Program-made: the position numbers and the translations under genes | Assembly: GCA_944389435.1 (NCBI GenBank) | Contig: CALXMI010000037.1 | Span: 1 to 42,145, forward strand | Length of the DNA: 42,145 bases | DNA from: an uncultured Opitutales bacterium | GTDB lineage: Bacteria > Verrucomicrobiota > Verrucomicrobiia > Opitutales > UBA9783 | Reading direction: 5' to 3' | In this document: positions 1-42,145 of the stretch, one piece after another | Layout: the number at the start of each line of letters is the position of its first letter | How positions within the stretch are numbered: position 1 is the stretch's first letter | Notes under the pieces: model-generated | Seen by the model: only the letters and a program-made list of their open reading frames with translations | The model's database searches: none | What the model was told of the DNA's origin: nothing

Positions 1-957
1 CGTGAGAAATACGAAACGGACTTCCCGGAATTAGCCGAAAGCAAAAAGGTTGAGTGGACTGTTACCTACGGTAAGGAAAGCAAGACTATCAATAATCCCG
101 GCTCGGATAAGGTGTATGAAATCAAGGCGGAAATCGAAAAATCCAAAAAATTTATTGACGGTATCAAAAAAGGAAAATCCGATGCCGACAAGAACCCCGA
201 ATGTATCGTTAAGCCGCGTGTCAAGATGCAAAGCAAGGGTGAAGTAATTCCTTTGTCATCCTACAAGGAGTTTTGCACAACCTTTGCAGACGCACATAAA
301 AGCGATAAGGCTATTGTCCTCCTCCCGTCTTCGGACGGGAGGCTCTACCAGATGCGAAACACGCCCGTTGGAACTTTTACGGCTCAGGTGGATTATCTGC
401 CCGAGTTTGAGGCGGTAAATCCCGGCTTTCAAATGACCGTTCCGAAAATTCCGATGTCGCTTTTGCTGTTCATCTGGGACTTCTTTGCGGGACTTTCCGA
501 AAGATACCGGTTAGAGGCTCTGGTGCACATCCTTTTTGATACAAAGCGAAACAAATACACCGTTCGGATACCAAAACAAAAACTAACCCATACAAGCGTT
601 GATTCGGTTATGGACGAAGAATATCCCGAACATATGATTCATGTAATGGATATCCATTCCCATAATACGATGCCGGCGCACTTTTCCTCTGTTGACGATG
701 AGGACGAAAAGCCCACGCGGTTATATGCCGTTATGGGGAGACTGGATAAGGTATTACCTGAAATTACGGTAAGAGCCAGCTGCGGCGGAAAGTTTATTCC
801 GGTAGACCCTGCAGATGTGTTCGATACCAAATCCACCTCTTTCCCCCATCCTACAGTCTGGGACGAAAAGATCGAGTTACCCGAACCCACAGATGTTTTA
901 GCTCTGCCCGCACCAAAACCGCAAAGAAGATTTTGGCGTATGGGAGCAAGATTATGA
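1..957 (+). CDS. JAB/MPN metalloprotease (PRTRC protein A-like) with a probable N-terminal ubiquitin-like domain; 5'-truncated by the window
   Basis: Frame is open from base 1 (REKYETDFPELAESKKVEWTV...). JAB motif E...DIHSHNTMPAHFSSVDDEDE (HxH-x7-S-x2-D). Confidence 0.85.
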   Translation, partial: REKYETDFPELAESKKVEWTVTYGKESKTINNPGSDKVYEIKAEIEKSKKFIDGIKKGKSDADKNPECIVKPRVKMQSKGEVIPLSSYKEFCTTFADAHKSDKAIVLLPSSDGRLYQMRNTPVGTFTAQVDYLPEFEAVNPGFQMTVPKIPMSLLLFIWDFFAGLSERYRLEALVHILFDTKRNKYTVRIPKQKLTHTSVDSVMDEEYPEHMIHVMDIHSHNTMPAHFSSVDDEDEKPTRLYAVMGRLDKVLPEITVRASCGGKFIPVDPADVFDTKSTSFPHPTVWDEKIELPEPTDVLALPAPKPQRRFWRMGARL

Positions 958-1733
958 GATATTCAAGTACTGCTCCCGTTAAAATCGTTGTCATAGGCGC
1001 AGGCGGAACGGGCGGATATGTAATACCCCACCTTTACCGACTGGGCTATGCTTCGCACCGATATATCAGAATTATCGTATGCGACGGCGATGTGGTTGAA
1101 GAGAAAAACCTTATCCGACAAAATTTTATAGAGCAGGATATCGGTAGAAACAAAGCTCAGGTACAAGCGGAGCGATATTCCGCCGCTTTTGGTATCGAGT
1201 GCGAGTATAAGCCGGATTTCATCGAAAACGATAATGAGCTTCTCGAATTGACCTCTCCCGATTTCTTTGCAAGACCTAATTCCGGAGTGCCTGAAACACA
1301 AAAGGTTATTCTGCTCGGATGCGTAGATAACAACAAATCACGGCAGATGTGCAACCGTGTTTTCAACCGGCAAAAGGATTTAATCTACATTGATTCGGGG
1401 AACGGCGAGCATACAGGACAGGTTGTATGCGGCGTAAGGCAGAACGGAAGAACCACATACAAGCCGGTAGCCTCTCTCTATCCTGATGTTCTTAAAGAGG
1501 AAGATAAATTCCCCTCGGAACTATCCTGTGCTGAAAGAACCGTATCTGCTCCGCAGTCGGTTACTGCAAATCTTACTGCTGCTACCGCAGTTGTGGGATT
1601 TTTGTATGACCTTCTGATTGTAGGAGAGCTTAATACCCGGTATGTTACCTTTTCATCCAAGCAAATTAATATGCGCGCGGAAATGACGAAAAAACGCAAA
1701 ACAAATAAAAAATCCACTAACAGAAAGGACTAA
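954..1733 (+). CDS. ThiF/E1-like adenylyltransferase (PRTRC ThiF family)
   Basis: GAGGTGG, DGDVVEEKNLIRQNF, GCVDNNKSR, DSGNG and LSCAE motifs; ATGA overlap with the JAB stop. Confidence 0.9.
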   Translation: MRYSSTAPVKIVVIGAGGTGGYVIPHLYRLGYASHRYIRIIVCDGDVVEEKNLIRQNFIEQDIGRNKAQVQAERYSAAFGIECEYKPDFIENDNELLELTSPDFFARPNSGVPETQKVILLGCVDNNKSRQMCNRVFNRQKDLIYIDSGNGEHTGQVVCGVRQNGRTTYKPVASLYPDVLKEEDKFPSELSCAERTVSAPQSVTANLTAATAVVGFLYDLLIVGELNTRYVTFSSKQINMRAEMTKKRKTNKKSTNRKD

Positions 1734-1738
1734 ATCAA

Positions 1739-1966
1739 ATGGAAGTACGCAATCTTGTAATCTCTTTTGACAAGCATAATTGCCGAATCGGCGGACAAAA
1801 AGGCACACTTAAAACCGTAAACATTGTGGAAACTCTGCCAAACGGTAAAAAGAAGACCGTTCATTCGGATATTCACTTTCAGTCCCGTGAAACAGAGCAG
1901 GGATATAAGAACCTGTTAAAGCTCCTTAAAATGCCCGTAAAGGACTCAAAAAGGAGGGCTGCTTAA
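1739..1966 (+). CDS. Hypothetical protein (ends KRRAA)
   Basis: RBS gaaagga, operonic spacing. Confidence 0.7.
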   Translation: MEVRNLVISFDKHNCRIGGQKGTLKTVNIVETLPNGKKKTVHSDIHFQSRETEQGYKNLLKLLKMPVKDSKRRAA

Positions 1967-2391
1967 TGGGACGCGGGTATTGGTTGCCGCCTCAGCACGA
2001 CAAATTGACCGCCTCAGACGGTTTTTATGTAGATAGCTCGGCGGTGTATACTGACGATATTTCTGCGGGCTGGGACAGGCTGCTTGAATCGGTATCTAAA
2101 AGACTTATGTTAAAAGAGAAAACCTTTAACAAGCTTTGCAACTGGAAATCCTGCGGTTTAGGACAGAACTATTTTGTTCTTGTCTATAACCGCCATGTAG
2201 AGATTATCGCAGAAGACGCAGACGGATATGTGGCTGTATATGCCATTATTCCCGAAGACTGCGAGGCTCCCGGCTTTGCAAAGCGTTCCTTCCCGCGATA
2301 TCTTTCATTGCTCAAAGAAACACTGACCGAATTATATCCCGGAGCCGTATCCAAACGGATAAACTCCCAGCATATCAAAAAGGTCGGATAA
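1966..2391 (+). CDS. Hypothetical protein
   Basis: RBS ggagg; TAATG overlap with the upstream gene. Confidence 0.75.
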   Translation: MGRGYWLPPQHDKLTASDGFYVDSSAVYTDDISAGWDRLLESVSKRLMLKEKTFNKLCNWKSCGLGQNYFVLVYNRHVEIIAEDADGYVAVYAIIPEDCEAPGFAKRSFPRYLSLLKETLTELYPGAVSKRINSQHIKKVG

Positions 2392-2398
2392 ATCCTTT

Positions 2399-2425
2399 AG
2401 ACTGCATTCAGTTGCGGTCTTTTTT
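2399..2425 (+). terminator. Probable intrinsic terminator/attenuator
   Basis: agactgca-loop-tgcggtct hairpin followed by a T run. Confidence 0.55.
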
Positions 2426-2438
2426 ATTGGAGGAAATC

Positions 2439-3497
2439 ATGTTAATTGACTTTGAATGTTTAACAATCGAAATCACAAGGCGCTGCGGTATGAAATGTGC
2501 CCATTGTATGCGCGGAGACGCCCAAGATGTTCTGATGGACTATAATGCTATTCAAACACTTTGCAAAAAGACAGGATGCATAAAACATCTAAATATTACG
2601 GGCGGCGAGCCTTCATTGGCTCCTGATGCACTTAAATATCTGTTGTTTTATCTTAAAAGCTACAACTGCAGAATCGGTGAGTTTTTCTGTGCAACAAATG
2701 CACAGGAATATTCAAAAGAATTTGCAGACGCTTTGACAGATTTATACTACTATTGCGAACACCCCGAATTATGTATGCTGACAATAAGCATTGACCAATT
2801 CCATTCTGCCGCCGATCCTCTGGCACTGCAGGAATATAGGAAACTTCCCTTTTATAATCCTATCAACGAAAAAGGCACTATTCCTAAGAGCAATATCCTG
2901 GATGAAGGCCGAGCAAACGATAACGGGATCGGAATGTTTTCTATGCCGATAAGCCCGTATATTTTTGATGTGCAATTAGACGGCTGCAGATTAAAGGTTG
3001 GAGACAGATTATATATCAATGCCTTCGGCGATGTTCTTTTGGATGCAGATATGAGTTATTCTATACAGGAAAACGAAAGCATCGGCAATATATTATCGCA
3101 ATCGTTGGGTGAAATCATAATAGCAAACACATATAGAATTCCGGACCATTGGCATAATCCGCCCGAAAAAGAAATGTACTGCCTTCATATAATTGCCGAT
3201 AACGATATTTTCGTAAAGGGAGTTTTTGAAGACAGAAAATTCTTTTCTACCGACAAAGATGTCTCTGTGGCATATCATCAAATTATTCACAACATACATA
3301 TGACGCCTATAAATCCCGAAATTGGTAAAGTTCCTGACGGACTAAAGCTCGTTACGGAGCGATTGGAGGAGGATACCGTCAGATGTATCGGAACAAAAAT
3401 CAATTATGTTGTGCCGGGTGAAGCCAAACAAAAATCCGTAATGATTGAGGTTCTTCGCTGTCCGTTAGGAGGTAGTGTGGATGACTGGCTCAGATGA
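2439..3497 (+). CDS. Radical SAM protein (no evident SPASM domain)
   Basis: CGMKCAHC (CxxxCxxC), ITGGEP, ISID; RBS ggagg before ATG 2439. Confidence 0.85.
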   Translation: MLIDFECLTIEITRRCGMKCAHCMRGDAQDVLMDYNAIQTLCKKTGCIKHLNITGGEPSLAPDALKYLLFYLKSYNCRIGEFFCATNAQEYSKEFADALTDLYYYCEHPELCMLTISIDQFHSAADPLALQEYRKLPFYNPINEKGTIPKSNILDEGRANDNGIGMFSMPISPYIFDVQLDGCRLKVGDRLYINAFGDVLLDADMSYSIQENESIGNILSQSLGEIIIANTYRIPDHWHNPPEKEMYCLHIIADNDIFVKGVFEDRKFFSTDKDVSVAYHQIIHNIHMTPINPEIGKVPDGLKLVTERLEEDTVRCIGTKINYVVPGEAKQKSVMIEVLRCPLGGSVDDWLR

Positions 3498-4875
3498 ACA
3501 GCAGCAAACCGCTTTTTGCCTGAAAGAAATCGCAGAATCAAAAACTCTTATTTTAAACCTATCTGCGGGGTTTCCTAAAATCCGGGCTGCTTATGAAAAG
3601 TACAAAGGCACAGGGCTAAAGCGTGAGTATGACTCTCTGGTTGATCTCAGGCGGGCTGTAAAACGCTTATTAGAAGAATTTCCCGCGTTGGTACTGCGGC
3701 TTAACGAGTACGGAGACAGCGAACTCTCAAAGACTACAGAAAGGCTGTACGGTGTCCTTAAAAAGTTTAACTACATAGGGACCGCCGATTACTCCAAACT
3801 TTGTATGGCTTTGGAAAGCTTTGCGAACGGTTTGCCGACCGCAGACCATAACATAAATACTGCAAAGCTCGCACACCTTATGAACCGTGCCCGTATGGGT
3901 TACTTTCCAACGGATTTATCTCACGTAAAAATGCTTAAAGACGCCATTGTATTTCCCGGAGAACCCGTGAACCTTATTGATCCTTGCTGCGGCGAAGGAA
4001 TTGCCTTGCAAGCCTTTTCAAAAGGTATACAGGCCAGAACCTACGGTATAGAAATTGACGAGGTGCGCGGCGAAGAAGCAGGACGGCGACTTCAGCGTGT
4101 CGGCTTCGGCAGTTTCTTTTATTCAAGGATAAGTCTTAATGCTTTTCAAGGCTTGTGGCTTAATCCACCGTATCTTTCTGTCCCCTCCGAAAACGGAACC
4201 AGAAGACTTGAAAAAAGTTTTCTTGCCGACAGTATGAGGCTTTTACAGGTCGGCGGAATTATGATCTACATTATTCCGTATTATCGGGCAACGCCCGATG
4301 TATGCCGTGTGCTTTGTGAAAATTTTACGGATTTACGGGTACATAAATTCATCGGTAAGGAATTTGAGCGTTTCAAGCAGGTCGCTATTATCGGCAGAAG
4401 AATTGAGCGGCGCGAAGCAGAAAAAATGGCTAAAAAGCTATCCGAATATATGCTTGACGCCGACAAAATACCGCCAATCACAGATTTGCCGAAGGACTGT
4501 TATGAGATGCCTGCGGCAACAAAAAAAGTCGAGCTGTTCAAAGGCGCCGTTTTTAATGTATCGGAGCTTGCAGAGCAGTTAAAGAAATCTCCGAGCACCC
4601 AACGATTATTCGAGGATCGCACCTTAGACAACCGTAAACTAAGCCCCCTTCTTCCCCTTAATCTATCACAGGTAGGACTTGTGGGAGCAAGCGGAATGAT
4701 GAACGGACTTGTCGAATGCGATACCCCTCATATTATCAAGGGTCGCATTGTTAAGGAGAAAAAAACAAAAATCGGAGTCGAAGATGATAAAGGCAAGACA
4801 GCTATTCGTGAAATCACATCAAATAGGCTTATTTTTAATGTATTAACACCAACCGGGCTAAAATCGCTCGGCTAA
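3475..4875 (+). CDS. SAM-dependent amino-methyltransferase (DUF6094-like, probable DNA MTase)
   Basis: GYFPT, DPCCGEG (motif I), YGIEID, LNPPY (motif IV). Confidence 0.85.
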   Translation: MWMTGSDEQQQTAFCLKEIAESKTLILNLSAGFPKIRAAYEKYKGTGLKREYDSLVDLRRAVKRLLEEFPALVLRLNEYGDSELSKTTERLYGVLKKFNYIGTADYSKLCMALESFANGLPTADHNINTAKLAHLMNRARMGYFPTDLSHVKMLKDAIVFPGEPVNLIDPCCGEGIALQAFSKGIQARTYGIEIDEVRGEEAGRRLQRVGFGSFFYSRISLNAFQGLWLNPPYLSVPSENGTRRLEKSFLADSMRLLQVGGIMIYIIPYYRATPDVCRVLCENFTDLRVHKFIGKEFERFKQVAIIGRRIERREAEKMAKKLSEYMLDADKIPPITDLPKDCYEMPAATKKVELFKGAVFNVSELAEQLKKSPSTQRLFEDRTLDNRKLSPLLPLNLSQVGLVGASGMMNGLVECDTPHIIKGRIVKEKKTKIGVEDDKGKTAIREITSNRLIFNVLTPTGLKSLG

Positions 4876-4902
4876 TTAAATCACTGAAAAGAGGACAAAA
4901 CA

Positions 4903-5439
4903 ATGTTAAAACAACAACCCCGAATTCTTACCGCGACAGAATCTGCCTTTGCGGCAAAGCACTTTACGCAGGTCTACTCATTTCTCAATGAAAACAATCT
5001 GTCAGAGGACGATTATTACGATTCTGCTATAAACGGCTTTTTGAAAGCTGTGCAGGAATATAACACCTCTGCCGCCTTTGGCGACTTTAAAGAGTTTGCT
5101 GCGGCGTGTATGAAAGCAGAATGTGCCGCCTACAAAGAAAAGCTGAGCAGAACGCCGACCGTTCTCAGCATCAGCGAATGTTACAACAGTGCAAACGAGT
5201 TTGAGGATACTATCGCCGATGTTAAAAATACAATGGACGAAGCCATCTCTGCTATATGCTTGGAAGAAACAATGCAGTGCTTCGACGCTACCCAGCAGAG
5301 AATTGTTCATCTGTTAATGGAGGGCTATTCCAGAATGGATATTGCCGCTATACTTCAGATGAGCGTAACTGCGTTGTTTGATGAAATCCGCCTTATCCAG
5401 AATAAAGCAATGGCAAGTCCCCTGATGGCGGCTGCGTAA
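4903..5439 (+). CDS. Sigma-70 family alternative sigma factor-like protein
   Basis: Region 2-like DYYDSAINGFLKAVQEY; region 4-like HTH QQRIVHLLMEGYSRMDIAAILQMS. Confidence 0.7.
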   Translation: MLKQQPRILTATESAFAAKHFTQVYSFLNENNLSEDDYYDSAINGFLKAVQEYNTSAAFGDFKEFAAACMKAECAAYKEKLSRTPTVLSISECYNSANEFEDTIADVKNTMDEAISAICLEETMQCFDATQQRIVHLLMEGYSRMDIAAILQMSVTALFDEIRLIQNKAMASPLMAAA

Positions 5440-5462
5440 AAAATACCGAAAGGACAGAATTT

Positions 5463-5960
5463 ATGAATCGTATTAAATACTTATTTGCTAAAATCCGTCT
5501 TATTTTTACCGCTTGCAGAGCCAAGAGCGCTAAAGACCTTATGAACAAGGTTATTATAAGCTCCCGTGCAAAAAAGGAAGAAATCGACTACAGCTACGAA
5601 AACTTTCTTAAACGCTGTAAGCAGCAGGAAAAGGCGGCGGTTATGCTTAAACGGGCAAAGAAAGAAAATCCCGCCAGACCTTTTCTCAAGGTTGACCTCG
5701 GCATCGAGCATTTTAATGTTTCGGCTGTTGCGTCGAATTGGATTAACCGCCTTGATATTGAAAAAGCAATAACCCGACACCGATACGGTGACTGGGGCGA
5801 AGTGTCTGAACATCATTGGCTTTGCAATAACGAAGGCGTCAAAGATCCCTGCGGTATCATTAGATCCTGTTATTTATCCGCCGGTAACAGATATTTCTTT
5901 GTTGAGACGGACAAAGCCGCCAAAACAACAAATATATACTTAGGCGGTGAAGTTATATGA
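5463..5960 (+). CDS. Hypothetical mobile-element protein (RH-x2-GDWG motif)
   Basis: C-terminal RHRYGDWGEV...IRSCY...TTNIYL resembles small plasmid/ICE proteins; RBS gaaagga. Confidence 0.6.
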   Translation: MNRIKYLFAKIRLIFTACRAKSAKDLMNKVIISSRAKKEEIDYSYENFLKRCKQQEKAAVMLKRAKKENPARPFLKVDLGIEHFNVSAVASNWINRLDIEKAITRHRYGDWGEVSEHHWLCNNEGVKDPCGIIRSCYLSAGNRYFFVETDKAAKTTNIYLGGEVI

Positions 5961-6295
5961 GATATGAGCTTGATCTTGATTTGTTAAGGCGGAAGCTTTC
6001 GAGGGCGCGCCTGCAAAGAGAGAATCCTAAGTATCTGATAAAGCAACCGGAGGGCGAATTAGCGGAAAGTCTGAGCTATTTAATTGAAAATGTTCTGAAA
6101 CCGTTATTTGCCGGTGAGCAGATTCATTCTTCCGACCTTGATTTCAATGCTTTTGACGGCGGAGACATCACAGACCTATACGACTTCTATATGGAACACT
6201 ATTATGACGGAACAAGTGATTGGCAGCGCTTAGGTACGGTTTATAACCTATGTAAAAACGCTGTGCCGCTTACAAATACCGTCAGCTTCATATAG
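5957..6295 (+). CDS. Hypothetical protein
   Basis: ATGA overlap within the operon. Confidence 0.7.
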   Translation: MRYELDLDLLRRKLSRARLQRENPKYLIKQPEGELAESLSYLIENVLKPLFAGEQIHSSDLDFNAFDGGDITDLYDFYMEHYYDGTSDWQRLGTVYNLCKNAVPLTNTVSFI

Positions 6296-6304
6296 GAGGC
6301 ACTT

Positions 6305-6871
6305 ATGTTTGATAATATCAGAAACCTTGAAGGTATCATTGAATCGCTGAGGTTGGAAGAGGTAATGTTCAGGAATAACTCTAATTATACCGGAAACTTT
6401 CTGAACGCAGATGAATATTATATTCAGGCTTGGGAGGCTTTAGCAGAGTTGTCGGATGAATATGTGGAGATCGACTGGACCTACAGTGTTCTATATAAGT
6501 TCAGTTTTCCGGGAATGATTAAATTCTATGACTTATGTAAGGAACACAGCAGGCTTAATAAAATAAACTTCAAGAAAAATCCTTATGTGACAGCGGCTGA
6601 GGATTATGTCAGAACAGCCATTGATAACGCGTATGTCAGAAATATTGCCTGGAACTTATGGATTCCGAAGAAAATCGTAAAAAAGAAAAAATATATTTTC
6701 TTAATTGAAACAGGTTGTTATTTTGATGACTATATCGATATGCTCGACCTTTTATACGAGATACGCGATTATTATGACGCTCAAAGCAAAATTCTCGAAA
6801 AGGAACTGCACGGCAAAGTCAAGGTAATCAAGCTCCCCGCCGATAAAAAAGAAACGAGGAAAGCAGCATGA
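6305..6871 (+). CDS. Hypothetical protein (ends ETRKAA)
   Basis: RBS aggagg; overlaps the next start. Confidence 0.75.
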   Translation: MFDNIRNLEGIIESLRLEEVMFRNNSNYTGNFLNADEYYIQAWEALAELSDEYVEIDWTYSVLYKFSFPGMIKFYDLCKEHSRLNKINFKKNPYVTAAEDYVRTAIDNAYVRNIAWNLWIPKKIVKKKKYIFLIETGCYFDDYIDMLDLLYEIRDYYDAQSKILEKELHGKVKVIKLPADKKETRKAA

Positions 6872-7527
6872 TAAATGATGAAGTTGTAATCCACATCAAG
6901 GAAGACAAGTCTGTAAGGTTGGAGATAACCGAAAACGGCAAAACCCGAACCAAGCTGATAAGTCCCCAAACCCTATTTGATTGCATTAAGGGCAGTCTTT
7001 CAAGCACACCCGTAAAAGTAGCTTCCGGTCTGTTGCCTTCAAATATTATAAGCGTAACGGGCGACGAATCGGGTGCAAGATACGCTGTTGTTGAATATCC
7101 TTATAAAACCGCAGATATTACATATATGTCAACGGAATATAAGGATTTTCCGTTACCGAGACTTATTTTCGGATTTATGGTTGAAAGCAGCGGGCGTATA
7201 TCTCAGGTGAAGCTGGGAGTTCCTGATATCGGGAAATTAAAGCCTAACACCAAAATGTACTACTATCCTTTTTCAAATGTGAGCCATTTTTCTTTATGCA
7301 CGGGAACAAATGCGTTACCGAACATAAAAACGCTCCAAAGCCTTGAAAATCTACCAAGCTTCATCCTCTCTTTGCCCGACAACGACGACTACTATCAAGA
7401 TAGGAATACCAAGCTCAAATTGGGACATAGAGAATTGCTGGAGCATTTAAAGAATAAGGATAGACAGTATTATTATGACAATGTCCTGCTTCAAATGCCT
7501 AATGCAACCCTTAAAAACTTCTTATAA
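6868..7527 (+). CDS. Prokaryotic E2 family D protein (PRTRC protein B-like)
   Basis: PLPRLIF...YYYPFSNVSHFSLCTGTN (PFxNV-x4-LCxG, candidate active Cys); same operon as JAB and ThiF. Confidence 0.75.
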   Translation: MINDEVVIHIKEDKSVRLEITENGKTRTKLISPQTLFDCIKGSLSSTPVKVASGLLPSNIISVTGDESGARYAVVEYPYKTADITYMSTEYKDFPLPRLIFGFMVESSGRISQVKLGVPDIGKLKPNTKMYYYPFSNVSHFSLCTGTNALPNIKTLQSLENLPSFILSLPDNDDYYQDRNTKLKLGHRELLEHLKNKDRQYYYDNVLLQMPNATLKNFL

Positions 7528-7573
7528 CTATTTGAATGACGACGCTATGCGTCTTATTAAAGGAGGCAAATCA

Positions 7574-8476
7574 ATGACCGAAGAGCAAGCCAGATTGTTA
7601 GCATTACCATTTACCTTTGAGGAAATCGAATGGCGTGTACTCCGAGTCTCAAAAAAGAAACCCGTAGCACAGGTTGCCGCTTATGTCGATTCCCGTGCAA
7701 TACAAAAAAGGTTGGATGAGGTTGTCGGCCGTGAAAACTGGCAAAATGAATTTGTTACCGTTGCCGGAAATAAAAATGAAGAGACAACCCATATCTGTAA
7801 GCTGAGTATTTATTACAAAGATCGCGGTGAATGGATTACCAAAAGCGACGGAGCGGGATGCACCGATGTTGAACCCATTAAAGGCGGACTTTCCAATGCT
7901 TTTAAAAGATCTGCGTCTATGTGGGGTATCGGTCGCTATCTCTATGAGCTGAAAAATATATGGGCGGAAATTGATGAGTATAAGTGCATTAAAGAGCACG
8001 AATACCCTGAGCTTGAACGCAAATATAATCAGTTTTTGAAAAACCGTCAAAACGGTAAAGGACAGGCTCCGAAACAAACGGGTCAGAAAAATCAGACAAA
8101 GCCGGCTGCCGCACGGCAACCGTCCGTTTCCGGACAGCAGGCTCCCGTACAACCGCAAAATCAAGCACCTGCGCCGAATCTTCCGAACGGCAGGTTTTCA
8201 AATGCTCCTTCAGCACCCGCTGAAAACCCGCAGCCTGTACCGCAGATGAAAAGCAACGAGTGCAAGATAGTAGAGCTCAAGGTAACCAAGGGTGCCAAGT
8301 CCGAACAGACCTTTGTTGTTCTTGAAAACTGTCAAGGCAAGAAATTGCAGGCTTATATTCAAGGCACGCCTCAGTTATCTAACGGTCAGATCATCAGCAA
8401 CCCCAAAATTACAACAAAAAATCATCCGGTTGTCGGTGTTTATAACATCATCGAGAGCTATAACCTTGCGGCGTAA
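7574..8476 (+). CDS. Rad52/Rad22 (Sak-like) single-strand annealing protein
   Basis: AYVDSRAIQKRLDEVVGRENW, KSDGAG, KGGLSNAFKRSASMWGIGRYLY; Pro/Gln-rich linker; RBS aaggagg. Confidence 0.85.
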   Translation: MTEEQARLLALPFTFEEIEWRVLRVSKKKPVAQVAAYVDSRAIQKRLDEVVGRENWQNEFVTVAGNKNEETTHICKLSIYYKDRGEWITKSDGAGCTDVEPIKGGLSNAFKRSASMWGIGRYLYELKNIWAEIDEYKCIKEHEYPELERKYNQFLKNRQNGKGQAPKQTGQKNQTKPAAARQPSVSGQQAPVQPQNQAPAPNLPNGRFSNAPSAPAENPQPVPQMKSNECKIVELKVTKGAKSEQTFVVLENCQGKKLQAYIQGTPQLSNGQIISNPKITTKNHPVVGVYNIIESYNLAA

Positions 8477-8502
8477 TGCTAATTTGAAAGGACAAATCAA
8501 TC

Positions 8503-9120
8503 ATGAAGAAAGAAAACAAAATACTGTACCTTTTTGTAATAGGAATTATTACAGCCCTTGCTATCATTTCCGGCATCTTTGTCGGTATAAGTGATATTCT
8601 CGTAAACAACAGATACAGCTTTGTCACAATCATTTTTGCTGCCGCAACCGCCGCAGTATGCTGTATTGTCGGCTACCGCGACAGCCGCCTTAATGCTTCA
8701 TATTTTAAGCAGTATACCGATGCCTCGGAAGAAGCGGGCAAATACAAAGAGCGTATGATGAAGGTTGCAGAAGAACGGGATTCGCTTAAATCACAGCTTG
8801 AATACTACACCTCCGGCACTGTTAAGGAGGAATACGAAAGGCTTAAAAGCAAATGTGAAGCCATCGAAGCCTTCCGCAACAGCTTTCCGTATAAAATCGC
8901 AGACGGATATATTCTTTATAACATTATGAGAACTAACCTGCAGGTCGGCAAAGCAAGTACCTGGCAGATTGTCGGCGACTTTAACGGAGATTTATGGGAG
9001 TGCAGTATCGTGCGGCCGCATACACAGTCGTATAAGGAACTCCTTACCCTTGTAGCTTCCACCAAAGAACCTAATGAGGTAGGCGCACTTAACCAGAGCG
9101 AAACCTTACTGTGGGAATAA
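8503..9120 (+). CDS. Membrane protein with two N-terminal TM helices and a coiled coil
   Basis: Two hydrophobic stretches followed by a charged helical region. Confidence 0.75.
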   Translation: MKKENKILYLFVIGIITALAIISGIFVGISDILVNNRYSFVTIIFAAATAAVCCIVGYRDSRLNASYFKQYTDASEEAGKYKERMMKVAEERDSLKSQLEYYTSGTVKEEYERLKSKCEAIEAFRNSFPYKIADGYILYNIMRTNLQVGKASTWQIVGDFNGDLWECSIVRPHTQSYKELLTLVASTKEPNEVGALNQSETLLWE

Positions 9121-9133
9121 GGAGTGTGTCAAT

Positions 9134-10951
9134 ATGGAACAAATCACCGCTATGAAAATAACCGGTCTTACTATGACCAATTTCCGTAATCATACCGAAA
9201 CACAGCATTTTGACTTCGGTGATATCAGTTACATAACCGGACACAACGGCACCGGCAAAACGACAATGGCTCACGCTGTTTGCTATGTACTCTACGGGGT
9301 TACATACTACGGCGAGCAAAAAATCGAAAGATTAATGAATGAAAGCGCAGACAGTGTAAGCGTGCAGCTTCATTTCATCGACCAAAACGGAGCCGCCCAC
9401 ACCCTTATACGCACAAGAAAAAACGAGAAATATTCCTTGCTTATGGACGGATATACCGTAAGCCAAGGCGGGGTCGAGCAGATGTTTGGTGATAAAAACA
9501 CCTTTATATCAATGTTTAATCCCACATATCTTGTTGAGAATATGGGCAATGACGGCAGAGAACTTATCCTGCGCCATATTAAGCCTGTTTCTAAAAAAGA
9601 TGTCCTGAAGGCTATCCCTACACATCAGTCAATACTTGAAAATGTGGATTTTGAAACACAATCCCCGGAGGACGCTCTTAAAGAAACCCGTGCGGCAATT
9701 CGCAGGGTTGAACAACAGATGGATATACTTCAAGGACACATTGAGCAGATTGAGGAAGCCCGAAAAACCGCCGAAGTTAAACTCGGTGAGTTGTATTCCG
9801 AAAAGCGTACCGTTGAAGATCAAATCAAAACATTTAAGGCAAAACAGTTTGACGGTATTGATACCGATGATTTTGCTATTCAACGTGATATATTAACTCG
9901 GAAACTCAGCGAAAATTCCGGCGAGGATCCCGCTGTAACCGCCGTAAAGGAAAGGTTGGCAGGTGCAAAAGCCCGCGTATATTCCTCAAAATTCACTCAG
10001 CCGCTTGCCGAAGCGTCCGCCGAGTACAATTCCTTGGTCAAGCAGTATAACGGACTTAAAGAGCGTATAACAGCCCTTAAAGTCGGTGATACCTGTCCTA
10101 CCTGTATGACGCAGGTGACGGAATCCAATATTGAGGAAATGCGAACATACCTTATTTCTGAGTGCAGCCGTATCGGCGAGCTTGGAAAATCCGTCGTTGC
10201 ACGCGGCAAGGAAATCTCAGAGCTTGACAAAAAAGCGAAGGAACAGTTTGAACAGTGGAAAGCGGAGGATATTGCAAAATTCGCCGCCGAGCTTGAAGAA
10301 CTGCAAAACGGTGCCGAGCGTGTAGATACCGTCGAAATTCGTTCAAAACTTGAGTCGCTCACCGAGCTTGAGAAATACGGTAATCTTTCCGAAGAAGAAT
10401 TTTCCGAGCTTCGCGACCTTGAGGCAACGCTGATCGGTATCAATGCACAAATCGAAACCGTGGAACAATCTGCAAGTGAAGAAAAGCTGAAATCAGCTAT
10501 CGTAGAAAAGGATGTATTCACTGAGCAAATAAAAAAGTACAAAGATACGGTTACTGCTATTACAGAATACATCTTTAAGCGTGCAGAGCTTGCGACGGCA
10601 GGGCTTGATATGCCTAATGTCAAGATCCGTCTTTTCGATATTGTAAGAGGAACAGGCGAACTGAAAAGTGCCTTTAAGTTCGACTATAAAGGGCGCGAAT
10701 ACACAACATTATCTCTTTCCGAAAAGACATTGGCGGGTATTGAAATCTCTGCAATGATTCGCAGAATAACAGGCAAGGATTATCCCATTTGCATCGACAA
10801 TACCGAAAGTATTGCCGCGTTTAATGATGTGGATATGCCTTCCCAGGTTCTGCTTATCCGTGTTGTCAAGGGGCAGCCGCTTACGGTCAAGTTCCAAAAC
10901 AACTACACTTCAGCCGTTCCCGCCGGTGAAGAAACACGAAAGGCAGCCTGA
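9134..10951 (+). CDS. Rad50/SbcC-like SMC-type ABC-ATPase
   Basis: Walker A GHNGTGKT, coiled coil with central CPTC zinc hook, signature LSLSE, Walker B ICIDNTES. Confidence 0.85.
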   Translation: MEQITAMKITGLTMTNFRNHTETQHFDFGDISYITGHNGTGKTTMAHAVCYVLYGVTYYGEQKIERLMNESADSVSVQLHFIDQNGAAHTLIRTRKNEKYSLLMDGYTVSQGGVEQMFGDKNTFISMFNPTYLVENMGNDGRELILRHIKPVSKKDVLKAIPTHQSILENVDFETQSPEDALKETRAAIRRVEQQMDILQGHIEQIEEARKTAEVKLGELYSEKRTVEDQIKTFKAKQFDGIDTDDFAIQRDILTRKLSENSGEDPAVTAVKERLAGAKARVYSSKFTQPLAEASAEYNSLVKQYNGLKERITALKVGDTCPTCMTQVTESNIEEMRTYLISECSRIGELGKSVVARGKEISELDKKAKEQFEQWKAEDIAKFAAELEELQNGAERVDTVEIRSKLESLTELEKYGNLSEEEFSELRDLEATLIGINAQIETVEQSASEEKLKSAIVEKDVFTEQIKKYKDTVTAITEYIFKRAELATAGLDMPNVKIRLFDIVRGTGELKSAFKFDYKGREYTTLSLSEKTLAGIEISAMIRRITGKDYPICIDNTESIAAFNDVDMPSQVLLIRVVKGQPLTVKFQNNYTSAVPAGEETRKAA

Positions 10952-10954
10952 TAA

Positions 10955-12097
10955 ATGGGTATTACTAACTACATTTCCATAGATGTAGTTGATGCTGCGG
11001 TACTCTGCAATTTGGACATCAAGCAATCAACCGTCACTCGCGAAGAGGTTCAAGCAAGGTGTCCTTTTTGCGGGGACTACAAGTACCGTATGTATCTCAG
11101 TCATCGCATGGATAACGCTACCTACTGGTGTCACAACTGCGGCGCTACCGGGAATGCGGTTACACTCTATGCGGCTTTTAACCCGGAAGGACGCAGGCTA
11201 TCCAACGCCGAGGCATATCACGAGCTGCTCCGTCATCCTAATGTACGCTGTGATGAAATGCCTGTCGAGACGAAGGATTATAAAGCTTTGCCGATCAGAC
11301 CGTTGCACGAACGCAGTCAGATTTATCTTACCTTTTTAAGTTTGCTCGATTTAGAGGAAAAGCACTACCGCAATCTACTTAGTCGTGGACTTTCCAAAGA
11401 AATCATTGCAGGAAATATGTATAGGAGTATTCCTACCGATCCTGTCAAACGGAGAAAGGTGTTAAACGAGCTGTCGCAGCGGTTTGACCTTTCAGGTATT
11501 CCCGGTTTTTTTACTAAAAACAACAAATGGCAAATGGCGAACTGCCGCTACAGCGGTATTCTGATTCCTGTATGTGATATGGATAATCAGGTACAGGGCT
11601 TACAGATTCGGTTTGATGATCCGCCGCCTAAAATCATTCAAAACCAAGACGGTACCAAACTTAAGAAAAAAGGCGAACGTTTCCGTTGGTTTTCTACGGG
11701 CGGCGAGTATTATCAAAACGGCACAGGAATATCCAGTTATATTCATGTTGTCGGAGACACAAATTGCGATACATTACATCTCACAGAAGGACCGATGAAA
11801 GCGGATATTGCAAGTTTTTTGTCTGAGGGCGAGCTTTTTATTGGGCTTACCGGAGTACAGAATGTGCGGTATCTGGCAGAGGTTGTGAAGAAGCTCCATC
11901 CAAAGCGGATTGTCGAGTGCATTGATATGGATGTTCGCACTAACCCCCATGTTCAGAAGGCACAGTCTAAAATACGCTCTATCTGTATGCCTCTTTGCGA
12001 GGATTATCGGACATTTACCTGGCCGATCGAACAGAAAGGTATTGACGATTGGCTGTTGTTTGAAAAACTCAAGCGCGAACACGGGCTAATACCATAA
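10955..12097 (+). CDS. DNA primase-like protein (zinc finger plus Toprim/DUF3854-like domain)
   Basis: CPFC...CHNC zinc finger, LTEGPMKAD, DMD, KGIDD. Confidence 0.8.
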   Translation: MGITNYISIDVVDAAVLCNLDIKQSTVTREEVQARCPFCGDYKYRMYLSHRMDNATYWCHNCGATGNAVTLYAAFNPEGRRLSNAEAYHELLRHPNVRCDEMPVETKDYKALPIRPLHERSQIYLTFLSLLDLEEKHYRNLLSRGLSKEIIAGNMYRSIPTDPVKRRKVLNELSQRFDLSGIPGFFTKNNKWQMANCRYSGILIPVCDMDNQVQGLQIRFDDPPPKIIQNQDGTKLKKKGERFRWFSTGGEYYQNGTGISSYIHVVGDTNCDTLHLTEGPMKADIASFLSEGELFIGLTGVQNVRYLAEVVKKLHPKRIVECIDMDVRTNPHVQKAQSKIRSICMPLCEDYRTFTWPIEQKGIDDWLLFEKLKREHGLIP

Positions 12098-12128
12098 TCT
12101 AACAACGAATATTGAAAGGACAACATTT

Positions 12129-13103
12129 ATGAAAAACATGGAAAGCCTAATGGCGGTTCACCAAAATTCCGAGGGCATAATCGGGAAGTTTTTCTACTAC
12201 TCAACCTCAAGTATTTTAATTCCTAAGACCAAATTCATCGAGATAGGACAGGCATACGGTTTGCCGAAATTCAAGCCAGCAAAAGAATCAAGAGCTAGTG
12301 CCTACCGTTGTGCGACAACGGCATTAAAAGACCGCGTTACCGTGAAAGGCAGCGACGGTACATCGCATATCTACCGCATTTACTGCAGAGACAATAAAAA
12401 AGAAGATGCCAAGTACATCACCAGAGAGCTTGTCAAGGAGACCCTTAATTCCCGAACAAATGAATACAAAAAGCTTGCTAACATCTGCTTTGACAAGGAA
12501 AACGAAATTGTTATTGTCGAAAATGAAGTTTATGATTCAGATGTGGATGTTCGTGATTATTGTTTGAAAGCCGAGGAGCTATATGAGCGTTACTGTAACT
12601 GCTATACCTCCGATCAGGTAGATTCGGTTATTGACGATATGCTGTGTCGTATGCAGGCAAACAGCATCAGCATCAAAGGTAATCTCTTCTTTATTCCCAA
12701 GCAGTATTTATCTTTGCTGAACTTATTGGAAGATTATATCGAATCTTTAAGCAGAGAAAACCTTAATACTAATCTGGTTCACAGCAACAGTATGTTTGTG
12801 GTTGACGATGAAAGACAGCGTCAGAAAATGACCGATGAATTTTACGCCAACTATAAACGGGATATTGAATTTTACCAAGAGCGTATTCAGCATTTTATTG
12901 ACAACGGTTGCGATTCTCAGGCTGTTATCCAGCGTTGGATGCAGAAAATCAATGCCCTGCAGATGAAAAAGCAGACCTACGAGGAAATCTTACAGCGTCA
13001 GCTTGATGATCTGAACAGTGATTATGCAATGCTTCAGATGCAAGGTCAGGAATTAGCCGTTCGTAATGTTAAAGGGCAAACCCAACTCAACATAGCTGCT
13101 TAA
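12129..13103 (+). CDS. Conserved ICE protein (DUF6744-like)
   Basis: Long ORF with RBS gaaagga; family assignment from memory only. Confidence 0.6.
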   Translation: MKNMESLMAVHQNSEGIIGKFFYYSTSSILIPKTKFIEIGQAYGLPKFKPAKESRASAYRCATTALKDRVTVKGSDGTSHIYRIYCRDNKKEDAKYITRELVKETLNSRTNEYKKLANICFDKENEIVIVENEVYDSDVDVRDYCLKAEELYERYCNCYTSDQVDSVIDDMLCRMQANSISIKGNLFFIPKQYLSLLNLLEDYIESLSRENLNTNLVHSNSMFVVDDERQRQKMTDEFYANYKRDIEFYQERIQHFIDNGCDSQAVIQRWMQKINALQMKKQTYEEILQRQLDDLNSDYAMLQMQGQELAVRNVKGQTQLNIAA

Positions 13104-13115
13104 TGAGGTATGGTA

Positions 13116-13289
13116 ATGGAAAAAGAATATATCGTTACCATAACCGAAGTTTTACAGCGAAAGGTTACTGTAAAAGCCGAAAGCAAAGGCGATGCAGAAT
13201 ATATCGTTGAGAAGCAGTATTATAACCAAGAGCATATACTTAACGAAAGCGACCTTACAGTACAATCCTTCAAAGCAAAAGCAGCGTAA
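13116..13289 (+). CDS. DpnD/PcfM-like small protein, 57 aa (not in ORF track)
   Basis: MEKEYIVTITEVLQRKVTVKAESKGDAEYIVEKQYYNQEHILNESDLTVQSFKAKAA; RBS gaggt. Confidence 0.8.
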   Translation: MEKEYIVTITEVLQRKVTVKAESKGDAEYIVEKQYYNQEHILNESDLTVQSFKAKAA

Positions 13290-13297
13290 AACAAAAA

Positions 13298-13346
13298 GAG
13301 GTTGTTGCAGGTGATTTTCTTACTTGCGGCAACCTCGGATTTTTTA
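13298..13346 (+). terminator. Intrinsic terminator ending the backbone operon
   Basis: gaggttgttgcaggt...acttgcggcaacctc stem, A run before and T run after. Confidence 0.75.
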
Positions 13347-13478
13347 GGAAATTTATATCCTAAAATCCAACTCTTTTTTAATATTATCAAATCTGAATTT
13401 ATAAAGTATTATATGACCTTACAGTTTAGTATTAAGTTATAACTTGCAATCTCAAGAATAATAATATATTTAATAACA

Positions 13479-14546
13479 TCAAATATAATTATTATCAAAC
13501 CGTTCCCAGTCAATGCCATGGTATAAGAATGTATCCAATGCCGCTCTTTCTTTAAGAAAAGTCGACGGAATCTCATCAATTATGTGCTTTAATATTTCTT
13601 TGTCTTGATTGAATTCATACTTCAAACATAAATTCAACCATTTTTCGGAAACTTGAACACAATCATTATATTTCACTAATGCAGAATTAGCTTCATCGGT
13701 AAGTGCAATTTCCCATTTCTCTATTATATATTCCATAGATGTTTTTATCATACACCTGTGTTCGTAAAGCTTCTTGGCAGCGCTCGTTAATCCTCTGAAC
13801 CAATCACAAAATTTATCTCCGTTAATCTCGGTTTGAAGAACTTCTTTAAAAGCGTCCAAACAAGCAATACCCATATAATGATAGTGGTGGTAACCATAAT
13901 CTCCTATTTCTTTTGGATGATGAATAATACATATCTTACCATCTAATTCTTTCCTAATTTTCAAATATGATTCAAAGGCACAATTATCCGGTTTATAGGT
14001 AGGATTCAGTTTCATTGCTGTGGCAGGATATTGAAAATTTATAGACAGTTCCATACCACGAAACGGTCTGTCTAAATAGTATTTTTTTATGTCTTCTATC
14101 GTGGCTTCTATATGTGAATAATCAATACATATGGTACGAAAGCCTCTTTCTGCAAGCCCCACAGAAATCAACTGCCCTTTACTATCGTCAAATCCGTAAA
14201 ATAGAACCTCATGATAATGATCTTCATTTATATATGGCTTAATATACATTATAATATAATATCCGCTTTTTAAGTTATCCTTTAAAGTATCTACTATATT
14301 GGGACTATTCATATCAAAGACTTTCAAAGGTTTTCTTTGCAAAATTTCTTCATGATATGACGGCGGATACATATTCATTTCTCCAAAATGAAAATTTCCG
14401 GCATCCGAATATAAATTATAATGTGAAGCTATCCAGTCCCTGTAATATTGCGATGTTTTTATAATAGCCAATCTATTGTATATCCAGCAATCTGTTACGG
14501 AATCAACATCTTCTATATGTATGGGTAGCTTTAATATCTCTTTCAT
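13479..14546 (-). CDS. Hypothetical protein, possible papain-like (BtrH/C39-like) hydrolase
   Basis: N-terminal DCW and HEVLFYGFDD motifs fit a Cys-His-Asp arrangement. Confidence 0.5.
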   Translation of the reverse strand: MKEILKLPIHIEDVDSVTDCWIYNRLAIIKTSQYYRDWIASHYNLYSDAGNFHFGEMNMYPPSYHEEILQRKPLKVFDMNSPNIVDTLKDNLKSGYYIIMYIKPYINEDHYHEVLFYGFDDSKGQLISVGLAERGFRTICIDYSHIEATIEDIKKYYLDRPFRGMELSINFQYPATAMKLNPTYKPDNCAFESYLKIRKELDGKICIIHHPKEIGDYGYHHYHYMGIACLDAFKEVLQTEINGDKFCDWFRGLTSAAKKLYEHRCMIKTSMEYIIEKWEIALTDEANSALVKYNDCVQVSEKWLNLCLKYEFNQDKEILKHIIDEIPSTFLKERAALDTFLYHGIDWERFDNNYI

Positions 14547-14899
14547 TTAATTCTGTCCTTTATTCATAATTTTTAAATTTATGTCATTGCAAGACATTCG
14601 AAGACGAAATAATAAATATTATTTATGACTTGATTTTTATATTGCGTTGCATTTTTCGATAATTGTTTTTATATAAATATGTTTAGTGCTAGAAATTCTA
14701 TTTGTTTTTCGCTTATTACAACATTACTTAAAACGATAAATAGCTGAGTCCTTATGAATAAGTGACAATTTGAGCTCGGTAGTATGAGAAAATAACGTGT
14801 TTGTAGTTTTGCACCATATTGAGCATTAGAAGTTTTTACGAAGCAAAAATGAAAGATTGTGCGCAACAAGAGCAACAAAAAAGTCAGATAAAAGTGAAG

Positions 14900-15100
14900 T
14901 TAGTAAGTGCGAAATATTTTATTATTTTCTCCAAAAGTGAAATTGTATAATTTCGCATCTACAAAAAGACTGTAATGCGAAGCTATCCAATCTCTATAAT
15001 AGGGCGAATTTTTAGCTATAGTCAATCTGTTATATGTCCAACATTCTGTAACAGATTCTATATCATCAAATTTTAACGGCAACTCAAATGGATTAATCAC
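14900..15100 (-). pseudogene. Truncated paralogue of 13479-14546
   Basis: ELPLKFDDIESVTECWTYNRLTIAKNSPYYRDWIASHYSL aligns with KLPIHIEDVDSVTDCWIYNRLAIIKTSQYYRDWIASHYNL; GTG start with GGAG RBS; stops after 66 codons. Confidence 0.8.
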
Positions 15101-15464
15101 TATAAAACTCCTTTGTTGATAAAAATAAATCCGACATGCAAATGTATTGGTTTGAGACTTCTGGAACATAGTAATTTTTTACAAAGAAAAGCTCTCTTGC
15201 TGTTTTATTGACAAATATTTCTGCGGGATACGTTTTAAGCTAGAAATGTTTGCTGTTTTCTCCAAAGGCGACTTATATAATTTTTTATCTGCATATTCTG
15301 TAACGATTTATTCGTTGCTCATGCTTATTTGTGATTGTTGTTTATTTGTTATTTATAGCATCCTAAAATACAACTATTGTCAACATGCTGCCTATGTATA
15401 GCTCAACATGTCTTGAATACAGATGGCAATCATATTTTTATATCGAAGTGAGTACATATCCTCA

Positions 15465-15881
15465 TCACTTTAACAAACTAAATGATTTCGTGATTTGTTT
15501 AATTTGTAGTTCTTCACCAAATATTGCTATACCTATAGGATTAAGATCAAATAGACAACTTTCGGTAATTGTTTTTTTATATACATCAAATTTATTGTTC
15601 AACGCTTGCCCTTCTTCTGTGAATATAACTAAAACAATGTTGTTAGTTTCATTGGTTTTCTTTATCGTTGAACTCAATTTCAACATTTTACTTAGATTTG
15701 TTTTCAATACAATAACATTGCACCTGATTGCACTATGTATAAAATCTGTTTTATCACAAAGTAGGTGCGAATTGTAAATATCATCACAACACTTTGCTAA
15801 TTGCCCCATCAAAATAGACGCTATATTAGCCGACACTCCAGGAGAAAGTTTTTCATTTACAATAATTGCAACCCTATTCAC
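15465..15881 (-). CDS. DUF2000-like protein (PTH2-like fold)
   Basis: VAIIVNEKLSPGVSANIASIL...GIAIFG...ITKSFSLLK pattern; GTG start after ggaggt. Confidence 0.7.
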   Translation of the reverse strand: MNRVAIIVNEKLSPGVSANIASILMGQLAKCCDDIYNSHLLCDKTDFIHSAIRCNVIVLKTNLSKMLKLSSTIKKTNETNNIVLVIFTEEGQALNNKFDVYKKTITESCLFDLNPIGIAIFGEELQIKQITKSFSLLK

Positions 15882-16434
15882 AAAAACACCTCCCTGATTT
15901 ATTTGCAAAACATACCCAAGGCATTATTACGCTATTTCTTAATATAGCTATAATATTCAATCCAAAATGCTCTGCACATAGTTTATTTGTTATTGATATG
16001 CAATTTGCATCTTCGTCCTGAATAAGTTCCTTACAGGCTTCTATGTTCGAATTAACATAAACAACATCTAAATTATCAACTTGTATATTTATTTCTCTTA
16101 ATAACGAATTGGTTGCTTGATGAAGATAGATTTTATCTGTTTTATGTAAATTTATGTTAGTGTTTTTGCTAACACAAACCAGAGGAGGAAGAGACTCTAA
16201 GAAAACTTCTGTGGCAATTAATTTGTTATCCATAATAAACTCGCTTATATTTGAGTATGCTGCAGGAACCAATATGCAAGAAAGTTCTTTTCTTTTCAAA
16301 GCGTCGGCAGCCGCCTCAAAAGAGTGATATGGTATAATCTCGGAATTGACATTCCATCTTCTTGCTATATACATGGAACAAGTCAAAGAACCAGAAGAGT
16401 CTCCTAGTGTACCAACTTTACATTTACGGGTCAT
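15874..16434 (-). CDS. BacA-like prephenate decarboxylase (bacilysin/anticapsin BacA family)
   Basis: GTLG, SFE, LVPAAY, NS, ITN...GL and IMPWVCF match BacA motifs TLG, TFE, VPHAY, NS, LTN...GL and IPMSWSLF as I recall them. Confidence 0.65.
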   Translation of the reverse strand: MTRKCKVGTLGDSSGSLTCSMYIARRWNVNSEIIPYHSFEAAADALKRKELSCILVPAAYSNISEFIMDNKLIATEVFLESLPPLVCVSKNTNINLHKTDKIYLHQATNSLLREINIQVDNLDVVYVNSNIEACKELIQDEDANCISITNKLCAEHFGLNIIAILRNSVIMPWVCFANKSGRCFCE

Positions 16435-17138
16435 TTTGCATCCTCCGTGAAACTGTTTATACAAGCTCTTCGTTCATTTGTTATAGTCAAATTATATTGT
16501 ATAGGGCTATCAAAACAATCCGCATCAACCAATGTTGTGTGAAACTCACCATTTTCACCGAATGGATCTATTCCGATAGATTTAAAGTGCTGATATGCTA
16601 ATCGATCATATTTTTCCCCAAGCCACTTTGTATCTATGGATGGATGGTTAATTGTAGTAATTATACTTTTAATTTTTCTGTTTTCTAGTTCCGTTATCAA
16701 ATCGTCATACGGAACTAGATACAAAGGGAAACATGGAATCATGCCGGCACTCTTACATAATTTGACTTGTATTATTATATTATCTAATGAATTCAAGTCA
16801 CCAAAAACGACATATTTTACTCCTTGCCGGCAGAAATCTCTGTATAACTTCGTGATTTTATCCCAACGCACCCACCATTTGTAATTAACATATATTATTG
16901 GGATGCGAAGTTTTTGAGCTTGTATATCTATTAAGCTTTGTTTTTGCTCATGAAACAACGATTCATTTTTATCGCTATCTAAACAATGGATTAAACTAAC
17001 AGCTTTACCAACCTCTAATGCTTTGGAAAGAGCAAGGCCAGAATCTTTTCCTCCACTGTACATAAAAACGAACGATTCATTTGTCGGTAAATTTCTATAT
17101 GATAAAAGATTTTCTTTATCAATGACAGTATAGTTCAA
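16431..17138 (-). CDS. Diphthine-ammonia ligase-like PP-loop ATPase (MJ0570/Dph6 family)
   Basis: YSGGKDS, VFGD, WLG, DPFGENGEFHT. Confidence 0.85.
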   Translation of the reverse strand: MNYTVIDKENLLSYRNLPTNESFVFMYSGGKDSGLALSKALEVGKAVSLIHCLDSDKNESLFHEQKQSLIDIQAQKLRIPIIYVNYKWWVRWDKITKLYRDFCRQGVKYVVFGDLNSLDNIIIQVKLCKSAGMIPCFPLYLVPYDDLITELENRKIKSIITTINHPSIDTKWLGEKYDRLAYQHFKSIGIDPFGENGEFHTTLVDADCFDSPIQYNLTITNERRACINSFTEDAK

Positions 17139-17166
17139 TAATTTACACCTCTTATCTGTTTAATAT

Positions 17167-18945
17167 TTATCTATAATTCTCTGCTTGCTTACTAAACATC
17201 TCATAGTATTTGCCTCGTAGAGAGATCAACTCATCATGTGTGCCAACTTCTTTGACCCCCCCATCACCTATCAAATAAATTCTATCAGCGTTTCTAATAG
17301 TAGAAAGGCGGTGTGCAATGATAATAGTTGTCGATAAATTGCTACTGTCGAAAATAAGTTTTGTCATCTCATATTCTGCAATGGGATCCAATGCAGCTGA
17401 AGGCTCATCAAATATTAATAGTCCAAAATCCCCAGATAAAAGTCTTGCGATCCCAATCTTTTGAATTTCTCCTCCGGATAACATAATTCCGCCTTCATCA
17501 AATTCTTTCGTTACATTAGTGTGAATGCTTGCATTGTTTTTGATTAAAACATTTTTAAGATCCGCTCGCATTATAATATCGTGAACTTTTTTTTCGTCGG
17601 AATTATCATATATACACAGATTATCGGCAAAGGACATTGCATAAACATTTGTGTTTTGAAAAGCTACACCTATTCTTCGTCTCAAATCATTTATATCGTA
17701 GTTACGTATATCAACATCATTTATACATATGCTTCCTTTGTTAACATCATAAAACCGCATTAATAACTTAACTATTGTTGATTTTCCTACTCCATTTTCA
17801 CCTACTATAGCAATTTTTTCACCAGGATTGATTTTTAAATTTAAGTGATTTATTCGGAAATTTGAATTTTGATAATTAAAGGAGATATTGTTAAACGAAA
17901 TTTTAAATGCGCCCGTTGGAGCCATAATACCGGCATTTTTTTCTGTTTCTATGTAAGATTTCAGGTCGAAAAAATTTTTAATTCTTTTCGCATACATACT
18001 TAGACGATTTGCGTCTTTAACATAATAAAACATTTCATTTAACGCATTTTTTAAAGTTTCTACTGCTACCATCATAGTTATGTAAGAACCCACTGTTGCA
18101 ATATTTCCGGTATAAATACCATGCGCAATATTTAGAATAACGAATGTTCGCGCAATGTAAAACGTGAAGGTTCCTGTCAAAGCCCACGGAATCATTTTAA
18201 AAGCGAATTTCTTTATAACATTGATTTTCCCATCTTGGGCAGCATTGTATCCTGCGAACAGATAATCTTTTATATTGGTGCTTTTTAAATCTGCGGCATA
18301 GTTATTAGTATAGAAAACTCTATGATAATAATTCAGTTTTCTATCATATGGAATTATCTCCGTATCTTTTTTCACATCATAATAGTTTGTTAATATATGC
18401 ATTATATTCTCAACGATAGTCCCGATTATGGTGACAATCACAGCGATGGGACTTAATGTCGCAATAATAGAAAGCATTGAGATAATGGTTATAATGGAAG
18501 ACACCATTCGATTAACCATGTTTTGAGCATCGGCAGCTTTGGTTGCATACTCACTAACGGCCCATGTGTAACTATCGAAATACTCTGGATCATCAATATA
18601 TCTGTAATCCGTATTTATTGCCTTACGATAAGCGTTAAATTTCAACTGTGCATCAATCTGTGGTAACATTCTATTTTTGCAGAACATATTAAAAATATCT
18701 TCATAAACGGGCTGAAACATCAAAATTAACTGCATTAATATCACAATTAAACATATATCTTTAAAGGAATATCCCCCCTGTAACATATTGATAATTGTGC
18801 TCGGTAGATAGACCCCCACTAATTGAGCAATAGGTATTATTATTCCCCAAAAAAACAAAGAAAAAACTACAAACATTTTTCCATATTTCCAATATGGTTT
18901 GTATAGCCATGCTATATTCTTAATTGATTTAATTATTGTTTTCAC
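17167..18945 (-). CDS. ABC exporter (TMD plus NBD)
   Basis: TM helices, GENGVGKS, LSGGE, DEP, AHRLST. Confidence 0.93.
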   Translation of the reverse strand: MKTIIKSIKNIAWLYKPYWKYGKMFVVFSLFFWGIIIPIAQLVGVYLPSTIINMLQGGYSFKDICLIVILMQLILMFQPVYEDIFNMFCKNRMLPQIDAQLKFNAYRKAINTDYRYIDDPEYFDSYTWAVSEYATKAADAQNMVNRMVSSIITIISMLSIIATLSPIAVIVTIIGTIVENIMHILTNYYDVKKDTEIIPYDRKLNYYHRVFYTNNYAADLKSTNIKDYLFAGYNAAQDGKINVIKKFAFKMIPWALTGTFTFYIARTFVILNIAHGIYTGNIATVGSYITMMVAVETLKNALNEMFYYVKDANRLSMYAKRIKNFFDLKSYIETEKNAGIMAPTGAFKISFNNISFNYQNSNFRINHLNLKINPGEKIAIVGENGVGKSTIVKLLMRFYDVNKGSICINDVDIRNYDINDLRRRIGVAFQNTNVYAMSFADNLCIYDNSDEKKVHDIIMRADLKNVLIKNNASIHTNVTKEFDEGGIMLSGGEIQKIGIARLLSGDFGLLIFDEPSAALDPIAEYEMTKLIFDSSNLSTTIIIAHRLSTIRNADRIYLIGDGGVKEVGTHDELISLRGKYYEMFSKQAENYR

Positions 18946-19786
18946 TTTCTGTCATTCCTTGGTAAAATAAAAAATTAGTAATCGCTATAAAATTATTCGT
19001 ATTACGGTAAGCAACTTCATAAACTTTTGTGTTTTTTAGAAGATTGTTTATATCTTGAAATAGCGTACACATATCTTTAGAATGTCTTACATTATTGATA
19101 ATTGTTTTAAAAGCTTCACTTTTATCTAGTTTGCGTACGAAATCATTTTCGTTGTTGTACTTAGGCAATATTACTACGTCTATATTGTGCACACTAGGAC
19201 TTGTCTTTGGGGGATAATAAATTGTTCGCATTGTTTCTCCATCAAAAGTCTCACCCACCATATTGCTTTCCATCAATTGATCAACATTTTCTCTCACGGA
19301 AATAGGCATATTAAATCCGATATACTTACTTTTAGAAATATAAACGCAATCGTCGTCTATGTATTCTGCGTGCAAAACCAACGACAAATAGCTTGTTAAT
19401 GTTGTTTTACCGGATTTTCTTTCTCCTATCAATAAAATATTTTTATTGTTTAATCTCACACAAGAACCATGAATAATTGTACAATTCAAAATATTTGCAT
19501 ACCAATCTTCTAAAGCCCCAATTAATTGAAAAGCAAAGTGCTTGTCAATTGCATTGCAAAAAATACGATAGGGTGCTTTGTCGATGCATTTTTTGAAGGT
19601 GTTTCCAGAAACTATTTCTAACGCAATATCATTATCCGTGCTTTCATTTTTTGTATCTAAAAAAGTTTTTTTATAAGTGGAAAGCAAAGTTTCAAACAAA
19701 CCAACATTTTTCAAATAAAGGTTTTTGTCTATATGTAGTTTTAATGTAGTGTCATTAATGGTCCGCTTAAAATAAAGCACGATCAT
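18929..19786 (-). CDS. HPr kinase-like P-loop kinase
   Basis: IHGSCV, GERKSGKTT, YIDDD. Confidence 0.75.
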   Translation of the reverse strand: MIVLYFKRTINDTTLKLHIDKNLYLKNVGLFETLLSTYKKTFLDTKNESTDNDIALEIVSGNTFKKCIDKAPYRIFCNAIDKHFAFQLIGALEDWYANILNCTIIHGSCVRLNNKNILLIGERKSGKTTLTSYLSLVLHAEYIDDDCVYISKSKYIGFNMPISVRENVDQLMESNMVGETFDGETMRTIYYPPKTSPSVHNIDVVILPKYNNENDFVRKLDKSEAFKTIINNVRHSKDMCTLFQDINNLLKNTKVYEVAYRNTNNFIAITNFLFYQGMTESENNN

Positions 19787-19798
19787 TCTCCTTATCTT

Positions 19799-20098
19799 TT
19801 AAACGTATTCTTTGATTAGTTCTTCGCAACAGAACTCTTTCAAAATTTTATTTACATCATCAAGCAAGCTTATATTTGTTTTTTGCGGTGCATATGTGGA
19901 TATAATTTTTTCACAAATATATTGGCTGCTGATATCTAAATTTTGTTCATTTGCCTCATTAAGAATATTCCAAATAAAAGAAGCGGATTGATTTAAAGAA
20001 ATTATACGCTTGCGTTGCTTGTCGTATGCAACAATCTCGTTCTCTATATTTTCTATTTCAAGTTTCGTTAATATCATTTCTTTGCCGTTAATTTTCAT
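19799..20098 (-). CDS. PqqD family RiPP recognition element (RRE)
   Basis: IVAYD...IISLNQSASFIWNIL...DDVNKILKEF...LI; about 100 aa, next to a radical SAM gene. Confidence 0.85.
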   Translation of the reverse strand: MKINGKEMILTKLEIENIENEIVAYDKQRKRIISLNQSASFIWNILNEANEQNLDISSQYICEKIISTYAPQKTNISLLDDVNKILKEFCCEELIKEYV

Positions 20099-20108
20099 AA
20101 TTATACTC

Positions 20109-21461
20109 CTAATTGCTTGTTAATTTATAAACAGAATTTTTTCCAAAAAGAACGTTGTCGACTAATTCAGCTTTCCAACCAAAGCATGTATTTCCACAAA
20201 GAATCTCGGTAAATACATACGACCAGTACTTTCGAATTAATTGACACTCATAATCCCTGTATTTTGTATCAAAGGCATTGTCTCTCACAACCTTTAGCGG
20301 ACAGCCGCCTTTGCAAAAACGATACGCTATACATCCTCTGCACTCATCAAAAGAATTCTTCACCACATCTAAATGTTGATCGGTATAGCTGTTATAAAAA
20401 TCCACCATATTGTCTTTTATTTCGGCAACGATGGTTTTGAACTGCTCGGCCTCAATACAGTTGATAATTTTTCTATCTGGCATCAGCCAAAAACATTCTG
20501 CAAATGTAGCTCCGCAACAGTATTCTGCAATAGTATTATTAAATATCGGTGTAGAAATATATAACTTGTAATTCTTTTCCTTTGCGTAGTTATGTAAGTT
20601 CACATAATGGTGAAAGAAATCGTATTTTTCTATGTTGTATTGATCTTTGTTGCCGTTTTTTAATGCACGCCCAGACGGAATTATTGGCATAATGCTCCAC
20701 TCGTTTATACCAGAACTGTTGTTTGCAATGTTATCACAAATTTGCTTGAGGTTTTCAAAGTTTTCATACCAAACAGTTGATCTTACCGTTAGTGAGCGTC
20801 CGCTTTGGCTAAAGTCTTGAAGAGTTTTTTCGACGACTGGAGATGAATTTGTTGTGTCAGAACATTTTCTGTTTCTGTTTTGCAAAAAAGATGTTCCATC
20901 ATACGACAACATAATTTTGTCAAAATGTTTAATTATAAATTTTCTCTGAGAGTTATTAAGCATTCCATTTGTCGTTAATTCAAAATAATAAGGCACAGAG
21001 CAGTTATCACAAAGATTTTTTATGGCACGTATTGACTCTTTAAACAACTCCCAATTAAATGTAGGCTCACCACCTCCCGTGAAAAAGAATCGCAAAGGTT
21101 CAGAATCATCGTTCTTATCAATAAATTGATATATTTTCCTCTTTTTAATTGCTTCTTTAACAAAAACGAGAATATCTTTCACTGACAGTAAGTCCTGATT
21201 TCCGCTGGTTGAAGAATAACTACAGTAATTACACCTTAATTGACAATTGTATGTCAAACATATACCAATCAAATTTATTGGCTTGTTTTTGGCAGACATT
21301 TTTGTTTTATCTAATTTATCTAAACAACTTTTTAATTCTTCATAATTATCAGTTTTTCTACAAATAGTATTTATTTCGGTTATTACGCTTTGTGCTGCGT
21401 CTTTGGGATAAAATATCAGTCTTTCCGAGTCGAAAATATAATTGCCTATATAGTGGTACAT
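20109..21461 (-). CDS. Radical SAM/SPASM peptide maturase 1
   Basis: CQLRCNYC, GGGEP, TTNG, SYDG; SPASM cysteines CCGA...NC...CRGCIAYRFCKGGCP...EC; ATG 21461 after ggagg. Confidence 0.9.
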   Translation of the reverse strand: MYHYIGNYIFDSERLIFYPKDAAQSVITEINTICRKTDNYEELKSCLDKLDKTKMSAKNKPINLIGICLTYNCQLRCNYCSYSSTSGNQDLLSVKDILVFVKEAIKKRKIYQFIDKNDDSEPLRFFFTGGGEPTFNWELFKESIRAIKNLCDNCSVPYYFELTTNGMLNNSQRKFIIKHFDKIMLSYDGTSFLQNRNRKCSDTTNSSPVVEKTLQDFSQSGRSLTVRSTVWYENFENLKQICDNIANNSSGINEWSIMPIIPSGRALKNGNKDQYNIEKYDFFHHYVNLHNYAKEKNYKLYISTPIFNNTIAEYCCGATFAECFWLMPDRKIINCIEAEQFKTIVAEIKDNMVDFYNSYTDQHLDVVKNSFDECRGCIAYRFCKGGCPLKVVRDNAFDTKYRDYECQLIRKYWSYVFTEILCGNTCFGWKAELVDNVLFGKNSVYKLTSN

Positions 21462-21480
21462 AAACGCATCTTCCTCCAAA

Positions 21481-21512
21481 TAGATGGTGTAAATAGTTCT
21501 AGACACCATTTA
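21481..21512 (-). promoter_or_regulatory. Hairpin between precursor P1 and the radical SAM RBS
   Basis: TAAATGGTGT/ACACCATCTA stem (one mismatch) with a 12-nt loop. Confidence 0.6.
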
Positions 21513-21535
21513 TATATATATTTCTTATGATAGCA

Positions 21536-21640
21536 CTATGAGTTCGTCTTGCCGGTAGGACAACACGATGCAGCGCGAGCCTCAATAGCACGAAGTTCTT
21601 CTTCGTCATACACTACGATAGCAGGTGTTTCGTATACCAT
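21536..21640 (-). CDS. Putative RiPP precursor peptide P1, 34 aa (not in ORF track)
   Basis: MVYETPAIVVYDEEELRAIEARAASCCPTGKTNS; RBS agaggaggg; YxxP leader motif; first gene of the rSAM/RRE operon. Confidence 0.88.
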   Translation of the reverse strand: MVYETPAIVVYDEEELRAIEARAASCCPTGKTNS

Positions 21641-21786
21641 AATTTCCCTCCTCTCTCATTCATTCTAATATGTTTTTGGTTCGCTAGAACTATTTACTGA
21701 GTTTAAACGATAAATAATACCGAGTTACAATCCATTAGCAAAATCCGTGCATTTTTAAAAACAATTGTAAGTTTGTTCCGTATCAG

Positions 21787-21815
21787 ATTATAATATAACA
21801 GTTTATATTTGTCAA
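21787..21815 (-). promoter_or_regulatory. Consensus sigma-A promoter for cluster 1
   Basis: TTGACA (21815-21810), 17-bp spacer, TATAAT (21792-21787). Confidence 0.85.
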
Positions 21816-21960
21816 TATTTCGTTTAGTGATTTTAAAAAATAAAATAAAAAAACGTCAAATTGTAGCCATTTTGTAGATAATCTCTTGATTTTTGATAGA
21901 ATAAATGTTATTATATTCAAAAAGCATCGTTTGGTTGTTTTAGGTTTTGCTTCTTAACAT

Positions 21961-21997
21961 AGAAAAGGAACCGTCGACCTTACGGCCGACGGTTCCT
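21961..21997 (-). terminator. Intrinsic terminator after P2
   Basis: 11-bp stem aggaaccgtcg/cgacggttcct followed by a short T run on the minus strand. Confidence 0.75.
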
Positions 21998-22009
21998 CAG
22001 AAAATTTTA

Positions 22010-22120
22010 TTATCTGAAATCTCCGGCGAAACATTGTCCGGATCTTGCAGCTGCTTGAATATGTTTTGCCAACTCTTTGGCACTCAATTCTACAACCACA
22101 GGCTTAACCCATTTTTTCAA
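22010..22120 (-). CDS. Putative RiPP precursor peptide P2, 36 aa (not in ORF track)
   Basis: MKKWVKPVVVELSAKELAKHIQAAARSGQCFAGDFR; TTG start overlaps the regulator TGA; RBS aagggggg; double TAA then terminator; leader resembles P1. Confidence 0.82.
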   Translation of the reverse strand: MKKWVKPVVVELSAKELAKHIQAAARSGQCFAGDFR

Positions 22121-23181
22121 CTAAATCCCCCCTTATCTTTATAATATTTTTCTAACATACCGCATAGGGTCTGAAAGTACTGTTTATTAATGCTGTAAAG
22201 AATGGTTCTCCCGCGATTTCGCGTCTTAAGCATACCAGCTTTTATCATTAAAGATAGATGGTAATAAGCATTTGTTCCAGTAAATCCGAATTCTTGCTCC
22301 AAATCTTTTATTGTTATTTCTTCTTTTTCATATATCAAGTTCAAAACCGAAACTCTGTTTGATTCAGAAATTGCGTTTCCGAAATTTTCAAGCTCTGGCA
22401 ATCTAAACTGAACAGTCAAATAATTGATATGTTCAATATAATCAATACCTAATAATATTACAACTTCATTTGAATAATAGTGTGTTTTAACACAATTCTT
22501 ATGATATAAGCAGAACGTGATGTAAATATCGTCAAAACAAGAAAAATCGCCTTTTTGATTTTTCGTTTGCATAAGTTGGTTTAAAACAATATCAAAATCA
22601 AAATTATCTTTAAGTTCACTCAATAATTTATGTTTTGCATCATACTTTTGAGATAACGCAAAACTTTTCTCCATCAACTCATATGACAGTTTGTGGATAA
22701 CCGTTTCAGGCTCTATAAAGAACGAATATAACGCACTTTTAATTTCACCGCTATATGTGGAATTTTTGATGAACTTATTAACATAGGTTATCGAGTCCTT
22801 ACATTTTATGACATCTTCTTCGCGAATATCCTTAAAGTAGAATCTAATAATATTCTCTTTTACCTTTTCGTGATTGGATAATTCTTCTTGCACCATAGAG
22901 AGATTATAATTTTCAAAAACAAAATGTGCTTTATATGGCTCGTAATAATATTTAGTTATTACATTCTTTTTGTCTTCTGTGAAATAGAAAAACAAAAGAA
23001 GCTCATCTGAAATCGGTGAAAATTCATTTAGTATTTTACTGTAATAGTCAGTATCTTCACTTGATTTACTATAGTTTATGAAATTTGTCAGACAATAATC
23101 CTTGTTAAAATTAAAAGCAAATAAGAAAAAAAGGTCGTATATAAAGCCGGGTTCATCAAGAAATTTAATATTTCTCATCAC
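22117..23181 (-). CDS. Transcriptional regulator: large N-terminal domain plus C-terminal ArsR-like wHTH
   Basis: NRVSVLNLI...ITIKDLEQEFGFTGTNAYYHLSLMIKAGML...GRTILYSIN. Confidence 0.85.
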   Translation of the reverse strand: MMRNIKFLDEPGFIYDLFFLFAFNFNKDYCLTNFINYSKSSEDTDYYSKILNEFSPISDELLLFFYFTEDKKNVITKYYYEPYKAHFVFENYNLSMVQEELSNHEKVKENIIRFYFKDIREEDVIKCKDSITYVNKFIKNSTYSGEIKSALYSFFIEPETVIHKLSYELMEKSFALSQKYDAKHKLLSELKDNFDFDIVLNQLMQTKNQKGDFSCFDDIYITFCLYHKNCVKTHYYSNEVVILLGIDYIEHINYLTVQFRLPELENFGNAISESNRVSVLNLIYEKEEITIKDLEQEFGFTGTNAYYHLSLMIKAGMLKTRNRGRTILYSINKQYFQTLCGMLEKYYKDKGGFS

Positions 23182-23203
23182 CGTATCCTCCTTAACTTCG
23201 TTA

Positions 23204-23232
23204 ATTGTAGCACACTTTTTTTATAAAATCAA
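23204..23232 (-). promoter_or_regulatory. Probable promoter of the regulator-P2 operon
   Basis: TTGATT, 17-bp spacer, extended -10 TGcTACAAT. Confidence 0.55.
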
Positions 23233-23300
23233 TTTATTTTTAGTGAACAACTAAAAATATAATAAAACCAATGTTTAAGAAACATACGAAAGGCATAAAT

Positions 23301-23609
23301 ATGATAGGGAAAAAGTTAAAGAGAAGCAGAATATCCGCAGGTTTAACCCAACAGCAGTTGGCAGAAAAAATTGGAATTAGCAGAAGTGCGGTTTCCAAAT
23401 ACGAATGTAACAAGTTGCGACCAAGCCTTAAAGTAAAGGCCAAACTTTGTTTGCGTTTGGATGATTGTGCCGATTTCTTATTAGCCTCCAACTCTCGAAA
23501 GCACGACAAAGTTTCCGTGTCCTCTCAGCCCCTTTCACCCGAAGAAATCAATAATATAGCAGAATTAATTAAAGAATGGACTTCGGAAGAATACCGTCTA
23601 TTTCCCTAA
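23301..23609 (+). CDS. XRE-family HTH regulator
   Basis: LKRSRISAGLTQQQLAEKIGISRSAVSKYE...P. Confidence 0.85.
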   Translation: MIGKKLKRSRISAGLTQQQLAEKIGISRSAVSKYECNKLRPSLKVKAKLCLRLDDCADFLLASNSRKHDKVSVSSQPLSPEEINNIAELIKEWTSEEYRLFP

Positions 23610-23640
23610 CAGAAAAAACAAGAAATATGCATTTTTAGAA

Positions 23641-23859
23641 TTGCAGCAATCATTAAAGAAATCTCTACCCAAAACAGTAACCGAAGCAATAGTTTTTCCT
23701 AACAATAATGCATATTGGATATGCCCAAATTGCAAATGCTCTTTTGAAAGAGAGTACCAATCGTATTGTGACAGATGTGGACAACGATTAAAGTGGATCG
23801 CTTTAAGAAAAGTTAAATATATACTAATAAAACCACCAAATAATAAAAAATATTTTTAG
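23641..23859 (+). CDS. Zinc-ribbon protein (possibly the C-terminal part of the XRE gene via a +1 shift)
   Basis: CPNC...CDRCGQRLKW; no clear RBS; frame open back across the XRE stop. Confidence 0.65.
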   Translation: MQQSLKKSLPKTVTEAIVFPNNNAYWICPNCKCSFEREYQSYCDRCGQRLKWIALRKVKYILIKPPNNKKYF

Positions 23860-23898
23860 TCATTGGCAAATTATAAATCGCAAATCAGGGAGAATATT

Positions 23899-24708
23899 AT
23901 GTTAACGATAGCCATACACGCACCATTCCAAACAAGCTTTACCATAAAAACCAACTGCAAAGAGTTAGCAAATGCAATTGTGTTAAGGCACGGTAAATAT
24001 GCAACTAAAAGTACAACTCAATCAGATATTACAATTATCGCTGAAAAAGAACAATCAGGTTATAGCATATACTTTAACGGCAATTCTGTAAAAACAAATG
24101 CTCCCTTAAAAAAAATAGAAGACATTATGTATGACAACCGTAAATATGAAGAAACAATATTTGCCGTTCACGGCGGTGCTGTAGAATACAATAATGGCGC
24201 ATATCTTGTTGTTGCCTCCACTACAAGCGGAAAAACCACCCTTACATCATATCTAGTTTCAAACGGTTTTGGATATATTACTGATGATTGCATACTTCTT
24301 GACCGTGAAAGCTTTAAAATATATCCGTTTACAACTCCCCTGCATTTGCGCAAAGGCGGTTATAACGCTCTGAAAGCTTTAGGTTGTGCCCCTGAAAGCT
24401 ATGATTTTTTAGACTCGGTTTCCATTAAAAGATATGTTTATACGCCTAATAATTCTGTTTCAAAACCGCTGCCGCTTAAAAAAATATTTTTTATCACAAG
24501 AACGGAAGATACGAATATGATAGAAGAAATGAATACCACAGAAAAAATAACCGCTCTTCTCAAATCGCCTATTACTGAATATGAAATTGGCGGCAGTTAT
24601 CTTTCGTTTATTTCCAAACTGTCCGCTATTCCCTGCAAAAGGCTTTATTACAGCAATATGGATTTTGTCGCCGAGGTAATTAAATATGAACAACAATCTT
24701 ATAATTAA
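23899..24708 (+). CDS. HPr kinase-like P-loop kinase 2
   Basis: VHGGAV, ASTTSGKTT, YITDD. Confidence 0.75.
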   Translation: MLTIAIHAPFQTSFTIKTNCKELANAIVLRHGKYATKSTTQSDITIIAEKEQSGYSIYFNGNSVKTNAPLKKIEDIMYDNRKYEETIFAVHGGAVEYNNGAYLVVASTTSGKTTLTSYLVSNGFGYITDDCILLDRESFKIYPFTTPLHLRKGGYNALKALGCAPESYDFLDSVSIKRYVYTPNNSVSKPLPLKKIFFITRTEDTNMIEEMNTTEKITALLKSPITEYEIGGSYLSFISKLSAIPCKRLYYSNMDFVAEVIKYEQQSYN

Positions 24709-25405
24709 AATTCTGCCTGCTGTTTTAAAAACCAAAGGACAGGCAGAACTCACTGTAACAGGGACGAGCATGGAACCGACTCTAATTGAAGGTGATTTGA
24801 TAACAATCATAAAGTGTGATAATTACACAATCGGCGATATTCTTGTTTTTGACTATAAAAACGAGGGGCTTCTGGTTCACAGATTACTAAAAACATCCAA
24901 CCGATACTTCTGTAAAGGCGATAATTCTTTTAGGCTTGAAGATATGCCTGCAGAAAACATTATTGGAAAAGTCACAGCTGTAAACGGAGTTCCAATTGCC
25001 GTTTGGCAAAAATGGAAAATGGATTTGTCTTATGCTGTCAATCGATCATTTGTTAAATCAAAATATGATATTACAAATACAATGCAGACAGATATATATA
25101 AACTGTATTCAGCCTTAATTTTAGGAAAAGAGGAAAACAAAATGAATTACAAGAAAACAGATAAAATGGACTTTATTCTTTCAGATGAAACTTCACTTGC
25201 CGTATTTGATCCGGAAAGCAACAATACATACTTTTTTGACGAAACCGGGATAGACATTCTAAATTGTCTTGACATCCCTTGTGATATTGAAATGCTTTTA
25301 GATATGCTTTGCAATATTTATTCAGCATCCCCTGAAGATATCAGGGCAGATGTTGAAGAATTCTTAGCAGATACAGTAACCAAAGGAATTGTTGAAATAG
25401 TATGA
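24686..25405 (+). CDS. S24/S26 signal peptidase-like domain fused to a C-terminal PqqD/RRE
   Basis: GTSMEPTL..GD, VHRL, KGDN; C-terminal 87 aa PqqD-like (FDPESNNTYFFDETGIDIL...DVEEFL...GIV). Confidence 0.85.
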   Translation: MNNNLIIKILPAVLKTKGQAELTVTGTSMEPTLIEGDLITIIKCDNYTIGDILVFDYKNEGLLVHRLLKTSNRYFCKGDNSFRLEDMPAENIIGKVTAVNGVPIAVWQKWKMDLSYAVNRSFVKSKYDITNTMQTDIYKLYSALILGKEENKMNYKKTDKMDFILSDETSLAVFDPESNNTYFFDETGIDILNCLDIPCDIEMLLDMLCNIYSASPEDIRADVEEFLADTVTKGIVEIV

Positions 25406-26448
25406 ACATTAAAACCGTTTATGTTGAAATAACTAATTTCTGCAACTTAAATTGTATCACTTGCTATAACCGATCGGGCTTAAACTGTCAAAGAACAGAA
25501 TTGTCATTTGAACAAATCGAGAATATTATCAAACTTTTTACGCCTTTAGGATTGAAAAGATTTTTATTATCAGGTGGAGAACCTACACTGCATTCCGAAT
25601 TTGACAAAATTCTTGATTTAATCGATAAATATCCAAAAATTAATTTTGGTATTGTTACTAACGGAACAAATCATAATAAAAAGCTATTAGAATGCCTTAA
25701 CTCAAGAGACAATTTAAAACTTCAGATAAGTCTTGACGGTTCCTGTGAAGAAATAAATTCCAAAACCCGCGGTATAGGCAATTTCAAAAAGACCTTAAGC
25801 TTTGCCAAACAAATACGCACCGCTCATAATATTCCTCTGCTTAAAATGGTCATATCACAAGGCAATTATGACGATGTAGAAAATTTCTGCAATTTAGCGA
25901 TTTCATTAGGCTTTACACCTGAACTTGCATTTATATACAAATCCGGAAACGGGTGTGACGAATGGGGCACTAAAGAGCTTACATCCATACAAAAATTAAA
26001 AATATTGAAACTTGTCGAGCGCATTAATAAAGAAAGAAATGCAGGTATATTTCTTCCAATCTGCACCACAAAATGTCCGTTAGCAGAAGGAATCAATGAA
26101 CTTTCTTTCTGTATTAAAGTAGACGGTTCAATTCAACCATGTCAATCCCTTTACAGTGAAAAATATACTGTCGGAAATGTTCTTTTCTTCGATAAAAAGC
26201 TATTTTTACAGAATATAAATAATATTTCCGATTTAGCAAGGCAGCGTTGTGAACAAGACTATGGCTGTGAAAAATGTATGCTGAATGACATTTGCGGCAG
26301 AGGATGCATGGCAGAAGCTGTAAATCTTCACGATAATCCATTTGCAAGTGACGGCAACTGCGAATATAGAAAACAACAATTTATTAACTTTAATCTAAAA
26401 GGAGGTATATCTGTACTTGAAAAAGAAGACAAAACATTCCACGCTTAG
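25402..26448 (+). CDS. Radical SAM/SPASM peptide maturase 2
   Basis: CNLNCITC, SGGEP, TNG, SLDG; SPASM CP...DGSIQPC...CEKCMLNDICGRGC...C. Confidence 0.9.
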   Translation: MNIKTVYVEITNFCNLNCITCYNRSGLNCQRTELSFEQIENIIKLFTPLGLKRFLLSGGEPTLHSEFDKILDLIDKYPKINFGIVTNGTNHNKKLLECLNSRDNLKLQISLDGSCEEINSKTRGIGNFKKTLSFAKQIRTAHNIPLLKMVISQGNYDDVENFCNLAISLGFTPELAFIYKSGNGCDEWGTKELTSIQKLKILKLVERINKERNAGIFLPICTTKCPLAEGINELSFCIKVDGSIQPCQSLYSEKYTVGNVLFFDKKLFLQNINNISDLARQRCEQDYGCEKCMLNDICGRGCMAEAVNLHDNPFASDGNCEYRKQQFINFNLKGGISVLEKEDKTFHA

Positions 26449-28228
26449 CAACAATTTATACATACTGAAACAAATACATATTGCAAGCCGCGGAAGAATA
26501 TTTTTTGAACTTTCGAGTATTATACTAAACACCGTTTCAAATATACTACTTGATGTTTATATGTTCAAATATATTATTAATGGTATTCAAAAGGGCTTAG
26601 ATTTTAAAAGACTTGTCGGTTTTATCCTGATTATTACGGCGTTTCATATTTTCACCGCTACCGTTGTCGACTATTTTTGGGAAAAATTCGCACCTGTCTC
26701 GAATCAAAAAATATATAGCCATATTCAAAAAAACTTGTTCGAAAAGGCCTCGTCTGTCGAGTTTGCCTGCTTTGAAGACCCTGACTTTTACGATAAATAT
26801 GTTAAAGCAATAAGCGAAGCATACAATAGAACCAATGAGGTTCTAAGGTCGTTGTGCGACATTGTATATTTTATTTTTAACGCTTTTGCTACCTCGTTTA
26901 TCATATTTACAATTGATCCCGTGCTGATAGTATTCGCGCTGATACCCTTTATTGTAAGTATTCTGTTCGGGAAAAGGCTTAACAAAGTGCGATACAATTA
27001 CACTATGGAAATGCAGGAAAAATCCAGAAAACGCGACTATGTAAAAAGGGTGTTTTACCTTGCCGACTACGCAAAGGAAATGCGGCTCACGAATATAAAC
27101 AGGGTTATGTTCAAAAAATTTTACGAGGCGATAAAGGAGCTTAAGGGGGTTATTAAAAAGCACGGGCTTAAGGTTGCGTTATTGGATTATTTGTTCATAG
27201 CGGTTAATGATATTATCGTTTACCTCGGCGCTATTCTATATTCCGCCTATAAAACCCTTGTTTCAAAAACAATGCTTTACGGCGACTGCGTGGTTGTTAT
27301 AAACGGAATAAACAATGTCGCGTGGTCACTGCGCAATATGGCTGATGTTTTTATTCAGTTTCAGAATCACTCGCTTTATATCGACAATCTGCGCTATTTC
27401 CTTGAATACAAGCCCGCAATTTATGAAAACAGGGAGGGACTCGACCCGCCCGATACCTGCGCGCTCACCCTTAAAAACGTAAGCTTTAAATACGCAGGTC
27501 AGGAAGATTATTCCCTTAAAAATATTAATTTCACAATAAAGCAGGGCGAAAAAATCGCCTTGGTCGGTCACAACGGCGCGGGTAAAACCACCCTTGTTAA
27601 GCTGTTAATGCGGCTTTACGATGTGACCGAGGGCGAGATACAGCTAAACGGCAGACCGATAAAGGAATACAAGCTTAAAGGCTACCGTAATCTGTTCTCG
27701 GTTGTGTTTCAGGATTTCAAGGTCTTCGCCGTATCGGTTTTGGAAAATATTTTGCTTAAAGCAGATATTACTAAGGAAGAAAAAAATCGCGCGGTAAGCG
27801 GTATGAAGGACGCGGGTATTTATGACAAGGTAATGTCCCTTGAAAAGGGCTATGAAACCGTGCTTACAAAGGAATTTGACGAAAACGGAGCGGTGCTTTC
27901 GGGCGGAGAGACCCAGAAAATCGCTATATCAAGGGTGTTTGCAAGGGACTGCCCCATCGCGATTTTAGACGAGCCTTCAAGTGCGCTTGACCCGCTGGCG
28001 GAGTACGCCATGTACGAGGCTATGATGAATGCGTGCAGGGACAAGGCGGTAATCTTTATTTCCCACAGGCTTTCCTCCGCGGTTTTGGCGGACAGGGTTT
28101 ACCTTATGGAAAAGGGAGAAATAATTGAAAGCGGCACCCACCGAGAGCTGCTCGAAAAGGGCGGCAAATACGCCGATATGTGGAGCAAGCAGGCGGAAAA
28201 ATACCGTAAAAAGGAGGAAGATGTATGA
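26417..28228 (+). CDS. ABC exporter subunit 1 (TMD plus NBD)
   Basis: GHNGAGKT, LSGGE, LDEP, SHRLS. Confidence 0.93.
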   Translation: MKKKTKHSTLSNNLYILKQIHIASRGRIFFELSSIILNTVSNILLDVYMFKYIINGIQKGLDFKRLVGFILIITAFHIFTATVVDYFWEKFAPVSNQKIYSHIQKNLFEKASSVEFACFEDPDFYDKYVKAISEAYNRTNEVLRSLCDIVYFIFNAFATSFIIFTIDPVLIVFALIPFIVSILFGKRLNKVRYNYTMEMQEKSRKRDYVKRVFYLADYAKEMRLTNINRVMFKKFYEAIKELKGVIKKHGLKVALLDYLFIAVNDIIVYLGAILYSAYKTLVSKTMLYGDCVVVINGINNVAWSLRNMADVFIQFQNHSLYIDNLRYFLEYKPAIYENREGLDPPDTCALTLKNVSFKYAGQEDYSLKNINFTIKQGEKIALVGHNGAGKTTLVKLLMRLYDVTEGEIQLNGRPIKEYKLKGYRNLFSVVFQDFKVFAVSVLENILLKADITKEEKNRAVSGMKDAGIYDKVMSLEKGYETVLTKEFDENGAVLSGGETQKIAISRVFARDCPIAILDEPSSALDPLAEYAMYEAMMNACRDKAVIFISHRLSSAVLADRVYLMEKGEIIESGTHRELLEKGGKYADMWSKQAEKYRKKEEDV

Positions 28229-30000
28229 AAGAAAAGGGCAGCGTACTGTTTATGATTAAGCAAGCCGTAAAATATGTTCCCTCCTTCTGTCTCTTTACAG
28301 TTGCGGAGGGTGTTGTTTGGGGCTGTATACACTCCTTTACAAGTACGCTCTTTATAAAGGCGCTGTTTGACAGAATAGAAAGCGGCGTCCCCTATTCTGA
28401 AATACTCCTGCTTGTCCTTGCTATGGCGGTTTTTCTTATTTCAGCCTACATATTCCACGAATGGTACTGGCAGTTTATAGAGCCGAAAGCGCGGCAGGAG
28501 CTGCACAAAAAAATGCAGGAGCAGCTATACAAAAAAGCGGCTTCCATAGACCTTGCCTGCTATGACCGCCCCGACTTTTACAACGACTTTGTCTGGGCGA
28601 TTAACGAGGCGGACTCAAGAACAATCGCAATATGTGAGGACATAGGCAAAATAATAAACCGCCTTATCACATCGGCGGTTATAATAGGCGTTTTATTCAC
28701 GATAGATTTGTGGATTGTGGCGGCGGTGCTTTTTTCGGTTGTCTTCAGCGTAGTTTTGCAAAGACTTATTACAAAAATTTATTTTAAGCGCGACAACGAG
28801 CTTAAACCCTTTCAACGCAGGGCTGAATATATAAGCAGGGTTCACTATCTTGCGGACTATGCAAAGGAAATCCGAATGAGCGAAGCCGAGGACTTACTCT
28901 TAAAGAATTTTGACACGGCTGTAGGAAGCAATATTTCAATAACCAAGTCCTACGGCAATAAGCTGTTTTTTCTGAATCTTACAAGAACCACCTTTACCGC
29001 CGTAATGTTTGACGCGGTTATTACAATACTGCTACTTTATAAGATGATGATAGAAAAATCCGTAACTCTCGGCGGATTTGCCGCCACATTCAGCGCTATG
29101 TGGAAGCTTTTTTGGACGCTTAATAATCTTATGGATTATTTTGCAAAATTCAAGGAGCATAAGCTTTATGCTAACAAGTTCAGGGTGTTTCTTAATTACG
29201 AGCCAACCGTGTGCGATAAGGAGGGTTGTACCGAATTAACCGCCCCGTTTAAGACCCTTGAGCTTAAAAATGTCTCCTTTGCCTACCCTGAAGCCGAAAA
29301 AAACATAATAAACGGCATAAATATGACCGTAAAGGCGGGGCAAAAAATCGCCCTTGTTGGCTACAACGGTGCGGGCAAATCAACCCTTGTAAAACTGCTT
29401 TTAAGACTATATGATGTTTCAGGCGGCGATATTTTTATAAACGGCAAGAGCATTAAGGATTACACCCTTTGCTCCTACCGAAACAAATTCGGTACCGTTT
29501 TTCAGGATTTTCAGCTCTACGCCGCCGATATTGCCGAAAACGTCCTTACCGACGAATATTCCGAAGAAGACCAGTCCCGCGTACTTGAAGCCCTTAAAAA
29601 CAGCGGATTTGAAGAAAGGCTTTCTTCCCTTAAGGAGGGTATTCACACACCGCTTACAAAGGAATTTGACCAAAGCGGAATTAACCTTTCGGGCGGCGAG
29701 GCGCAAAAAGTCGCAATATCAAGGGTGTTTGCAAAGGACTGCGAGATAGTTATTTTAGACGAGCCCTCAAGCGCACTCGACCCTATGACCGAATACGAAT
29801 TAAACAATACTCTGATGACCGCCCTTGACAAAACGGTTATAATAATTTCCCACCGCCTTTCTACGACCCGTATGGCGGACGTTATCTATATGCTTGAAAA
29901 CGGCGAGATTATTGAACAGGGCAGTCACGACGAGCTTATGCAAACGGGCGGCAAATACGCCGAAATGTTTTTAAAGCAGGCGGAAAAATATAATTTTTAG
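28225..30000 (+). CDS. ABC exporter subunit 2 (TMD plus NBD)
   Basis: GYNGAGKS, LSGGE, LDEP, SHRLST; ATGA overlap suggests a heterodimer. Confidence 0.93.
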   Translation: MKEKGSVLFMIKQAVKYVPSFCLFTVAEGVVWGCIHSFTSTLFIKALFDRIESGVPYSEILLLVLAMAVFLISAYIFHEWYWQFIEPKARQELHKKMQEQLYKKAASIDLACYDRPDFYNDFVWAINEADSRTIAICEDIGKIINRLITSAVIIGVLFTIDLWIVAAVLFSVVFSVVLQRLITKIYFKRDNELKPFQRRAEYISRVHYLADYAKEIRMSEAEDLLLKNFDTAVGSNISITKSYGNKLFFLNLTRTTFTAVMFDAVITILLLYKMMIEKSVTLGGFAATFSAMWKLFWTLNNLMDYFAKFKEHKLYANKFRVFLNYEPTVCDKEGCTELTAPFKTLELKNVSFAYPEAEKNIINGINMTVKAGQKIALVGYNGAGKSTLVKLLLRLYDVSGGDIFINGKSIKDYTLCSYRNKFGTVFQDFQLYAADIAENVLTDEYSEEDQSRVLEALKNSGFEERLSSLKEGIHTPLTKEFDQSGINLSGGEAQKVAISRVFAKDCEIVILDEPSSALDPMTEYELNNTLMTALDKTVIIISHRLSTTRMADVIYMLENGEIIEQGSHDELMQTGGKYAEMFLKQAEKYNF

Positions 30001-30013
30001 GAAGTGTACGAAT

Positions 30014-31201
30014 ATGGACAAGGAAAAAATTTTAGAAGTATTAGGAAATATCATTGATATAAATAAAGAACAGCTTTTAAAAACTTCAGTTGATACGAAA
30101 CTGACCGATTTGGGGCTTACTTCAATTCAATTCATTCAATTTATTGTGGCTATTGAGGAAGAATTTGAAATTGAAATTTTAGACAGCGATCTTATAATGA
30201 CAAATTTCGAAACGGTAGAAATGCTTTTCAGTACATTAGAAAAGTATTTCACCCCCAAAAGCACTTTAAAAAAAGTACTTATTTGTGATTGCGATAATGT
30301 ATTATGGTACGGCATTTCAGGCGAAGAAGAAATATACATAGATGCTATAATCCTGAAATTTCAAGAAACCTTAATAGAATTATACAACCGCGGAATACTT
30401 ATATGCCTTTGCAGTAAAAATGAGCCGGAAAATATAGAAACGGTATTTAACTCTCTTGAAATGCCGCTGAAAAAGAATCATATCTTAATATCAAAAATAA
30501 ATTTGACGGATAAAGCCACAAACATAAAAGAAATTGCTCTTGAATTAAATCTTTCTGCCGATAGCTTCGTTTTTGTTGACGACAGCAAATATGAGCTTGA
30601 CCTTGTATCTTCTATAATTCCCGATATTACAACCGTCCTTGCGGATTATTCTAATTGCGATTTTATAGAAAAAATCAAAGGATTTTTTGACGGGAGTTCT
30701 ACAGATATTAACCGTACACAACAGTACAGAGATCAAAAAGAACGTGAAAAAGAAAAGCAGCGTTATGCAAGCGCTGAAGAATTTAATGCATCGCTCAAGA
30801 CCGAGATAAAATGTGAAACGGCGTCACCTGCTCAAGCAGCACGAATATCTGAATTATCACAGCGAACCAATCAATTTAATCTTTCCGATGTAAGATATAC
30901 CGAAGAGGAAATTAATTATTTTATCAGGGATGAAGGATATTGCGTGTATGTCCTTTCCGCTTCAGATAAATACGGCGATATGGGATTGGTTGGTGCCGCG
31001 GTGGTACGCAAAACAGAAAATCCTGTCATTATAGGTTTTTTTCTTTCTTGTCGGGTCTTCGGAAGAGGTTTTGAAGAACATTTTCTAAATCAAATCAAAA
31101 GCAATTTTGCTGTTCCAATGTATGGTATTTATAAAAGAACAGATAAAAACAAGAGGTTTGAAGATTTTTACTCTAAAAATGGAGTTGAAATATATGAATA
31201 A
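30014..31201 (+). CDS. Acyl carrier protein fused to an FkbH-like HAD-IIIC glyceryl transferase/phosphatase
   Basis: ACP: LTDLGLTSIQFIQFIVAIEEEFEIEI. FkbH: DCDNVLW, SKN, FVDDS, QRTNQFN, DKYGDMGLVG, LSCRVFGRG. Confidence 0.87.
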   Translation: MDKEKILEVLGNIIDINKEQLLKTSVDTKLTDLGLTSIQFIQFIVAIEEEFEIEILDSDLIMTNFETVEMLFSTLEKYFTPKSTLKKVLICDCDNVLWYGISGEEEIYIDAIILKFQETLIELYNRGILICLCSKNEPENIETVFNSLEMPLKKNHILISKINLTDKATNIKEIALELNLSADSFVFVDDSKYELDLVSSIIPDITTVLADYSNCDFIEKIKGFFDGSSTDINRTQQYRDQKEREKEKQRYASAEEFNASLKTEIKCETASPAQAARISELSQRTNQFNLSDVRYTEEEINYFIRDEGYCVYVLSASDKYGDMGLVGAAVVRKTENPVIIGFFLSCRVFGRGFEEHFLNQIKSNFAVPMYGIYKRTDKNKRFEDFYSKNGVEIYE

Positions 31202-32247
31202 ATATATCGAAGCCGTTCGCGATTTAGCAAACGAAAAACAAACAAGCTTTGATATTTCTGAAATATTATACAATCATGGTTGTATCTATCTTCTTTCAAA
31301 AATAAAGGGCAAGAATAAATATACAGATAGATTAAAAGCAGAGAATTTATTAAATAAAATATGTATTAACGAAAGATATAAAACCTGTTCTGCAGTCTTC
31401 CGCGAATTTAAAGAAAACAATATCTCCTATGCCGTAATAAAGGGCGCTGTATTATCTGCTGCGGCATATAATAATCCGTTTTGTCGACAATCAGGAGACA
31501 TAGATATACTTATCAACCGAAAGGATATTGATAAAATAAAAGAAATAATGCTTCGAAACGGCTTTGTCCAAGGAAAAATTACCGAAAATGGAGTTGAGCC
31601 TTTCTCTCGCAAGGAAATATTATTCCAGACCGCTATGTCTCACCAAACTGCTCCCTTTGTTAAAAAAAACAAACAATAAAATATGTCCATATATTAATGT
31701 TGATCTTAATTTTGATATAATGTGGGGTGAAAGTGAAACAAAGGCAGATATGGAATTTGTTCTTCAAAACACTATGGAAACGGCAATACTGGGCGTGATA
31801 TTTAATAAGCTCTCTCCGGAAATGGAATTCATATCGCTTTGCCTGCACCACTATAAAGACTTAAATTCCATTTATTTGCTATATGAGCGTGGATTAACAT
31901 TAAGCCATTTCTGCGACATATATTTTTTCATTAAGAATTGTAACATAGATTCAGAAGCTCTTTATAATTATTGTTTAAAATTGAATGTCGGCAAATATGT
32001 TTACTATTGCTTATACTACACCAATCTTATATTTGACGATGAAATCATAAAAAAATATATGTTATTATTGCATTCAACTGAATCAGATGCAATTCTTAAT
32101 TCCTTCGGCCTTTCCGATAAAGAACGGCAAAGCTGGGATATTGACTTTTTTACAAGGCTGTTTGATTCAAATATTAGTCAATATTTGGAAAATTCACTTT
32201 CTGAATCTGATTTGAAGAAAATAATTATAAATCAACAGCTTATGTAG
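31194..32247 (+). pseudogene. Nucleotidyltransferase family protein (NTP_transf_5-like), split by a frameshift at the A8 run 31662-31669
   Basis: IKGAVLS..AY...RQSGDIDILI in the first frame, VDLNF...LCLHH in the second; removing one A gives continuous APFVKKTNNKICPYINVDLNF. Confidence 0.8.
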
Positions 32248-32270
32248 CAATCACTTAGGATGTGTAAATA

Positions 32271-35200
32271 TTGAAAAAGTTTATTACAGTACTAATAATA
32301 ATTCTATCATCTATTTGTATATTTGCAACATTGACCAAGAGTACTTCTTTTAATATTGAACCCACAAATTTAAGATTTAGAAATGATTATTCTTCTATGT
32401 ACGATCAGTTTCCTCCTAACCATGTTAAAATAATAAAATTGGAAATAATAGTTCATTTAAATAATACTGCTATTGATATTTCAGGAGAGTATATCAAGAA
32501 TCAAACTGATTCTAATACCAAGAAAAGAATTGATGATTACATTGATTCATACTATATTCCTTTTGCTAATTATGATAATACAATCCTTTGTTTTTCCGAA
32601 CGCACTTTATATATAATAACCGCAAATAATTACGAATCAATTAACACATTTGAATTTATATATAATGATAATAGTTTGAGAATATATGACGAATTTGGTC
32701 ATTGTGATGTTTATAACTGTACATTCAAATACAACGATGAGGATTTTTTCTCTAATAACAGTCAAATCTCCAATAATATTAATGATGGCACCAATACCTC
32801 AACCGGAGAACTGAAACCTCAAGCAATACAGGAATCAGAATCTAAATTCATTTCATTTTTAAAAAATATTATTATTCCATGGCTTTGGGAAATAATATGT
32901 GCCGTGCTTTTTAGCATTTTAATTTGTGTTTTCATTTTCAGCAGAATGTCTTTTATCTTATATCGCAAATATAAAAAGAATTTAAAAACAAGCATCTTCC
33001 CACGAGAGCATACATGGTTTGGTAATAATACGCCCACTGAAATTTATATATCAACTAAAGTATTTATCGGTGATACATGTCAAGAATACGGCTTACTGGA
33101 GTATTTTTCTTCAGCTATTATGCAAGATGTATCAAAATATGTAATTCTCGGCAATGCAGGAGAAGGTAAAACATTTTCACTTTCAAGATTGATATTAGCC
33201 TTGTTGGATTGTTTTTCAATAGATAAAAATAATAAAAACGCTCGTAAAAAAATCAAAAAACTAATTCCTGTATTATTAAATTTTTCGCAATTGAGCGATT
33301 GTAAAAGCAACGATGACTTAATTAATGTGATATATAAAAACATTTCAGATTCAGTCAAGCTTAAAAGCAATATCATAAATAAGATTATATATTTCCGTTA
33401 TAAATCAAAAATGATTAATACTATAGAGCATTACTTAAATTTAGGCAGATTTATTCTTTTAATTGATGGATATGATGAAATAGCCAATACAGAAGATCGA
33501 CTTCATACCTCTAAAATGCTTATGGATTTTATGAATGAATTTGAAAAGTGTAACTTTATTATGACATCAAGAACACAAATTTACGAAAAAGAAAAATTCC
33601 TAAATATACCACCAGAAAATACATTATATCTCTCACCGCTAACAAAAGAACAAATACATAAATTTGTTTCAAAATGGAATTTTCCGAACGGAAAATCTTC
33701 TTCTGATTTATTTCAAAGAATCGTTAATACCAAACAATTAGAGGGAATAATTACTAATCCGTTGTTGCTGACAATGGTTACTCATACATATAGTAATTCA
33801 AATATTTCAACTTTCAATAGTAAAACCGAGTTATATAAAAGCTGTTGTAATTGTTTATTGTCCGAATGGGAAAACAATAAAGTATTTTTCAAAAGAATTA
33901 TAAGATATAATACTATAAAAAATCCAAATATGAAAATAGAATTATTATCCTCGCTTGCATATGAACTGTATTTATCAAATTCTCCAAGTCTTGAAGAGGA
34001 AAGAGTCCTTCAAATTTGGGCTAATCATCCGAAAGAAAATTCCTATTTTCACGGTCAAACTCAAAATGTGTTAGATGATATAATTAACCAAAGCAGTATT
34101 CTTGAGCGTACAAACGACAGCATTAGATTTCGTCATAAATCTTTTTATGAATATTTTATTGCATTATATTTCTCACAAAACAATTATGACATAAAAAAAT
34201 TGTATGAAAATATATTGAGTAATTTAAACATTTTATTCTTTTACTTCTCATTAGTACCGGACGAAAAAATTGTTACAGATTTTATATTGAATAATTCCGA
34301 ATATAAAAAATTAATATGCGATATTATTCTTGAAAGACATATAAAATATAATACTGTCATTGAAAACATAGTAGATCCAATTATCGACAAAACTTCTTTT
34401 ATCAATTTAACGGATGTTCAGACATTAGGGTACATTGCTAAACAATATCCCGTGGTCGCACAAAAAATAGAAGATGTATTGTTAAAAAAGCTTTCATCTA
34501 CTAATAATAAAACCGAAAGAATCAATGTCCTTATCGGTCTTTTGATTTTTTGCAACAAAGAACTTTTATCTTCAATATTTGATAAGTATATATCAAAAAT
34601 CGATATAGAGTACCTTGTGGAATATTCAGGAGAAAGCATTAATGATTTCGCATGTTTAATTGTACAACTGTTAGAGGATAATGATCACAAGATTAACTTT
34701 ATTGAAAGTTTGGCGAAATCGTTTAGGTTTGATGCAATTTACAATATTTATAATAACAGTTCAAACGAAATAAAAGATTTTGCAGTAATTGGATTATTAT
34801 ACATGGGAAAAGAACCGGAATTGCTAAATTGGTTGTATACAAAAAAATTTGCTGACAGCATTACTCCAGATGAACAAAACAAAGTTAATAATATTAAAGA
34901 AAATTATGGTTGGGAAAACGATAGACTAAGTGATGAAGCACTTACAAATCTTTACACCCTAACTTATTTAAGTTCGCAAGTAATTCTAAACGGATTTCGT
35001 CCCAATATGGAATTAGTTGAAAACAAGTTGGCTTTTTTACTGTGTTTATTAATCAGCGATTCAAAAGGGAAATTGTACTATGAATTATTGAATATTGATA
35101 ACTTATATATTAAATCGTATGTAGAACTGACTTATCATTGGAATCTGATAAAAAGAAGTAAAAAGAAAAGCAATTTTTTAAGAAAAGGAATTATAGACAC

Positions 35201-35669
35201 TGTTAGTATTAATAGAATAATAATCGCATTGGTTCTCTCTTCAATTCTTATACAAATGCTTATTATAGTCATTAACTGCAGTAATTTAAATGAATTATCG
35301 AATGAAGGTTGGATATTTGTTAATATTAATAGCAATTCATTATTTCCTTTTAATACATTATATATATTAATGGTTGGGTTGTTTTTCATGGTTATAAGGA
35401 GTTTTAATGAACTATTAAAAAAATTTGAGTATAACTTTTTTACAATTGCTGCTTCTTTTGCTTTTTCTTTAATAACATTCATATTATTTTGCATCGTAAT
35501 ATATAATATAACTTTCAGATTGTTAACACTATTATCTATGATAATGGTAAGCATTTTAGAAATAATTAAACATAAAAACAATTATCCCTCTTTGAAAGAA
35601 CCTCAATACAGTAAAATAATTAACTTTCTTAATGATGAATATCATTTTAATGACATTCATATAGGATAA
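32271..35669 (+). CDS. Membrane-anchored NACHT/STAND NTPase
   Basis: Walker A GNAGEGKT, Walker B LLIDGYDE, TSR, NPLLL, FRHKSFYEYF; N-terminal signal/TM, second TM before the NTPase, about four C-terminal TMs. Confidence 0.85.
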   Translation: MKKFITVLIIILSSICIFATLTKSTSFNIEPTNLRFRNDYSSMYDQFPPNHVKIIKLEIIVHLNNTAIDISGEYIKNQTDSNTKKRIDDYIDSYYIPFANYDNTILCFSERTLYIITANNYESINTFEFIYNDNSLRIYDEFGHCDVYNCTFKYNDEDFFSNNSQISNNINDGTNTSTGELKPQAIQESESKFISFLKNIIIPWLWEIICAVLFSILICVFIFSRMSFILYRKYKKNLKTSIFPREHTWFGNNTPTEIYISTKVFIGDTCQEYGLLEYFSSAIMQDVSKYVILGNAGEGKTFSLSRLILALLDCFSIDKNNKNARKKIKKLIPVLLNFSQLSDCKSNDDLINVIYKNISDSVKLKSNIINKIIYFRYKSKMINTIEHYLNLGRFILLIDGYDEIANTEDRLHTSKMLMDFMNEFEKCNFIMTSRTQIYEKEKFLNIPPENTLYLSPLTKEQIHKFVSKWNFPNGKSSSDLFQRIVNTKQLEGIITNPLLLTMVTHTYSNSNISTFNSKTELYKSCCNCLLSEWENNKVFFKRIIRYNTIKNPNMKIELLSSLAYELYLSNSPSLEEERVLQIWANHPKENSYFHGQTQNVLDDIINQSSILERTNDSIRFRHKSFYEYFIALYFSQNNYDIKKLYENILSNLNILFFYFSLVPDEKIVTDFILNNSEYKKLICDIILERHIKYNTVIENIVDPIIDKTSFINLTDVQTLGYIAKQYPVVAQKIEDVLLKKLSSTNNKTERINVLIGLLIFCNKELLSSIFDKYISKIDIEYLVEYSGESINDFACLIVQLLEDNDHKINFIESLAKSFRFDAIYNIYNNSSNEIKDFAVIGLLYMGKEPELLNWLYTKKFADSITPDEQNKVNNIKENYGWENDRLSDEALTNLYTLTYLSSQVILNGFRPNMELVENKLAFLLCLLISDSKGKLYYELLNIDNLYIKSYVELTYHWNLIKRSKKKSNFLRKGIIDTVSINRIIIALVLSSILIQMLIIVINCSNLNELSNEGWIFVNINSNSLFPFNTLYILMVGLFFMVIRSFNELLKKFEYNFFTIAASFAFSLITFILFCIVIYNITFRLLTLLSMIMVSILEIIKHKNNYPSLKEPQYSKIINFLNDEYHFNDIHIG

Positions 35670-35748
35670 ACTATAAATTTGATAAGAGGAAAAATTGTGT
35701 TATGGACAATTTCATTCTTGTTGTTGTTGACAGTCAAACAGTAGAAAT

Positions 35749-35780
35749 AATTTGCCGAGATTACTATCTCGGCGAATTTT
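35749..35780. terminator. Probable bidirectional terminator
   Basis: aatttgccgagat/atctcggcgaatt hairpin between convergent genes. Confidence 0.7.
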
Positions 35781-35872
35781 ATACTGTATTAACTTAATTT
35801 TTACTGTTACATTTAAAATTGATTCCAACTGCCCAAAAAGAGCATTTAAGTCAAAAAAATGAAATATAATTA

Positions 35873-36817
35873 TCATTCGCTGTATTTATACAATTTCTTA
35901 CACAGCTTTTTAAAATACTCTTTATTAATACTGTAAAAGACAGTTCTCCCTTCATATCTTGTGTTTACCATACCGGGTTTTGTCATTGACGACAAATGAT
36001 AATAGGCATTAGTGCCGCTTAAACACAATTGCTGCTCAATATCCTTAATCGTTATTTCTCCGCTTGTTTTCATCATCTCTAACAGCTTCAGTCTGTTGAT
36101 TTCCGTAAAAACATATCCAAAATCTTTTAAATCGTAGCGATTTTCGGTATCTATATTATTACTGTAATCCTCGCTTATCAATAATAAATAATTGCCGCTT
36201 TTCAGAGGAAAAACTTTCAATACTTCCTTGTCCAATAAAGAAACTGCACACACGGTATTATCAGAGATTTTATCAGTTAAATTCAGTTTATCCAACACTT
36301 TGGGTTCTAAAATACCCTGGTGAATTTTTGAAATGCTGAACGAATGATTTTCATACTTTCTTTTTAACTGTAAATTTAATTCCAACAGAGTCCTCATTAA
36401 CTCGTGTACAGTTTTAACAGGCTCAATAAATAACGAATATAGAGAGCTTTTTAATTCATCGGGATATTTCGACTTTAAAATTAACTTGTTTAAATCATAT
36501 AAAGACCTGAAATCGTTAAAAACAAATTTAATATTAACATCGCCGAAATAATAATCAATAATTCTATTTACGGAATTTTCACAGTCAATAAGCTTATTTT
36601 GAATAACCTCAATATTTTCATTGATCAATAATTCCTCATAGCTTTCAGCAAAAATATTCTGCATAAAGGAATACCCTTTGTCGCTCTTATAAAAGAAGGG
36701 CAGAATACAATCAGATACGCCTTTCCAGTCCAACCATTTATTTTCGTATTTGCTGTTAAAGTGTTCGGATAGAACATATATCATATCATAATAAATTCCA
36801 ATATCAGAATGAATCAT
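35873..36817 (-). CDS. ArsR-like wHTH regulator, paralogue of 22117-23181
   Basis: Shared motifs LYSxFIEP, EITIKD, GTNAYYHLS, GRTxxYSINKxYF. Confidence 0.85.
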   Translation of the reverse strand: MIHSDIGIYYDMIYVLSEHFNSKYENKWLDWKGVSDCILPFFYKSDKGYSFMQNIFAESYEELLINENIEVIQNKLIDCENSVNRIIDYYFGDVNIKFVFNDFRSLYDLNKLILKSKYPDELKSSLYSLFIEPVKTVHELMRTLLELNLQLKRKYENHSFSISKIHQGILEPKVLDKLNLTDKISDNTVCAVSLLDKEVLKVFPLKSGNYLLLISEDYSNNIDTENRYDLKDFGYVFTEINRLKLLEMMKTSGEITIKDIEQQLCLSGTNAYYHLSSMTKPGMVNTRYEGRTVFYSINKEYFKKLCKKLYKYSE

Positions 36818-36970
36818 AAAACAATACCTCCGTACATTTGGAAAAAAGTATACTTTTTGATAAAACTTACCATAATAATATTCTTAGTTTAAAATCTTGA
36901 TTTTAGACACTTTTTTTGATATAATTTCCTTGAAAAAATGTAAAATAATATGTTTTTTTAAAAATTTAGG

Positions 36971-37663
<693 letters not shown>

Positions 37664-37737
37664 TTAATTTCGCAGTTGCTTTTATATGGACTTAATGTGT
37701 TTTTTCATTTTCAATATTTAAACAATGCAACTCCATT

Positions 37738-38613
37738 TTACCACTTTGCCACTATTTTTCCGTACACAAGTTTTCGCGTGTAGTCATACTTTGTAATAAC
37801 CACGATTACTTGGTCGCCAATATCAAAGTCTTCATCGCATTGGTACATCGAATAGGTGCACAGGCAGTCAAGGTTTTCCTCTAATTTACAGAACACGCCG
37901 CCTTTATATTTGCCGGAAATAGTAGAAGCACGGCGGGAATTAAGCGGATGGCGAATCTCCACACCGTCAAAGGGGTGAGGCTCTGCCTCTTTTACGGATA
38001 CGCGCAGTTGTTTGGTTTCATCGTCATATTCCTTTAGGATAGCGTTATGCGTTTCTCCAGGGTGGAACTTCTCACGCAGGTCGCTTATCATACCGTAGGA
38101 CAAATCTCTTTGCGAAAGCGTCATATCAAAGCCGCCGCTTGTTGCAAGCAGATGTGTGGCGCCGACCGCTAAAACATTTACGGCAACCTTTTTTCCTGCT
38201 TTGGGAGCAAGCTTCAGGAAAGAACGGCGTCTTACGCTCATTGCAAGCCTTCGTGATGCAGTACAGCAATCACTTTCACGGTCAATTCCTGTTATGACAT
38301 AATCTATAGTTGCACCCGTCATTGAACGGAGTACATGCTCGGGGCGGGTTGTTTTCTCGTCAAACCACACCTGTTGCTCGGGAATAAGGACTTTTACACG
38401 GTAACTTATAACAACCAGACAGTTAATAGCAACACGCTTGTTTTCTCCCGTTTCTTTGTCGGGGAGTGTTATAGTGTTGGTATCCATACCGACAACTCTG
38501 CCTGTAAGCACCGAGCCTGCTCGATAGGACGCGTATATCGCGTTCCATTCCTTTTGTTGTTCTTCGGATAAATCCTTGTCAAGTTCAGTTAAATCAAGAT
38601 CTTTGAAATCCAT
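37738..38613 (-). CDS. S1 RNA-binding domain protein (ICE backbone)
   Basis: S1-like repeats (ASRR, DLSYGMISDLREKF..G, LRVSVKEAEPHPF). Confidence 0.75.
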   Translation of the reverse strand: MDFKDLDLTELDKDLSEEQQKEWNAIYASYRAGSVLTGRVVGMDTNTITLPDKETGENKRVAINCLVVISYRVKVLIPEQQVWFDEKTTRPEHVLRSMTGATIDYVITGIDRESDCCTASRRLAMSVRRRSFLKLAPKAGKKVAVNVLAVGATHLLATSGGFDMTLSQRDLSYGMISDLREKFHPGETHNAILKEYDDETKQLRVSVKEAEPHPFDGVEIRHPLNSRRASTISGKYKGGVFCKLEENLDCLCTYSMYQCDEDFDIGDQVIVVITKYDYTRKLVYGKIVAKW

Positions 38614-38616
38614 AAT

Positions 38617-39150
38617 TTATTCTCCTTCCTTCGAGTAAAGATAAAATTCATATTCACCGTTATTCTTTAGAACATAACAGTGTTCGCAGGCAACTCGAAT
38701 ACCTTGCATTTGTTCTTCTTTTTCGGGTACGAATACAAACATACGGTACTTTGCATATTCGCCTTCAAGCTGTGCGGATATAACTGCCTCGGTTCCGTAT
38801 GCCACAGGGCAAATATCGTACCGCCAGAGCTTACTTCCGCGCCACTTGAAAAAGGTTAAGGCAAATATATCCTTGCCCTTTTTGAAAGGTTCGTTGAAAT
38901 CCGGTCCGAGCAGAAGCATTATGTCAATAGCCTCAATAATCTTTTCATCCAACTTGCCGCTTCGTGAAAAGAGATACCCGTTGCTTTTCTTGATTTTTCT
39001 GCCGGTCAATAAAGGATATATGGTTCGTTCCAAATCTGCGTTCGGATATTTGTGCTTTAGAATTGCTTGGGCCTGGTCTTCACGGACTGCCCCGAACAGA
39101 TTTAGTAGGTCCAAAATCACCTGTTGGTCTGCTTTCGTATAGGTCACCAT
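38617..39150 (-). CDS. Conserved ICE protein (DUF5697-like)
   Basis: Lies between repA and the S1 gene; YDICPVAYGTE motif; family assignment from memory. Confidence 0.6.
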   Translation of the reverse strand: MVTYTKADQQVILDLLNLFGAVREDQAQAILKHKYPNADLERTIYPLLTGRKIKKSNGYLFSRSGKLDEKIIEAIDIMLLLGPDFNEPFKKGKDIFALTFFKWRGSKLWRYDICPVAYGTEAVISAQLEGEYAKYRMFVFVPEKEEQMQGIRVACEHCYVLKNNGEYEFYLYSKEGE

Positions 39151-40228
39151 CTTCATCGTCTCCTTCCTCAGCACCCCGAAAAGAATCCGGCGGTGCATAT
39201 AAATCTTTTTGGCTCACATACCTGGCCGGAAGGCTCAGTATCAAATCGCTGTCCTTTTCGCAAATATTATTGATAATGGTTGACATTATGTACGCCATCG
39301 GATTGATTATTCGTTCCTCATTGGATTTCATAGTTTCAACCGTGGAGATAAGGGTATCGCAGTCAAGCAGATTTAAGTAACTGCGCACCTTGGCCTGCGG
39401 CAGTATTGCGTTTCCGATTTTAAGGCTTTCGGAATAATACAACCGCTCTATTGCCTGTATCAGCATTTGGCGGACATTCTCCGAAAATATGTTAAGCTCA
39501 CAGCGGTTAAGGATATCCTGTATTGACTTTTCATCGTCGGTCTGTCCGTCCGTCATTTTTTTACGACCTATACCGCTAAGGTTTTCGTAAGACTGATTGA
39601 CAGACTGACTGTTCTCAATATGACTGTTTTCAGTCTTTTTATTATTAATCTTTTTAGTGTGCCGATCCGGCATATCTTGAACTTCCGTATCGTCAGTTCT
39701 TGATGTGCCGTTTTGACAGTTCTTGATGTGCGATTTCGGCATATCTTGATGTGCCGTTTCGGCATGTCTTGATATGCCGTTTTGGCACATCTGCATATTT
39801 AGCGGGTTTGCGGACTCTTTTTCGCCGTTTTCATCATTATTTCCGTCAAAGCTTTCGCTGAATTCTGCGGCGTCTTCATCGGTAAGCTCTGCTTTTAATA
39901 CATACAGAAGGTTAGGTGCGCCGAGACCTTGACGCTGCTCGTAAAGCAATCCGTTTTGAATGAGCTCCTTAAACGCCGATATAGATTTCTTATACGAAAT
40001 ATTAAGGGTGTTGGCGGCTTCTTCACGGGTATAAATGAGATAGACCTCGTTATCCTCATTAATCCAATCGTTTTTCTGGGATAAGGTCATACGGTTGAGC
40101 AAAAGCGAATAGATAAACTTAGCCTCAAGGGACATTTGCTTATATTTCGGGTTGGCGATGAGTGCAAGCGGTAAGCGTAGAAATTCACTTTTTACTACAT
40201 CGTTCACCCTATATGTTCGATCTATCAT
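39080..40228 (-). CDS. repA: Replication initiator protein A (RepA_N family)
   Basis: FLRLPLALIANPKYKQMSLEAKFIYSLLLNRMTLSQKNDWINEDNEVYLIYT...QGLGAPNLLY; internal repeats. Confidence 0.88.
   Translation of the reverse strand: MIDRTYRVNDVVKSEFLRLPLALIANPKYKQMSLEAKFIYSLLLNRMTLSQKNDWINEDNEVYLIYTREEAANTLNISYKKSISAFKELIQNGLLYEQRQGLGAPNLLYVLKAELTDEDAAEFSESFDGNNDENGEKESANPLNMQMCQNGISRHAETAHQDMPKSHIKNCQNGTSRTDDTEVQDMPDRHTKKINNKKTENSHIENSQSVNQSYENLSGIGRKKMTDGQTDDEKSIQDILNRCELNIFSENVRQMLIQAIERLYYSESLKIGNAILPQAKVRSYLNLLDCDTLISTVETMKSNEERIINPMAYIMSTIINNICEKDSDLILSLPARYVSQKDLYAPPDSFRGAEEGDDEDGDLYESRPTGDFGPTKSVRGSP
39652..39789. repeat. Six tandem degenerate 23-bp repeats inside repA (iterons/origin)
   Basis: tcttga starts at 39675, 39698, 39721, 39744 and 39767 (period 23), plus a degenerate unit at 39652; consensus tcttgatgtgccgtttcggcata. 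Confidence 0.85.
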
Positions 40229-40259
40229 ACTTGATTATCCCTCTCTTTTTAATATTGTT

Positions 40260-42145
40260 CTAAATATTTTTAGGTGTTTCTTTCTTGTAATTGTAATTCT
40301 CAGCATTTTGATAAGAAATCTTTTTTGCAGGTGCATTATCCTCTGCGTCAAGCTGAACTTCCTCTGTAGTATCATCTTCAGGCTCTATAGGAATCTTTAC
40401 CTGATAGTTAGGAACAGAGTGACTTTGTGCACCTGTTGCACGCTTAGGTTTCTGTTTTTCCTGTTTCTGCCACAAAGGTTCATAGTCAATCGCCTTGCAG
40501 GGTTTAAGCTTATCAAAAAAAGGATGCTCTTCCGGAGTAATCTTGCTGAGCTTCAGCGGCTTTGAGCCGCGAATTAAAAGTATTGCTTGGTCTTTTGGTA
40601 AGCGCCGAACTTCATCAGGCATCATTAAGGATCTGCCGGTGCTTGTTTTGTTATGCGTGTACGGTCGTGTTGTGTTCAGGACGGGAGAAAACAGCGGCGT
40701 CATAGGAACTACGGAATTGTTTATACGAACCGTTATTTCTCCGCATTGGTCGCTGATATGTTCTGCGGTCATCATATCGTTACAGCCGAGAAAAAGCTGA
40801 TAATCGCAGTCACCGATGATTTCCTGCCATTCATTTTTGGGGTATCTGTTGGCTATCTGTGCGATACTCTGTATAGCCGCCTGAATGTTTATGTTTCTTG
40901 AACGGGCTACGGAGAATATCTTTTTGCTGTCTAAAAGACTGATATTACAAAACTCATCCATCAGCACATTAACACATACGGGAAGTCTGCGGTTGGGCTG
41001 ACTTCGGGCAAAATCGAATAGTTTAACGAACAGCAATGAAAAGAACATTGAAGATAAAAATTCGAGTGAACTGTCCTGATCGGATATGATACAAAAGTAG
41101 GCGCACTTTTGTTTTCCCGGTAATGTAAGGTCGATTTCGTGGTGTTTGGTTATATCATCAACCAACTTGTTTTGGAACACATTTAAGCGGTTGCCGAGAC
41201 CGATGATGATATTACCCCAAATCTGCTTATGAGCCTGACGGAAAATACCGTAGGGCGGCAGCGCAGGATGATCGGGCGGCAGACTTCTGAACTTTGCGTC
41301 AAGCTCCTGTACCGAGGTTGAGGACAGTATCTTGTAAATAGTGCCGAGACTGCGTTCTTCCACGGGCAGGAGCTTATCTGTGCCGGGATAGGTCATTGTG
41401 CCGACATAGTGCAAAAGAGCCATAAGCAGGTTTTTTTCCGCCTTAGCCCAGAAGTCGTCCTTGTCGCTTTCCGAGGAGGTGTTTCGTATAATGATTTCTG
41501 CCACATTCTGAACAAGGTTAAGATCGTTAGCGGTTTCGGTTACACAATTCCAACCGTCTGATGCAAACAGGTCAAGAAGATTGTAAGCACAAACGGTATA
41601 GCCCTCTCCTCTTAAAAATTCAGAGTACATTTCGTAAAACTCTGCTTTCGGATCGACCATAATAAGACTTTCACCGCGCTTTACTGCCTGCATAGCAAAA
41701 GGCATTACAAAGCCCCTTGATTTTCCTGTACCGGGTGAGCCATAGATTATTATGTTTTTGTTCATACCGCGAATATCCTTGAGGGATACATATTCGCCGT
41801 TATCCAATTTTCCGAACAGGGTTTCGTCTAAGGCGTCAATCGGACCCTTATTCAGCACCTCGGACAGCTCGTTTTTATTCATCCAGCCGGAGGTGCCGTG
41901 AGTCCCCTCGGGAAGAATCTCTATACCCCGTTCTTTGTCCTTTACTGTTTTGTATCCCGATAGAAGCTGATAGCCTTTTTTAGCAAACAGGCAGTACATA
42001 AGGACAACGAATATAGTTATCATCATGCCGTAGGGTGTGAAGACAGCACCGATGTTTTTGAAAGGGTTTAAGGTGAACCATTCTTCATTTGCGGCATTAC
42101 GAAAATTCATTACAGCAACGCCTATGCACCGCACAACCATTCCGT
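40260..42145 (-). CDS. virD4: VirD4/TraG type IV coupling protein; start probably lies outside the window
   Basis: THGTSGW, GSPGTGKSR, DPKAE, DFW, MDEF, RSRNI, QSIAQ..RY, LMMPDEV. Confidence 0.93.
   Translation of the reverse strand, partial: GMVVRCIGVAVMNFRNAANEEWFTLNPFKNIGAVFTPYGMMITIFVVLMYCLFAKKGYQLLSGYKTVKDKERGIEILPEGTHGTSGWMNKNELSEVLNKGPIDALDETLFGKLDNGEYVSLKDIRGMNKNIIIYGSPGTGKSRGFVMPFAMQAVKRGESLIMVDPKAEFYEMYSEFLRGEGYTVCAYNLLDLFASDGWNCVTETANDLNLVQNVAEIIIRNTSSESDKDDFWAKAEKNLLMALLHYVGTMTYPGTDKLLPVEERSLGTIYKILSSTSVQELDAKFRSLPPDHPALPPYGIFRQAHKQIWGNIIIGLGNRLNVFQNKLVDDITKHHEIDLTLPGKQKCAYFCIISDQDSSLEFLSSMFFSLLFVKLFDFARSQPNRRLPVCVNVLMDEFCNISLLDSKKIFSVARSRNINIQAAIQSIAQIANRYPKNEWQEIIGDCDYQLFLGCNDMMTAEHISDQCGEITVRINNSVVPMTPLFSPVLNTTRPYTHNKTSTGRSLMMPDEVRRLPKDQAILLIRGSKPLKLSKITPEEHPFFDKLKPCKAIDYEPLWQKQEKQKPKRATGAQSHSVPNYQVKIPIEPEDDTTEEVQLDAEDNAPAKKISYQNAENYNYKKETPKNI

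Follow-up and report, generated by a model that had tools for sequence, protein, structure and literature searches.

The stretch of DNA that we analysed, 42,145 nucleotides in length (the window), carries two adjacent, divergently arranged gene sets at positions 13479-32247, the leftward on the minus strand and the rightward on the plus strand. Pfam and NCBIfam matches bear out the gene list given for this interval in a preliminary description, and both sets lie between conjugation and replication genes, in keeping with its proposal of a conjugative element. The features, in order of position, are:

13479-14546, minus: 355-aa protein, family not assigned; candidate Cys/His (papain-like) enzyme
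15465-15908, minus: DUF2000 protein (PF09391, 59.9 bits), tail of the leftward operon
15874-16464, minus: PDT-only protein of BacA-like size, 196 aa, no ACT domain (PF00800, 32.7 bits, cutoff 25.2)
16431-17138, minus: PP-loop ATP pyrophosphatase, Diphthami_syn_2/Dph6-like (PF01902, 94.6 bits)
17167-18945, minus: MsbA-like ABC exporter (PF00005; MsbA-type NCBIfam matches under cutoffs)
18929-19786, minus: HprK-related P-loop kinase-like protein 1 (TIGR04352, E 8.6e-6, 25 bits against a cutoff of 200)
19799-20098, minus: discrete RRE 1, PqqD family (PF05402, 26.1 bits, cutoff 23.4)
20109-21509, minus: rSAM/SPASM maturase 1, rSAM1 (PF04055; TIGR04085 SPASM, 30.2 bits, cutoff 27)
21536-21640, minus: putative precursor P1, 34 aa, MVYETPAIVVYDEEELRAIEARAASCCPTGKTNS; YxxP leader, core ..SCCPTGKTNS
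21787-21815, minus: sigma-70 consensus promoter for P1 and the leftward operon (TTGACA-17-TATAAT, 12/12)
21965-21998, minus: intrinsic terminator directly 3' of P2 (15-bp stem, 9 GC pairs, T tail)
22010-22120, minus: putative precursor P2, 36 aa, MKKWVKPVVVELSAKELAKHIQAAARSGQCFAGDFR; WxxP leader, core ..RSGQCFAGDFR
22117-23181, minus: ArsR-like regulator coupled to P2 (NF033788, E 5e-12, residues 267-338)
23271-23609, plus: XRE-family HTH protein (PF01381), specific to the window
23641-23859, plus: 72-aa CxxC...CxxC zinc-ribbon-like ORF, just 5' of the kinase 2 gene
23863-24708, plus: HprK-related P-loop kinase-like protein 2 (TIGR04352, E 2.9e-7, under cutoff)
24686-25405, plus: archaeal/SipW-type signal peptidase I (S24/S26) domain fused to an RRE (PqqD) (PF00717, PF10502, PF05402)
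25402-26448, plus: rSAM/SPASM maturase 2, rSAM2, 348 aa (PF04055, 77.8 bits)
26417-28228 and 28225-30000, plus: two MsbA-like ABC half-transporters
30014-31201, plus: ACP-FkbH fusion (PF00550; TIGR01686, 210.5 bits, cutoff 146.65)
31107-32247, plus: NTP_transf_5 transferase gene (PF14907), split in two ORFs

Genes of the two clusters

The leftward maturase rSAM1, whose true start is likely Met17 (coordinate 21461), has a CX3CX2C motif and seven conserved C-terminal Cys residues. Its best curated match is PapB (86.6 bits against a cutoff of 340), and none of its 112 homologue clusters is named beyond 'radical SAM'. Among 26 metagenome loci with an rSAM1 homologue, an RRE homologue follows in 22 and an HprK-like gene comes after the RRE in 9; homologues of the leftward ABC exporter come after the kinase in L076-79 and L090. 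Homologues of the PP-loop, PDT-like and DUF2000 proteins were found in none of 27 related rSAM1 loci, the PP-loop protein scores 80 bits with TIGR03679 (under its cutoff), and a role for the DUF2000 protein in the pathway is unsupported. The 355-aa protein had been described as papain-like. The gene is present, with no Pfam or NCBIfam match and no Pfam domain in any of its 54 homologue clusters; what remains of the label is Cys20, Trp21 and His112, invariant or nearly so across 27 homologues, and a weak Peptidase_C39_2 match in 1 of those 27. This protein travels with rSAM2-type clusters, and the rightward-type operon of L104 carries a homologue (25% over 353 aa).

In the rightward cluster, rSAM2 matches MftC best among curated families (107.8 bits, cutoff 265), so that neither maturase reaches a curated family cutoff. 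It has at least 320 homologue clusters, 120 of which, among the matches listed, are 54-98% identical; this is a large, uncharacterised family of Clostridia. Kinase 2, with homologues in 11 of 13 rSAM2-type loci, shares 38% identity with kinase 1 across a 65-aa stretch surrounding the Walker A motif (GERKSGKTT in kinase 1). The evidence for each HprK-like call is a weak match (25-30 bits, cutoff 200) together with a Walker A motif, and we count this against our preferred explanation. The peptidase-RRE fusion falls just under the TIGR02228 cutoff (51.0 against 51.85 bits); within its triad, His65 and Asp79 are invariant, and all but one of 10 homologues retain Ser28. The ABC pair has a GC content of 44-45% against 30-34% in neighbouring genes, and L103 holds an identical pair in identical order and repeats the rightward gene order exactly. 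ACP-FkbH homologues adjoin the transferase gene in L103, L104 and L121, and NTP_transf_5 is present in all five close rSAM2 loci. The XRE-family protein has no homologue in other rSAM2 loci except one weak match in L112.

The split of the transferase gene, absent from the earlier gene list, leaves two ORFs that cover positions 41-124 and 137-248 of the PF14907 profile, and we also count it against our preferred explanation. A reading in which both peptides are chance ORFs and the clusters decayed cargo without a product could draw on this frameshift, and on an island that is foreign to the genome bin: none of 400 genomes from the same order carries the peptidase-RRE fusion. The frameshift sits, however, in an A8 run (31662-31669) that is A7 in two other samples; one X2 contig and one X19 contig have one base fewer at 31662, and removing one A in silico restores one uninterrupted 379-aa frame. 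The remaining genes are all intact, and both peptides are conserved at the protein level across diverged loci with functional residues invariant, which makes such decay highly improbable.

Two candidate precursor peptides

As first described, two peptides of 34 and 36 aa lie between the clusters; we find both on the minus strand. A six-frame search for [YW]xxP...IxAxAxS found the motif exactly twice in the window, against a mean of 0.0 in 200 shuffles, and in homologous loci each peptide belongs to a conserved family of precursors that is associated with one of the two rSAM enzymes.

P1 has a GGAGG ribosome-binding site 7 nt 5' of its ATG, and its promoter is the best-scoring site of the region. 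It is 71% identical to a peptide upstream of the L071 rSAM gene, and P1-like peptides with a YxxP leader and a CxC core precede the rSAM1 homologue in 17 of the 19 metagenome loci having upstream sequence, and also in L001. A P1-family profile gave 38 matches at E<=1e-3 among 1.84 billion proteins, 35 of them peptides of 34-93 aa (YxxP in 35/35, CxC in 30/35); the core motif CxC[TS]xSG[SA][KR] gave no NCBIfam match to curated precursor families. The Ser-containing motif [AL]xAxS occurs in 5/5 distinct kinase-associated loci, as opposed to 0/6 distinct loci with rSAM and RRE only. These patterns suggest that P1 is a real precursor peptide and the substrate of rSAM1, RRE1 and kinase 1.

The TTG start of P2, preceded by a GGGGGGA ribosome-binding site, overlaps the TGA stop of the ArsR-like regulator gene. 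This regulator, whose N-terminal domain of ~250 aa has no assigned function, has homologues in 10 of 13 rSAM2-type loci and a paralogue at 35873-36817. P2-type peptides are likewise found in 10 of the 13, window included: relatives of 36 aa adjoin ArsR-like genes and rSAM2 sets in L102, L104, L105 and L111, and more distant ones occur in L121, L123 and L125-128. No P2-like peptide was found in L103, where an IS-type integrase gene breaks up the upstream region, in L124, which lies at a contig end, or in L122, which has the rSAM alone. Trp, Pro and Ser27 are invariant in P2-type peptides. Against the P1-family profile P2 itself reaches only E 0.019, over 18 columns.

The preliminary description took both peptides for precursors, which holds. 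P2 does not, however, behave as a second substrate of the adjoining leftward cluster: it is coupled to the ArsR-like gene and co-occurs with the rightward set. A system with P1 and P2 both as leftward substrates, the rightward precursor being another such as the 72-aa ORF, would fit their shared strand upstream of rSAM1, their common leader motif and the position of that Cys-rich ORF immediately 5' of the kinase 2 gene; and P2 being only 370 bp upstream of P1, read-through is possible despite the terminator. We nevertheless judge it unlikely. P2-like peptides occur in nine further rSAM2-type loci, all of them lacking an rSAM1 homologue, whereas no credible match turned up among the 26 rSAM1 loci from metagenomes, in L001 or in 67 other loci (best L096, E 0.19); the intervening terminator is strong, and P1 has a promoter of its own. 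Among ORFs of at least 70 aa in L102-L105, L111-L112 and L121-L128, none is homologous to the 72-aa ORF, which by this comparison is not a conserved part of the cluster. We therefore favour assigning P2 to the rightward cluster.

The rightward product might instead be a cofactor derived from a peptide, or an intracellular signal, as with mycofactocin or PQQ, MftC being the mycofactocin maturase. The close relatives of P2 all have a length of exactly 36 aa and invariably end in [FL]R, and a regulator is coupled to the precursor gene; an orphan regulator-P2 pair occurs in one genome. The MftC score is far below its cutoff, however, P2 lacks the Gly-Val-Tyr C-terminus, relatives of other mycofactocin genes were not seen, and both the window and L103 carry a dedicated pair of ABC exporters along with a leader peptidase that resembles signal peptidase; a cofactor is thus quite improbable, and we retain an exported peptide as the rightward product.

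A proposed pathway on a mobile island

A kinase, peptidase, RRE, transferase and exporter set of this kind is known from linear polyphosphorylated peptides (LPP; lppA-K-B-S-D-N of Paenibacillus alginolyticus; Popov et al., Nat Commun 2026, PMC13381572). Here this core set lies beside radical SAM enzymes, which points to two hybrid pathways of radical SAM and LPP type in the window. Our preferred reading, at a probability of roughly 0.7 for the whole, is that the window holds two divergent RiPP clusters of this hybrid kind, one with a Tyr-type leader (P1) and one with a Trp-type leader (P2), both being cargo of a low-GC island on a conjugative element.

From sequence we infer cross-linking, phosphorylation and acylation of P1 and P2. 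P1 would be transcribed from its own promoter and P2 translated off the end of the mRNA that encodes the ArsR-like regulator, P2 becoming the substrate of kinase 2, the peptidase-RRE fusion, rSAM2, NTP_transf_5 and ACP-FkbH. An RRE would bind the [Y/W]xxP leader, with Tyr or Trp separating the pathways; the rSAM enzyme would cross-link the conserved Cys, probably as a thioether; the kinase would phosphorylate the invariant Ser after the AxA-like site, near which the signal-peptidase-like enzyme would then cut off the leader. The transferase would decorate the product, glyceryl-ACP from FkbH feeding the rightward one, and the ABC pumps would export it. The products appear to be short cross-linked peptides of two uncharacterised families, and are probably phosphorylated.

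No peptidase or transferase was found in the leftward cluster, which counts against the two-cluster reading, and the S24 peptidase and NTP_transf_5 do accompany rSAM1 homologues in L076-79, L090 and L001. The leftward cluster may borrow the rightward enzymes. Carried further, the window would hold one interdependent pathway whose machinery is shared by both peptides and is not orthogonal, a possibility that we regard as real but doubtful. The leaders of both peptides end in an AxAxS-type site, and in another sample (X3) both clusters lie side by side on a single 26.7-kb contig. In run X2, however, the rightward genes have a depth of 18-30 and the leftward genes of 2-6, and the rightward set therefore also exists apart from the leftward one; rSAM2-type clusters are also far commoner than rSAM1-type ones, RRE1 and the fused RRE are not detectably alike in sequence, and the leaders differ in Tyr versus Trp, the difference that sets RRE choice in the LPP study (PMC13381572). 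Contigs from an RNA library (X19), which cannot prove transcription, contain relatives of the rightward genes only.

Comparison with known systems

The two proposed pathways resemble several known systems in part. MftC and StsB-type sactisynthases, the best curated matches of rSAM2 (StsB-type 87.1 bits, cutoff 625), share a small rSAM/SPASM enzyme, a PqqD-type RRE and a short peptide with a conserved C-terminus. Ranthipeptides (PapB/freyrasin), SCIFF and sactipeptides share rSAM/SPASM enzymes with a full auxiliary-cluster Cys set, recognition that depends on an RRE, and short cores with Cys; among curated families rSAM1 matches the PapB, CcpM and SCIFF maturases best, with all scores far under the cutoffs. 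To our knowledge, these thioether systems lack the combination of kinase, signal peptidase and transferase.

Paeninodin and pseudomycoidin have the HprK-like kinase, the NTP_transf_5-type transferase, a discrete RRE and a WxxP or YxxP leader; their kinases phosphorylate a C-terminal Ser, and the P1 subtype also ends in Ser (..GKTNS). In contrast to these systems, the ORFs of 13-37 kb include neither a lasso cyclase nor a B2 cysteine protease, and the window has a serine signal-peptidase-type leader peptidase and radical SAM enzymes. PsmN attaches a hexose to the phospho-Ser (PMC9266682).

The closest likeness in accessory genes is to LPP, whose gene set yields peptides polyphosphorylated on core Ser3, with a SipW-like peptidase cleaving with RRE help (PMC13381572). 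Both have a [Y/W]xxP leader followed by a conserved Ser near the cleavage site, and the peptidase residues S28/H65/D79 here stand at positions similar to those of S29/H68/D93 in LppS. The LPP core, however, is defined without a radical SAM enzyme, and the main text of that study (PMC13381572) does not contain 'radical', 'SPASM', 'Clostridi' or 'FkbH'. LPP precursors have 35-200 aa with variable tails, as against cores of ~11 residues with conserved Cys here; the remaining LPP leader motif, VLxHQxIxFET, is unmatched; the peptidase and the rightward RRE form a single fused protein; and the window adds ACP-FkbH and an ArsR-like regulator coupled to the precursor, with Clostridia-type gut bacteria rather than Bacilli as hosts. 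Literature searches found no characterised cluster with the full gene set, in agreement with the preliminary description. The accessory set, however, is already published as the LPP core (PMC13381572), and what is new is only its pairing with radical SAM enzymes.

P1 and the leftward cluster

Our analysis defines two uncharacterised predicted RiPP families, each with its own putative precursor. The gene list of the preliminary description was confirmed by ORF listing and family scans of both strands, and a six-frame search for the motif given there, [YW]xxP...IxAxAxS, returned exactly two matches in the window, against an average of 0.0 in 200 shuffles. The leftward cluster is laid out as follows.

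21815-21787, minus strand: perfect promoter, TTGACA-17-TATAAT, upstream of P1
21536-21640, minus strand: P1, candidate precursor peptide, 34 aa
20109-21509, minus strand: radical SAM/SPASM protein (rSAM1)
19799-20098, minus strand: discrete PqqD-type RRE (RRE1)
18929-19786, minus strand: P-loop protein weakly related to HprK-related kinase A (kinase 1)
17167-18945, minus strand: MsbA-like ABC exporter
16431-17138, minus strand: PP-loop Diphthami_syn_2 protein
15874-16464, minus strand: PDT-domain protein, 196 aa
15465-15908, minus strand: DUF2000 protein
13479-14546, minus strand: 355-aa protein with no family hit

P1 has a GGAGG 7 nt before its ATG, and 26 nt separate its end from the first rSAM1 ATG. 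Scanning metagenomes with a family-specific C-terminal alignment of rSAM1 yielded 26 loci; a scan of genome contigs with the full-length alignment picked generic radical SAM patterns, and among the matches listed only L001, from a Faecalimonas MAG, was useful (L002 has a truncated copy). P1 had been put forward as a precursor and, indeed, a related peptide is encoded immediately upstream of the radical SAM gene in 17 of the 19 metagenome loci with upstream sequence, as well as in L001, with 12 of the peptides distinct. The peptide of metagenome locus L071 is 71% identical to P1, and the core SCCPTG.TNS is common to both. A P1-family profile searched against 1.84 billion proteins (E ≤ 1e-3) gave 38 matches, 35 of them peptides of 34-93 aa; YxxP is present in 35/35 and at least one CxC in 30/35. 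Their usual core is C.C[TS].SG[SA][KR], with CCP[TV]GK.NS or C.C[PH]TGKSTHS in the subtype of P1. In NCBIfam, neither P1 nor P2 has a family, nor do four of five related precursors. The sequence evidence places P1 in a genuine precursor family linked to rSAM1.

The P1 family is split by its leaders: 17 peptides have a leader end of the form ..IE[AL]xAxS directly before the first Cys, and 15 combine an ..EWA[VI]P.. leader with longer cores. Among the loci examined, the Ser-containing leader end was found in 5/5 distinct kinase-carrying clusters versus 0/6 distinct clusters with only radical SAM and RRE genes, which ties this Ser to the kinase and peptidase module. Among the 26 metagenome loci, the rSAM1 homologue is followed by an RRE homologue in 22 and by an HprK-like gene in 9, and S24 peptidase and NTP_transf_5 genes are found in L076-79, L090 and L001. 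These co-occurrence counts rest on 27 rSAM1 loci, and those for rSAM2-type loci on 13.

In the plain clusters of rSAM1 and RRE genes (L075 2523-5417, L080 and L083 3128-4998), the precursors have EWA-type leaders, kinase, peptidase and exporter genes are not next in order, and the downstream genes encode either ankyrin-repeat and YARHG-domain proteins or VWA proteins and PP2C phosphatases. The L001 cluster also encodes a B12-binding radical SAM protein and M16 peptidases, and its precursor (5428-5541, plus strand; core SCACHCNGRY) matches a thiazolylpeptide-type bacteriocin family at 21.6 bits (cutoff 30).

All genes assigned to the leftward cluster by the preliminary description are present, but the PP-loop, PDT-like and DUF2000 genes, packed tightly behind the ABC gene, have homologues in 0/27 rSAM1 loci and are therefore not counted as established parts of the pathway. 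A Pfam scan of 27 members of the 355-aa family gave only noise (DnaA_N in 11, Peptidase_C39_2 in 1). The leftward cluster has no peptidase or transferase gene and may depend on those of the rightward cluster. Homologues of rSAM1 form 112 clusters, none with a name beyond 'radical SAM', and extend to archaeal and planctomycete assemblies, with Acetatifactor, Planctomycetaceae, Methanocorpusculum and Nitrososphaerota among the labelled ones.

P2 and the rightward cluster

P2 is read from the minus strand, divergently from the plus-strand rightward genes.

21998-21965, minus strand: terminator with a 15-bp stem, after P2
22010-22120, minus strand: P2, candidate precursor peptide, 36 aa, TTG start
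22117-23181, minus strand: ArsR-like regulator, 354 aa, its stop overlapping the P2 start
23863-24708, plus strand: HprK-related protein (kinase 2)
24686-25405, plus strand: S24/S26 peptidase fused to PqqD
25402-26448, plus strand: radical SAM/SPASM protein (rSAM2)
26417-30000, plus strand: two ABC half-transporters
30014-31201, plus strand: ACP-FkbH
31107-32247, plus strand: NTP_transf_5 gene, split in two ORFs

The TTG start of P2 overlaps the TGA stop of the regulator gene and has a purine-rich ribosome-binding site. P2-like 36-mers, which begin with MK.W..P, end in [FL]R and have an invariant Ser27, were found in four places. In L102 and L105 the peptide immediately follows the ArsR-like gene; in L111, elsewhere in the L102 genome, it immediately follows a second gene of this type; and in L104 it lies between the FkbH and transferase genes. 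WxxP peptides also occur in six of eight distant rSAM2 loci, mostly between the ArsR-like gene and the RRE, with cores of the form ..[AG][AG]CS.[YF]....C... The proposal that P2 is a precursor thus holds up, with P2-type WxxP peptides in 10 of the 13 rSAM2-type loci; none was found in L103 (where an IS-type integrase gene interrupts the upstream region), L124 (contig end) or L122 (radical SAM gene only), and no credible one in the rSAM1 loci. By these associations, P2 is best assigned to the rightward system. The pair in L111 (3433-4603, minus strand) is an orphan, with no modification genes in the 14 kb examined. We also considered P2 as a C-terminal extension of the regulator; this was ruled out, as the peptide is a separate ORF 5-19 nt past the stop in L102, L105 and L111.

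Trp, Pro and Ser27 are invariant in eight aligned P2-type peptides, and the Trp of WxxP is present in every W-leader peptide recovered, as Tyr is in all 35 P1-family peptides. The two precursors had been described as related. Their leader ends are indeed alike, but P2 aligns with the P1 profile over the leader only (E 0.019), so that the families would at best be distant relatives with common leader recognition and processing ends. The twin enzymes are not recent duplicates, because rSAM1 and rSAM2 show no significant similarity, the kinases are alike (38% identity) around the Walker A motif only, and RRE1 matches the fused RRE at E 1.6.

The rSAM2 family is a large one: its homologues form at least 320 clusters (90% identity) at E ≤ 1e-20, mostly from gut Clostridia assemblies; among the 120 matches listed, identity is 54-98% and the few names are Lachnospiraceae, Oscillospiraceae and Clostridia MAGs. 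Close homologues were found in 4 of 401 genomes sampled from the order of an Oscillospiraceae MAG and distant ones (35-40%) in 7 of 399 sampled from its class; at E ≤ 1e-60 rSAM2 was not found in 401 genomes of the family of genome G401, a sample and no proof of absence. Gene order in L103 is exactly that of the window: kinase, peptidase-RRE, rSAM2, ABC, ABC, ACP-FkbH and transferase. In L102 and L105 the ArsR-like gene lies beside the kinase, RRE and rSAM2 genes, and in L104 the rightward set is present except for the ABC genes and is joined by a 355-aa protein homologue; its operon is divergent from an ArsR-like gene and another radical SAM/kinase cluster. NTP_transf_5 is present in all five close rSAM2 loci, window included, and ACP-FkbH adjoins the transferase gene in the window, L103, L104 and L121.

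A divergent twin arrangement also occurs in another genome (L104 170-6061, minus strand). There, a pair of HprK-like genes, a gene for a 539-aa protein that joins a weak S24 match to a radical SAM domain, and a further radical SAM gene lie opposite the rSAM2-type operon, with a 38-aa candidate ORF at about 6181-6297.

The split of the window's transferase gene is a homopolymer difference, because one contig each from two other sequencing runs (X2 and the RNA library X19) is a base shorter at 31662, reading A7 where the window has A8 (31662-31669), and removing one A in silico gives a single 379-aa frame. It is either an assembly error or a real slippage-prone switch.

Mobile context and distribution

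The preliminary description placed the clusters on a conjugative element, in agreement with flanking genes for a TraG/VirD4-type coupling protein, RepA_N and a serine recombinase, together with DUF6744, DUF3854, Rad52 and DUF6094. Between about 13 and 37 kb, GC content drops from 42-46% to 25-36%, except at 27-30 kb (44-45%). That stretch (27000-30000), which takes in all of the second ABC gene and the distal part of the first, resembles the element backbone in GC content, with cluster genes around it at 30-34%, which suggests that the rightward operon is mosaic in origin. Further genes were noted.

2412-4875, plus strand: further radical SAM protein, 361 aa, beside a DUF6094 methyltransferase, in the element backbone
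32271-35669, plus strand: NACHT/STAND NTPase, 1132 aa, directly 3' of the transferase gene
35873-36817, minus strand: second ArsR-like paralogue, after the NTPase

The backbone radical SAM protein and its methyltransferase neighbour are unrelated to both clusters. The NTPase matches the antiphage protein EruA weakly and only partially, and its C-terminal part appears hydrophobic by eye. The second ArsR-like protein is 32% identical to the P2-coupled regulator and has no peptide ORF behind it. An Rfam search of the window gave no match.

The window spans contig C37 in full; its bin has 125 contigs and only 0.95 Mb, and relatives of the bin have genomes of about 1 Mb. The peptidase-RRE fusion was found in 0 of 400 genomes of the window's own order (a sample, no proof of absence), and it is in Clostridia assemblies that relatives of the enzymes occur. 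The contig could be a mobile element that binning assigned to the wrong host. Plasmid searches (megablast of the island, tblastn of both radical SAM proteins) gave no match, nor did viral contigs scanned with the fusion, rSAM2 and the rSAM2 alignment.

Whole or partial copies of the central 7 kb (19000-26000) occur in 20 runs from 11 studies, whose labels include chicken, bovine and other gut metagenomes as well as 'terrestrial metagenome'. One 26.7-kb contig from run X3 carries both clusters, with 68 differences over 14415-24331 and a more diverged rightward part. The rightward set also occurs alone, since depth in X2 is 18-30 over the rightward genes versus 2-6 over the leftward ones. In the RNA library X19, contigs of about 96% identity span 24201-26718 and several further rightward segments, which cannot prove transcription; most of the leftward cluster is uncovered there, which proves nothing either way. 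Because the clusters lie on mobile DNA that turns up in gut metagenomes, including those of chicken and cattle, their products may matter for competition or signalling in gut communities.

Proposed pathway and comparison with known systems

In the pathway that we propose, each RRE would bind its own leader, with Tyr versus Trp separating the pathways, and the radical SAM/SPASM enzyme would cross-link the conserved Cys residues, most likely as thioethers given the nearest curated radical SAM relatives. The kinase would phosphorylate the invariant Ser after the AxA-like site (Ser25 in P1, Ser27 in P2) or, alternatively in P1, the conserved C-terminal Ser34, as in paeninodin. The signal-peptidase-like enzyme would then cut the leader near AxA to leave cores of about 11 residues, the transferase would decorate the product and the ABC pumps would export it. 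FkbH-type enzymes transfer a glyceryl unit from 1,3-bisphosphoglycerate to an ACP; because ACP-FkbH also adjoins the transferase gene, we propose glyceryl-ACP as the transferase's missing partner. The coupling of precursor and regulator suggests autoregulation or signalling.

Together, these elements give a joint reading to which we assign a probability of about 0.15: two orthogonal pathways, with Tyr and Trp leaders, would make radical SAM cross-linked peptides of about 11 residues; on their invariant Ser, (poly)phosphorylation would be followed by esterification with a glycerate-derived unit supplied by ACP-FkbH and transferred by NTP_transf_5, the P2 product being an autoinducer sensed by the N-terminal domain of the coupled ArsR-like regulator. 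If true, it would provide the first substrate and function for 'nucleotidyltransferases' of the LppN/PsmN type.

rSAM1 and rSAM2 reach the cutoff of no curated family. Against the ranthipeptide model NF047865 (PapB; cutoff 340) they score 86.6 and 62.6. Ranthipeptide cores have Cys-X3-Asp/Glu acceptor motifs, a spacing that CFAGD in P2 and CMSCD in L102 fit but the L105, L111 and L104 peptides do not; the P1 family instead has CxC[TS]xSG[SA][KR]. Mycofactocin precursors end in Val-Tyr, whereas P2 ends in FR, and rSAM2 scores 107.8 against TIGR03962 (MftC; cutoff 265). Unlike paeninodin-type lasso clusters, the region encodes no lasso cyclase or B2 cysteine protease among 20 proteins scanned (13-37 kb). 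Scores for the SynChlorMet (SCM) families are low: ScmC 19 bits versus 125, ScmD 19.4 versus 100, ScmE 76 versus 400 and ScmF 75 versus 400. In pseudomycoidin, a kinase is reported to polyphosphorylate the C-terminal Ser and the NTP_transf-like PsmN to put a hexose on it (PMC9266682).

Close parallels exist with linear polyphosphorylated peptides (LPPs; lppA-K-B-S-D-N, Paenibacillus alginolyticus), defined in a 2026 paper (PMC13381572). The rightward cluster, and it only, encodes a predicted leader peptidase of the SipW/archaeal signal peptidase I type (PF00717, PF10502, a SipW hit, and TIGR02228 at 51.0 bits versus a cutoff of 51.85); Ser28 is kept in 9 of 10 homologues and His65 and Asp79 are invariant, at positions similar to S29, H68 and D93 reported for LppS (PMC13381572). 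A discrete RRE is present as the leftward PqqD protein, and the rightward RRE is a variant fused to the peptidase; no significant match was returned when RRE1, the fusion and the profile of the 355-aa family were searched against PDB sequences, so that a direct link to the LppB structures could not be drawn. The two candidate HprK-like kinases have a Walker A motif and match TIGR04352 (E 8.6e-6 and 2.9e-7) at only 25-30 bits versus a cutoff of 200. The NTP transferase is recognised by PF14907 on both halves of the frameshifted gene, and both clusters have MsbA-type ABC proteins.

As reported for LPPs (PMC13381572), the kinase adds several phosphates to Ser3 of the core, and the peptidase requires the RRE, cuts after Thr-1 and cuts the unphosphorylated precursor poorly. 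Leader Tyr versus Trp decides RRE binding, a discrimination rule for which the Tyr and Trp leaders side by side in the window offer a natural test case. The LPP transferase was inactive in a heterologous host and could not be reconstituted, with a missing partner suspected (PMC13381572); the conserved adjacency of ACP-FkbH and NTP_transf_5 is a concrete lead on it. The LPP leader motif YxxPxVLxHQxIxFETxxS (PMC13381572) is unmatched: [Y/W]xxP and a downstream conserved Ser are common, but the middle is unlike and the Tyr-to-Ser distance is four residues longer in P1. The preliminary description knew of no characterised cluster with this gene set, and our literature search found no paper joining an LPP-type set to radical SAM enzymes; in the main text of the LPP paper (PMC13381572), the terms radical, SPASM, Clostridi and FkbH do not occur. 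LPP products are linear, with no other class-defining enzyme in their clusters; each cluster in the window differs in carrying a radical SAM/SPASM enzyme conserved with its precursor family, and would thus combine cross-linking by radical SAM chemistry with the newly described LPP scheme of phosphorylation and signal-peptidase action.

Follow-up and report, generated by a model that had tools for sequence, protein, structure and literature searches.

A prephenate-dehydratase-like gene and a DUF2000 gene form a conserved module that recurs beside ATP-dependent ligase genes, including in a radical SAM RiPP operon

Analysis of a 42,145-nucleotide stretch of DNA assigned to an uncultured Opitutales bacterium (the window) revealed that a gene for an ACT-less prephenate-dehydratase-like (PDT-like) protein and a DUF2000 gene form a conserved two-gene module, which is our main new result. 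In 9 of 11 distinct loci the gene immediately after the PDT-like one encodes DUF2000, and an ATP-dependent ligase gene is adjacent in 8 of the 11 (Dph6-like in three, an ATP-grasp L-amino-acid ligase in five). In the window, the module and a Dph6-like gene, together called the trio, follow the ABC exporter gene of a radical SAM RiPP operon with the following features:

22117–23181, minus strand: regulator, 354 aa, encoded upstream of the operon; HTH of ArsR/SmtB type at the C-terminus
22010–22120, minus strand: precursor-like peptide MKKWVKPVVVELSAKELAKHIQAAARSGQCFAGDFR, 36 aa, from the ORF list and sequence; putative precursor role
21787–21815, minus strand: promoter-like TTGACA-17-TATAAT upstream of P1, 12/12 consensus matches; a consensus match only
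21536–21640, minus strand: P1 precursor, 34 aa, MVYETPAIVVYDEEELRAIEARAASCCPTGKTNS, an ORF with GAGAGGAGG upstream
20109–21509, minus strand: radical SAM/SPASM peptide maturase, 466 aa (PF04055 E 9.9e-10; SPASM TIGR04085 30.2 bits, cut-off 27)
19799–20098, minus strand: PqqD-like peptide chaperone (RRE), 99 aa (PF05402 E 1.1e-5, 26.1 bits, cut-off 23.4)
18929–19786, minus strand: HPr-kinase-related P-loop protein, 285 aa (TIGR04352 HprK_rel_A E 8.6e-6, 25.1 bits, cut-off 200; a resemblance only)
17167–18945, minus strand: ABC exporter, 592 aa, permease and ATPase in one chain (PF00005 E 1.6e-27)
16431–17138, minus strand: Dph6-like PP-loop ATP pyrophosphatase, 235 aa (PF01902), candidate carboxylate-amine ligase or amidase
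15874–16434, minus strand: ACT-less PDT-like protein, 186 aa (PF00800), related to BacA-type enzymes
15465–15881, minus strand: DUF2000 protein, 138 aa (PF09391), constant partner of the PDT-like gene

This gene content bears out the original prediction of a RiPP operon, with precursor, radical SAM/SPASM, PqqD, HprK-like and ABC proteins all identified; a short precursor, a SPASM-bearing radical SAM enzyme and a PqqD-type chaperone lie in one operon, as expected of the radical-SAM/SPASM class. The P1 core, AASCCPTGKTNS, is identical in both lineages with a visible precursor, namely the window and an Acetatifactor MAG (locus L002), whose 36-aa precursor homologue has AASCCPTGKTNS as its C-terminal end. 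The C-terminal residue of the core is an invariant Ser, and its C-terminus is, as read from the sequence, the sole carboxylate. The leader of the second, 36-aa peptide resembles that of P1, and a terminator-like hairpin (21998–21965) lies 3′ of this peptide. Residues about 267–338 of the regulator matched NCBIfam NF033788 below its cut-off (45.4 bits against 55, E 5.2e-12) and also Pfam HTH_20 (E 2.5e-4). Shuffled sequence contains as many promoter-like sites in total as this region does.

The best NCBIfam resemblances of the maturase were to PapB, CcpM and SCIFF maturases, all below cut-offs; for the PapB-type ranthipeptide equivalog NF047865, which was not reached, the score was 86.6 bits against a cut-off of 340, a resemblance only. 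The HprK-like protein shares 41% identity with its L002 counterpart, and the 592-aa ABC exporter, in which no peptidase domain was detected, shares 64% with that of L002 and 61% with that of L010. The operon contains the same three proteins as HprK-related, PqqD and radical SAM/SPASM cassettes, to which its relatives add NTP_transf_5. The HprK-related protein, the NTP_transf_5 of the relatives and the invariant C-terminal Ser of P1 also recall lasso-peptide kinase and nucleotidyltransferase tailoring; however, this operon is not of the lasso type, its NCBIfam scores are far below the cut-offs (25.1 against 200), and the trio has no counterpart in any of these systems. The S24 peptidase and NTP_transf_5 genes with which the operon ends in L002 and L009 are absent here, and a variable 355-aa gene and a fragment of that gene are found instead. 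This 355-aa gene (13479–14546) had no family match even at E 0.5.

The description of three overlapping genes after the ABC exporter was right, the genes being slightly shorter than the raw ORFs, and all three domain calls were correct, with Pfam matches above cut-offs. The Dph6-like gene starts with TTG at 17138, with AAGAGGTG upstream and the ABC stop 28 nt before. The PDT-like raw ORF (15874–16464, 196 aa) was refined to an ATG at 16434, backed by an alignment with five homologues and by GGAGGA 6 nt upstream, and this start overlaps the Dph6-like stop as ATGA (4 nt). For DUF2000, the raw ORF (15465–15908, 147 aa) was refined to a GTG at 15881, with AGGGAGGTG upstream and an 8-nt overlap with the end of the PDT-like gene. 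An SD-like sequence thus precedes each of the trio genes, and all reading frames are intact.

The PDT-like protein matches PF00800 with E 8.3e-08 and 32.7 bits (cut-off 25.2) over ORF residues 35–173, and Pfam found no ACT domain in it. Among 1.84 billion clusters, 174 match it, nearly all ACT-less and mostly of 175–230 aa; two of these are PDT-Cupin_2 fusions, a BacA/BacB-like architecture. The Thr of the TRF motif is essential in canonical prephenate dehydratases; the PDT-like protein has P.AY and MPW where these have ENS and TRF, and among 128 full-length matches P.AY occurs in 110 and TRF in 4. About 25 positions are at least 90% conserved over 50 family members, many of them polar (T, C, S, E, H, N), and the conserved polar positions are common to the cupin-fused group. 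When the Atlas model of the protein was compared with others, a Bacillota cluster of 207 aa that bears the name 'Prephenate decarboxylase' gave a TM score of 0.84. Among 38 family members, no NCBIfam model singled out BacA-like proteins, and source names were uninformative.

A quick tree, which like the alignment was built with cupin-fused proteins as stand-ins for authentic BacA, separated 67 ACT-less rows from 4 canonical PDT rows (SH-aLRT 100). RiPP-linked rows (SH-aLRT 99) sit with ligase-linked rows (SH-aLRT 90), and the window protein belongs to a clade of 25 rows, the cupin fusions falling in a different one of 28 rows. The bacA gene product has 204 aa and acts on prephenate (PMC9147277, Table 1). 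Like the BacA/AerD/SalX-type decarboxylases, the PDT-like protein is a short PDT catalytic domain without ACT; where canonical enzymes have ENS and TRF, it carries P.AY and M.W, as do the ACT-less proteins that include PDT-Cupin_2 fusions. It differs in its own motifs (TLGD...LTCS, FIMD, H.AT, MPW), and in the window, L002 and L009 it is accompanied by DUF2000, with no cupin isomerase nearby. The label 'BacA-like' is partly borne out: the protein is ACT-less, groups with proteins that include PDT-cupin fusions and is far from canonical dehydratases, but the cupin-linked proteins form another clade, and its regular neighbour is a DUF2000 protein rather than a cupin.

That partner matches PF09391 with E 3.2e-16 and 59.9 bits (cut-off 25) over profile positions 2–133 of 133, and a profile of seven DUF2000 members reaches PDB 2gax (Atu0240) weakly (E 0.28); we take the fold to be peptidyl-tRNA-hydrolase-II-like. 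A search of the literature available to us for DUF2000 (PF09391, IPR018988, Atu0240) found no paper on it.

The Dph6-like protein is a clear PF01902 (Diphthami_syn_2) member (E 8.3e-27, 94.6 bits, cut-off 23.2). It aligns over the whole domain with PDB 3rjz (MJ0570, E 6.5e-11) and 2d13 (E 5.7e-9), its PP-loop SGGKDS and its GE.GEF.T motif aligning with theirs. The earlier assignment to the Dph6 family thus holds at the level of PF01902, but not of the Dph6 equivalog TIGR03679, which was not reached (80 bits against a cut-off of 197.3). PF01902 chemistry is the ATP-dependent amidation of a protein-borne carboxylate, as performed by Dph6 on diphthine, and we know of no bacteria with EF-2 diphthamide. 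Unlike Dph6 itself, the enzyme occurs here in a bacterial context, presumably without a diphthamide pathway, and is encoded in a RiPP operon. A Dph6-like gene was also seen alone on a Priestia megaterium plasmid, where the context is uninformative.

To compare loci, metagenomes were scanned with a 9-row alignment, the 50-row and 15-row alignments being too divergent, so that the loci are biased towards closer relatives. Duplicates (L010 of L009, L015 of L014, L041 of L044) were dropped, as was L008, a low-coverage chimeric contig with relevant genes identical to those of L002. A scan of genome contigs gave one locus only. Of the 401 genomes in the Acetatifactor family, just one, G021 itself, was matched by the PDT-like profile, and the radical SAM protein likewise matched that genome alone. 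The order rSAM-PqqD-HprK-like-ABC-Dph6-like-PDT-like-DUF2000 recurs in L002 at 39–64% protein identity, and its ABC-Dph6-like-PDT-like-DUF2000 part recurs in L009/L010. The trio order is thus common to three lineages, and every occurrence of the full trio, in all three, was in a RiPP operon; in two of them (L002 and L009), it is flanked on one side by the ABC gene and on the other by those for S24 peptidase and NTP_transf_5, with overlaps or tiny gaps, which places it inside the operon.

Five further loci, of Bacillaceae type and without RiPP genes, have the module facing an ATP-grasp L-amino-acid ligase and an MFS exporter. The ligase of one of them (L012) matches the PDB L-amino-acid ligases 4wd3 (E 3.3e-35) and 3vot (E 3.8e-16), and the module locus on the Priestia aryabhattai plasmid NZ_CP072475.1 carries genes for a PLP aminotransferase and for the MFS exporter. 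This layout resembles bacilysin or rhizocticin clusters; the Priestia aminotransferase, ligase and MFS exporter mirror BacF, BacD and BacE of bacilysin (PMC9147277, Table 1). No BacC- or BacG-like genes accompany the PDT-like gene of the window. The predicted pairing of a building block with an ATP-dependent ligase is backed by these five loci, one of them with an aminotransferase. Common occurrence of the trio without RiPP genes would have counted against the original reading; at least five loci have the pair without such genes, meaning that a peptide acceptor is not needed, but the full trio was not seen in that setting. The absence of BacB/G/F/D-like genes, noted earlier, was upheld, as Pfam found no cupin, SDR, aminotransferase or ATP-grasp domain in window ORFs of at least 80 aa; aminotransferase, cupin and reductase genes were likewise found in none of the window, L002 and L009, implying that a route from the keto acid to a ligatable amine is not encoded locally.

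Gene anatomy, families, synteny and the recurrent pairing of module and ligase are established, whereas which substrate is used, what each step does chemically and how P1 is involved are inferences. In our preferred reading, which we hold tentatively, the pair would make a prephenate-type non-proteinogenic acid and the Dph6-like enzyme would replace the ATP-grasp ligase, making the trio a 'building block + ligase' cassette inside a radical-SAM RiPP operon. Taken separately, a prephenate-type biosynthetic role of the module is probable, and we lean slightly towards the Dph6-like enzyme being its ligase. The PDT-like enzyme would most likely act on prephenate or on a close cyclohexadienyl analogue, for instance arogenate, and yield a keto or amino acid that is not aromatic, with DUF2000 performing the next step in place of the cupin BacB, or protecting the producer; the Dph6-like enzyme would adenylate a carboxylate and then form an amide, where the Bacillaceae loci use their ATP-grasp L-amino-acid ligase. 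The original interpretation is thus partly supported: its families and its operon are right and its idea of a block plus ligase gains support, but the proposed ligation to P1 is still a hypothesis. Against the preferred reading, the radical SAM maturase family is wider than the trio. Searches of one kind gave 103 clusters at E<=1e-30 for the maturase, including 11 with at least 50% identity besides one 100%-identical cluster, and 5 clusters for the PDT-like protein; the trio is therefore probably dispensable for the core RiPP chemistry.

The likeliest acceptor in the RiPP operon would be the P1 peptide, at the C-terminal carboxylate of its core, by analogy with the protein-borne carboxylate of Dph6, or at a Lys or N-terminal amine. 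Joining of the module product to P1 is conceivable on this comparative evidence, if on balance doubtful. More specific still, and rather unlikely as a whole, would be a 'Trojan-horse' RiPP, in which the Dph6-type ligase joins a warhead, a prephenate-derived non-aromatic amino acid made by a previously uncharacterised pair, the BacA-like and DUF2000 proteins, to radical-SAM-crosslinked P1, most plausibly at the C-terminal carboxylate, whereas Bacillaceae would deliver the warhead as a dipeptide through a RizA/BacD-like L-amino-acid ligase. A precedent is pheganomycin, in which PGM1 couples a ribosomally made core peptide to an amino acid of non-proteinogenic origin (PMC8939145); the likeness lies in an ATP-dependent ligase, a separately made amino acid and a ribosomal core. 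PGM1 is, however, an ATP-grasp enzyme and its block comes by a type III polyketide route, whereas here the candidate ligase is of the PP-loop type and the putative block comes from the shikimate branch.

Alternatively, the trio could be a self-contained small-molecule pathway, yielding an amide or dipeptide-like antimetabolite, that is merely co-transcribed and perhaps co-exported with the RiPP and leaves P1 unmodified, an unlikely but serious reading. It draws on the five loci in which the pair stands alone with its own ligase and exporter. The nearest Dph6-like homologue outside (42% identity, in G359) lies in a small-molecule-looking, non-RiPP cluster of carrier-protein, carbamoyltransferase, kinase and glycosyltransferase genes without a PDT-like gene, so that this enzyme type is not tied to peptides, and Pfam detected no leader-binding (PqqD/RRE) domain in any of the trio proteins. 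Against it, the trio sits tightly between RiPP genes in two of three lineages, has no second exporter or aminotransferase where it is RiPP-linked, and was met in its full form only within RiPP operons, in all three.

It is improbable that the Dph6-like enzyme amidates the P1 C-terminus with ammonia while the PDT-like and DUF2000 proteins act separately, for example in producer protection or on an unrelated metabolite. TIGR03679 carries the NCBIfam name 'diphthine--ammonia ligase', the one assigned function of PF01902, and the sole carboxylate of the core, on its invariant Ser, would offer such an enzyme a site; other DUF2000 genes adjoin those for EamA or MFS exporters, GNAT acetyltransferases and MarR or AraC regulators, contexts that look like small-molecule handling or detoxification. 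Such amidation would not, however, explain why the pair is so tightly coupled to a ligase, an arrangement conserved in 8 of 11 loci.

The preferred cassette reading needs a prephenate-type substrate, which brings in the question of the host. The sequence is real DNA: a single 26.7-kb contig of run X1 contains the stretch 14415–23500 with 30 differences, and the stretch is present whole or in part in 20 runs from 11 studies. No RNA run is listed for the operon; a possible RNA run, X20, has only parts of it, as contigs, and neither point bears on expression. With RepA_N, a TraG/VirD4-type coupling protein and a resolvase, the contig is mobile-element DNA and is a conjugative element; there is no terminal overlap at its ends, and the radical SAM protein had no match among plasmids. 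Its assignment to the bin is therefore doubtful, its tetranucleotide profile being an outlier and its RepA being found in 0 of 20 relatives. In bin G000 (87.6% complete, host of about 1 Mb), chorismate synthase, CM_1 and CM_2 were not found, the same gap occurring in two same-genus genomes (95% and 96% complete) and one same-family genome; PF01264, PF01817 and PF07736 had no match in G000, G001, G002 and G008, whereas a same-order control genome has chorismate synthase and CM_2. Canonical PDT was absent from 12 of 12 same-family genomes and from G000. If the bin is right, the host makes no prephenate; in Acetatifactor it is available, as G021 encodes chorismate synthase and canonical PDT.

These data could be read as showing that the cassette is idle cargo of the conjugative element here, a recently transferred and partly reduced copy lacking its prephenate substrate. 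The operon is an island of 32% GC in a 44% GC backbone, the bin lacks the chorismate branch, and S24 peptidase and NTP_transf_5 are missing; yet three intact reading frames with good SD-like sequences, 99.7% conservation of the operon on another run's contig and the weak bin assignment all argue the other way, and we regard this as very unlikely. Least probable is that the PDT-like protein merely binds a ligand, as a non-catalytic domain of periplasmic-binding-protein-like fold, despite its low Pfam score and missing TRF motif, as its many conserved polar positions are typical of an active site.

The module with its interchangeable ligase offers a genome-mining handle even if nothing is attached to P1. 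If the cassette reading is correct, DUF2000 would for the first time be set in a functional context, as constant companion to a BacA-like enzyme, and RiPP tailoring would gain shikimate-branch building blocks and the PP-loop ligase fold of the Dph6 family; a module product joined to P1 would possibly be a new kind of hybrid natural product, and the Trojan-horse variant would give DUF2000 a first function and define a shikimate-RiPP hybrid class with a new type of RiPP ligase. The Bacillaceae loci would represent a new antimetabolite-type cassette of aminotransferase, MFS exporter, L-amino-acid ligase, PDT-like and DUF2000 genes, testable in a cultivable Priestia strain. A separate observation, not used as evidence, comes from locus L016, where a YbaK-like tRNA_edit gene adjoins the PDT-like gene just before the contig stops, providing a lead for a tRNA-editing role of DUF2000.

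The P1 operon lies on the minus strand within a low-GC island (~13,000-27,000; 30-36% GC, against 41-46% in the backbone) of the window, which is the entire 42,145-base contig C37 of a 0.95-Mb bin. Ahead of its last three genes, the operon comprises the following elements.

21815-21787, minus strand: promoter-like site, 12/12 matches to the consensus; first element of the operon
21536-21640, minus strand: P1 precursor, 34 aa, MVYETPAIVVYDEEELRAIEARAASCCPTGKTNS
20109-21509, minus strand: radical-SAM/SPASM enzyme
19799-20098, minus strand: PqqD-type chaperone
18929-19786, minus strand: HPr-kinase-related (HprK-like) protein
17167-18945, minus strand: ABC exporter, with the trio next in the operon

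The gene map, Pfam matches and refined starts confirm the original prediction that three genes follow the exporter in this operon, and matches over the gathering score bear out the enzyme families claimed for all three: a Dph6-like gene (PF01902, Diphthami_syn_2, E 8.3e-27), a prephenate-dehydratase-like (PDT-like) gene (PF00800, PDT, E 8.3e-08, 32.7 bits against a cut-off of 25.2) and a DUF2000 gene (PF09391, E 3.2e-16). Refined by homologue alignments and Shine-Dalgarno-like sequences, the starts are TTG 17138 for the Dph6-like gene, 28 nt 3' of the ABC gene; ATG 16434 for the PDT-like gene, in an ATGA overlap with the Dph6-like stop; and GTG 15881 for the DUF2000 gene, overlapping the PDT-like end by 8 nt. 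A 36-aa peptide (22010-22120, minus strand), encoded between a regulator gene and a strong terminator, has a P1-like leader (K-P-V-V-V-E-L...A-A-A) and C-F-A-G-D inside its core, and is a possible second precursor with C-x3-D spacing.

This trio arrangement is rare, though conserved. A single locus with it (L002, in an Acetatifactor MAG) came out of a scan that took one genome for each prokaryotic species; the locus matches the window in gene order (radical-SAM, PqqD, HprK-like, ABC, Dph6-like, PDT-like, DUF2000), encodes proteins 39-64% identical to those of the window and has a precursor whose last twelve residues are identical to those of P1, AASCCPTGKTNS; its trio is followed by an S24 peptidase and an NTP_transf_5 nucleotidyltransferase. 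Locus L008, a chimeric duplicate of L002, was left out. A third lineage, from a metagenome scan (L009, one organism with L010), carries ABC, Dph6-like, PDT-like, DUF2000, S24 and NTP_transf_5 genes. Within the Acetatifactor family (401 genomes), neither the PDT-like profile nor the radical-SAM protein matched any genome but the one that holds L002. The P1 operon is real and circulating: a 26.7-kb contig from another sequencing run carries 14415-23500 with 30 differences, and the stretch, whole or in part, was found in runs from 11 studies. Run X1, whose contig carries the operon at 99.7% identity, has 13000-15460 diverged or replaced; in the window this part holds a 355-aa gene (13479-14546, minus strand) with no family match and an 89-aa fragment (14900-15169, minus strand) paralogous to its N-terminus, which stand where L002 and L009 have S24 and NTP_transf_5. 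At L002:3622-4473, a LytTR response regulator, GHKL histidine kinase, AgrB and 53-aa AgrD-like ORF lie upstream of the RiPP operon, and this Agr-type set suggests quorum-sensing control of the L002 operon; the window has an ArsR-type regulator in its place.

A search of 1.84 billion cluster representatives returned 174 relatives of the PDT-like protein at E ≤ 0.001, nearly all of 175-230 aa and hence without an ACT domain. Two distant relatives, clusters P0123 and P0133 (the latter from Cellulosilyticum ruminicola), are PDT-Cupin_2 fusions, the architecture of BacA plus BacB. When aligned with four canonical dehydratases taken from genomes of the same order, the ACT-less proteins show P.AY at the site of the canonical ENS and M-[PSGA]-W at that of the canonical TRF; P.AY occurs in 110/128 full-length matches and TRF in 4/128. 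A quick maximum-likelihood tree of 71 rows separated the 67 ACT-less rows from the canonical rest (SH-aLRT 100) and placed the RiPP-linked rows in one clade (99) that groups with ligase-linked rows (90) within a 25-row clade (84), with the cupin-linked 'TLGP' rows forming a separate 28-row clade (92). The nearest neighbours of the ESM Atlas model are short PDT-fold clusters; at TM 0.84, one neighbour is a Bacillota cluster of 207 aa that carries the automatic name 'Prephenate decarboxylase'. Size, cupin fusions, motifs, tree and Atlas neighbours together indicate that the PDT-like protein is BacA-like in architecture and shared derived motifs, with cupin-linked relatives standing in for BacA in the comparison, and that it belongs to a sister group with motifs of its own (TLGD...LTCS, FIMD, H.AT, MPW). 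The window's pair resembles BacA-type prephenate decarboxylase pathways in fold and logic but differs in clade and partner.

Our main new result is that the PDT-like and DUF2000 genes form a module found beside ligases. Across 11 distinct loci (the window, L002, L009, L011, L012, L013, L014, L016, L017, L019 and L044), DUF2000 lies directly 3' of the PDT-like gene in nine; it is absent from one, L014 (duplicated as L015), and the contig of another, L016, stops just past the PDT-like gene. That contig ends 125 bases beyond the gene, so that DUF2000 could still follow, and its PDT-like gene stands head to head with one for a YbaK-like aminoacyl-tRNA editing protein (L016:3965-5488; PF04073, E 1.6e-6). 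The three loci with a Dph6-like gene upstream of the PDT-like gene are the RiPP loci. Five others, free of RiPP genes, have a divergent ATP-grasp L-amino-acid ligase and an MFS exporter; three of these are soil-type metagenome contigs, and the other two are genome G571 and a Priestia aryabhattai plasmid.

2097-7010, L019 (NZ_CP072475.1, the Priestia plasmid): non-RiPP cassette
around 7000-11000, L011, L012, L013 and L044: non-RiPP cassette

In this conserved cassette the exporter and ligase genes share one strand and the PDT-like and DUF2000 genes the other, and the plasmid copy has a PLP aminotransferase in addition. On the plasmid, one strand is annotated, in order, as PLP aminotransferase, MFS transporter and ATP-grasp protein, and the opposite strand as 'prephenate dehydratase domain-containing protein' and 'DUF2000 family protein'. 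Four genes common to Priestia and L012 are 51-59% identical and therefore travel together, and the L012 ligase matches L-amino-acid ligases in the PDB (4wd3, E 3.3e-35; 3vot, E 3.8e-16). The Priestia layout mirrors that of the bacilysin genes, for which Table 1 of PMC9147277 gives a prephenate-acting decarboxylase (bacA), an aminotransferase (bacF), a ligase (bacD) and an exporter (bacE). The cassette has the look of a so far undescribed dipeptide pathway, of the bacilysin or rhizocticin kind, in a host that can be cultivated. Judged by title or abstract, none of the papers found was relevant to the combination of such a module and an L-amino-acid ligase. Two unrelated folds of ATP-dependent carboxylate-amine ligase thus accompany one and the same module, and this pairing argues most strongly for the Dph6-like enzyme as its ligase in the RiPP operon.

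The Dph6-like protein aligns over its full length to MJ0570 (3rjz, E 6.5e-11) and PH1257 (2d13), keeping the SGGKDS PP-loop and the GE.GEF.T motif. Although it shares domain and motifs with Dph6/MJ0570 PP-loop enzymes, at 80 bits it falls below the Dph6 equivalog cut-off (197.3); it is a family member rather than a Dph6 orthologue. At E ≤ 1e-8, 10/401 Acetatifactor-family genomes have a homologue. The best beyond the Acetatifactor genome G021 (42% identity, in genome G359) lies in a cluster lacking a PDT-like gene.

G359:C48:1-18000 (L030), one strand: large cluster

This cluster encodes an ABC transporter, a metallo-beta-lactamase-fold protein with a carrier domain, two PHP proteins, an HD protein, a carbamoyltransferase, a radical-SAM enzyme, an APH-type kinase, NTP_transf_5, a HAD hydrolase, GrpB and a glycosyltransferase. 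Its content is that of an uncharacterised, apparently small-molecule pathway. This enzyme type serves other specialised pathways too. A literature search found nothing in print on PF01902 with RiPPs.

DUF2000 occurs in 0/14 control genomes and in 11/351 genomes of a phylum sample, 10 of the 11 above the cut-off. Within that sample it adjoins a PDT-like gene in G021 and G571 only, its other neighbours being EamA exporters (3), an MFS exporter (1), GNAT acetyltransferases (3) and AraC or MarR regulators. Proteins without a PDT-like neighbour are nearer the Pfam model, and conserved Asn, Asp and His positions are common to both kinds. A DUF2000 profile matched PDB 2gax (Atu0240) only weakly (E 0.28), and the literature search found nothing on DUF2000 in print. 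DUF2000 may perform the step after decarboxylation, replacing the cupin, or may protect the producer.

The gene anatomy, the family assignments, the synteny and the pairing of module with ligase are shown by these data. As to substrate, chemistry and partner, we infer that the PDT-like and DUF2000 proteins would make a non-aromatic keto or amino acid from prephenate or a closely similar compound, and that the Dph6-like enzyme would adenylate a carboxylate to form an amide, its partner in the window's operon being P1. The original prediction had such an acid ligated to an amine of P1, or the P1 C-terminus amidated. The single carboxylate of the P1 core is its C-terminus, and its amines are Lys and, once the leader is removed, the N-terminus. 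Dph6 acts on a protein-borne carboxylate, and for this reason we favour the C-terminus as the probable joining site; its Ser is likely also a target of the HprK-like protein. The nearest known systems are BacA-type pathways, Dph6/MJ0570 enzymes, pheganomycin-type hybrids and HprK-related/PqqD/radical-SAM cassettes; no publication was found that links ranthipeptides with HPr kinase. Pheganomycin-type hybrids are a precedent: according to PMC8939145, PGM1 attaches an independently synthesised amino acid to a ribosomal peptide. They are alike in concept but unlike in ligase and building block. The prediction as a whole is partly supported: the families and the 'acid plus ligase' logic hold, the latter with outside support from the ATP-grasp loci, and the covalent P1 link and prephenate as the substrate in this host are hypotheses.

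The pair does not need a peptide, since five loci carry it without RiPP genes; such co-occurrence outside RiPP loci concerns the pair, and all three Dph6-like-linked loci are RiPP loci. The RiPP loci contain no aminotransferase, cupin or reductase. The radical-SAM family is much wider than the trio: at E ≤ 1e-30 it comprises 103 clusters, of which 11 are at least 50% identical, compared with five for the PDT-like protein in a search of the same type. At most, the trio is an optional extra in tailoring.

The family of the bin (G000, which holds the window, and G001-G012) has genomes of 0.7-1.3 Mb that are 91-96% complete, except G003 (71%) and G000 (87.6%). Canonical PDT was found in 0/12 genomes of this family, and chorismate synthase, CM_2 and CM_1 in 0/4 (G000, 87.6% complete; G001, 95%; G002, 96%; G008, 95%), with chorismate synthase and CM_2 present in a same-order control genome; these absences suggest a reduced, aromatic-amino-acid-auxotrophic lineage. 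If the bin is right, the window's host would have no prephenate. The Acetatifactor genome has chorismate synthase and canonical PDT. The contig is a conjugative element, with RepA_N, a TraG/VirD4-type coupling protein, a resolvase and DUF3854; because, in addition, its backbone is a tetranucleotide outlier within the bin and its RepA occurs in 0/20 relatives, its true host is uncertain.

Conjugative-element DNA occupies 1-13100 and 30000-42145, which also encode a Rad52-like protein, a DUF6094 methyltransferase and DUF6744. Candidate defence genes on the contig are ThiF with Prok-E2_D and a 1132-aa NACHT protein (32271-35669). Two further genes lie in these parts.

30014-31201: 395-aa protein with an N-terminal carrier (PP-binding) domain
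31564-32247: NTP_transf_5 protein

A second, divergent RiPP-type cluster (23863-30000, plus strand) encodes an HprK-related protein, an S24 peptidase-PqqD fusion, a 348-aa radical-SAM/SPASM enzyme and two ABC exporters. In L002 and L009 the P1-type operon has a stand-alone S24 peptidase at its end; the S24 part of the fusion shares 39-40% identity with these enzymes, and the fusion may serve both clusters of the window.

Follow-up and report, generated by a model that had tools for sequence, protein, structure and literature searches.

The locus considered here raises the question of what is made from a gene of only 34 codons, P1, that stands directly ahead of a radical SAM enzyme gene in a contig of an uncultured Opitutales bacterium (the window, meaning the whole 42,145-nucleotide stretch that was analysed). 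In a preliminary description of this DNA, P1 had been put forward as an unannotated RiPP precursor whose product would be a small thioether macrocycle that is also phosphorylated. Here it is proposed that P1 is a translated RiPP precursor and that its surroundings represent a phosphopeptide pathway of the paeninodin or LPP (linear polyphosphorylated peptide) type, the latter known from Paenibacillus alginolyticus (LppA/K/B/S/D/N; Popov et al., Nat Commun 2026, PMC13381572), onto which radical SAM crosslinking has been grafted; the comparative analysis leads us to regard this reading as moderately probable.

The P1 gene and its surroundings

On the minus strand, the P1 ORF reads from window position 21640 to 21536 and gives 34 amino acids, MVYETPAIVVYDEEELRAIEARAASCCPTGKTNS, followed by a stop codon, with Y3 and P6 of the YxxP motif and the SCCPTGKTNS tail (residues 25-34) present as first described. 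The gene and its signals are the following:

21965..21998, minus strand: terminator-like hairpin of 15 bp, closing the unit upstream of P1, after the second precursor
21787..21815, minus strand: promoter TTGACA-17 nt-TATAAT, 12/12 consensus positions, ahead of P1
21646..21652, minus strand: Shine-Dalgarno site AGGAGG(G), 5-6 nt ahead of the P1 ATG, read from the sequence
21536..21640, minus strand: P1 precursor gene, 34 codons plus stop, conserved and with a coding signature, just upstream of the rSAM gene

The strong ribosome-binding site and the consensus promoter that had been noted for P1 are both there, with AGGAGG (21652-21647) standing 6 nt from the ATG and TTGACA-17-TATAAT spanning 21815-21787. 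The promoter of P1 is the only 12/12 site among 45 promoter-like sites between 15000 and 24000, where such sites taken together are not above chance (45 against a shuffle mean of 46.7). Because the terminator-like hairpin at 21998-21965 closes the preceding unit, P1 also keeps its assignment as the first gene of its transcription unit. Folding beyond that of shuffles was seen neither for the spacer between P1 and rSAM1 (z -0.25) nor for the 5' UTR (z +0.43), so an attenuator or riboswitch at P1 is not claimed; a search of Rfam gave no matches across the entire window.

Compared with its orthologue at locus L009, P1 has 32 base differences distributed as 4/6/22 over codon positions 1/2/3, corresponding to 15 synonymous and 9 non-synonymous codons, and the single SNP within the ORF, seen with two other metagenome assemblies, is also synonymous (21575 G>A, CGC>CGT). 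The term "unannotated" holds for P1 in the functional sense; as to deposition it does not, since the public protein collection (NCBI, ENA) already contains the identical 34-aa sequence and the L009 orthologue is on file as "hypothetical protein" on 128 contigs. P1 has no paralogues in its own genome, where the one match was P1 itself, and the plasmid collection held no near match to 15400-23200. Judged from these sequence comparisons, P1 is a real, conserved precursor gene heading an enzyme operon, whose remaining genes are:

20109..21461, minus strand: rSAM1, radical SAM/SPASM maturase of 450 aa, with the start at the second in-frame ATG, directly following P1
19799..20098, minus strand: PqqD1, discrete RRE (PF05402 at 26.1 bits, cut-off 23.4; profile match to TbiB1)
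18929..19786, minus strand: HprK1, HPr-kinase-like P-loop kinase (TIGR04352 match, 1ko7 profile match, AF2 fold)
17167..18945, minus strand: ABC1, MsbA-type ABC exporter (family profile matches)
16431..17138, minus strand: Dph6-like ATP pyrophosphatase (PF01902), putative tailoring enzyme, conserved only with CCPxG-type cores
15874..16464, minus strand: prephenate-dehydratase-like (PDT-like) protein (family match, locus comparison)
15465..15908, minus strand: DUF2000 protein (family match, locus comparison)

Upstream of P1, the window contains a second precursor and a divergent sister operon:

22010..22120, minus strand: second precursor of WxxP type with a TTG start, the terminator at 21965-21998 coming after it
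23863..24708, plus strand: HprK2, second HprK-like kinase, first gene of the divergent operon
24686..25405, plus strand: fusion of a SipW/archaeal-type signal peptidase with PqqD2, a second RRE (TIGR02228 E 1.4e-13, Peptidase_S24/S26)
25402..26448, plus strand: rSAM2, second radical SAM/SPASM enzyme, of a family different from rSAM1
31107..32247, plus strand: NTP_transf_5 nucleotidyltransferase, LppN-like, split over two reading frames (frameshift)

The second precursor, which lies 370 nt upstream of P1, did not appear in the preliminary description. The fusion of the peptidase with PqqD2 is the only candidate leader peptidase in the window, where both the peptidase and the NTP transferase belong to the divergent operon and not to the P1 operon. 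At L009 and L002, a stand-alone peptidase and the transferase flank or lie within the P1-type operon, the peptidase orthologues being inside it.

The precursor family and proposed leader recognition

Of the 33 non-redundant loci in the rSAM tree (the window plus 32 loci), 30 have a short ORF with the leader motif just upstream of the rSAM gene, which agrees with the homologues near rSAM genes that had been proposed as a check on P1. Under a strict filter that asks for one or more Cys, a Shine-Dalgarno site and [YW]xxP close to the N-terminus, such an ORF was found in 19/33 loci, with a density of 0.88/kb at this place vs 0.012/kb elsewhere in the same loci (72-fold). Duplicates and near-copies (L082, L083, L090-L094, L096, L097, L099, L101, L102, L105, L109), partial rSAM genes (L021, L103, L106-L108, L111-L115, L117, L118) and remote relatives of less than about 27% identity (L022-L080, L119-L160) stand outside this tree. 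Relatives with conserved position, Shine-Dalgarno site and motif occur in several phyla plus archaea, and the coding signature together with the conservation upstream of rSAM genes bears out P1 as a genuine precursor. At L014, a locus with a kinase, no precursor was seen; its contig extends just 680 nt upstream. The precursors are not covered by any model of NCBIfam or Pfam (0/25 scanned match a precursor family in NCBIfam at a meaningful E), and the match of one of them to lasso_leader_L3, at E 0.5, is noise.

The P1 peptide can be divided as follows, with a leader/core boundary that, as placed from sequence features, could sit one residue earlier:

21572..21640, minus strand: putative leader, residues 1-23, with the Y3-x-x-P6-x-I8 RRE motif and the A21-R22-A23 peptidase site
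21539..21571, minus strand: putative core ASCCPTGKTNS, residues 24-34, with the candidate phospho-site Ser25, the C26/C27 pair and Ser34

The leader carries the [Y/W]xxPx[LVI] motif as Y3, P6 and I8, and Y3 and P6 are kept in at least 90% of 25 aligned precursors, among which C27 is the one invariant column. The signal-peptidase-type AxA site (A21-x-A23) is an addition to what had been described before. Six precursors, those of the window, L009, L002 and P0124-P0126, have near-identical cores, all of the form E-A-x-A-x-S-(x)-C-C-P-x-G-x-x-N-S. The Pro is limited to this CCPxG sub-family, and most relatives have C-x-C-[TAS]-x-G without Pro.

A PqqD gene follows the rSAM gene in nearly every locus with sufficient sequence. 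In the lineage of the window, an HprK-like kinase and an MsbA-type exporter are part of the operon as well. The best PDB match of the PqqD1 profile is the lasso RRE TbiB1 (E 0.0028, full length); PqqD1, HprK1 and the PqqD2 domain had no significant PDB match as single sequences, and only the profiles of PqqD1 and HprK1 did. Since [Y/W]xxPx[L/V/I/F/A] is shown in the LPP paper to be an RRE-binding motif (PMC13381572), the conservation of Y3/P6, the TbiB1 match and this motif all agree with the earlier view of the P1 leader as one of the kind bound by lasso RREs. The predicted complex of PqqD1 with P1 scored 0.46 vs 0.01 for the best control, which lends weak support: the mark that it passes is reached by 58/80 solved complexes and 2/110 mismatched pairs, and scores of 0.60 or less comprise 7/80 solved complexes plus both of those mismatched pairs. 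The runs agree in at least 93% of contacts, with a partner pLDDT of at least 61, and the pass may reflect memory, because RRE-leader complexes have already been solved.

Proposed phosphorylation and crosslinking of the core

HprK1 matches TIGR04352 (HprK-related kinase A) with E 8.6e-6 and 25.1 bits (cut-off 200), and the best PDB match of its profile is the HPr kinase 1ko7 (E 3.8e-4). Its AF2 model (pLDDT 88.9) matches the folds of PEP carboxykinase and HPr kinase/phosphatase with E 3e-7 to 1e-4, the fold search placing PEP carboxykinase (TM 0.53-0.61) above the HPr kinases (TM 0.30-0.32 on the query and 0.45-0.50 on the target). The string H-G ... G-x-x-x-S-G-K-T of HprK1 is invariant in 11 homologues. 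On this basis HprK1 may be called an HprK-like kinase, the evidence from its sequence being weak.

The presence of the kinase goes together with a Ser at a fixed distance from the leader aromatic residue. A Ser at aromatic+22, which is Ser25 in P1, was found in 12/12 kinase-linked precursors vs 1/13 without kinase (L085, an ORF without leader start, stands outside this count), and A.A.S before the first Cys in 10/12 vs 0/14; in four of the "kinase-absent" loci the sequence ends 2.7-3.5 kb downstream, and the kinase of L012 and L104 is found at about 4.8 kb downstream. AxAxS was ruled out as a general feature of the family by its absence from 14/14 precursors without kinase. The presence of HprK as the mark of a single clade was also ruled out, since the kinase label needs at least five changes on the rSAM tree. 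The co-variation of kinase and Ser is not secure phylogenetically: it comprises only three independent contrasts on well-supported branches, all in the predicted direction, for which the sign test has a floor of p 0.25.

For rSAM1, the Cys residues of the CX3CX2C motif (C73, C77, C80) and of the SPASM motif CX2CX5CX3C (C374, C377, C383, C387, with C316, C335 and C406) are invariant across 42 homologues, and the match to the SPASM model TIGR04085 has 30.2 bits (cut-off 27). The best NCBIfam matches are PapB (E 1.8e-24), CcpM (1.7e-18) and SCIFF (1.5e-17); rSAM1 is remote from every characterised enzyme and reaches none of the curated maturase families compared (PapB, SCIFF/CteB, CcpM, lachnocin, StsB and others), the best of them, PapB, giving 86.6 bits vs a cut-off of 340. 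From these matches, the formation of a Cys thioether in P1 by rSAM1 is plausible but unproven.

The preliminary description had been more specific, taking the Cys-x4-Thr spacing, reportedly that of the CteB/thermocellin link, and the C-terminal Ser, said to be the phosphorylated residue of paeninodin, to indicate that Cys27 and Thr32 are joined by a ranthipeptide-type S-Cγ/Cβ thioether and that Ser34 is phosphorylated. This version now appears unlikely, even with several observations in its favour. Position 32 is T, T, I, T, V and T in the six closest precursors, thus always β-branched and in all three residue types with a γ-methyl, Asn33 and Ser34 are invariant in the same six, the best family match of rSAM1 is a ranthipeptide maturase (PapB), and both kinds of link have precedents in thermocellin (S-Cγ) and freyrasin (S-Cβ) (PMC10114670). 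However, position 32 is S or A in the wider family, so Thr32 is not conserved and the argument from spacing is not borne out in that form. Similarly, a C-terminal Ser is present in 6/12 kinase-linked precursors vs 2/14 without kinase (p 0.09), the kinase-linked precursors lacking it having as last residue Y (L087, L098), R (L012, L104), I (L020) or G (L116); it tracks the kinase less closely than the Ser25-type Ser, yet it is kept throughout the six closest relatives.

Another reading, which we hold to be improbable, is that rSAM1 makes no thioether and instead carries out another radical SAM reaction, such as the conversion of Cys26 to formylglycine in the manner of anSME, an epimerisation, or a C-C or C-O crosslink. 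It can draw on the PDB matches of rSAM1, where anSME (4k37, E 1.8e-10) is best and level with CteB (E 2.2e-10), on the NCBIfam anSME match (E 3.1e-14) with no family cut-off reached, and on the C-C-P-x-G of the core, which faintly recalls the sulfatase motif C-x-P-x-R. Against it, the thioether maturases PapB, CcpM and SCIFF all score better than anSME, the one invariant column of the precursors is a Cys (C27), as in thioether RiPPs, and the Pro needed for the resemblance to the sulfatase motif is confined to the CCPxG sub-family and not conserved across the P1 family. As a known system, anSME differs from the P1 system in having no RRE or leader.

It is also conceivable, with a still smaller share of our belief, that P1 is crosslinked by rSAM1 and is no kinase substrate, so that HprK1 and HprK2 would act on the WxxP precursor or another molecule and AxAxS would be a peptidase site only. 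Kinase and peptidase almost always co-occur across the loci, so the Ser could be a determinant for the peptidase and not a phospho-acceptor, and co-variation cannot separate the two; in LPPs, F-3, E-2 and T-1 do matter for cleavage (PMC13381572). However, substitutions of the LPP core residues A1-N5, including Ser3, are harmless to cleavage, and it is this Ser3, close to the cleavage site, that is phosphorylated (PMC13381572). HprK1 is moreover located inside the P1-type operon, right after the RRE, in the window, L009, L002, L098, L118 and others, and in L116 the AxA has moved by one residue while the Ser is still at aromatic+22, which points to the Ser itself being positioned. Ser25 is kept as the most likely site of phosphorylation by HprK1, which matches the precedent of Ser3 in LPPs. 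It is scarcely credible that the P1 ORF is an open frame by chance or a remnant without function, as its very short length and the lack of a family model (0/25 precursors in NCBIfam) are set against the third-position bias of 4/6/22, a position, Shine-Dalgarno site and motif kept across phyla and archaea, and the 72-fold enrichment upstream of the rSAM gene.

Proposed pathway and relation to known systems

The five-part LPP gene set (SpI-like peptidase, discrete RRE, HprK-like kinase, NTP transferase and MsbA-like exporter) is found within 17167-32247, here with a peptidase that is fused to PqqD2 and an NTP transferase split by a frameshift. As in LPPs, the P1 leader begins with YxxPx[V/I], a conserved Ser stands 2-3 residues past the cleavage site, and two RRE pathways, with Y and W leaders, are found side by side (PMC13381572). 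Unlike in LPPs, a radical SAM/SPASM enzyme directly follows P1, whose core is short and has Cys, and because of these two features the P1 product is probably not linear. P1-type leaders are also without the VLxHQxIxFET portion of the LPP consensus YxxPxVLxHQxIxFETxxS and have [IY][EK]AxA, the distance from Tyr to Ser is 22 residues in the P1 type and 18 in LPPs, and the hosts are gut Clostridia-type MAGs for the P1 type and Bacilli for LPPs (PMC13381572). In the main text of the LPP paper, the terms radical, rSAM and SPASM are all absent (PMC13381572).

Similarly to paeninodin-type lasso peptides, the system has a [Y/W]xxP leader with a B1-type RRE, as well as an HprK-like kinase, an NTP transferase and an ABC exporter. 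No lasso cyclase (C, Asn-synthetase-like) or B2 cysteine peptidase (transglutaminase-like) was matched among the scanned ORFs (at least 80-90 aa) in 13-36 kb, the P1 leader is without the penultimate Thr, and the Ser that tracks the kinase is near the core N-terminus, not the C-terminus as in paeninodin. With ranthipeptides and sactipeptides, the system shares a radical SAM/SPASM enzyme with the full set of auxiliary-cluster Cys, a short Cys core and an RRE-dependent leader; in contrast to them, the RRE of P1 is a separate protein of the lasso/LPP type and not an N-terminal domain. To our knowledge, ranthipeptides and sactipeptides have no kinase or signal-peptidase partners. The core motif of the P1 family, C-(x)-C-x-x-G, also differs from the CxxxD of freyrasin and from SCIFF. 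In the full-text literature, no paper was found in which a radical SAM maturase is joined by either an HprK-like kinase or a leader protease of the signal-peptidase kind; subscription journals and supplements lay outside this search, and Supplementary Data 1-2 of PMC13381572 could include such clusters. For the combination of the LPP gene set with a radical SAM enzyme, no published description was found within that literature.

In the proposed pathway, the discrete RRE PqqD1 would bind the P1 leader through Y3-x-x-P6-x-I8 and present P1 to rSAM1, which would modify C26/C27, most likely forming a thioether within the peptide, with an acceptor residue a few positions downstream. HprK1 would phosphorylate a Ser, most likely Ser25, held at 22 residues from the RRE-bound Tyr, with Ser34 as the alternative. 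The signal-peptidase-like enzyme (24686-25405, fused to the second RRE) would then be the one to cut at A21-x-A23, and ABC1 would export the modified peptide of about 11 residues, ASCCPTGKTNS, to which the Dph6-like, PDT-like and DUF2000 proteins may add sub-family-specific tailoring. We infer that the product is likely an 11-residue, Cys-crosslinked and phosphorylated peptide, cut at the AxA site and exported.

A bolder proposal, offered tentatively and with considerable doubt, is that the locus stands for an undescribed RiPP class. Its members would be 11-residue peptides with a radical SAM crosslink at the Cys pair and a (poly)phospho-Ser set by a 22-residue "ruler" from the RRE-bound Tyr, released by a signal-peptidase-type enzyme. 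They would be made by a mobile two-lane cluster, with a Y lane leading from P1 to PqqD1/rSAM1 and a W lane from the second precursor to PqqD2/rSAM2, the two rSAM pathways being kept apart and one peptidase shared.

Radical SAM RiPPs and the RiPPs phosphorylated by HprK-type kinases (paeninodins, LPPs) have been handled as separate worlds, and they are joined at the P1 locus. With its 34 aa, P1 is a small, easily synthesised substrate for a discrete lasso-type RRE that would serve a radical SAM enzyme, a kinase and a signal-peptidase-like protease, and the fixed spacing from Tyr to Ser provides a directly testable "molecular ruler" prediction. In LPPs, presenting the leader to the SpI-like peptidase is the task of the RRE, and precursor without phosphate is poorly cut (PMC13381572); the P1 system is suited to asking whether phosphorylation gates cleavage in the same way, and whether Y and W leaders insulate co-resident radical SAM pathways. 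If the two-lane arrangement is true, it would extend the Y/W discrimination rule of the LPP and lasso pathways to radical SAM RiPPs. The two are likewise joined in relatives of the locus from gut Clostridia, Bacilli, Planctomycetes, Treponema and methanogens, and the cluster itself is carried on a conjugative-element-like island found in chicken, cattle and pig metagenomes from gut and faeces. Because this island occurs in animal gut metagenomes, the P1 product may have a part in signalling or competition within gut communities.

The P1 gene and its transcription unit

The candidate precursor gene P1 lies on the minus strand (21640→21536) with the translation MVYETPAIVVYDEEELRAIEARAASCCPTGKTNS, and has the Shine-Dalgarno sequence AGGAGG 6 nt ahead of its ATG as well as a perfect TTGACA-17-TATAAT promoter at 21815-21787, the only 12/12 match among 45 promoter-like sites between 15 and 24 kb, where the total number of sites is the same as in shuffles. 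The upstream unit is closed by a 15-bp hairpin with a T-run behind it (21998-21965), and P1 therefore heads its transcription unit; this confirms the strong ribosome-binding site, the consensus promoter and the first position in the operon given in the preliminary description.

Features of the P1 operon and the divergent operon
20109-21461, minus strand: rSAM1, radical SAM/SPASM protein, 450 aa from the second ATG, with CX3CX2C and SPASM cysteines invariant in 42 homologues
After rSAM1, same strand as P1: PqqD1, PqqD family, 99 aa
Same strand as P1: HprK1, HprK-like P-loop protein, 285 aa
Same strand as P1: MsbA-type ABC exporter
15465-17138, minus strand: Dph6-like ATP pyrophosphatase, prephenate-dehydratase-like (PDT-like) and DUF2000 proteins
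22120→22010, minus strand: second candidate precursor, TTG start, Shine-Dalgarno site AAGGGGGG, overlap with the ArsR stop codon
Plus strand, divergent: HprK2, second HprK-like gene
Plus strand, divergent: SipW/archaeal-type signal peptidase fused to a second PqqD domain (PqqD2)
Plus strand, divergent: rSAM2, second radical SAM/SPASM gene, unrelated to rSAM1
Plus strand, divergent: two ABC exporters
Plus strand, divergent: ACP-FkbH protein
31107-31679 and 31564-32247, plus strand: PF14907 NTP_transf_5 nucleotidyltransferase (LppN-like), split over two reading frames

Sequence comparison shows that the P1 ORF is a genuine gene. Its orthologue at the related locus L009 (Acetatifactor MAG) is 74% identical and has the same core, ASCCPTGKTNS, with DNA differences of 4/6/22 at codon positions 1/2/3 (15 synonymous and 9 non-synonymous codons). 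Two independent metagenome assemblies have four SNPs over a 1-kb stretch with P1, the sole one within the ORF being synonymous. Three further members, P0124-P0126 (E 2e-9 to 2e-4), came from a phmmer search against 1.84 billion cluster representatives, and the pattern E-A-x-A-x-S-(x)-C-C-P-x-G-x-x-N-S is common to all six closest precursors. P1 had been called unannotated, which holds for function only: an entry with its exact sequence already exists in the public protein collection, and the L009 form appears on 128 contigs as "hypothetical protein".

The Dph6-like, PDT-like and DUF2000 genes occur only with CCPxG-type cores, all three in the window and L009 and without DUF2000 in L002, and none was found at the other L002-L021 loci; this set might conceivably carry out an ATP-dependent amidation or ligation of the peptide. 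A 355-aa protein (13479-14546, minus strand) has no Pfam or NCBIfam match, and in a language-model atlas it lies near clusters with BtrH_N, DUF4872 or Peptidase_C39_2 in 11-22% of members (score 0.97), a lead and no more towards a papain-like peptidase or acyltransferase. Beside it, an 89-aa ORF (14900-15169, minus strand) resembles a copy of its N-terminus; it was not found among L002-L021.

The precursor family and its leader

None of the 112 database relatives of rSAM1 has a functional name, and one is named as from a Nitrososphaerota archaeon. Searching species genomes and metagenomes yielded 58 loci taken as family members (L002-L021 and L081-L118), mostly from gut Clostridia and Bacilli and also from Planctomycetes, Treponema, Chitinispirillales and Methanocorpusculum. 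The expected homologues near radical SAM genes were found, with a short ORF and Shine-Dalgarno sequence directly upstream of the radical SAM gene in 30 of 33 non-redundant loci; under a strict filter, 19 of the 33 have a precursor ORF, at 0.88 per kb upstream of the radical SAM gene versus 0.012 per kb elsewhere in those loci. A PqqD gene follows the radical SAM gene almost everywhere the sequence extends that far.

The leader pattern is M-x-Y-x-K-P-x-h-x-V, in which Y3 and P6 are kept in at least 90% of 25 aligned precursors; the sole invariant column of that alignment is C27. The commonest core type is C-x-C-[TAS]-x-[GS]-x-[SA]-[KR]-x; the P1 core CCPTGKTNS is a sub-type, bridged to the main type by L013 (…GCKCATGKSTHT). 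The core is repeated within single precursors at L004 (5575-5886), L084 (533-778) and L085 (606-818), from termite-gut-type MAGs and metagenomes, as two or three copies of ...AC[KH]C[TA]xGxx[KR]... with conserved linkers.

Together with Y3 and P6, the PqqD profile, whose best solved match is the lasso RiPP recognition element (RRE) TbiB1, supports the earlier reading of P1 as a precursor with an RRE-bound YxxP leader. The family leader carries [Y/W]xxPx[L/V/I/F/A], the motif bound by discrete lasso RREs (PMC13381572). Complex prediction for PqqD1 and P1 gave "weak support" (score 0.46, best control 0.01; contacts agreeing at least 93% between runs; partner pLDDT at least 61), which shows likeness more than binding because similar complexes are already solved; 58 of 80 solved pairs attain the mark, as do 2 of 110 mismatched ones, but scores up to 0.60 were contributed by only 7 of the 80 and by both mismatches.

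The closest described system is that of the linear polyphosphorylated peptides (LPP; Nat Commun, May 2026, PMC13381572), in which a kinase places several phosphates on core Ser3, an RRE presents the leader to a peptidase, precursor without phosphate is poorly cut, and Tyr versus Trp in the motif sets which of two co-resident RREs binds. Radical SAM is never mentioned in the main text of that paper, and full-text literature searches returned no paper joining a radical SAM maturase with these kinase and peptidase types.

Putative maturation chemistry

The best family matches of rSAM1 are thioether-forming maturases (PapB, E 1.8e-24; CcpM, E 1.7e-18; SCIFF, E 1.5e-17), all far under cut-offs, and the invariant Cys favours a reaction at Cys. 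A thioether would be the first choice of product, as proposed before, but the Thr acceptor is not constant: position 32 is T, I or V within the close sub-family and S or A in the wider family. The T/I/V set fits a γ-methyl acceptor and equally a Cα link blind to the side chain. The nearest solved structures are anSME and CteB (E about 2e-10), and a formylglycine-type oxidation or another crosslink is possible in place of the thioether.

Several lines of evidence, each weak alone, point to HprK1 as a kinase: matches to TIGR04352 (E 8.6e-6) and, by profile, to HPr kinase 1ko7 (E 3.8e-4), and a confident model (pLDDT 88.9) similar in fold to PEP carboxykinases and HPr kinases/phosphatases, which share one common fold. 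An HMM made from the kinases found a kinase in 14 distinct clusters (window, L002, L009, L012 (= L099), L014, L015, L017, L018, L020, L087 (partial), L098, L104 (= L105), L116 and L118), most with a peptidase. In tests that ignore shared ancestry, and with about 3 kb of downstream sequence at each of four "kinase-absent" loci, A.A.S directly precedes the first Cys in 10/12 precursors with kinase versus 0/14 without (Fisher p 1.2e-5; relaxed [AVSG].A.S, 11/12 versus 0/14), and a Ser lies exactly 22 residues past the leader aromatic in 12/12 versus 1/13 (p 2.7e-6). This Ser is kept at L116 even though AxA has moved by one residue. The kinase changes state at least five times on the radical SAM tree, with only three independent contrasts on well-supported branches, all concordant (sign test floor p 0.25). 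Because kinase and peptidase co-occur, their effects are inseparable.

AxA corresponds to the classic -3/-1 rule of signal peptidases, which with the A.A.S pattern puts the predicted P1 cut between A23 and A24, or perhaps one residue nearer the N-terminus; the latter would set Ser25 at +3, as in LPP. The C-terminal Ser, previously taken as the kinase site, tracks the kinase less well (6/12 versus 2/14, p 0.09) than the Ser at aromatic +22, and Ser25 is the more likely candidate phospho-acceptor.

The second candidate precursor and the genomic context

The second candidate precursor, MKKWVKPVVVELSAKELAKHIQAAARSGQCFAGDFR, combines a WxxP leader with an AAA-R-S site and a single Cys, and is followed by the minus-strand terminator at 21965-21998; its exact sequence is absent from the public protein collection. 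L012 has, on one strand, an ArsR gene, a similar W-peptide and then directly HprK2, peptidase-PqqD2, rSAM2 and ACP-FkbH, and from this one independent homologue the second pathway probably acts on the W-leader peptide. Y- and W-leaders beside two RREs parallel the LPP-versus-lasso situation (PMC13381572).

Paralogous ArsR-like regulators, 32% identical, flank the cluster (22117-23181 and 35873-36817, minus strand), both with a C-terminal ArsR/SmtB HTH and an N-terminal domain of ~250 aa without family match; the L012 regulator is of the same type. The overlapping NTP_transf_5 ORFs cover profile positions 41-124 and 137-248; the hits at L009 share a single frame. The split in the window may reflect a frameshift, pseudogene or assembly error. 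The cluster end has a 1132-aa NACHT/STAND NTPase (PF05729, E 6e-7; 32271-35669, plus strand) that has hydrophobic stretches close to its two termini.

The cluster (about 13.5-36.8 kb) has a GC of 0.27-0.34 versus 0.42-0.46 in the flanks (1-13100, 36900-42145), which encode a T4SS coupling protein (PF02534), RepA_N, resolvase, a primase-like DnaG-zinc-finger/DUF3854 protein, DUF6744 and an SMC-like ATPase; by gene content and GC the cluster resembles conjugative-element cargo. Near-identical DNA was found in 20 runs of 12 studies (possibly including the source run), with labels including chicken, bovine and pig gut, faeces, manure and terrestrial metagenomes. The window's assembly (0.95 Mb, 125 contigs, completeness rating 87.6%) represents a genome of very small size or else an odd bin.

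Overall, the observations of the preliminary description and its precursor/RRE reading stand, and its chemistry does so in part, with Ser25 preferred over the C-terminal Ser and a variable position 32. Everything beyond gene content and co-variation is inferred; the description that fits best is a phosphopeptide pathway of the LPP/paeninodin kind with a fused radical SAM maturase, belonging to no curated family.

Follow-up and report, generated by a model that had tools for sequence, protein, structure and literature searches.

Introduction

Radical SAM modified peptides are abundant in gut anaerobes, but few have a known role and their precursors are often missed. In streptococci, radical SAM peptide-maturation operons under SHP/Rgg control (RaS-RiPPs) sit next to a regulator gene that has a small peptide gene beside it, and there the signalling peptide (SHP) and the modified precursor are two different genes, while the regulator is Rgg-type with an N-terminal HTH (10.1101/467670; PMC9389541). 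In the ranthipeptide freyrasin, the precursor PapA carries six Cys-x3-Asp motifs and is modified by the radical SAM maturase PapB with the help of a PqqD-type recognition element, and coupling of a Cys to a C-terminal residue has been reported in engineered substrates (PMC12373016). A PapB-type ranthipeptide system is marked by a thioether from the Cys sulfur to a beta or gamma carbon. In agr-type and RRNPP-type signalling cassettes, the peptide gene is locked to its receptor or regulator gene, the active part of the peptide is hypervariable, and a receptor segment varies with it as exchanged alleles. ArsR/SmtB repressors are small single-domain winged-helix proteins of roughly 100 residues with an inducer site in or next to the winged helix, one of which, SdpR, belongs to a peptide-toxin-responsive immunity circuit. 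HprK-related P-loop proteins occur as tailoring enzymes in lasso peptide clusters and in the 'HPr-rel-A' and SynChlorMet cassettes of Haft.

Here, we analyzed a stretch of 42,145 nucleotides (the window; contig CALXMI010000037.1, assembly GCA_944389435.1, from an uncultured Opitutales bacterium) in which a 36-residue peptide gene, P2, lies directly behind an unusual DNA-binding regulator gene, REG, and is transcribed away from a set of peptide-modifying enzyme genes (cluster 2). A second set of such genes (cluster 1: rSAM1, PqqD1 and HprK1, with its own precursor P1) lies downstream of P2 on the same strand. An earlier note had described the coupling of P2 to REG and proposed that P2 is matured by cluster 2, carries a PapB-type Cx3D motif, and is sensed by the N-terminal domain of REG in a quorum-sensing-like circuit that could control cluster 1. 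We found that the sequence-level observation in that note is correct in every part, whereas its interpretation is only partly supported. In contrast to the streptococcal operons, a single peptide gene is attached to the regulator in this locus.

Results

Organization of the REG-P2 locus

The features of the locus are collected in Table 1. The start codon of P2 overlaps the stop codon of REG by 4 nt, as the plus strand reads TCAA at 22117-22120, which is TTGA on the minus strand. Six G on the minus strand (22127-22132) lie 6 nt before the TTG. The more likely start of REG, an ATG, sits 8 nt after AGGAGG.

Table 1. Coordinates of the features of the REG-P2 locus and its surroundings in the window
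Position	Strand	Feature	Basis
21965-21998	-	Intrinsic-terminator-like hairpin that ends the REG-P2 unit; 15 pairs, 9 of them GC	Hairpin scan and folding energy
22010-22120	-	P2, 36-aa precursor peptide (MKKWVKPVVVELSAKELAKHIQAAARSGQCFAGDFR), TTG start; leader residues 1-25, ending A-A-A; predicted core residues 26-36, with C30 and C-terminal R36	ORF, orthologues, purifying selection, family of 194 representatives, core statistics
22127-22134	-	Shine-Dalgarno-like purine/G run for P2, 6 nt before the TTG, inside the end of REG	Read from the sequence
22117-23181	-	REG, 354-aa regulator; N-terminal domain of about 250 residues of unknown fold; C-terminal ArsR-type winged helix (about residues 264-347); likely true start ATG at 23178	ORF, profile searches, structure models
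22393-22630	-	Hypervariable segment of REG (about residues 183-262: one helix, a loop and a three-stranded sheet); differs between close relatives whose P2 cores differ	Pairwise comparisons; secondary structure from models
23204-23232	-	Promoter-like site for REG-P2 (TTGATT, 17 nt, TG-extended TACAAT)	Promoter scan, conservation
23235-23259	.	Perfect 10+5+10 palindrome just upstream of the -35 element, in the 90-nt divergent intergenic region; candidate operator	Repeat search; similar repeats in related loci L001, L049 and L002
23271-23609	+	XRE-type HTH protein, first gene of cluster 2 in this window; present in only a few related loci	Profile searches, locus comparison
23641-23859	+	72-aa protein with two Cys-x-x-Cys pairs (reads like a zinc ribbon)	ORF; no Pfam match; homologues in related loci L001, L023 and L048-51
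23863-24708	+	HprK-related P-loop protein (HprK2); recombination breakpoint at about 24150-24200	Profile search, identity comparison
24686-25405	+	Fusion of a signal-peptidase-I-like (S24/S26) domain with a PqqD-type peptide-recognition domain	Profile searches
25402-26448	+	Radical SAM peptide maturase rSAM2; best named relative MftC, below cut-off	Profile searches
26417-30000	+	Two ABC exporter genes (603 and 591 aa)	Pfam search
30014-32247	+	Carrier-protein-domain protein (395 aa) and two ORFs matching the two halves of the nucleotidyltransferase family PF14907; accompany the HprK-like/peptidase-PqqD/rSAM trio in several loci	Pfam search, locus comparison
32271-35669		NACHT NTPase gene	Pfam search
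35873-36817	-	REG2, 32%-identical paralogue of REG without a peptide gene, convergent with the NACHT NTPase gene	Profile search, alignment

To define the boundaries of the transcription unit, we examined the sequences flanking the pair. The hairpin after P2 has a predicted energy of -29.9 kcal/mol (z = -7.7), and a hairpin with z <= -4 follows P2 in 21 of 29 loci tested, whereas the other 8 do not reach this value. The promoter-like site matches only 9 of 12 consensus positions, and the scan of the window overall found no more sites than shuffles (23 against 22.6). However, the same extended motif precedes the regulator in 12 of 23 related loci and in 0 of 2000 shuffles. The palindrome, the only one in the promoter region of the regulator, has one exact copy in the window, and the only other match was one 2-mismatch hit inside the NACHT gene, against 0.56 expected. 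The genes from 23271 to 32247 abut or overlap, and the only other small ORF is the 72-aa ORF, which is present in only a few related loci; no other candidate substrate lies in cluster 2. In public RNA libraries, contigs of two RNA runs cover 23290-23529, within the XRE gene, and one run whose RNA label is a guess covers two 151-nt pieces of REG. None covers P2, although the lack of cover carries no meaning, as these are assembled contigs from which neither transcript ends nor levels can be read.

P2 is a conserved coding gene linked to REG

We next aimed to establish whether P2 is a real gene. P2 orthologues are conserved at 47-78% identity, third codon positions vary most (entropy 0.97/0.76/1.48), and pN/pS is 0.42, a degree of conservation that is more than chance. 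The family comprises 194 representative clusters at E <= 0.001 and carries no name in Pfam, NCBIfam or the source records that we looked up. Within the taxon of the window, 0 of 20 other genomes of the family had a match, and a search of 401 genomes of the order gave only five weak partial matches (E 0.006-0.008), which we read as chance.

To explore the linkage between P2 and REG, we searched for small ORFs behind regulator homologues and, conversely, for regulators ahead of P2 homologues. Of 38 REG-centred loci, 15 carry the peptide within -10 to +26 nt of the REG stop, six of them with a 4-nt overlap like that of the window, while 23 lack any P2-like ORF. In all 20 metagenome loci found by searching with P2, a roughly 350-residue REG-like gene, or its 3' fragment, lies directly upstream; this is shown by similarity for 18, by a Pfam HTH plus a weak hhalign match (E 0.004) for one, and by size and position only for one. 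Four further divergent P2 copies, in genomes G475 and G639, follow 359-389-aa proteins with a C-terminal ArsR HTH. The 355-aa ORF at 13479-14546 of the window, which is the same size as REG, is not related to it.

P2 co-occurs with cluster 2 but not with cluster 1

To test which enzymes travel with the pair, we compared gene content across related loci. All 9 of the 38 REG-centred loci that carry cluster 2 enzyme genes also carry P2, one of them frameshifted; absence of the peptide from such loci had been named beforehand as a result that would speak against the proposal. Of the 20 P2-centred loci, 8 show cluster 2 genes beside the pair. Among 301 genomes of one family, all 4 with the peptidase-PqqD fusion have P2, and 4 of the 5 with P2 have the fusion. 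In four loci, however, the pair has no cluster 2 genes on the flanking DNA on either side (4.9-6.9 kb in L016, L017 and L065; a 4.2-kb contig in L047). The rSAM1 gene of cluster 1 was found in none of the 38 regulator loci. Together, these results support that P2 belongs to cluster 2 and is very probably its substrate. The locus is cargo of a conjugative element, and comparison with individual relatives points to module exchange: P2, REG, XRE, the small Cys-rich ORF and the first third of HprK2 are 92-98% identical to L001 while the enzymes are 66-79% identical, and against L051 the pattern is the reverse.

Features of the peptide and the cluster 2 enzymes

To assess whether P2 fits the PapB-type reading, we compared the peptide family and both radical SAM enzymes with the PapB system. 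Neither enzyme reaches the PapB family cut-off (NF047865, 340 bits), as rSAM2 scores 62.6 bits and rSAM1 86.6 bits. The Cys-x3-Asp motif is present in the P2 of the window (C30-x3-D34), but Cx3[D/E] occurs in only 27 of 132 Arg-terminated family members, and the PapB argument of the earlier note is therefore not supported as stated. The family-wide features are instead an [A/V]-x-A leader end, an invariant C-terminal Arg and a single Cys, which lies 6 (94) or 5 (24) residues before the terminal Arg in 118 of the 130 Arg-terminated peptides that have a Cys. The leader most often ends [A/V]-x-A before R-S, with A-x-A|RS (55) and V-x-A|RS (36) being the top counts among 149 representatives.

Cluster 2 encodes a radical SAM domain together with a PqqD-type peptide-binding domain: PF04055 matches rSAM2 at E 1.4e-21, and PF05402 matches residues 173-236 of the fusion protein at E 1.5e-11. 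The fusion scores 51.0 bits against a cut-off of 51.85 for archaeal-type signal peptidase I. The best named match of rSAM2, MftC, gives 107.8 bits against the TIGR03962 cut-off of 265, and rSAM2 reaches no curated family cut-off, such that its chemistry is a guess. Matches to the HPr-rel-A and SynChlorMet families are all far below cut-off (TIGR04352, HprK_rel_A, 29.9 against 200; TIGR04353, PqqD_rel_X, 26.9 against 35; ScmC 19 against 125).

REG joins an ArsR-type winged helix to an N-domain without a recognized relative

To better characterize REG, we combined profile and fold searches. PF12840 matches 26 of 26 REG family members, and NF033788 matches REG at E 5e-12, although REG scores below every curated cut-off, with a whole-protein score of 45.4 against 55 for NF033788 and of 33.3 against 100 for the SdpR family. 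A Foldseek search with the whole REG model found only ArsR proteins, with probability 1.0 to CadC, NolR, CzrA and HlyU, and these hits fall on the C-terminus only. The metal-binding Cys pair of ArsR was not seen in the helix-turn-helix when we read the sequence. The N-domain is confidently modelled (pLDDT 93, pTM 0.91) but has no Pfam relative, and its best PDB match has E 1.6. An Atlas search gave a lead to DUF5937 at 0.87, below the trust level of that search, and PF19361 did not appear in the table for the REG of the window or among the 25 families listed for the 26 members at E <= 1; no TPR family was listed there either. A complex prediction of REG with P2 from family alignments scored 0.00, a result that speaks neither for nor against binding.

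A segment of REG varies together with the P2 core

We then asked whether any part of REG varies with the P2 core. In close REG pairs (at least 80% identity) with different P2 cores, substitutions are 2.5-5.4 times denser in residues 196-262 than elsewhere, and an unbiased 40-residue scan puts the densest window at residues 173-227 in 6 of 6 pairs (permutation p <= 0.0075 in 4). In the same-core contrast, the window or L001 against L049 at 93% identity, the ratio is 1.1-1.3, with the densest window elsewhere and not significant. This pattern rests on three independent clades with differing cores and one same-core control, the segment was first noticed in one of those clades, and pairs within a clade are not independent. 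Moreover, synonymous divergence is also raised in the segment (for example 0.20 against 0.04) and pN/pS stays below 1. The pattern is therefore exchange of old alleles, and physical linkage to P2 (about 300 nt away) could produce it without any functional tie. In L062 against L065, the variable REG segment and the P2 core change together while the winged helix between them stays nearly identical, with 1-2 mismatches per 100 nt.

Discussion

Our analysis shows that P2 is a conserved coding gene, that it ends a short transcription unit beginning at REG, and that the pair co-occurs with the HprK-like, peptidase-PqqD and rSAM2 genes; modification, cleavage, export, DNA binding and sensing are all inferred. 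The explanation that we favor, though only tentatively, is that REG and P2 form a two-gene operon that supplies both the pathway regulator and the substrate of the divergently transcribed cluster 2. In this view, the PqqD domain would bind the conserved P2 leader (the W-K-K-P and E-L...I-K motifs), rSAM2 would make one cross-link from the single Cys (C30) to a position in the last six residues, which could be D34 in this allele or the invariant C-terminal Arg region, the signal-peptidase-like domain would cut after the [A/V]-x-A leader end to release an 11-residue Arg...Arg peptide, and the ABC pair would export it. REG would bind the palindrome in the divergent promoter region through its winged helix, and its N-domain, specifically the variable sheet segment at about residues 183-262, would recognize the P2-derived peptide, so that the operon would feed back on itself and on cluster 2, as autoinduction or as producer self-sensing. 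The peptide might act between cells as a signal or as an antimicrobial. The sensing proposed in the earlier note thus remains a hypothesis, resting on gene linkage and co-variation rather than on binding, expression or chemistry data. We found no support for control of cluster 1, which is not conserved next to the pair and has its own perfect consensus promoter, with the cluster 1 promoter region at 21787-21860, and no second copy of the palindrome lies near it.

An almost equally possible alternative is that REG is an ordinary cluster-situated regulator responding to something other than P2, such as a metabolite, redox state, envelope stress or the cargo of the exporter, and that P2, still the substrate of cluster 2, sits in the regulator's operon so that precursor supply is set apart from enzyme supply. 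This is consistent with the 23 of 38 REG loci that lack P2, several of which place REG beside ABC exporter pairs instead (L003, L012, L014, L021, L025), so the family can work without P2, as well as with the absence of a peptide gene at REG2 and with the raised synonymous divergence of the variable segment, which fits allele exchange plus linkage. On the other hand, every P2 seen is attached to a REG-type gene, even where REG has diverged beyond BLAST recognition, the segment and core change together in L062 against L065, and the same-core control shows no clustering of substitutions.

It is improbable that P2 acts unmodified inside the cell as a small partner of REG, for example an anti-repressor or co-repressor made in fixed ratio by coupled translation, rather than as a substrate of the radical SAM cluster. 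The 4-nt overlap in the window and in 6 of 15 genome loci, and a linkage to REG that is tighter than that to the enzymes, would fit this reading. However, P2 has the layout of a modified-peptide precursor, with a conserved leader and a variable Cys-containing tail, it co-occurs with the PqqD/rSAM trio, cluster 2 contains no other candidate substrate, and its leader end matches the fused signal-peptidase-like domain. Maturation of P2 by cluster 1 under control of REG-P2 is very unlikely, because despite the position of cluster 1 after P2 on the minus strand, a faint resemblance of the P1 and P2 leaders (hhalign E 0.019 over 26 columns) and the higher PapB score of rSAM1, rSAM1 has no counterpart above 22% identity in any of the 58 related loci, a strong terminator and a perfect consensus promoter separate P2 from cluster 1, cluster 1 has its own precursor, the region after P2 is different in every lineage, and the palindrome is not repeated near cluster 1.

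A further-reaching possibility, which we consider doubtful but not excluded, is that REG-P2 is a new kind of peptide signalling cassette. The signal would be an 11-residue peptide cyclised by a radical SAM enzyme and released by a signal-peptidase-like domain fused to the recognition element, the cytoplasmic receptor would join a previously unseen fold to an ArsR winged helix, and receptor segment and peptide core would exist as matched, exchangeable alleles (pherotypes), spread among gut Clostridia on conjugative elements. If the matched-allele pattern holds, this would be a peptide communication or self-recognition system of a new build moving on conjugative elements in the gut microbiome. 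The locus also defines an unnamed precursor family that can be found simply by looking behind one type of regulator, links it to an unusual enzyme set (a signal-peptidase-like domain fused to a recognition element, an HprK-like protein and a short radical SAM enzyme), and offers a concrete candidate for a regulator that reads the product of its own cluster through a domain of unknown fold. Literature searches, which covered open-access text but not supplements, where genome-mining tables might list such clusters, found no description of this peptide family or of a regulator-precursor operon of this build, and the only paper mentioning DUF5937 is unrelated.

The locus shares with HPr-rel-A and SynChlorMet cassettes the joint occurrence of an HprK-related P-loop protein, a PqqD-like protein, an uncharacterised nucleotidyltransferase and radical SAM enzymes, but at scores far below the family cut-offs. 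With freyrasin it shares a radical SAM maturase and a PqqD-type recognition element. A Cys-x3-Asp motif is present in the tail of the P2 of the window, but only 27 of 132 Arg-terminated family members keep Cx3[D/E], P2 has one motif where PapA has six, and its recognition domain is fused to a signal-peptidase-like domain. REG shares the winged-helix fold and sequence of ArsR/SmtB repressors but carries a separate 250-residue N-domain that those small proteins lack. As in agr-type and RRNPP-type cassettes, the peptide gene is locked to the adjacent regulator gene, the predicted active part of the peptide is hypervariable, and a regulator segment varies with it as exchanged alleles, whereas no TPR domain, membrane histidine kinase or AgrB-like gene was found, and the peptide, in a signalling role that is so far hypothetical, would be matured by a radical SAM enzyme. 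Finally, as in the streptococcal RaS-RiPP operons, a radical SAM peptide-maturation operon sits next to a regulator gene with a small peptide gene beside it, but the sensor domain of REG has no known relative, and its HTH is C-terminal and ArsR-type rather than N-terminal as in Rgg.

Organization of the regulator-P2 locus

In order to place the P2 peptide gene in its genomic context, we first examined the reading frames and signals that surround it (see table). The gene for P2 starts at a TTG whose last base pair begins the TGA of the upstream regulator gene, and a run of six G lies 6 nt before this TTG. P2 is followed by a 15-pair hairpin with 9 GC pairs, for which folding gave -29.9 kcal/mol and z = -7.7. 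Beyond the hairpin lies a perfect TTGACA-17-TATAAT promoter that serves a second precursor, P1 (34 aa, with two adjacent Cys), and the genes of cluster 1, which encode a 466-aa radical SAM/SPASM enzyme (rSAM1), PqqD1, HprK1 and an ABC exporter together with diphthamide-synthase-like, prephenate-dehydratase-like and DUF2000 proteins. Upstream of the regulator, only about 90 nt separate it from the first gene of cluster 2 on the other strand, and this stretch holds an extended -10 promoter-like site and a perfect 10+5+10 palindrome.

Cluster 2 encodes an XRE-type protein, a 72-aa protein with two Cys-x-x-Cys pairs, an HprK-related P-loop protein, a signal-peptidase-like domain fused to PqqD, a 348-aa radical SAM enzyme (rSAM2), two ABC exporters, a carrier-domain protein, two overlapping ORFs that match the first and second halves of the nucleotidyltransferase family PF14907, and a 1132-aa NACHT NTPase. 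The two-ORF arrangement of PF14907 recurs in related loci and is therefore probably not a sequencing frameshift. Convergent with the NACHT gene is a 32%-identical paralogue of the regulator (REG2), and the same NACHT gene neighbors a regulator-type gene in four other loci (L032, L033, L034 and L047). Because the genes from the start of cluster 2 to the end of the nucleotidyltransferase ORFs abut or overlap, cluster 2 has no room for another precursor.

Coordinates of features in the window and in two related loci
Feature	Sequence	Position	Strand
DUF3854 protein	Window	10955-12097	
Cluster 1	Window	15465-21815	
P1 precursor	Window	21536-21640	
Consensus promoter of P1 and cluster 1	Window	21815-21787	
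Hairpin following P2	Window	21998-21965	
P2 precursor, 36 aa	Window	22010-22120	-
Start/stop overlap (+ strand reads TCAA)	Window	22117-22120	
Regulator, 354 aa	Window	22117-23181	-
Palindrome, 10+5+10	Window	23235-23259	
Abutting or overlapping genes of cluster 2	Window	23271-32247	+
HprK-like gene	Window	23863-24708	+
Recombination breakpoint inside the HprK-like gene	Window	24150-24200	
Two ORFs matching PF14907	Window	31107-32247	+
NACHT NTPase and REG2	Window	32271-36817	
Serine resolvase	Window	37013-37654	
RepA_N replication initiator	Window	39080-40228	
TraG/VirD4-type (type IV) coupling protein	Window	40260-42140	
P2 copy, regulator remnant, second P2 copy	Locus L057	1919-2385	
Protein of five XRE-type HTH repeats	Locus L072	5560-7116	

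P2 is a conserved gene

To determine whether P2 is a genuine gene, we searched for homologues of the regulator, of which at least 221 are full-length, and a scan of one genome per species gave 38 loci. In 15 of these loci a P2-like ORF starts between -10 and +26 nt from the regulator's stop, and one of the 15 (L023) is frameshifted. Fourteen orthologues could be easily aligned, with W4, P7, L17, A25, S27 and R36 invariant. Third codon positions vary most (0.97/0.76/1.48 bits), and pN/pS is 0.42 over 153 pairs. A profile search of 1.84 billion representatives found 194 at E <= 0.001. Six of eight orthologues looked up are present in public gene calls, none of the 26 cluster members carries a name, and neither Pfam nor NCBIfam has a model for the peptide.

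P2 is found behind a regulator gene

As the 38 loci had been found through the regulator, we repeated the search from the peptide side, which gave 20 metagenome loci. Sixteen of these show the regulator directly upstream by tblastn, and two show its last 30 or 83 residues at the contig edge. The two remaining, distant loci (L055 and L057) have a 353- and a 368-aa gene in that place. The L055 protein has an ArsR HTH near its C-terminus and aligns end to end with the family, though weakly (E 0.004, probability 9%), whereas the L057 protein has no Pfam match and was accepted only by its position, its size and its visible likeness to that of L055. L057 also holds a tandem duplication, in which a P2 copy is followed by a 73-aa remnant of the regulator's winged helix and by a second P2 copy with a different core. 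Four more divergent peptides, in two genomes reached through the enzymes, also follow 359-389-aa proteins with a C-terminal ArsR-type HTH. We found no P2 without such a gene upstream. The converse does not hold, as 23 of the 38 regulator loci have no peptide, and several of these place the regulator beside ABC exporter pairs. In L013 and L016 the order is regulator, P2 and then a second regulator paralogue in tandem.

We next asked whether the boundaries of the two-gene unit are conserved. A hairpin with z <= -4 follows P2 in 21 of 29 loci, with unrelated stem sequences, and an extended -10 promoter motif (TTGATTTT, a 9-15-nt spacer, then a TG-extended -10 element) precedes the regulator in 12 of 23 loci and in 0 of 2000 shuffles. 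Therefore, the two-gene unit is conserved as a unit. The 4-nt overlap itself is seen in 6 of the 15 genome loci, while the others have short spacers, and so co-transcription is general but strict translational coupling is not.

The pair co-occurs with the enzymes of cluster 2

To explore which enzymes belong with P2, we examined the neighbors of the pair. In the regulator-centered set, cluster 2 enzyme genes lie beside the pair in 9 loci: seven have the full HprK-like / peptidase-PqqD / rSAM2 trio lying divergently, one is without a peptidase-PqqD match, and one has the trio 3.8 kb downstream. All 9 have P2, and none of the 23 peptide-less loci has the trio. In the peptide-centered set, 8 of 20 loci show the trio or the part of it that the contig holds. 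In locus L072, where all genes are on one strand, a 518-aa protein made of five XRE-type HTH repeats lies between the regulator-P2 pair and the enzyme genes.

Among 301 genomes of the family of G401 (the genome holding L016), the peptidase-PqqD fusion is in 4 and P2 in 5, with 4 shared, counts to which we attach no test because kin are not independent. The fifth P2 genome (G703) has its matches on high-numbered contigs (C162 to C519), with regulator matches starting as close as 14-106 bases to a contig start, and we therefore take it to be fragmented. In four loci the pair has no trio on the DNA examined on either side (4.9-6.9 kb in L016, L017 and L065; a 4.2-kb contig in L047). G401 gave five regulator matches and has two P2 genes but one fusion gene, which suggests maturation in trans there. 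Cluster 1 is not found in any related locus, its rSAM1 has no counterpart there, and the DNA after P2 differs from lineage to lineage and often holds other radical SAM genes.

Peptide features and inferred maturation

We then analyzed the peptide family for features that bear on its chemistry. Of the best 150 representatives, 149 are at most 90 aa long; of these, 132 end in Arg, and 130 of the 132 have a Cys in the last 16 residues. The Cys lies 6 residues before the Arg in 94 and 5 residues before it in 24. Cx3[D/E] occurs in 27 of 132, and the residue four after the Cys is most often D (23), then V, F, Y, G or N (20 down to 12 each). The leader most often ends [A/V]-x-A followed by R-S (A-x-A|RS in 55 and V-x-A|RS in 36, with other residues before the Ser in the rest). 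Five closely related loci (L062-L066) have identical P2 leaders, but their cores differ at up to four of the six positions between the Cys and the terminal Arg.

Small residues at -1 and -3 direct cleavage by signal peptidase I, and the fused peptidase of cluster 2 scores 51.0 bits against a cut-off of 51.85 for archaeal-type signal peptidase I. From this we infer cleavage after A25 and an 11-residue product, residues 26-36. rSAM2 reaches no curated cut-off, its best matches being MftC (107.8 against 265), StsB (87.1 against 625) and PapB (62.6 against 340). The PapB-type reading that the earlier note drew from the Cx3D motif is thus one possibility for this allele only. PapB links Cys to Asp or Glu and, in engineered peptides, to a C-terminal residue (PMC12373016), which by analogy alone makes a Cys-to-C-terminus ring thinkable for a family defined by a fixed Cys-to-terminus distance.

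Predicted structure of the regulator

To better characterize the regulator, we modeled it with AlphaFold2 using 26 sequences (pLDDT 89). Residues 264-347 are predicted to form an ArsR-type winged helix, with Foldseek hits to CadC, NolR, CzrA and HlyU. The N-domain, modeled alone at pLDDT 93 and pTM 0.91, has about a dozen helices plus a small sheet formed by residues 3-7, 217-223, 230-234 and 238-244. Its best PDB match has E 1.6 and TM below 0.2, and it has no Pfam family.

Exchange and co-variation of regulator and peptide alleles

That the regulator senses P2 is a hypothesis without direct evidence, and prediction of the complex gave no verdict, but two comparative observations bear on it. 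First, the window is 92-98% identical to the related locus L001 from 21807 to about 24200, a stretch covering P2, the regulator, XRE, the small Cys-rich ORF and the first third of the HprK-like gene, and 66-79% identical beyond that. Against the related locus L051 the pattern is reversed, with 63-78% identity up to about 24100 and 94-100% from 24109 to 30097. Nearly identical enzymes therefore serve different peptide alleles, and the peptide travels with the regulator. The recombination breakpoint shared by these two independent comparisons lies inside the HprK-like gene, such that the first third of the HprK-like protein travels with P2 and the regulator and the rest with the enzymes; that first third may be the part that meets the peptide.

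Second, differences between close regulators cluster when, and only when, the P2 cores differ. For L062 against L065, which differ by one core residue, 8 of 14 regulator differences fall in residues 196-262. For the L007/L008/L060/L061 clade and for L011 against L059, the rate in that segment is 2.5-4.6 times the rest, whereas for the window or L001 against L049 (identical core, 93% identity) the ratio is 1.1-1.3. Because the segment had been chosen after seeing the first clade, we reran the test without a preset segment. The densest 40-residue window starts at residues 173-227 in all six different-core pairs (permutation p 0.0005-0.0075 in four; 0.053 and 0.104 in two), while in the same-core pairs it starts at residue 119 (p 0.14-0.30). 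Synonymous divergence is also higher in the segment and pN/pS stays at 0.17-0.36, indicating old alleles moved by recombination, not fresh positive selection. In L062 against L065 the winged helix between the segment and P2 is almost unchanged, and a single long imported tract is therefore unlikely for that pair. The pattern is what matched receptor-signal alleles would look like, but only three clades and one control are available, and linkage remains a sufficient explanation.

Mobile setting of the locus

The contig carries a serine resolvase, a RepA_N initiator and a type IV coupling protein, which lie within 37013-42140, as well as a DUF3854 protein. The clusters are therefore cargo of a conjugative element or plasmid, which is what the whole 42-kb contig looks like. 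This fits the absence of P2 from the 20 other genomes of the window's family and from 400 sampled genomes of its order, and it also fits the mosaic structure. The assembly holding the window (0.95 Mb) has 87.6% estimated completeness, and the contig may be mobile DNA or may have been binned with the wrong genome.

Interpretation

Together, these results confirm the earlier note's observation of a P2 gene overlapping the end of a regulator gene in a separate unit transcribed away from cluster 2, and show that the arrangement is general. The note's interpretation is partly supported. What the analysis shows is that P2 is a conserved gene, that it lies behind a regulator-type gene in a conserved two-gene unit and that the pair co-occurs with cluster 2 enzyme genes; its maturation and cleavage, and any binding by the regulator, are inferred from sequence. 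P2 is very probably the substrate of cluster 2, as the note proposed. The proposal that the regulator senses P2 remains tentative but now has a specific, testable footing. Control of cluster 1 and the PapB-type assignment are not supported. The system belongs with known kinds, namely a radical SAM peptide cluster and a cluster-situated regulator, but three of its parts, the peptide family, the regulator's N-domain and the obligate regulator-precursor operon, are not described in the sources we could search.

Follow-up and report, generated by a model that had tools for sequence, protein, structure and literature searches.

The known role of FkbH enzymes is to provide glycerate units for the assembly of polyketides and tetronates, and the presence of such a protein, joined to an acyl carrier protein (ACP), in a ribosomal-peptide operon raises the question of what it does there. 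The initial annotation of the window, the whole stretch of 42,145 nucleotides analysed here, proposed that the peptide may receive a glyceryl group that is further phosphorylated or nucleotidylated. On balance we lean towards regarding ACP-FkbH and the adjoining nucleotidyltransferase, NTP5, as peptide-tailoring enzymes within a RiPP-like, ribosomal-peptide cassette with a C3-unit pathway, and not as stray polyketide genes; addition of a glyceryl group to the peptide, followed by phosphorylation or nucleotidylation, would be a plausible outcome. The fixed occurrence of ACP-FkbH and NTP5 in a peptide-maturation cassette points to an undescribed peptide modification. The genes and sites concerned are:

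21536-21640, minus strand: P1 precursor of the adjacent minus-strand operon, an ORF with the junction A-x-A followed by X-S ... C as in P2.
22010-22120, minus strand: P2 precursor, 36 aa, with the predicted core RSGQCFAGDFR after A-A-A (ORF, P2-like peptides beside other cassettes).
22117-23181, minus strand: ArsR-type regulator, 354 aa, translationally coupled to P2 (NCBIfam NF033788).
23271-23609, plus strand: Xre-type HTH gene at the operon head (Pfam HTH_3).
23641-23859, plus strand: gene for a 72-aa CxxC...CxxC protein at the operon head (conserved ORF).
23863-24708, plus strand: HprK-like P-loop protein, a putative peptide Ser/Thr kinase (TIGR04352 HprK_rel_A, atlas clusters, synteny).
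24686-25405, plus strand: S24/S26 signal-peptidase-like domain fused to PqqD (Pfam Peptidase_S24 and PqqD).
25402-26448, plus strand: radical SAM/SPASM maturase, rSAM2 (Pfam Radical_SAM).
26417-28228 and 28225-30000, plus strand: pair of ABC exporter half-transporter genes, optional within the cassette (Pfam ABC_tran).
30014-31201, plus strand: ACP-FkbH fusion, 395 aa (PP-binding and FkbH profiles, invariant residues, model, fold matches).
31194-31679, plus strand: 5' part of NTP5, with SGDxD and a premature stop (PF14907 profile positions 41-124, E 2.8e-17).
31662-31669, plus strand: A8 homopolymer carrying a one-base frameshift (sequence, contigs from other runs, homologues).
31664-32247 (ORF 31564-32247), plus strand: 3' part of NTP5, with HHYKD.NS, in the +1 frame (PF14907 positions 137-248, E 1.2e-11).

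The claim that ACP and FkbH form one polypeptide is borne out by a single 395-aa ORF in which both profiles score above cut-off, and the structural model agrees. Residues 4-71 match Pfam PP-binding (E 1.1e-8, 35.6 bits; cut-off 20.8) and residues 85-392 the NCBIfam 'FkbH domain' TIGR01686 (210.5 bits, curated cut-off 146.65), a score reproduced in a whole-genome profile search; the NCBIfam HAD-IIIC model TIGR01681 is matched as well. Foldseek searches with the AlphaFold2 model (pLDDT 88.6) returned both HAD phosphatases (3slr with E 1.5e-11, MDP-1 and KdsC) and the GNAT acyltransferases 8xj5 and 9mgu, and domain profiles and model matches together indicate that the fusion is real. Ser37 in the ACP part is invariant in alignments A1 and A4, and PF00550 is present in 113 of the best 120 relatives. 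Within the HAD-IIIC phosphatase (D92, D94, K167 and D189), D94, K167 and D189 are invariant among 89 sequences, with D92, S134 and D190 at least 90% conserved, and the S345-C346-R347 triplet around Cys346 of the GNAT-like domain is invariant in the alignments. We take the HAD residues to be the catalytic Asp pair, the Lys and the late Asp, and the conserved C-terminal Cys346 to be the acyl-carrying residue. By analogy with FkbH chemistry as described in passages of PMC7489565 and PMC3679948, where 1,3-bisphosphoglycerate is converted to glyceryl-ACP, ACP-FkbH would be a putative glycerate loader.

The overlap with a nucleotidyltransferase gene likewise stands: it spans 8 nt, from the NTP5 ATG at 31194 to the ACP-FkbH stop (31199-31201), and the overlapping gene belongs to PF14907. 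A frameshift in that gene had been overlooked. Both halves of NTP5 exceed the PF14907 (NTP_transf_5) cut-off of 31.2 bits, with 63.6 and 45.1 bits; with one A removed from the A8 run the translation agrees with the homologues, and homologous NTP5 occurs in a single frame at 17/17 related loci. SGDxD is invariant and HHYKD invariant or nearly so (alignment A3). The fold is that of a nucleotidyltransferase (Z 12.6 to 8.4; MenT1 Z 12.6, ANT(2'') 4xje Z 11.0), and no solved structure matched the NTP5 profile by sequence.

With NTP5 frameshifted, the copy in the window may be inactive. Decay of the module in this genome, with the frameshift as a true mutation, is possible if somewhat doubtful, and is compatible with the other readings discussed below. 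The A8 run is found in the window and in run X1, the sole run with 100% identity, but X1 covers the site at a depth of just 3.2, carries the label of a synthetic metagenome and may itself be the source data. Contigs from three other studies (runs X2, X3 and X5) have A7 at this site, those of X2 in pieces differing by 0-3 over most of the stretch and those of X3 and X5 with 23-28 differences in 1.3-1.4 kb. Wrong homopolymer lengths are a frequent type of error, and the retention of motifs in both NTP5 halves also speaks against decay.

The genes from 23863 to 32247 are contiguous, with intergenic gaps of at most 13 nt throughout, in agreement with the earlier placement of ACP-FkbH downstream of rSAM2 and the ABC genes. 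The HprK-like kinase and the S24 peptidase had been overlooked as members of the module. Against TIGR04352 the HprK-like protein has E 2.9e-7 and only 29.9 bits, far under the cut-off of 200; an atlas lead places it with 'HPr kinase family' clusters (score 0.97), its gene is syntenic in 14 genome loci, and a sequence search of solved structures gave 0 matches. The S24-PqqD protein scores 51.0 bits against TIGR02228, just below the cut-off of 51.85, and its S28, H65 and K77 are invariant (alignment A6). The best NCBIfam match of rSAM2 is the mycofactocin maturase MftC (107.8 bits, cut-off 265), and the matches to StsB (87.1/625) and PapB (62.6/340) are likewise under the equivalog cut-offs. The ABC pair has a GC content of 0.425 within flanks of 0.29-0.32 on both sides; it lies between rSAM2 and ACP-FkbH at L002, L003, L009, L013 and L017 and is absent from that position at L004-L007, L010-L012, L014, L016, L018 and L019. 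At the operon head, the 72-aa ORF has no match in Pfam and is conserved in L002, L011 and L044-L050, while the order of regulator then precursor recurs at L002, L003, L011, L018, L019 and L044-L051. As the initial annotation had stated, PKS and NRPS genes are absent from the window: ketosynthase, condensation and adenylation domains were all missing from Pfam scans of its 41 ORFs. The whole assembly (0.95 Mb, 87.6% complete) has no match to the Condensation domain, and its only two ketosynthase ORFs, of ~416 aa, have the size expected for fatty-acid synthesis.

Strong support for assigning ACP-FkbH and the nucleotidyltransferase to a peptide pathway, as originally proposed, comes from gene order, fusions and a reverse search. 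In a genome set with one genome per species, 17 loci contained a full-length ACP-FkbH match, with identities to the window protein down to 40%. The cassette has the order HprK-like kinase, S24 peptidase-PqqD, radical SAM-SPASM enzyme, optionally the two ABC genes, ACP-FkbH and NTP5, and surrounds ACP-FkbH in 15 of these 17 species-level loci. NTP5 follows directly downstream in 16/17, an rSAM2 homologue lies upstream in 15/17, and HprK-like and S24(-PqqD) genes are found in 14/17. The reverse search started from S24-PqqD in metagenomes; of the 20 loci that extend 1.5 kb or more past the rSAM or S24 gene, 19 have an FkbH homologue. Many of the metagenome loci nearly duplicate genome loci, so these counts are not independent. 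At L045 the kinase, peptidase and rSAM genes are present without FkbH, and the cassette abuts a PNPase gene. Gene fusions tie the same components together: P0093 (567 aa) combines S24 with ACP-FkbH and P0123 (753 aa) ACP-FkbH with NTP5. A fusion search with the NTP5 profile by a shared-word method, which is weak, returned P0123 and a single further protein, a 798-aa member of PF14907, with no fusion to a lasso B2 protein. A predicted complex of ACP-FkbH and NTP5 (the L002 pair, alignments A4 and A3) gave a median score of 0.20 against the mark of 0.32, which weighs neither for nor against an interaction. The gene set is not confined to one maturase type: L075 and L077 encode, in a single operon, a P1-like precursor, an rSAM1-type maturase of a different rSAM clade, PqqD, HprK-like, ABC, S24 and NTP5 proteins, with ACP (88 aa) and FkbH (523 aa) as separate genes. 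The module of HprK-like protein, S24 peptidase, (ACP-)FkbH and NTP5 thus travels with a radical SAM/SPASM maturase, PqqD and short precursors. The cassette occurs widely among gut and rumen Clostridia and is carried on mobile elements, and its product may for this reason be relevant to competition or signalling between gut microbes.

A check of whether homologues track with the precursors had been suggested, and its outcome favours the peptide assignment: the cassette is present at 15/17 full-length loci, and P2-type precursors do recur beside it. The cognate precursors share the motif A-x-A | X-Ser/Thr ... Cys; in 21 distinct precursors the residue two past A-x-A is Ser (19) or Thr (2), with a Cys further on. 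At L075 a P1-like precursor heads the operon that contains S24, NTP5, ACP and FkbH, and at L014, L059 and L064 the precursor gene sits between FkbH and NTP5. P2-like precursors were found in only 8/17 cassette-bearing places of the genome set, counting the window; none was found at L004, L005, L007, L008, L009, L010, L012, L013 and L016, where several contigs end at the cassette edge. A third precursor ORF in the window (35712-35876, minus strand), after a second ArsR-like gene, was dropped, as it lacks a leader motif and its site holds a hairpin with a T-run.

The cassette partly resembles several known systems. It shares with the ACP loaders of polyketide pathways (FK520-type methoxymalonyl-ACP and the 'glycerate utilisation' operons of tetronates) an FkbH protein with HAD and GNAT-like parts, the Cys and an ACP. 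Unlike those systems, the window has its ACP fused N-terminally within a short protein (395 aa) encoded in a ribosomal-peptide cassette, and dehydrogenases, O-methyltransferase, FabH-like enzyme, PKS and NRPS are missing from the window. Radical SAM/SPASM systems (PapB-type ranthipeptides, sactipeptides and mycofactocin with MftC) have in common with the cassette an rSAM/SPASM enzyme with PqqD, a short Cys-containing precursor and ABC export, but rSAM2 falls far under every named-family cut-off, and we know of no FkbH in ranthipeptide, sactipeptide or mycofactocin systems. Transfer of a carrier-protein-held acyl group to a ribosomal peptide occurs in lipolanthines, goadvionins and selidamides, which use fatty-acid/polyketide machinery and a dedicated acyltransferase. 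The cassette, in contrast, would draw on a C3 unit from glycolysis as donor and shows no evident separate acyltransferase; the sole candidate is the ORF at 13479-14546.

The lasso-peptide systems for paeninodin and pseudomycoidin resemble the cassette in having an HprK-like P-loop protein, a Pol-beta-fold nucleotidyltransferase and PqqD. We assume the lasso nucleotidyltransferase PsmN to be a PF14907 member; the likeness of NTP5 to it consists of the fold match to ANT(2'') 4xje only. Passages of PMC6993621 and PMC8498205 describe phosphorylation of a lasso-peptide Ser by an HprK-type kinase, the need for the uncharacterised PsmN in placing 162-Da units on that phosphate, and a model of PsmN built on ANT(2'') 4xje. 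The cassette differs from these systems in that no lasso cyclase or B2 protease was matched among its proteins in Pfam or NCBIfam. Its maturase belongs to the radical SAM enzymes, ACP-FkbH comes as an additional component, and the hydroxyl residue conserved in the precursors stands second in the core instead of at the C-terminus. A literature search gave no paper linking FkbH with RiPPs and radical SAM enzymes, or HPr kinase with radical SAM enzymes and PqqD; judged by title, no paper tied FkbH to ribosomally synthesized peptides, and no assay of any member of the cassette FkbH clade was found. PMC9389541 shows different clusters.

The chemistry of the cassette, as drawn from protein families and gene order, might proceed as follows. 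PqqD would hold the leader of a P2-type precursor while the radical SAM enzyme forms a cross-link involving the conserved Cys, and the S24 signal-peptidase-like domain would then cleave after A-x-A to give the free core, RSGQCFAGDFR in the window. Position 2 of the core, a conserved Ser/Thr, could be phosphorylated by the HprK-like protein, as in the lasso-peptide relatives. A C3 unit from 1,3-bisphosphoglycerate would be taken up via Cys346 of FkbH, stripped of its 3-phosphate by the HAD domain and passed as glyceryl to Ser37 of the ACP. NTP5, with its Pol-beta fold, might activate the phospho-Ser or the glyceryl hydroxyl to form a glycerate-phosphate-peptide link, and water or the new N-terminal amine would finally resolve the thioester, leaving the peptide with a glyceroyl cap or with a small ring closed through a phosphodiester. 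A specific version of this scheme, in which glycerate is tied twice, by a phosphodiester to the position-2 Ser/Thr and an amide to the N-terminal amine freed by S24, giving a small N-terminal ring that contains phosphate beside the rSAM Cys cross-link, seems to us distinctly unlikely; if true, FkbH/ACP chemistry would for the first time be seen to act on a ribosomal peptide, and PF14907 enzymes would gain a function in forming phosphodiester links.

Counting against the favoured tailoring role is that no enzyme using glyceryl-ACP is known in the cassette; the known users (FkbK/I/G-type dehydrogenases, methyltransferase, FabH-like tetronate enzyme, PKS/NRPS) are absent from the 41 window ORFs. 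The ORF at 13479-14546 is a lead only, as a candidate BtrH-like ACP-dependent acyltransferase or C39-like peptidase: its atlas clusters (score 0.97) have BtrH_N, DUF4872 or Peptidase_C39_2 in 11-22% of members, and C20, H112 and D120 are invariant in its family of only 4 sequences, which gave nothing meaningful in Pfam at E up to 10 and 0 PDB sequence matches.

The position-2 Ser/Thr and downstream Cys kept in the 21 distinct precursors would also suit a different use of the kinase. The HprK-like protein, or NTP5, might activate this residue for elimination and attack by Cys could then close a lanthionine-like ring, with ACP-FkbH serving separately, for example for an N-terminal glycerate cap. 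Elimination after phosphorylation is established for class III/IV lanthipeptides. We nevertheless consider this unlikely, as Pfam and NCBIfam scans of the cassette returned neither a lyase nor a cyclase domain, a radical SAM/SPASM enzyme is already available for a Cys cross-link, and the adjacency of FkbH and NTP5 (16/17 loci) and their fusion in P0123 would be left unexplained.

It is very unlikely, in our judgement, that ACP-FkbH and NTP5 serve the synthesis of a small molecule or a cell-envelope decoration (e.g. for self-protection) and are merely co-regulated with the peptide genes. Some loci do fit this arrangement: L008 retains only the FkbH, NTP5 and PqqD genes, without an rSAM gene, and at L015 (Sellimonas) an ACP-FkbH protein of 47% identity has no peptide genes around it, its neighbours being phosphoketolase, HAD, glycosyltransferase, PHP and thymidylate-kinase-like genes, yet it is nested inside the cassette clade. 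This single occurrence of the fusion outside a peptide setting had also been overlooked. PF14907 also adjoins PEP mutase in a phosphonate gene family described in a passage of PMC8942020. However, P0093 fuses ACP-FkbH to a leader-peptidase-like domain, the L014 precursor gene lies between FkbH and NTP5, the coding regions of the operon overlap or almost touch, and the gene set recurs with a second rSAM clade. Highly improbable, too, is that the FkbH-like domain handles a different acyl phosphate, or acts as a phosphatase or acyltransferase on a phosphopeptide while the ACP carries another group, since the score is well above the curated FkbH cut-off, the HAD residues and Cys346 are kept, and the unfused L075 has a long-form FkbH in a like operon, even though identity between the window protein and non-cassette FkbH domains (L020-L039 except L025) is just 30-41% and the protein lacks the N-terminal extension of the 523-550-aa forms.

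A role of ACP-FkbH and NTP5 as peptide-tailoring enzymes would have consequences beyond this locus. An FkbH protein fixed in a ribosomal-peptide cassette would bring carrier-protein chemistry to a new substrate class, and the cassette offers a handle on the PF14907 nucleotidyltransferases and HprK-related kinases, both of which are without assigned chemistry. The ACP part may find its phosphopantetheinyl transferase in the AcpS-type enzyme encoded in the assembly; the contig is a compositional outlier within its bin and the ACP-FkbH gene occurs in 0/20 other genomes of the family, so the host, and hence the host phosphopantetheinyl transferase, is uncertain. In metatranscriptome runs X16-X18, 17-19% of sampled words are present.

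The ACP-FkbH fusion and the nucleotidyltransferase next to it (NTP5) travel with peptide genes in other genomes and metagenomes. In the window they close a run of genes, from 23863 to 32247, that overlap or are separated by no more than 13 nt:

First in the operon: HprK-like P-loop protein (TIGR04352, E 2.9e-7 yet a score of 29.9 bits where the cut-off is 200)
Second: S24/S26 signal-peptidase-like domain fused to PqqD
Third: radical SAM/SPASM enzyme (rSAM2; top NCBIfam match mycofactocin maturase, 107.8 against 265)
Between rSAM2 and ACP-FkbH: two ABC exporter genes
30014-31201, +: ACP-FkbH, 395 aa, with PP-binding and FkbH domain matches
From ATG 31194: NTP5, matching PF14907 (NTP_transf_5)
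31662-31669: run of eight A (A8), site of a frame break within NTP5

The initial annotation had placed ACP and FkbH on one polypeptide, downstream of rSAM2 and the ABC genes and overlapping a nucleotidyltransferase gene, and this arrangement holds. Both domains are matched within the single ORF (Pfam PP-binding, residues 4-71, E 1.1e-8; NCBIfam TIGR01686 'FkbH domain', residues 85-392, 210.5 bits against a curated cut-off of 146.65), and the NTP5 start precedes the FkbH stop by 8 nt. An AlphaFold2 model based on an alignment of 89 relatives (pLDDT 88.6) predicts a small helical N-terminal domain, an HAD phosphatase core and a C-terminal GNAT-like domain. Its top Foldseek matches were 3slr (E 1.5e-11) and the phosphatases MDP-1 and KdsC, followed by the acyltransferases 8xj5 and 9mgu. 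Alignments show Ser37 of the ACP, D92/D94, K167, D189/D190 and S345-C346-R347 to be conserved among the relatives; the presumed role of each residue follows FkbH enzymes in general. S28, H65 and K77 of the S24/S26 domain are invariant. The GC content of the ABC pair is 0.425, against 0.29-0.32 in its surroundings, and many relatives lack the pair at this site, so it is an insert. Immediately 5' of the HprK-like gene, a 72-aa protein (23641-23859, +) that has two CxxC pairs and matches no family is kept in the compared loci L002, L011 and L044-L050.

The neighbourhood analysis proposed in the initial annotation supports the association. Scanning a single genome for each species gave 38 loci, which were compared with the window proteins by tblastn. 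Full-length ACP-FkbH (40-74% identity) was present in 17 loci, with NTP5 directly downstream in 16 (exception L015), an rSAM2 homologue upstream in 15 (exceptions L008 and L015), and HprK-like and S24(-PqqD) genes in 14, L004 being truncated on the 5' side. In the 19 loci encoding an FkbH domain without a fused ACP (30-41% identity), tblastn showed no other cassette protein. In the reverse test, a metagenome scan seeded with an S24-PqqD alignment, an FkbH homologue was found in 19 of the 20 loci extending at least 1.5 kb past the rSAM or S24 gene. The loci lack independence: L046 matches L011, L059 and L064 match L014, and L050, L061 and L063 share 95-99% identity with the window. In the remaining locus, L045, the cassette ends against a PNPase gene, and the partial cassettes of L045 and L008 count against the link.

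The same functions also occur in other architectures. L075 and L077 combine them with another maturase clade in the order P1-like precursor, rSAM1-type enzyme, PqqD, HprK-like, ABC, S24, NTP5, a separate 88-aa ACP and a 523-aa FkbH; FkbH is also unfused in L074 and L055. Single relatives join an S24 domain to ACP-FkbH (P0093, 567 aa) or ACP-FkbH to NTP5 (P0123, 753 aa, on a single 3.2-kb contig), and the precursor gene separates FkbH from NTP5 in L014, L059 and L064.

L015 (Sellimonas intestinalis, 3133-12185) encodes an ACP-FkbH 47% identical to that of the window, and no peptide genes were found in this interval. Its neighbours are phosphoketolase, HAD hydrolase, GT28/UDPGT-type glycosyltransferase, PHP-domain and thymidylate-kinase-like proteins and ABC-2 transporters. 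The fused protein can thus work outside a peptide context, in a different and likewise undescribed use, which also counts against the link. A quick maximum-likelihood tree was built from 47 FkbH domains after dropping eight rows that were short or near-duplicates (L046, L047, L050, L052, L060, L063, L064, L077). In it the ACP-fused proteins fall into a single group (SH-aLRT 99) with L015 nested within, and context labels change 3 times versus 15.4 in shuffles. In two Bacillota MAGs (L020:3016-7043, L021:6763-11008), a long-form FkbH of about 550 aa has as neighbours an 83-87-aa ORF, a GNAT and a fusion of BpsA_C with AdoMet decarboxylase, a set that hints at glycerate-acylated polyamines.

The absence of PKS and NRPS genes from the window was also confirmed, with no such domain among its 41 ORFs in Pfam scans. 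The window is the entire contig C37 of a 0.95-Mb assembly, in the whole of which no Condensation domain was matched. The assembly encodes two ketosynthase ORFs of ~416 aa, a size as in fatty-acid synthesis enzymes, and one AcpS-type phosphopantetheinyl transferase.

The cognate precursor P2 is encoded at 22010-22120 (-), in overlap with the stop of a gene for a 354-aa ArsR-type regulator. The genome set has 17 cassette-bearing places, window counted, and P2-like peptides were found in 8 of them and in further metagenome loci, mostly directly after an ArsR-type gene. The 21 distinct precursors, window P1 and the L075 peptide among them, share a leader with W-x-K-P, then A-x-A, one variable residue, Ser (19/21) or Thr (2/21), and a Cys later in the core; the predicted core of P2 is RSGQCFAGDFR. 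A-x-A is a classic signal-peptidase site and fits the S24/S26 domain. Two proteins of the regulator's type (35873-36817, -; 22117-23181, -; 314-354 aa) end in an ArsR-type HTH, preceded by a large stretch without assignment. Their relatives flank nearly every cassette, most with a precursor gene immediately after; the copy at 35873 has none. P1 (21536-21640, -) belongs to a second peptide operon (15465-21640, -) and has the same A-x-A, X-S ... C junction as P2. This operon continues with a PapB-like rSAM/SPASM enzyme, PqqD, a second HprK-like protein, ABC, and three tailoring candidates that make an unusual set, namely Dph6-like ATP pyrophosphatase (16431-17138), prephenate-dehydratase-like (15874-16464) and DUF2000 (15465-15908) proteins; it has no S24, NTP5 or FkbH genes of its own.

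The PF14907 match of NTP5 is split over two frames (31194-31679, profile positions 41-124; 31564-32247, positions 137-248), and with A7 instead of A8 the reading continues like the intact L002 homologue. Both halves share a single frame in 17/17 homologous loci, and contigs of the sequencing runs X2, X3 and X5, from three other studies, have one A fewer at 31662; the family is therefore intact. A8 is retained in X1, the only 100%-identical run (depth 3.2, labelled synthetic metagenome), which may be the source data of the window. In the window copy the break is either a genuine frameshift or an error in the homopolymer.

From families and analogy, a pathway can be proposed. PqqD would bind the leader, the rSAM enzyme would make a Cys cross-link, cleavage would follow A-x-A, and glyceryl would be loaded onto the ACP, all as suggested by the protein families. 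The conserved core Ser/Thr would be phosphorylated, although the HprK-like protein is a weak candidate kinase, and NTP5 would join this phosphate to the glycerate held on the ACP. Either water or the newly exposed N-terminal amine could then release the thioester; the amine is considered as acceptor because a peptidase is fused to ACP-FkbH in one relative. The kinase and NTP5 steps draw on lasso peptides, where, according to two papers, an HprK-type kinase phosphorylates Ser and the uncharacterised nucleotidyltransferase PsmN, modelled on the ANT(2'') entries 5cfs and 4xje, is then required for 162-Da units on the Ser phosphate (PMC6993621, PMC8498205). NTP5 has a Pol-beta nucleotidyltransferase fold, closest to MenT1 (Z 12.6), ANT(2'') 4xje (Z 11.0), TglT and LnuA, with FKRP a weaker match (Z 6.9). 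PsmN is presumably also a PF14907 member. No publication linking FkbH to ribosomal peptides was found in a literature search largely outside subscription journals.

A 355-aa protein without Pfam match (13479-14546, -), with invariant Cys20, His112 and Asp120 and an atlas lead to BtrH_N, DUF4872 and Peptidase_C39_2 clusters, is a candidate for the missing ACP-dependent acyltransferase, or for a peptidase. Its homologues lie directly 3' of NTP5 in L011, L046, L047 and L048; in L014, L019, L045 and L059 they lie close to the cassette. In the window, NTP5 is followed by a 1132-aa NACHT/STAND NTPase (32271-35669, +; predicted membrane segments, regional GC about 0.27) that matches the antiphage protein EruA weakly and partially (42.8 bits; the cut-off is 1000) and is also directly 3' of NTP5 in L002 and L005 (54-56% identity).

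The host assignment of C37 is shaky. Its tetranucleotide correlation (0.857) is the third-lowest among contigs of at least 8 kb, most reaching at least 0.946, its GC is 0.373 versus 0.41 for the assembly, and the ACP-FkbH gene was found in 0/20 other genomes of the host's family. Genes for conjugation and replication proteins lie in its flanks. The right arm of this mobile element carries RepA_N and a T4SS coupling protein, and the left arm (1-8476, +) a prokaryotic JAB/ThiF(E1)/E2 set (1-1733, 6868-7527), another radical SAM protein (2412-3497), a DUF6094 methyltransferase and a Rad52-like protein.
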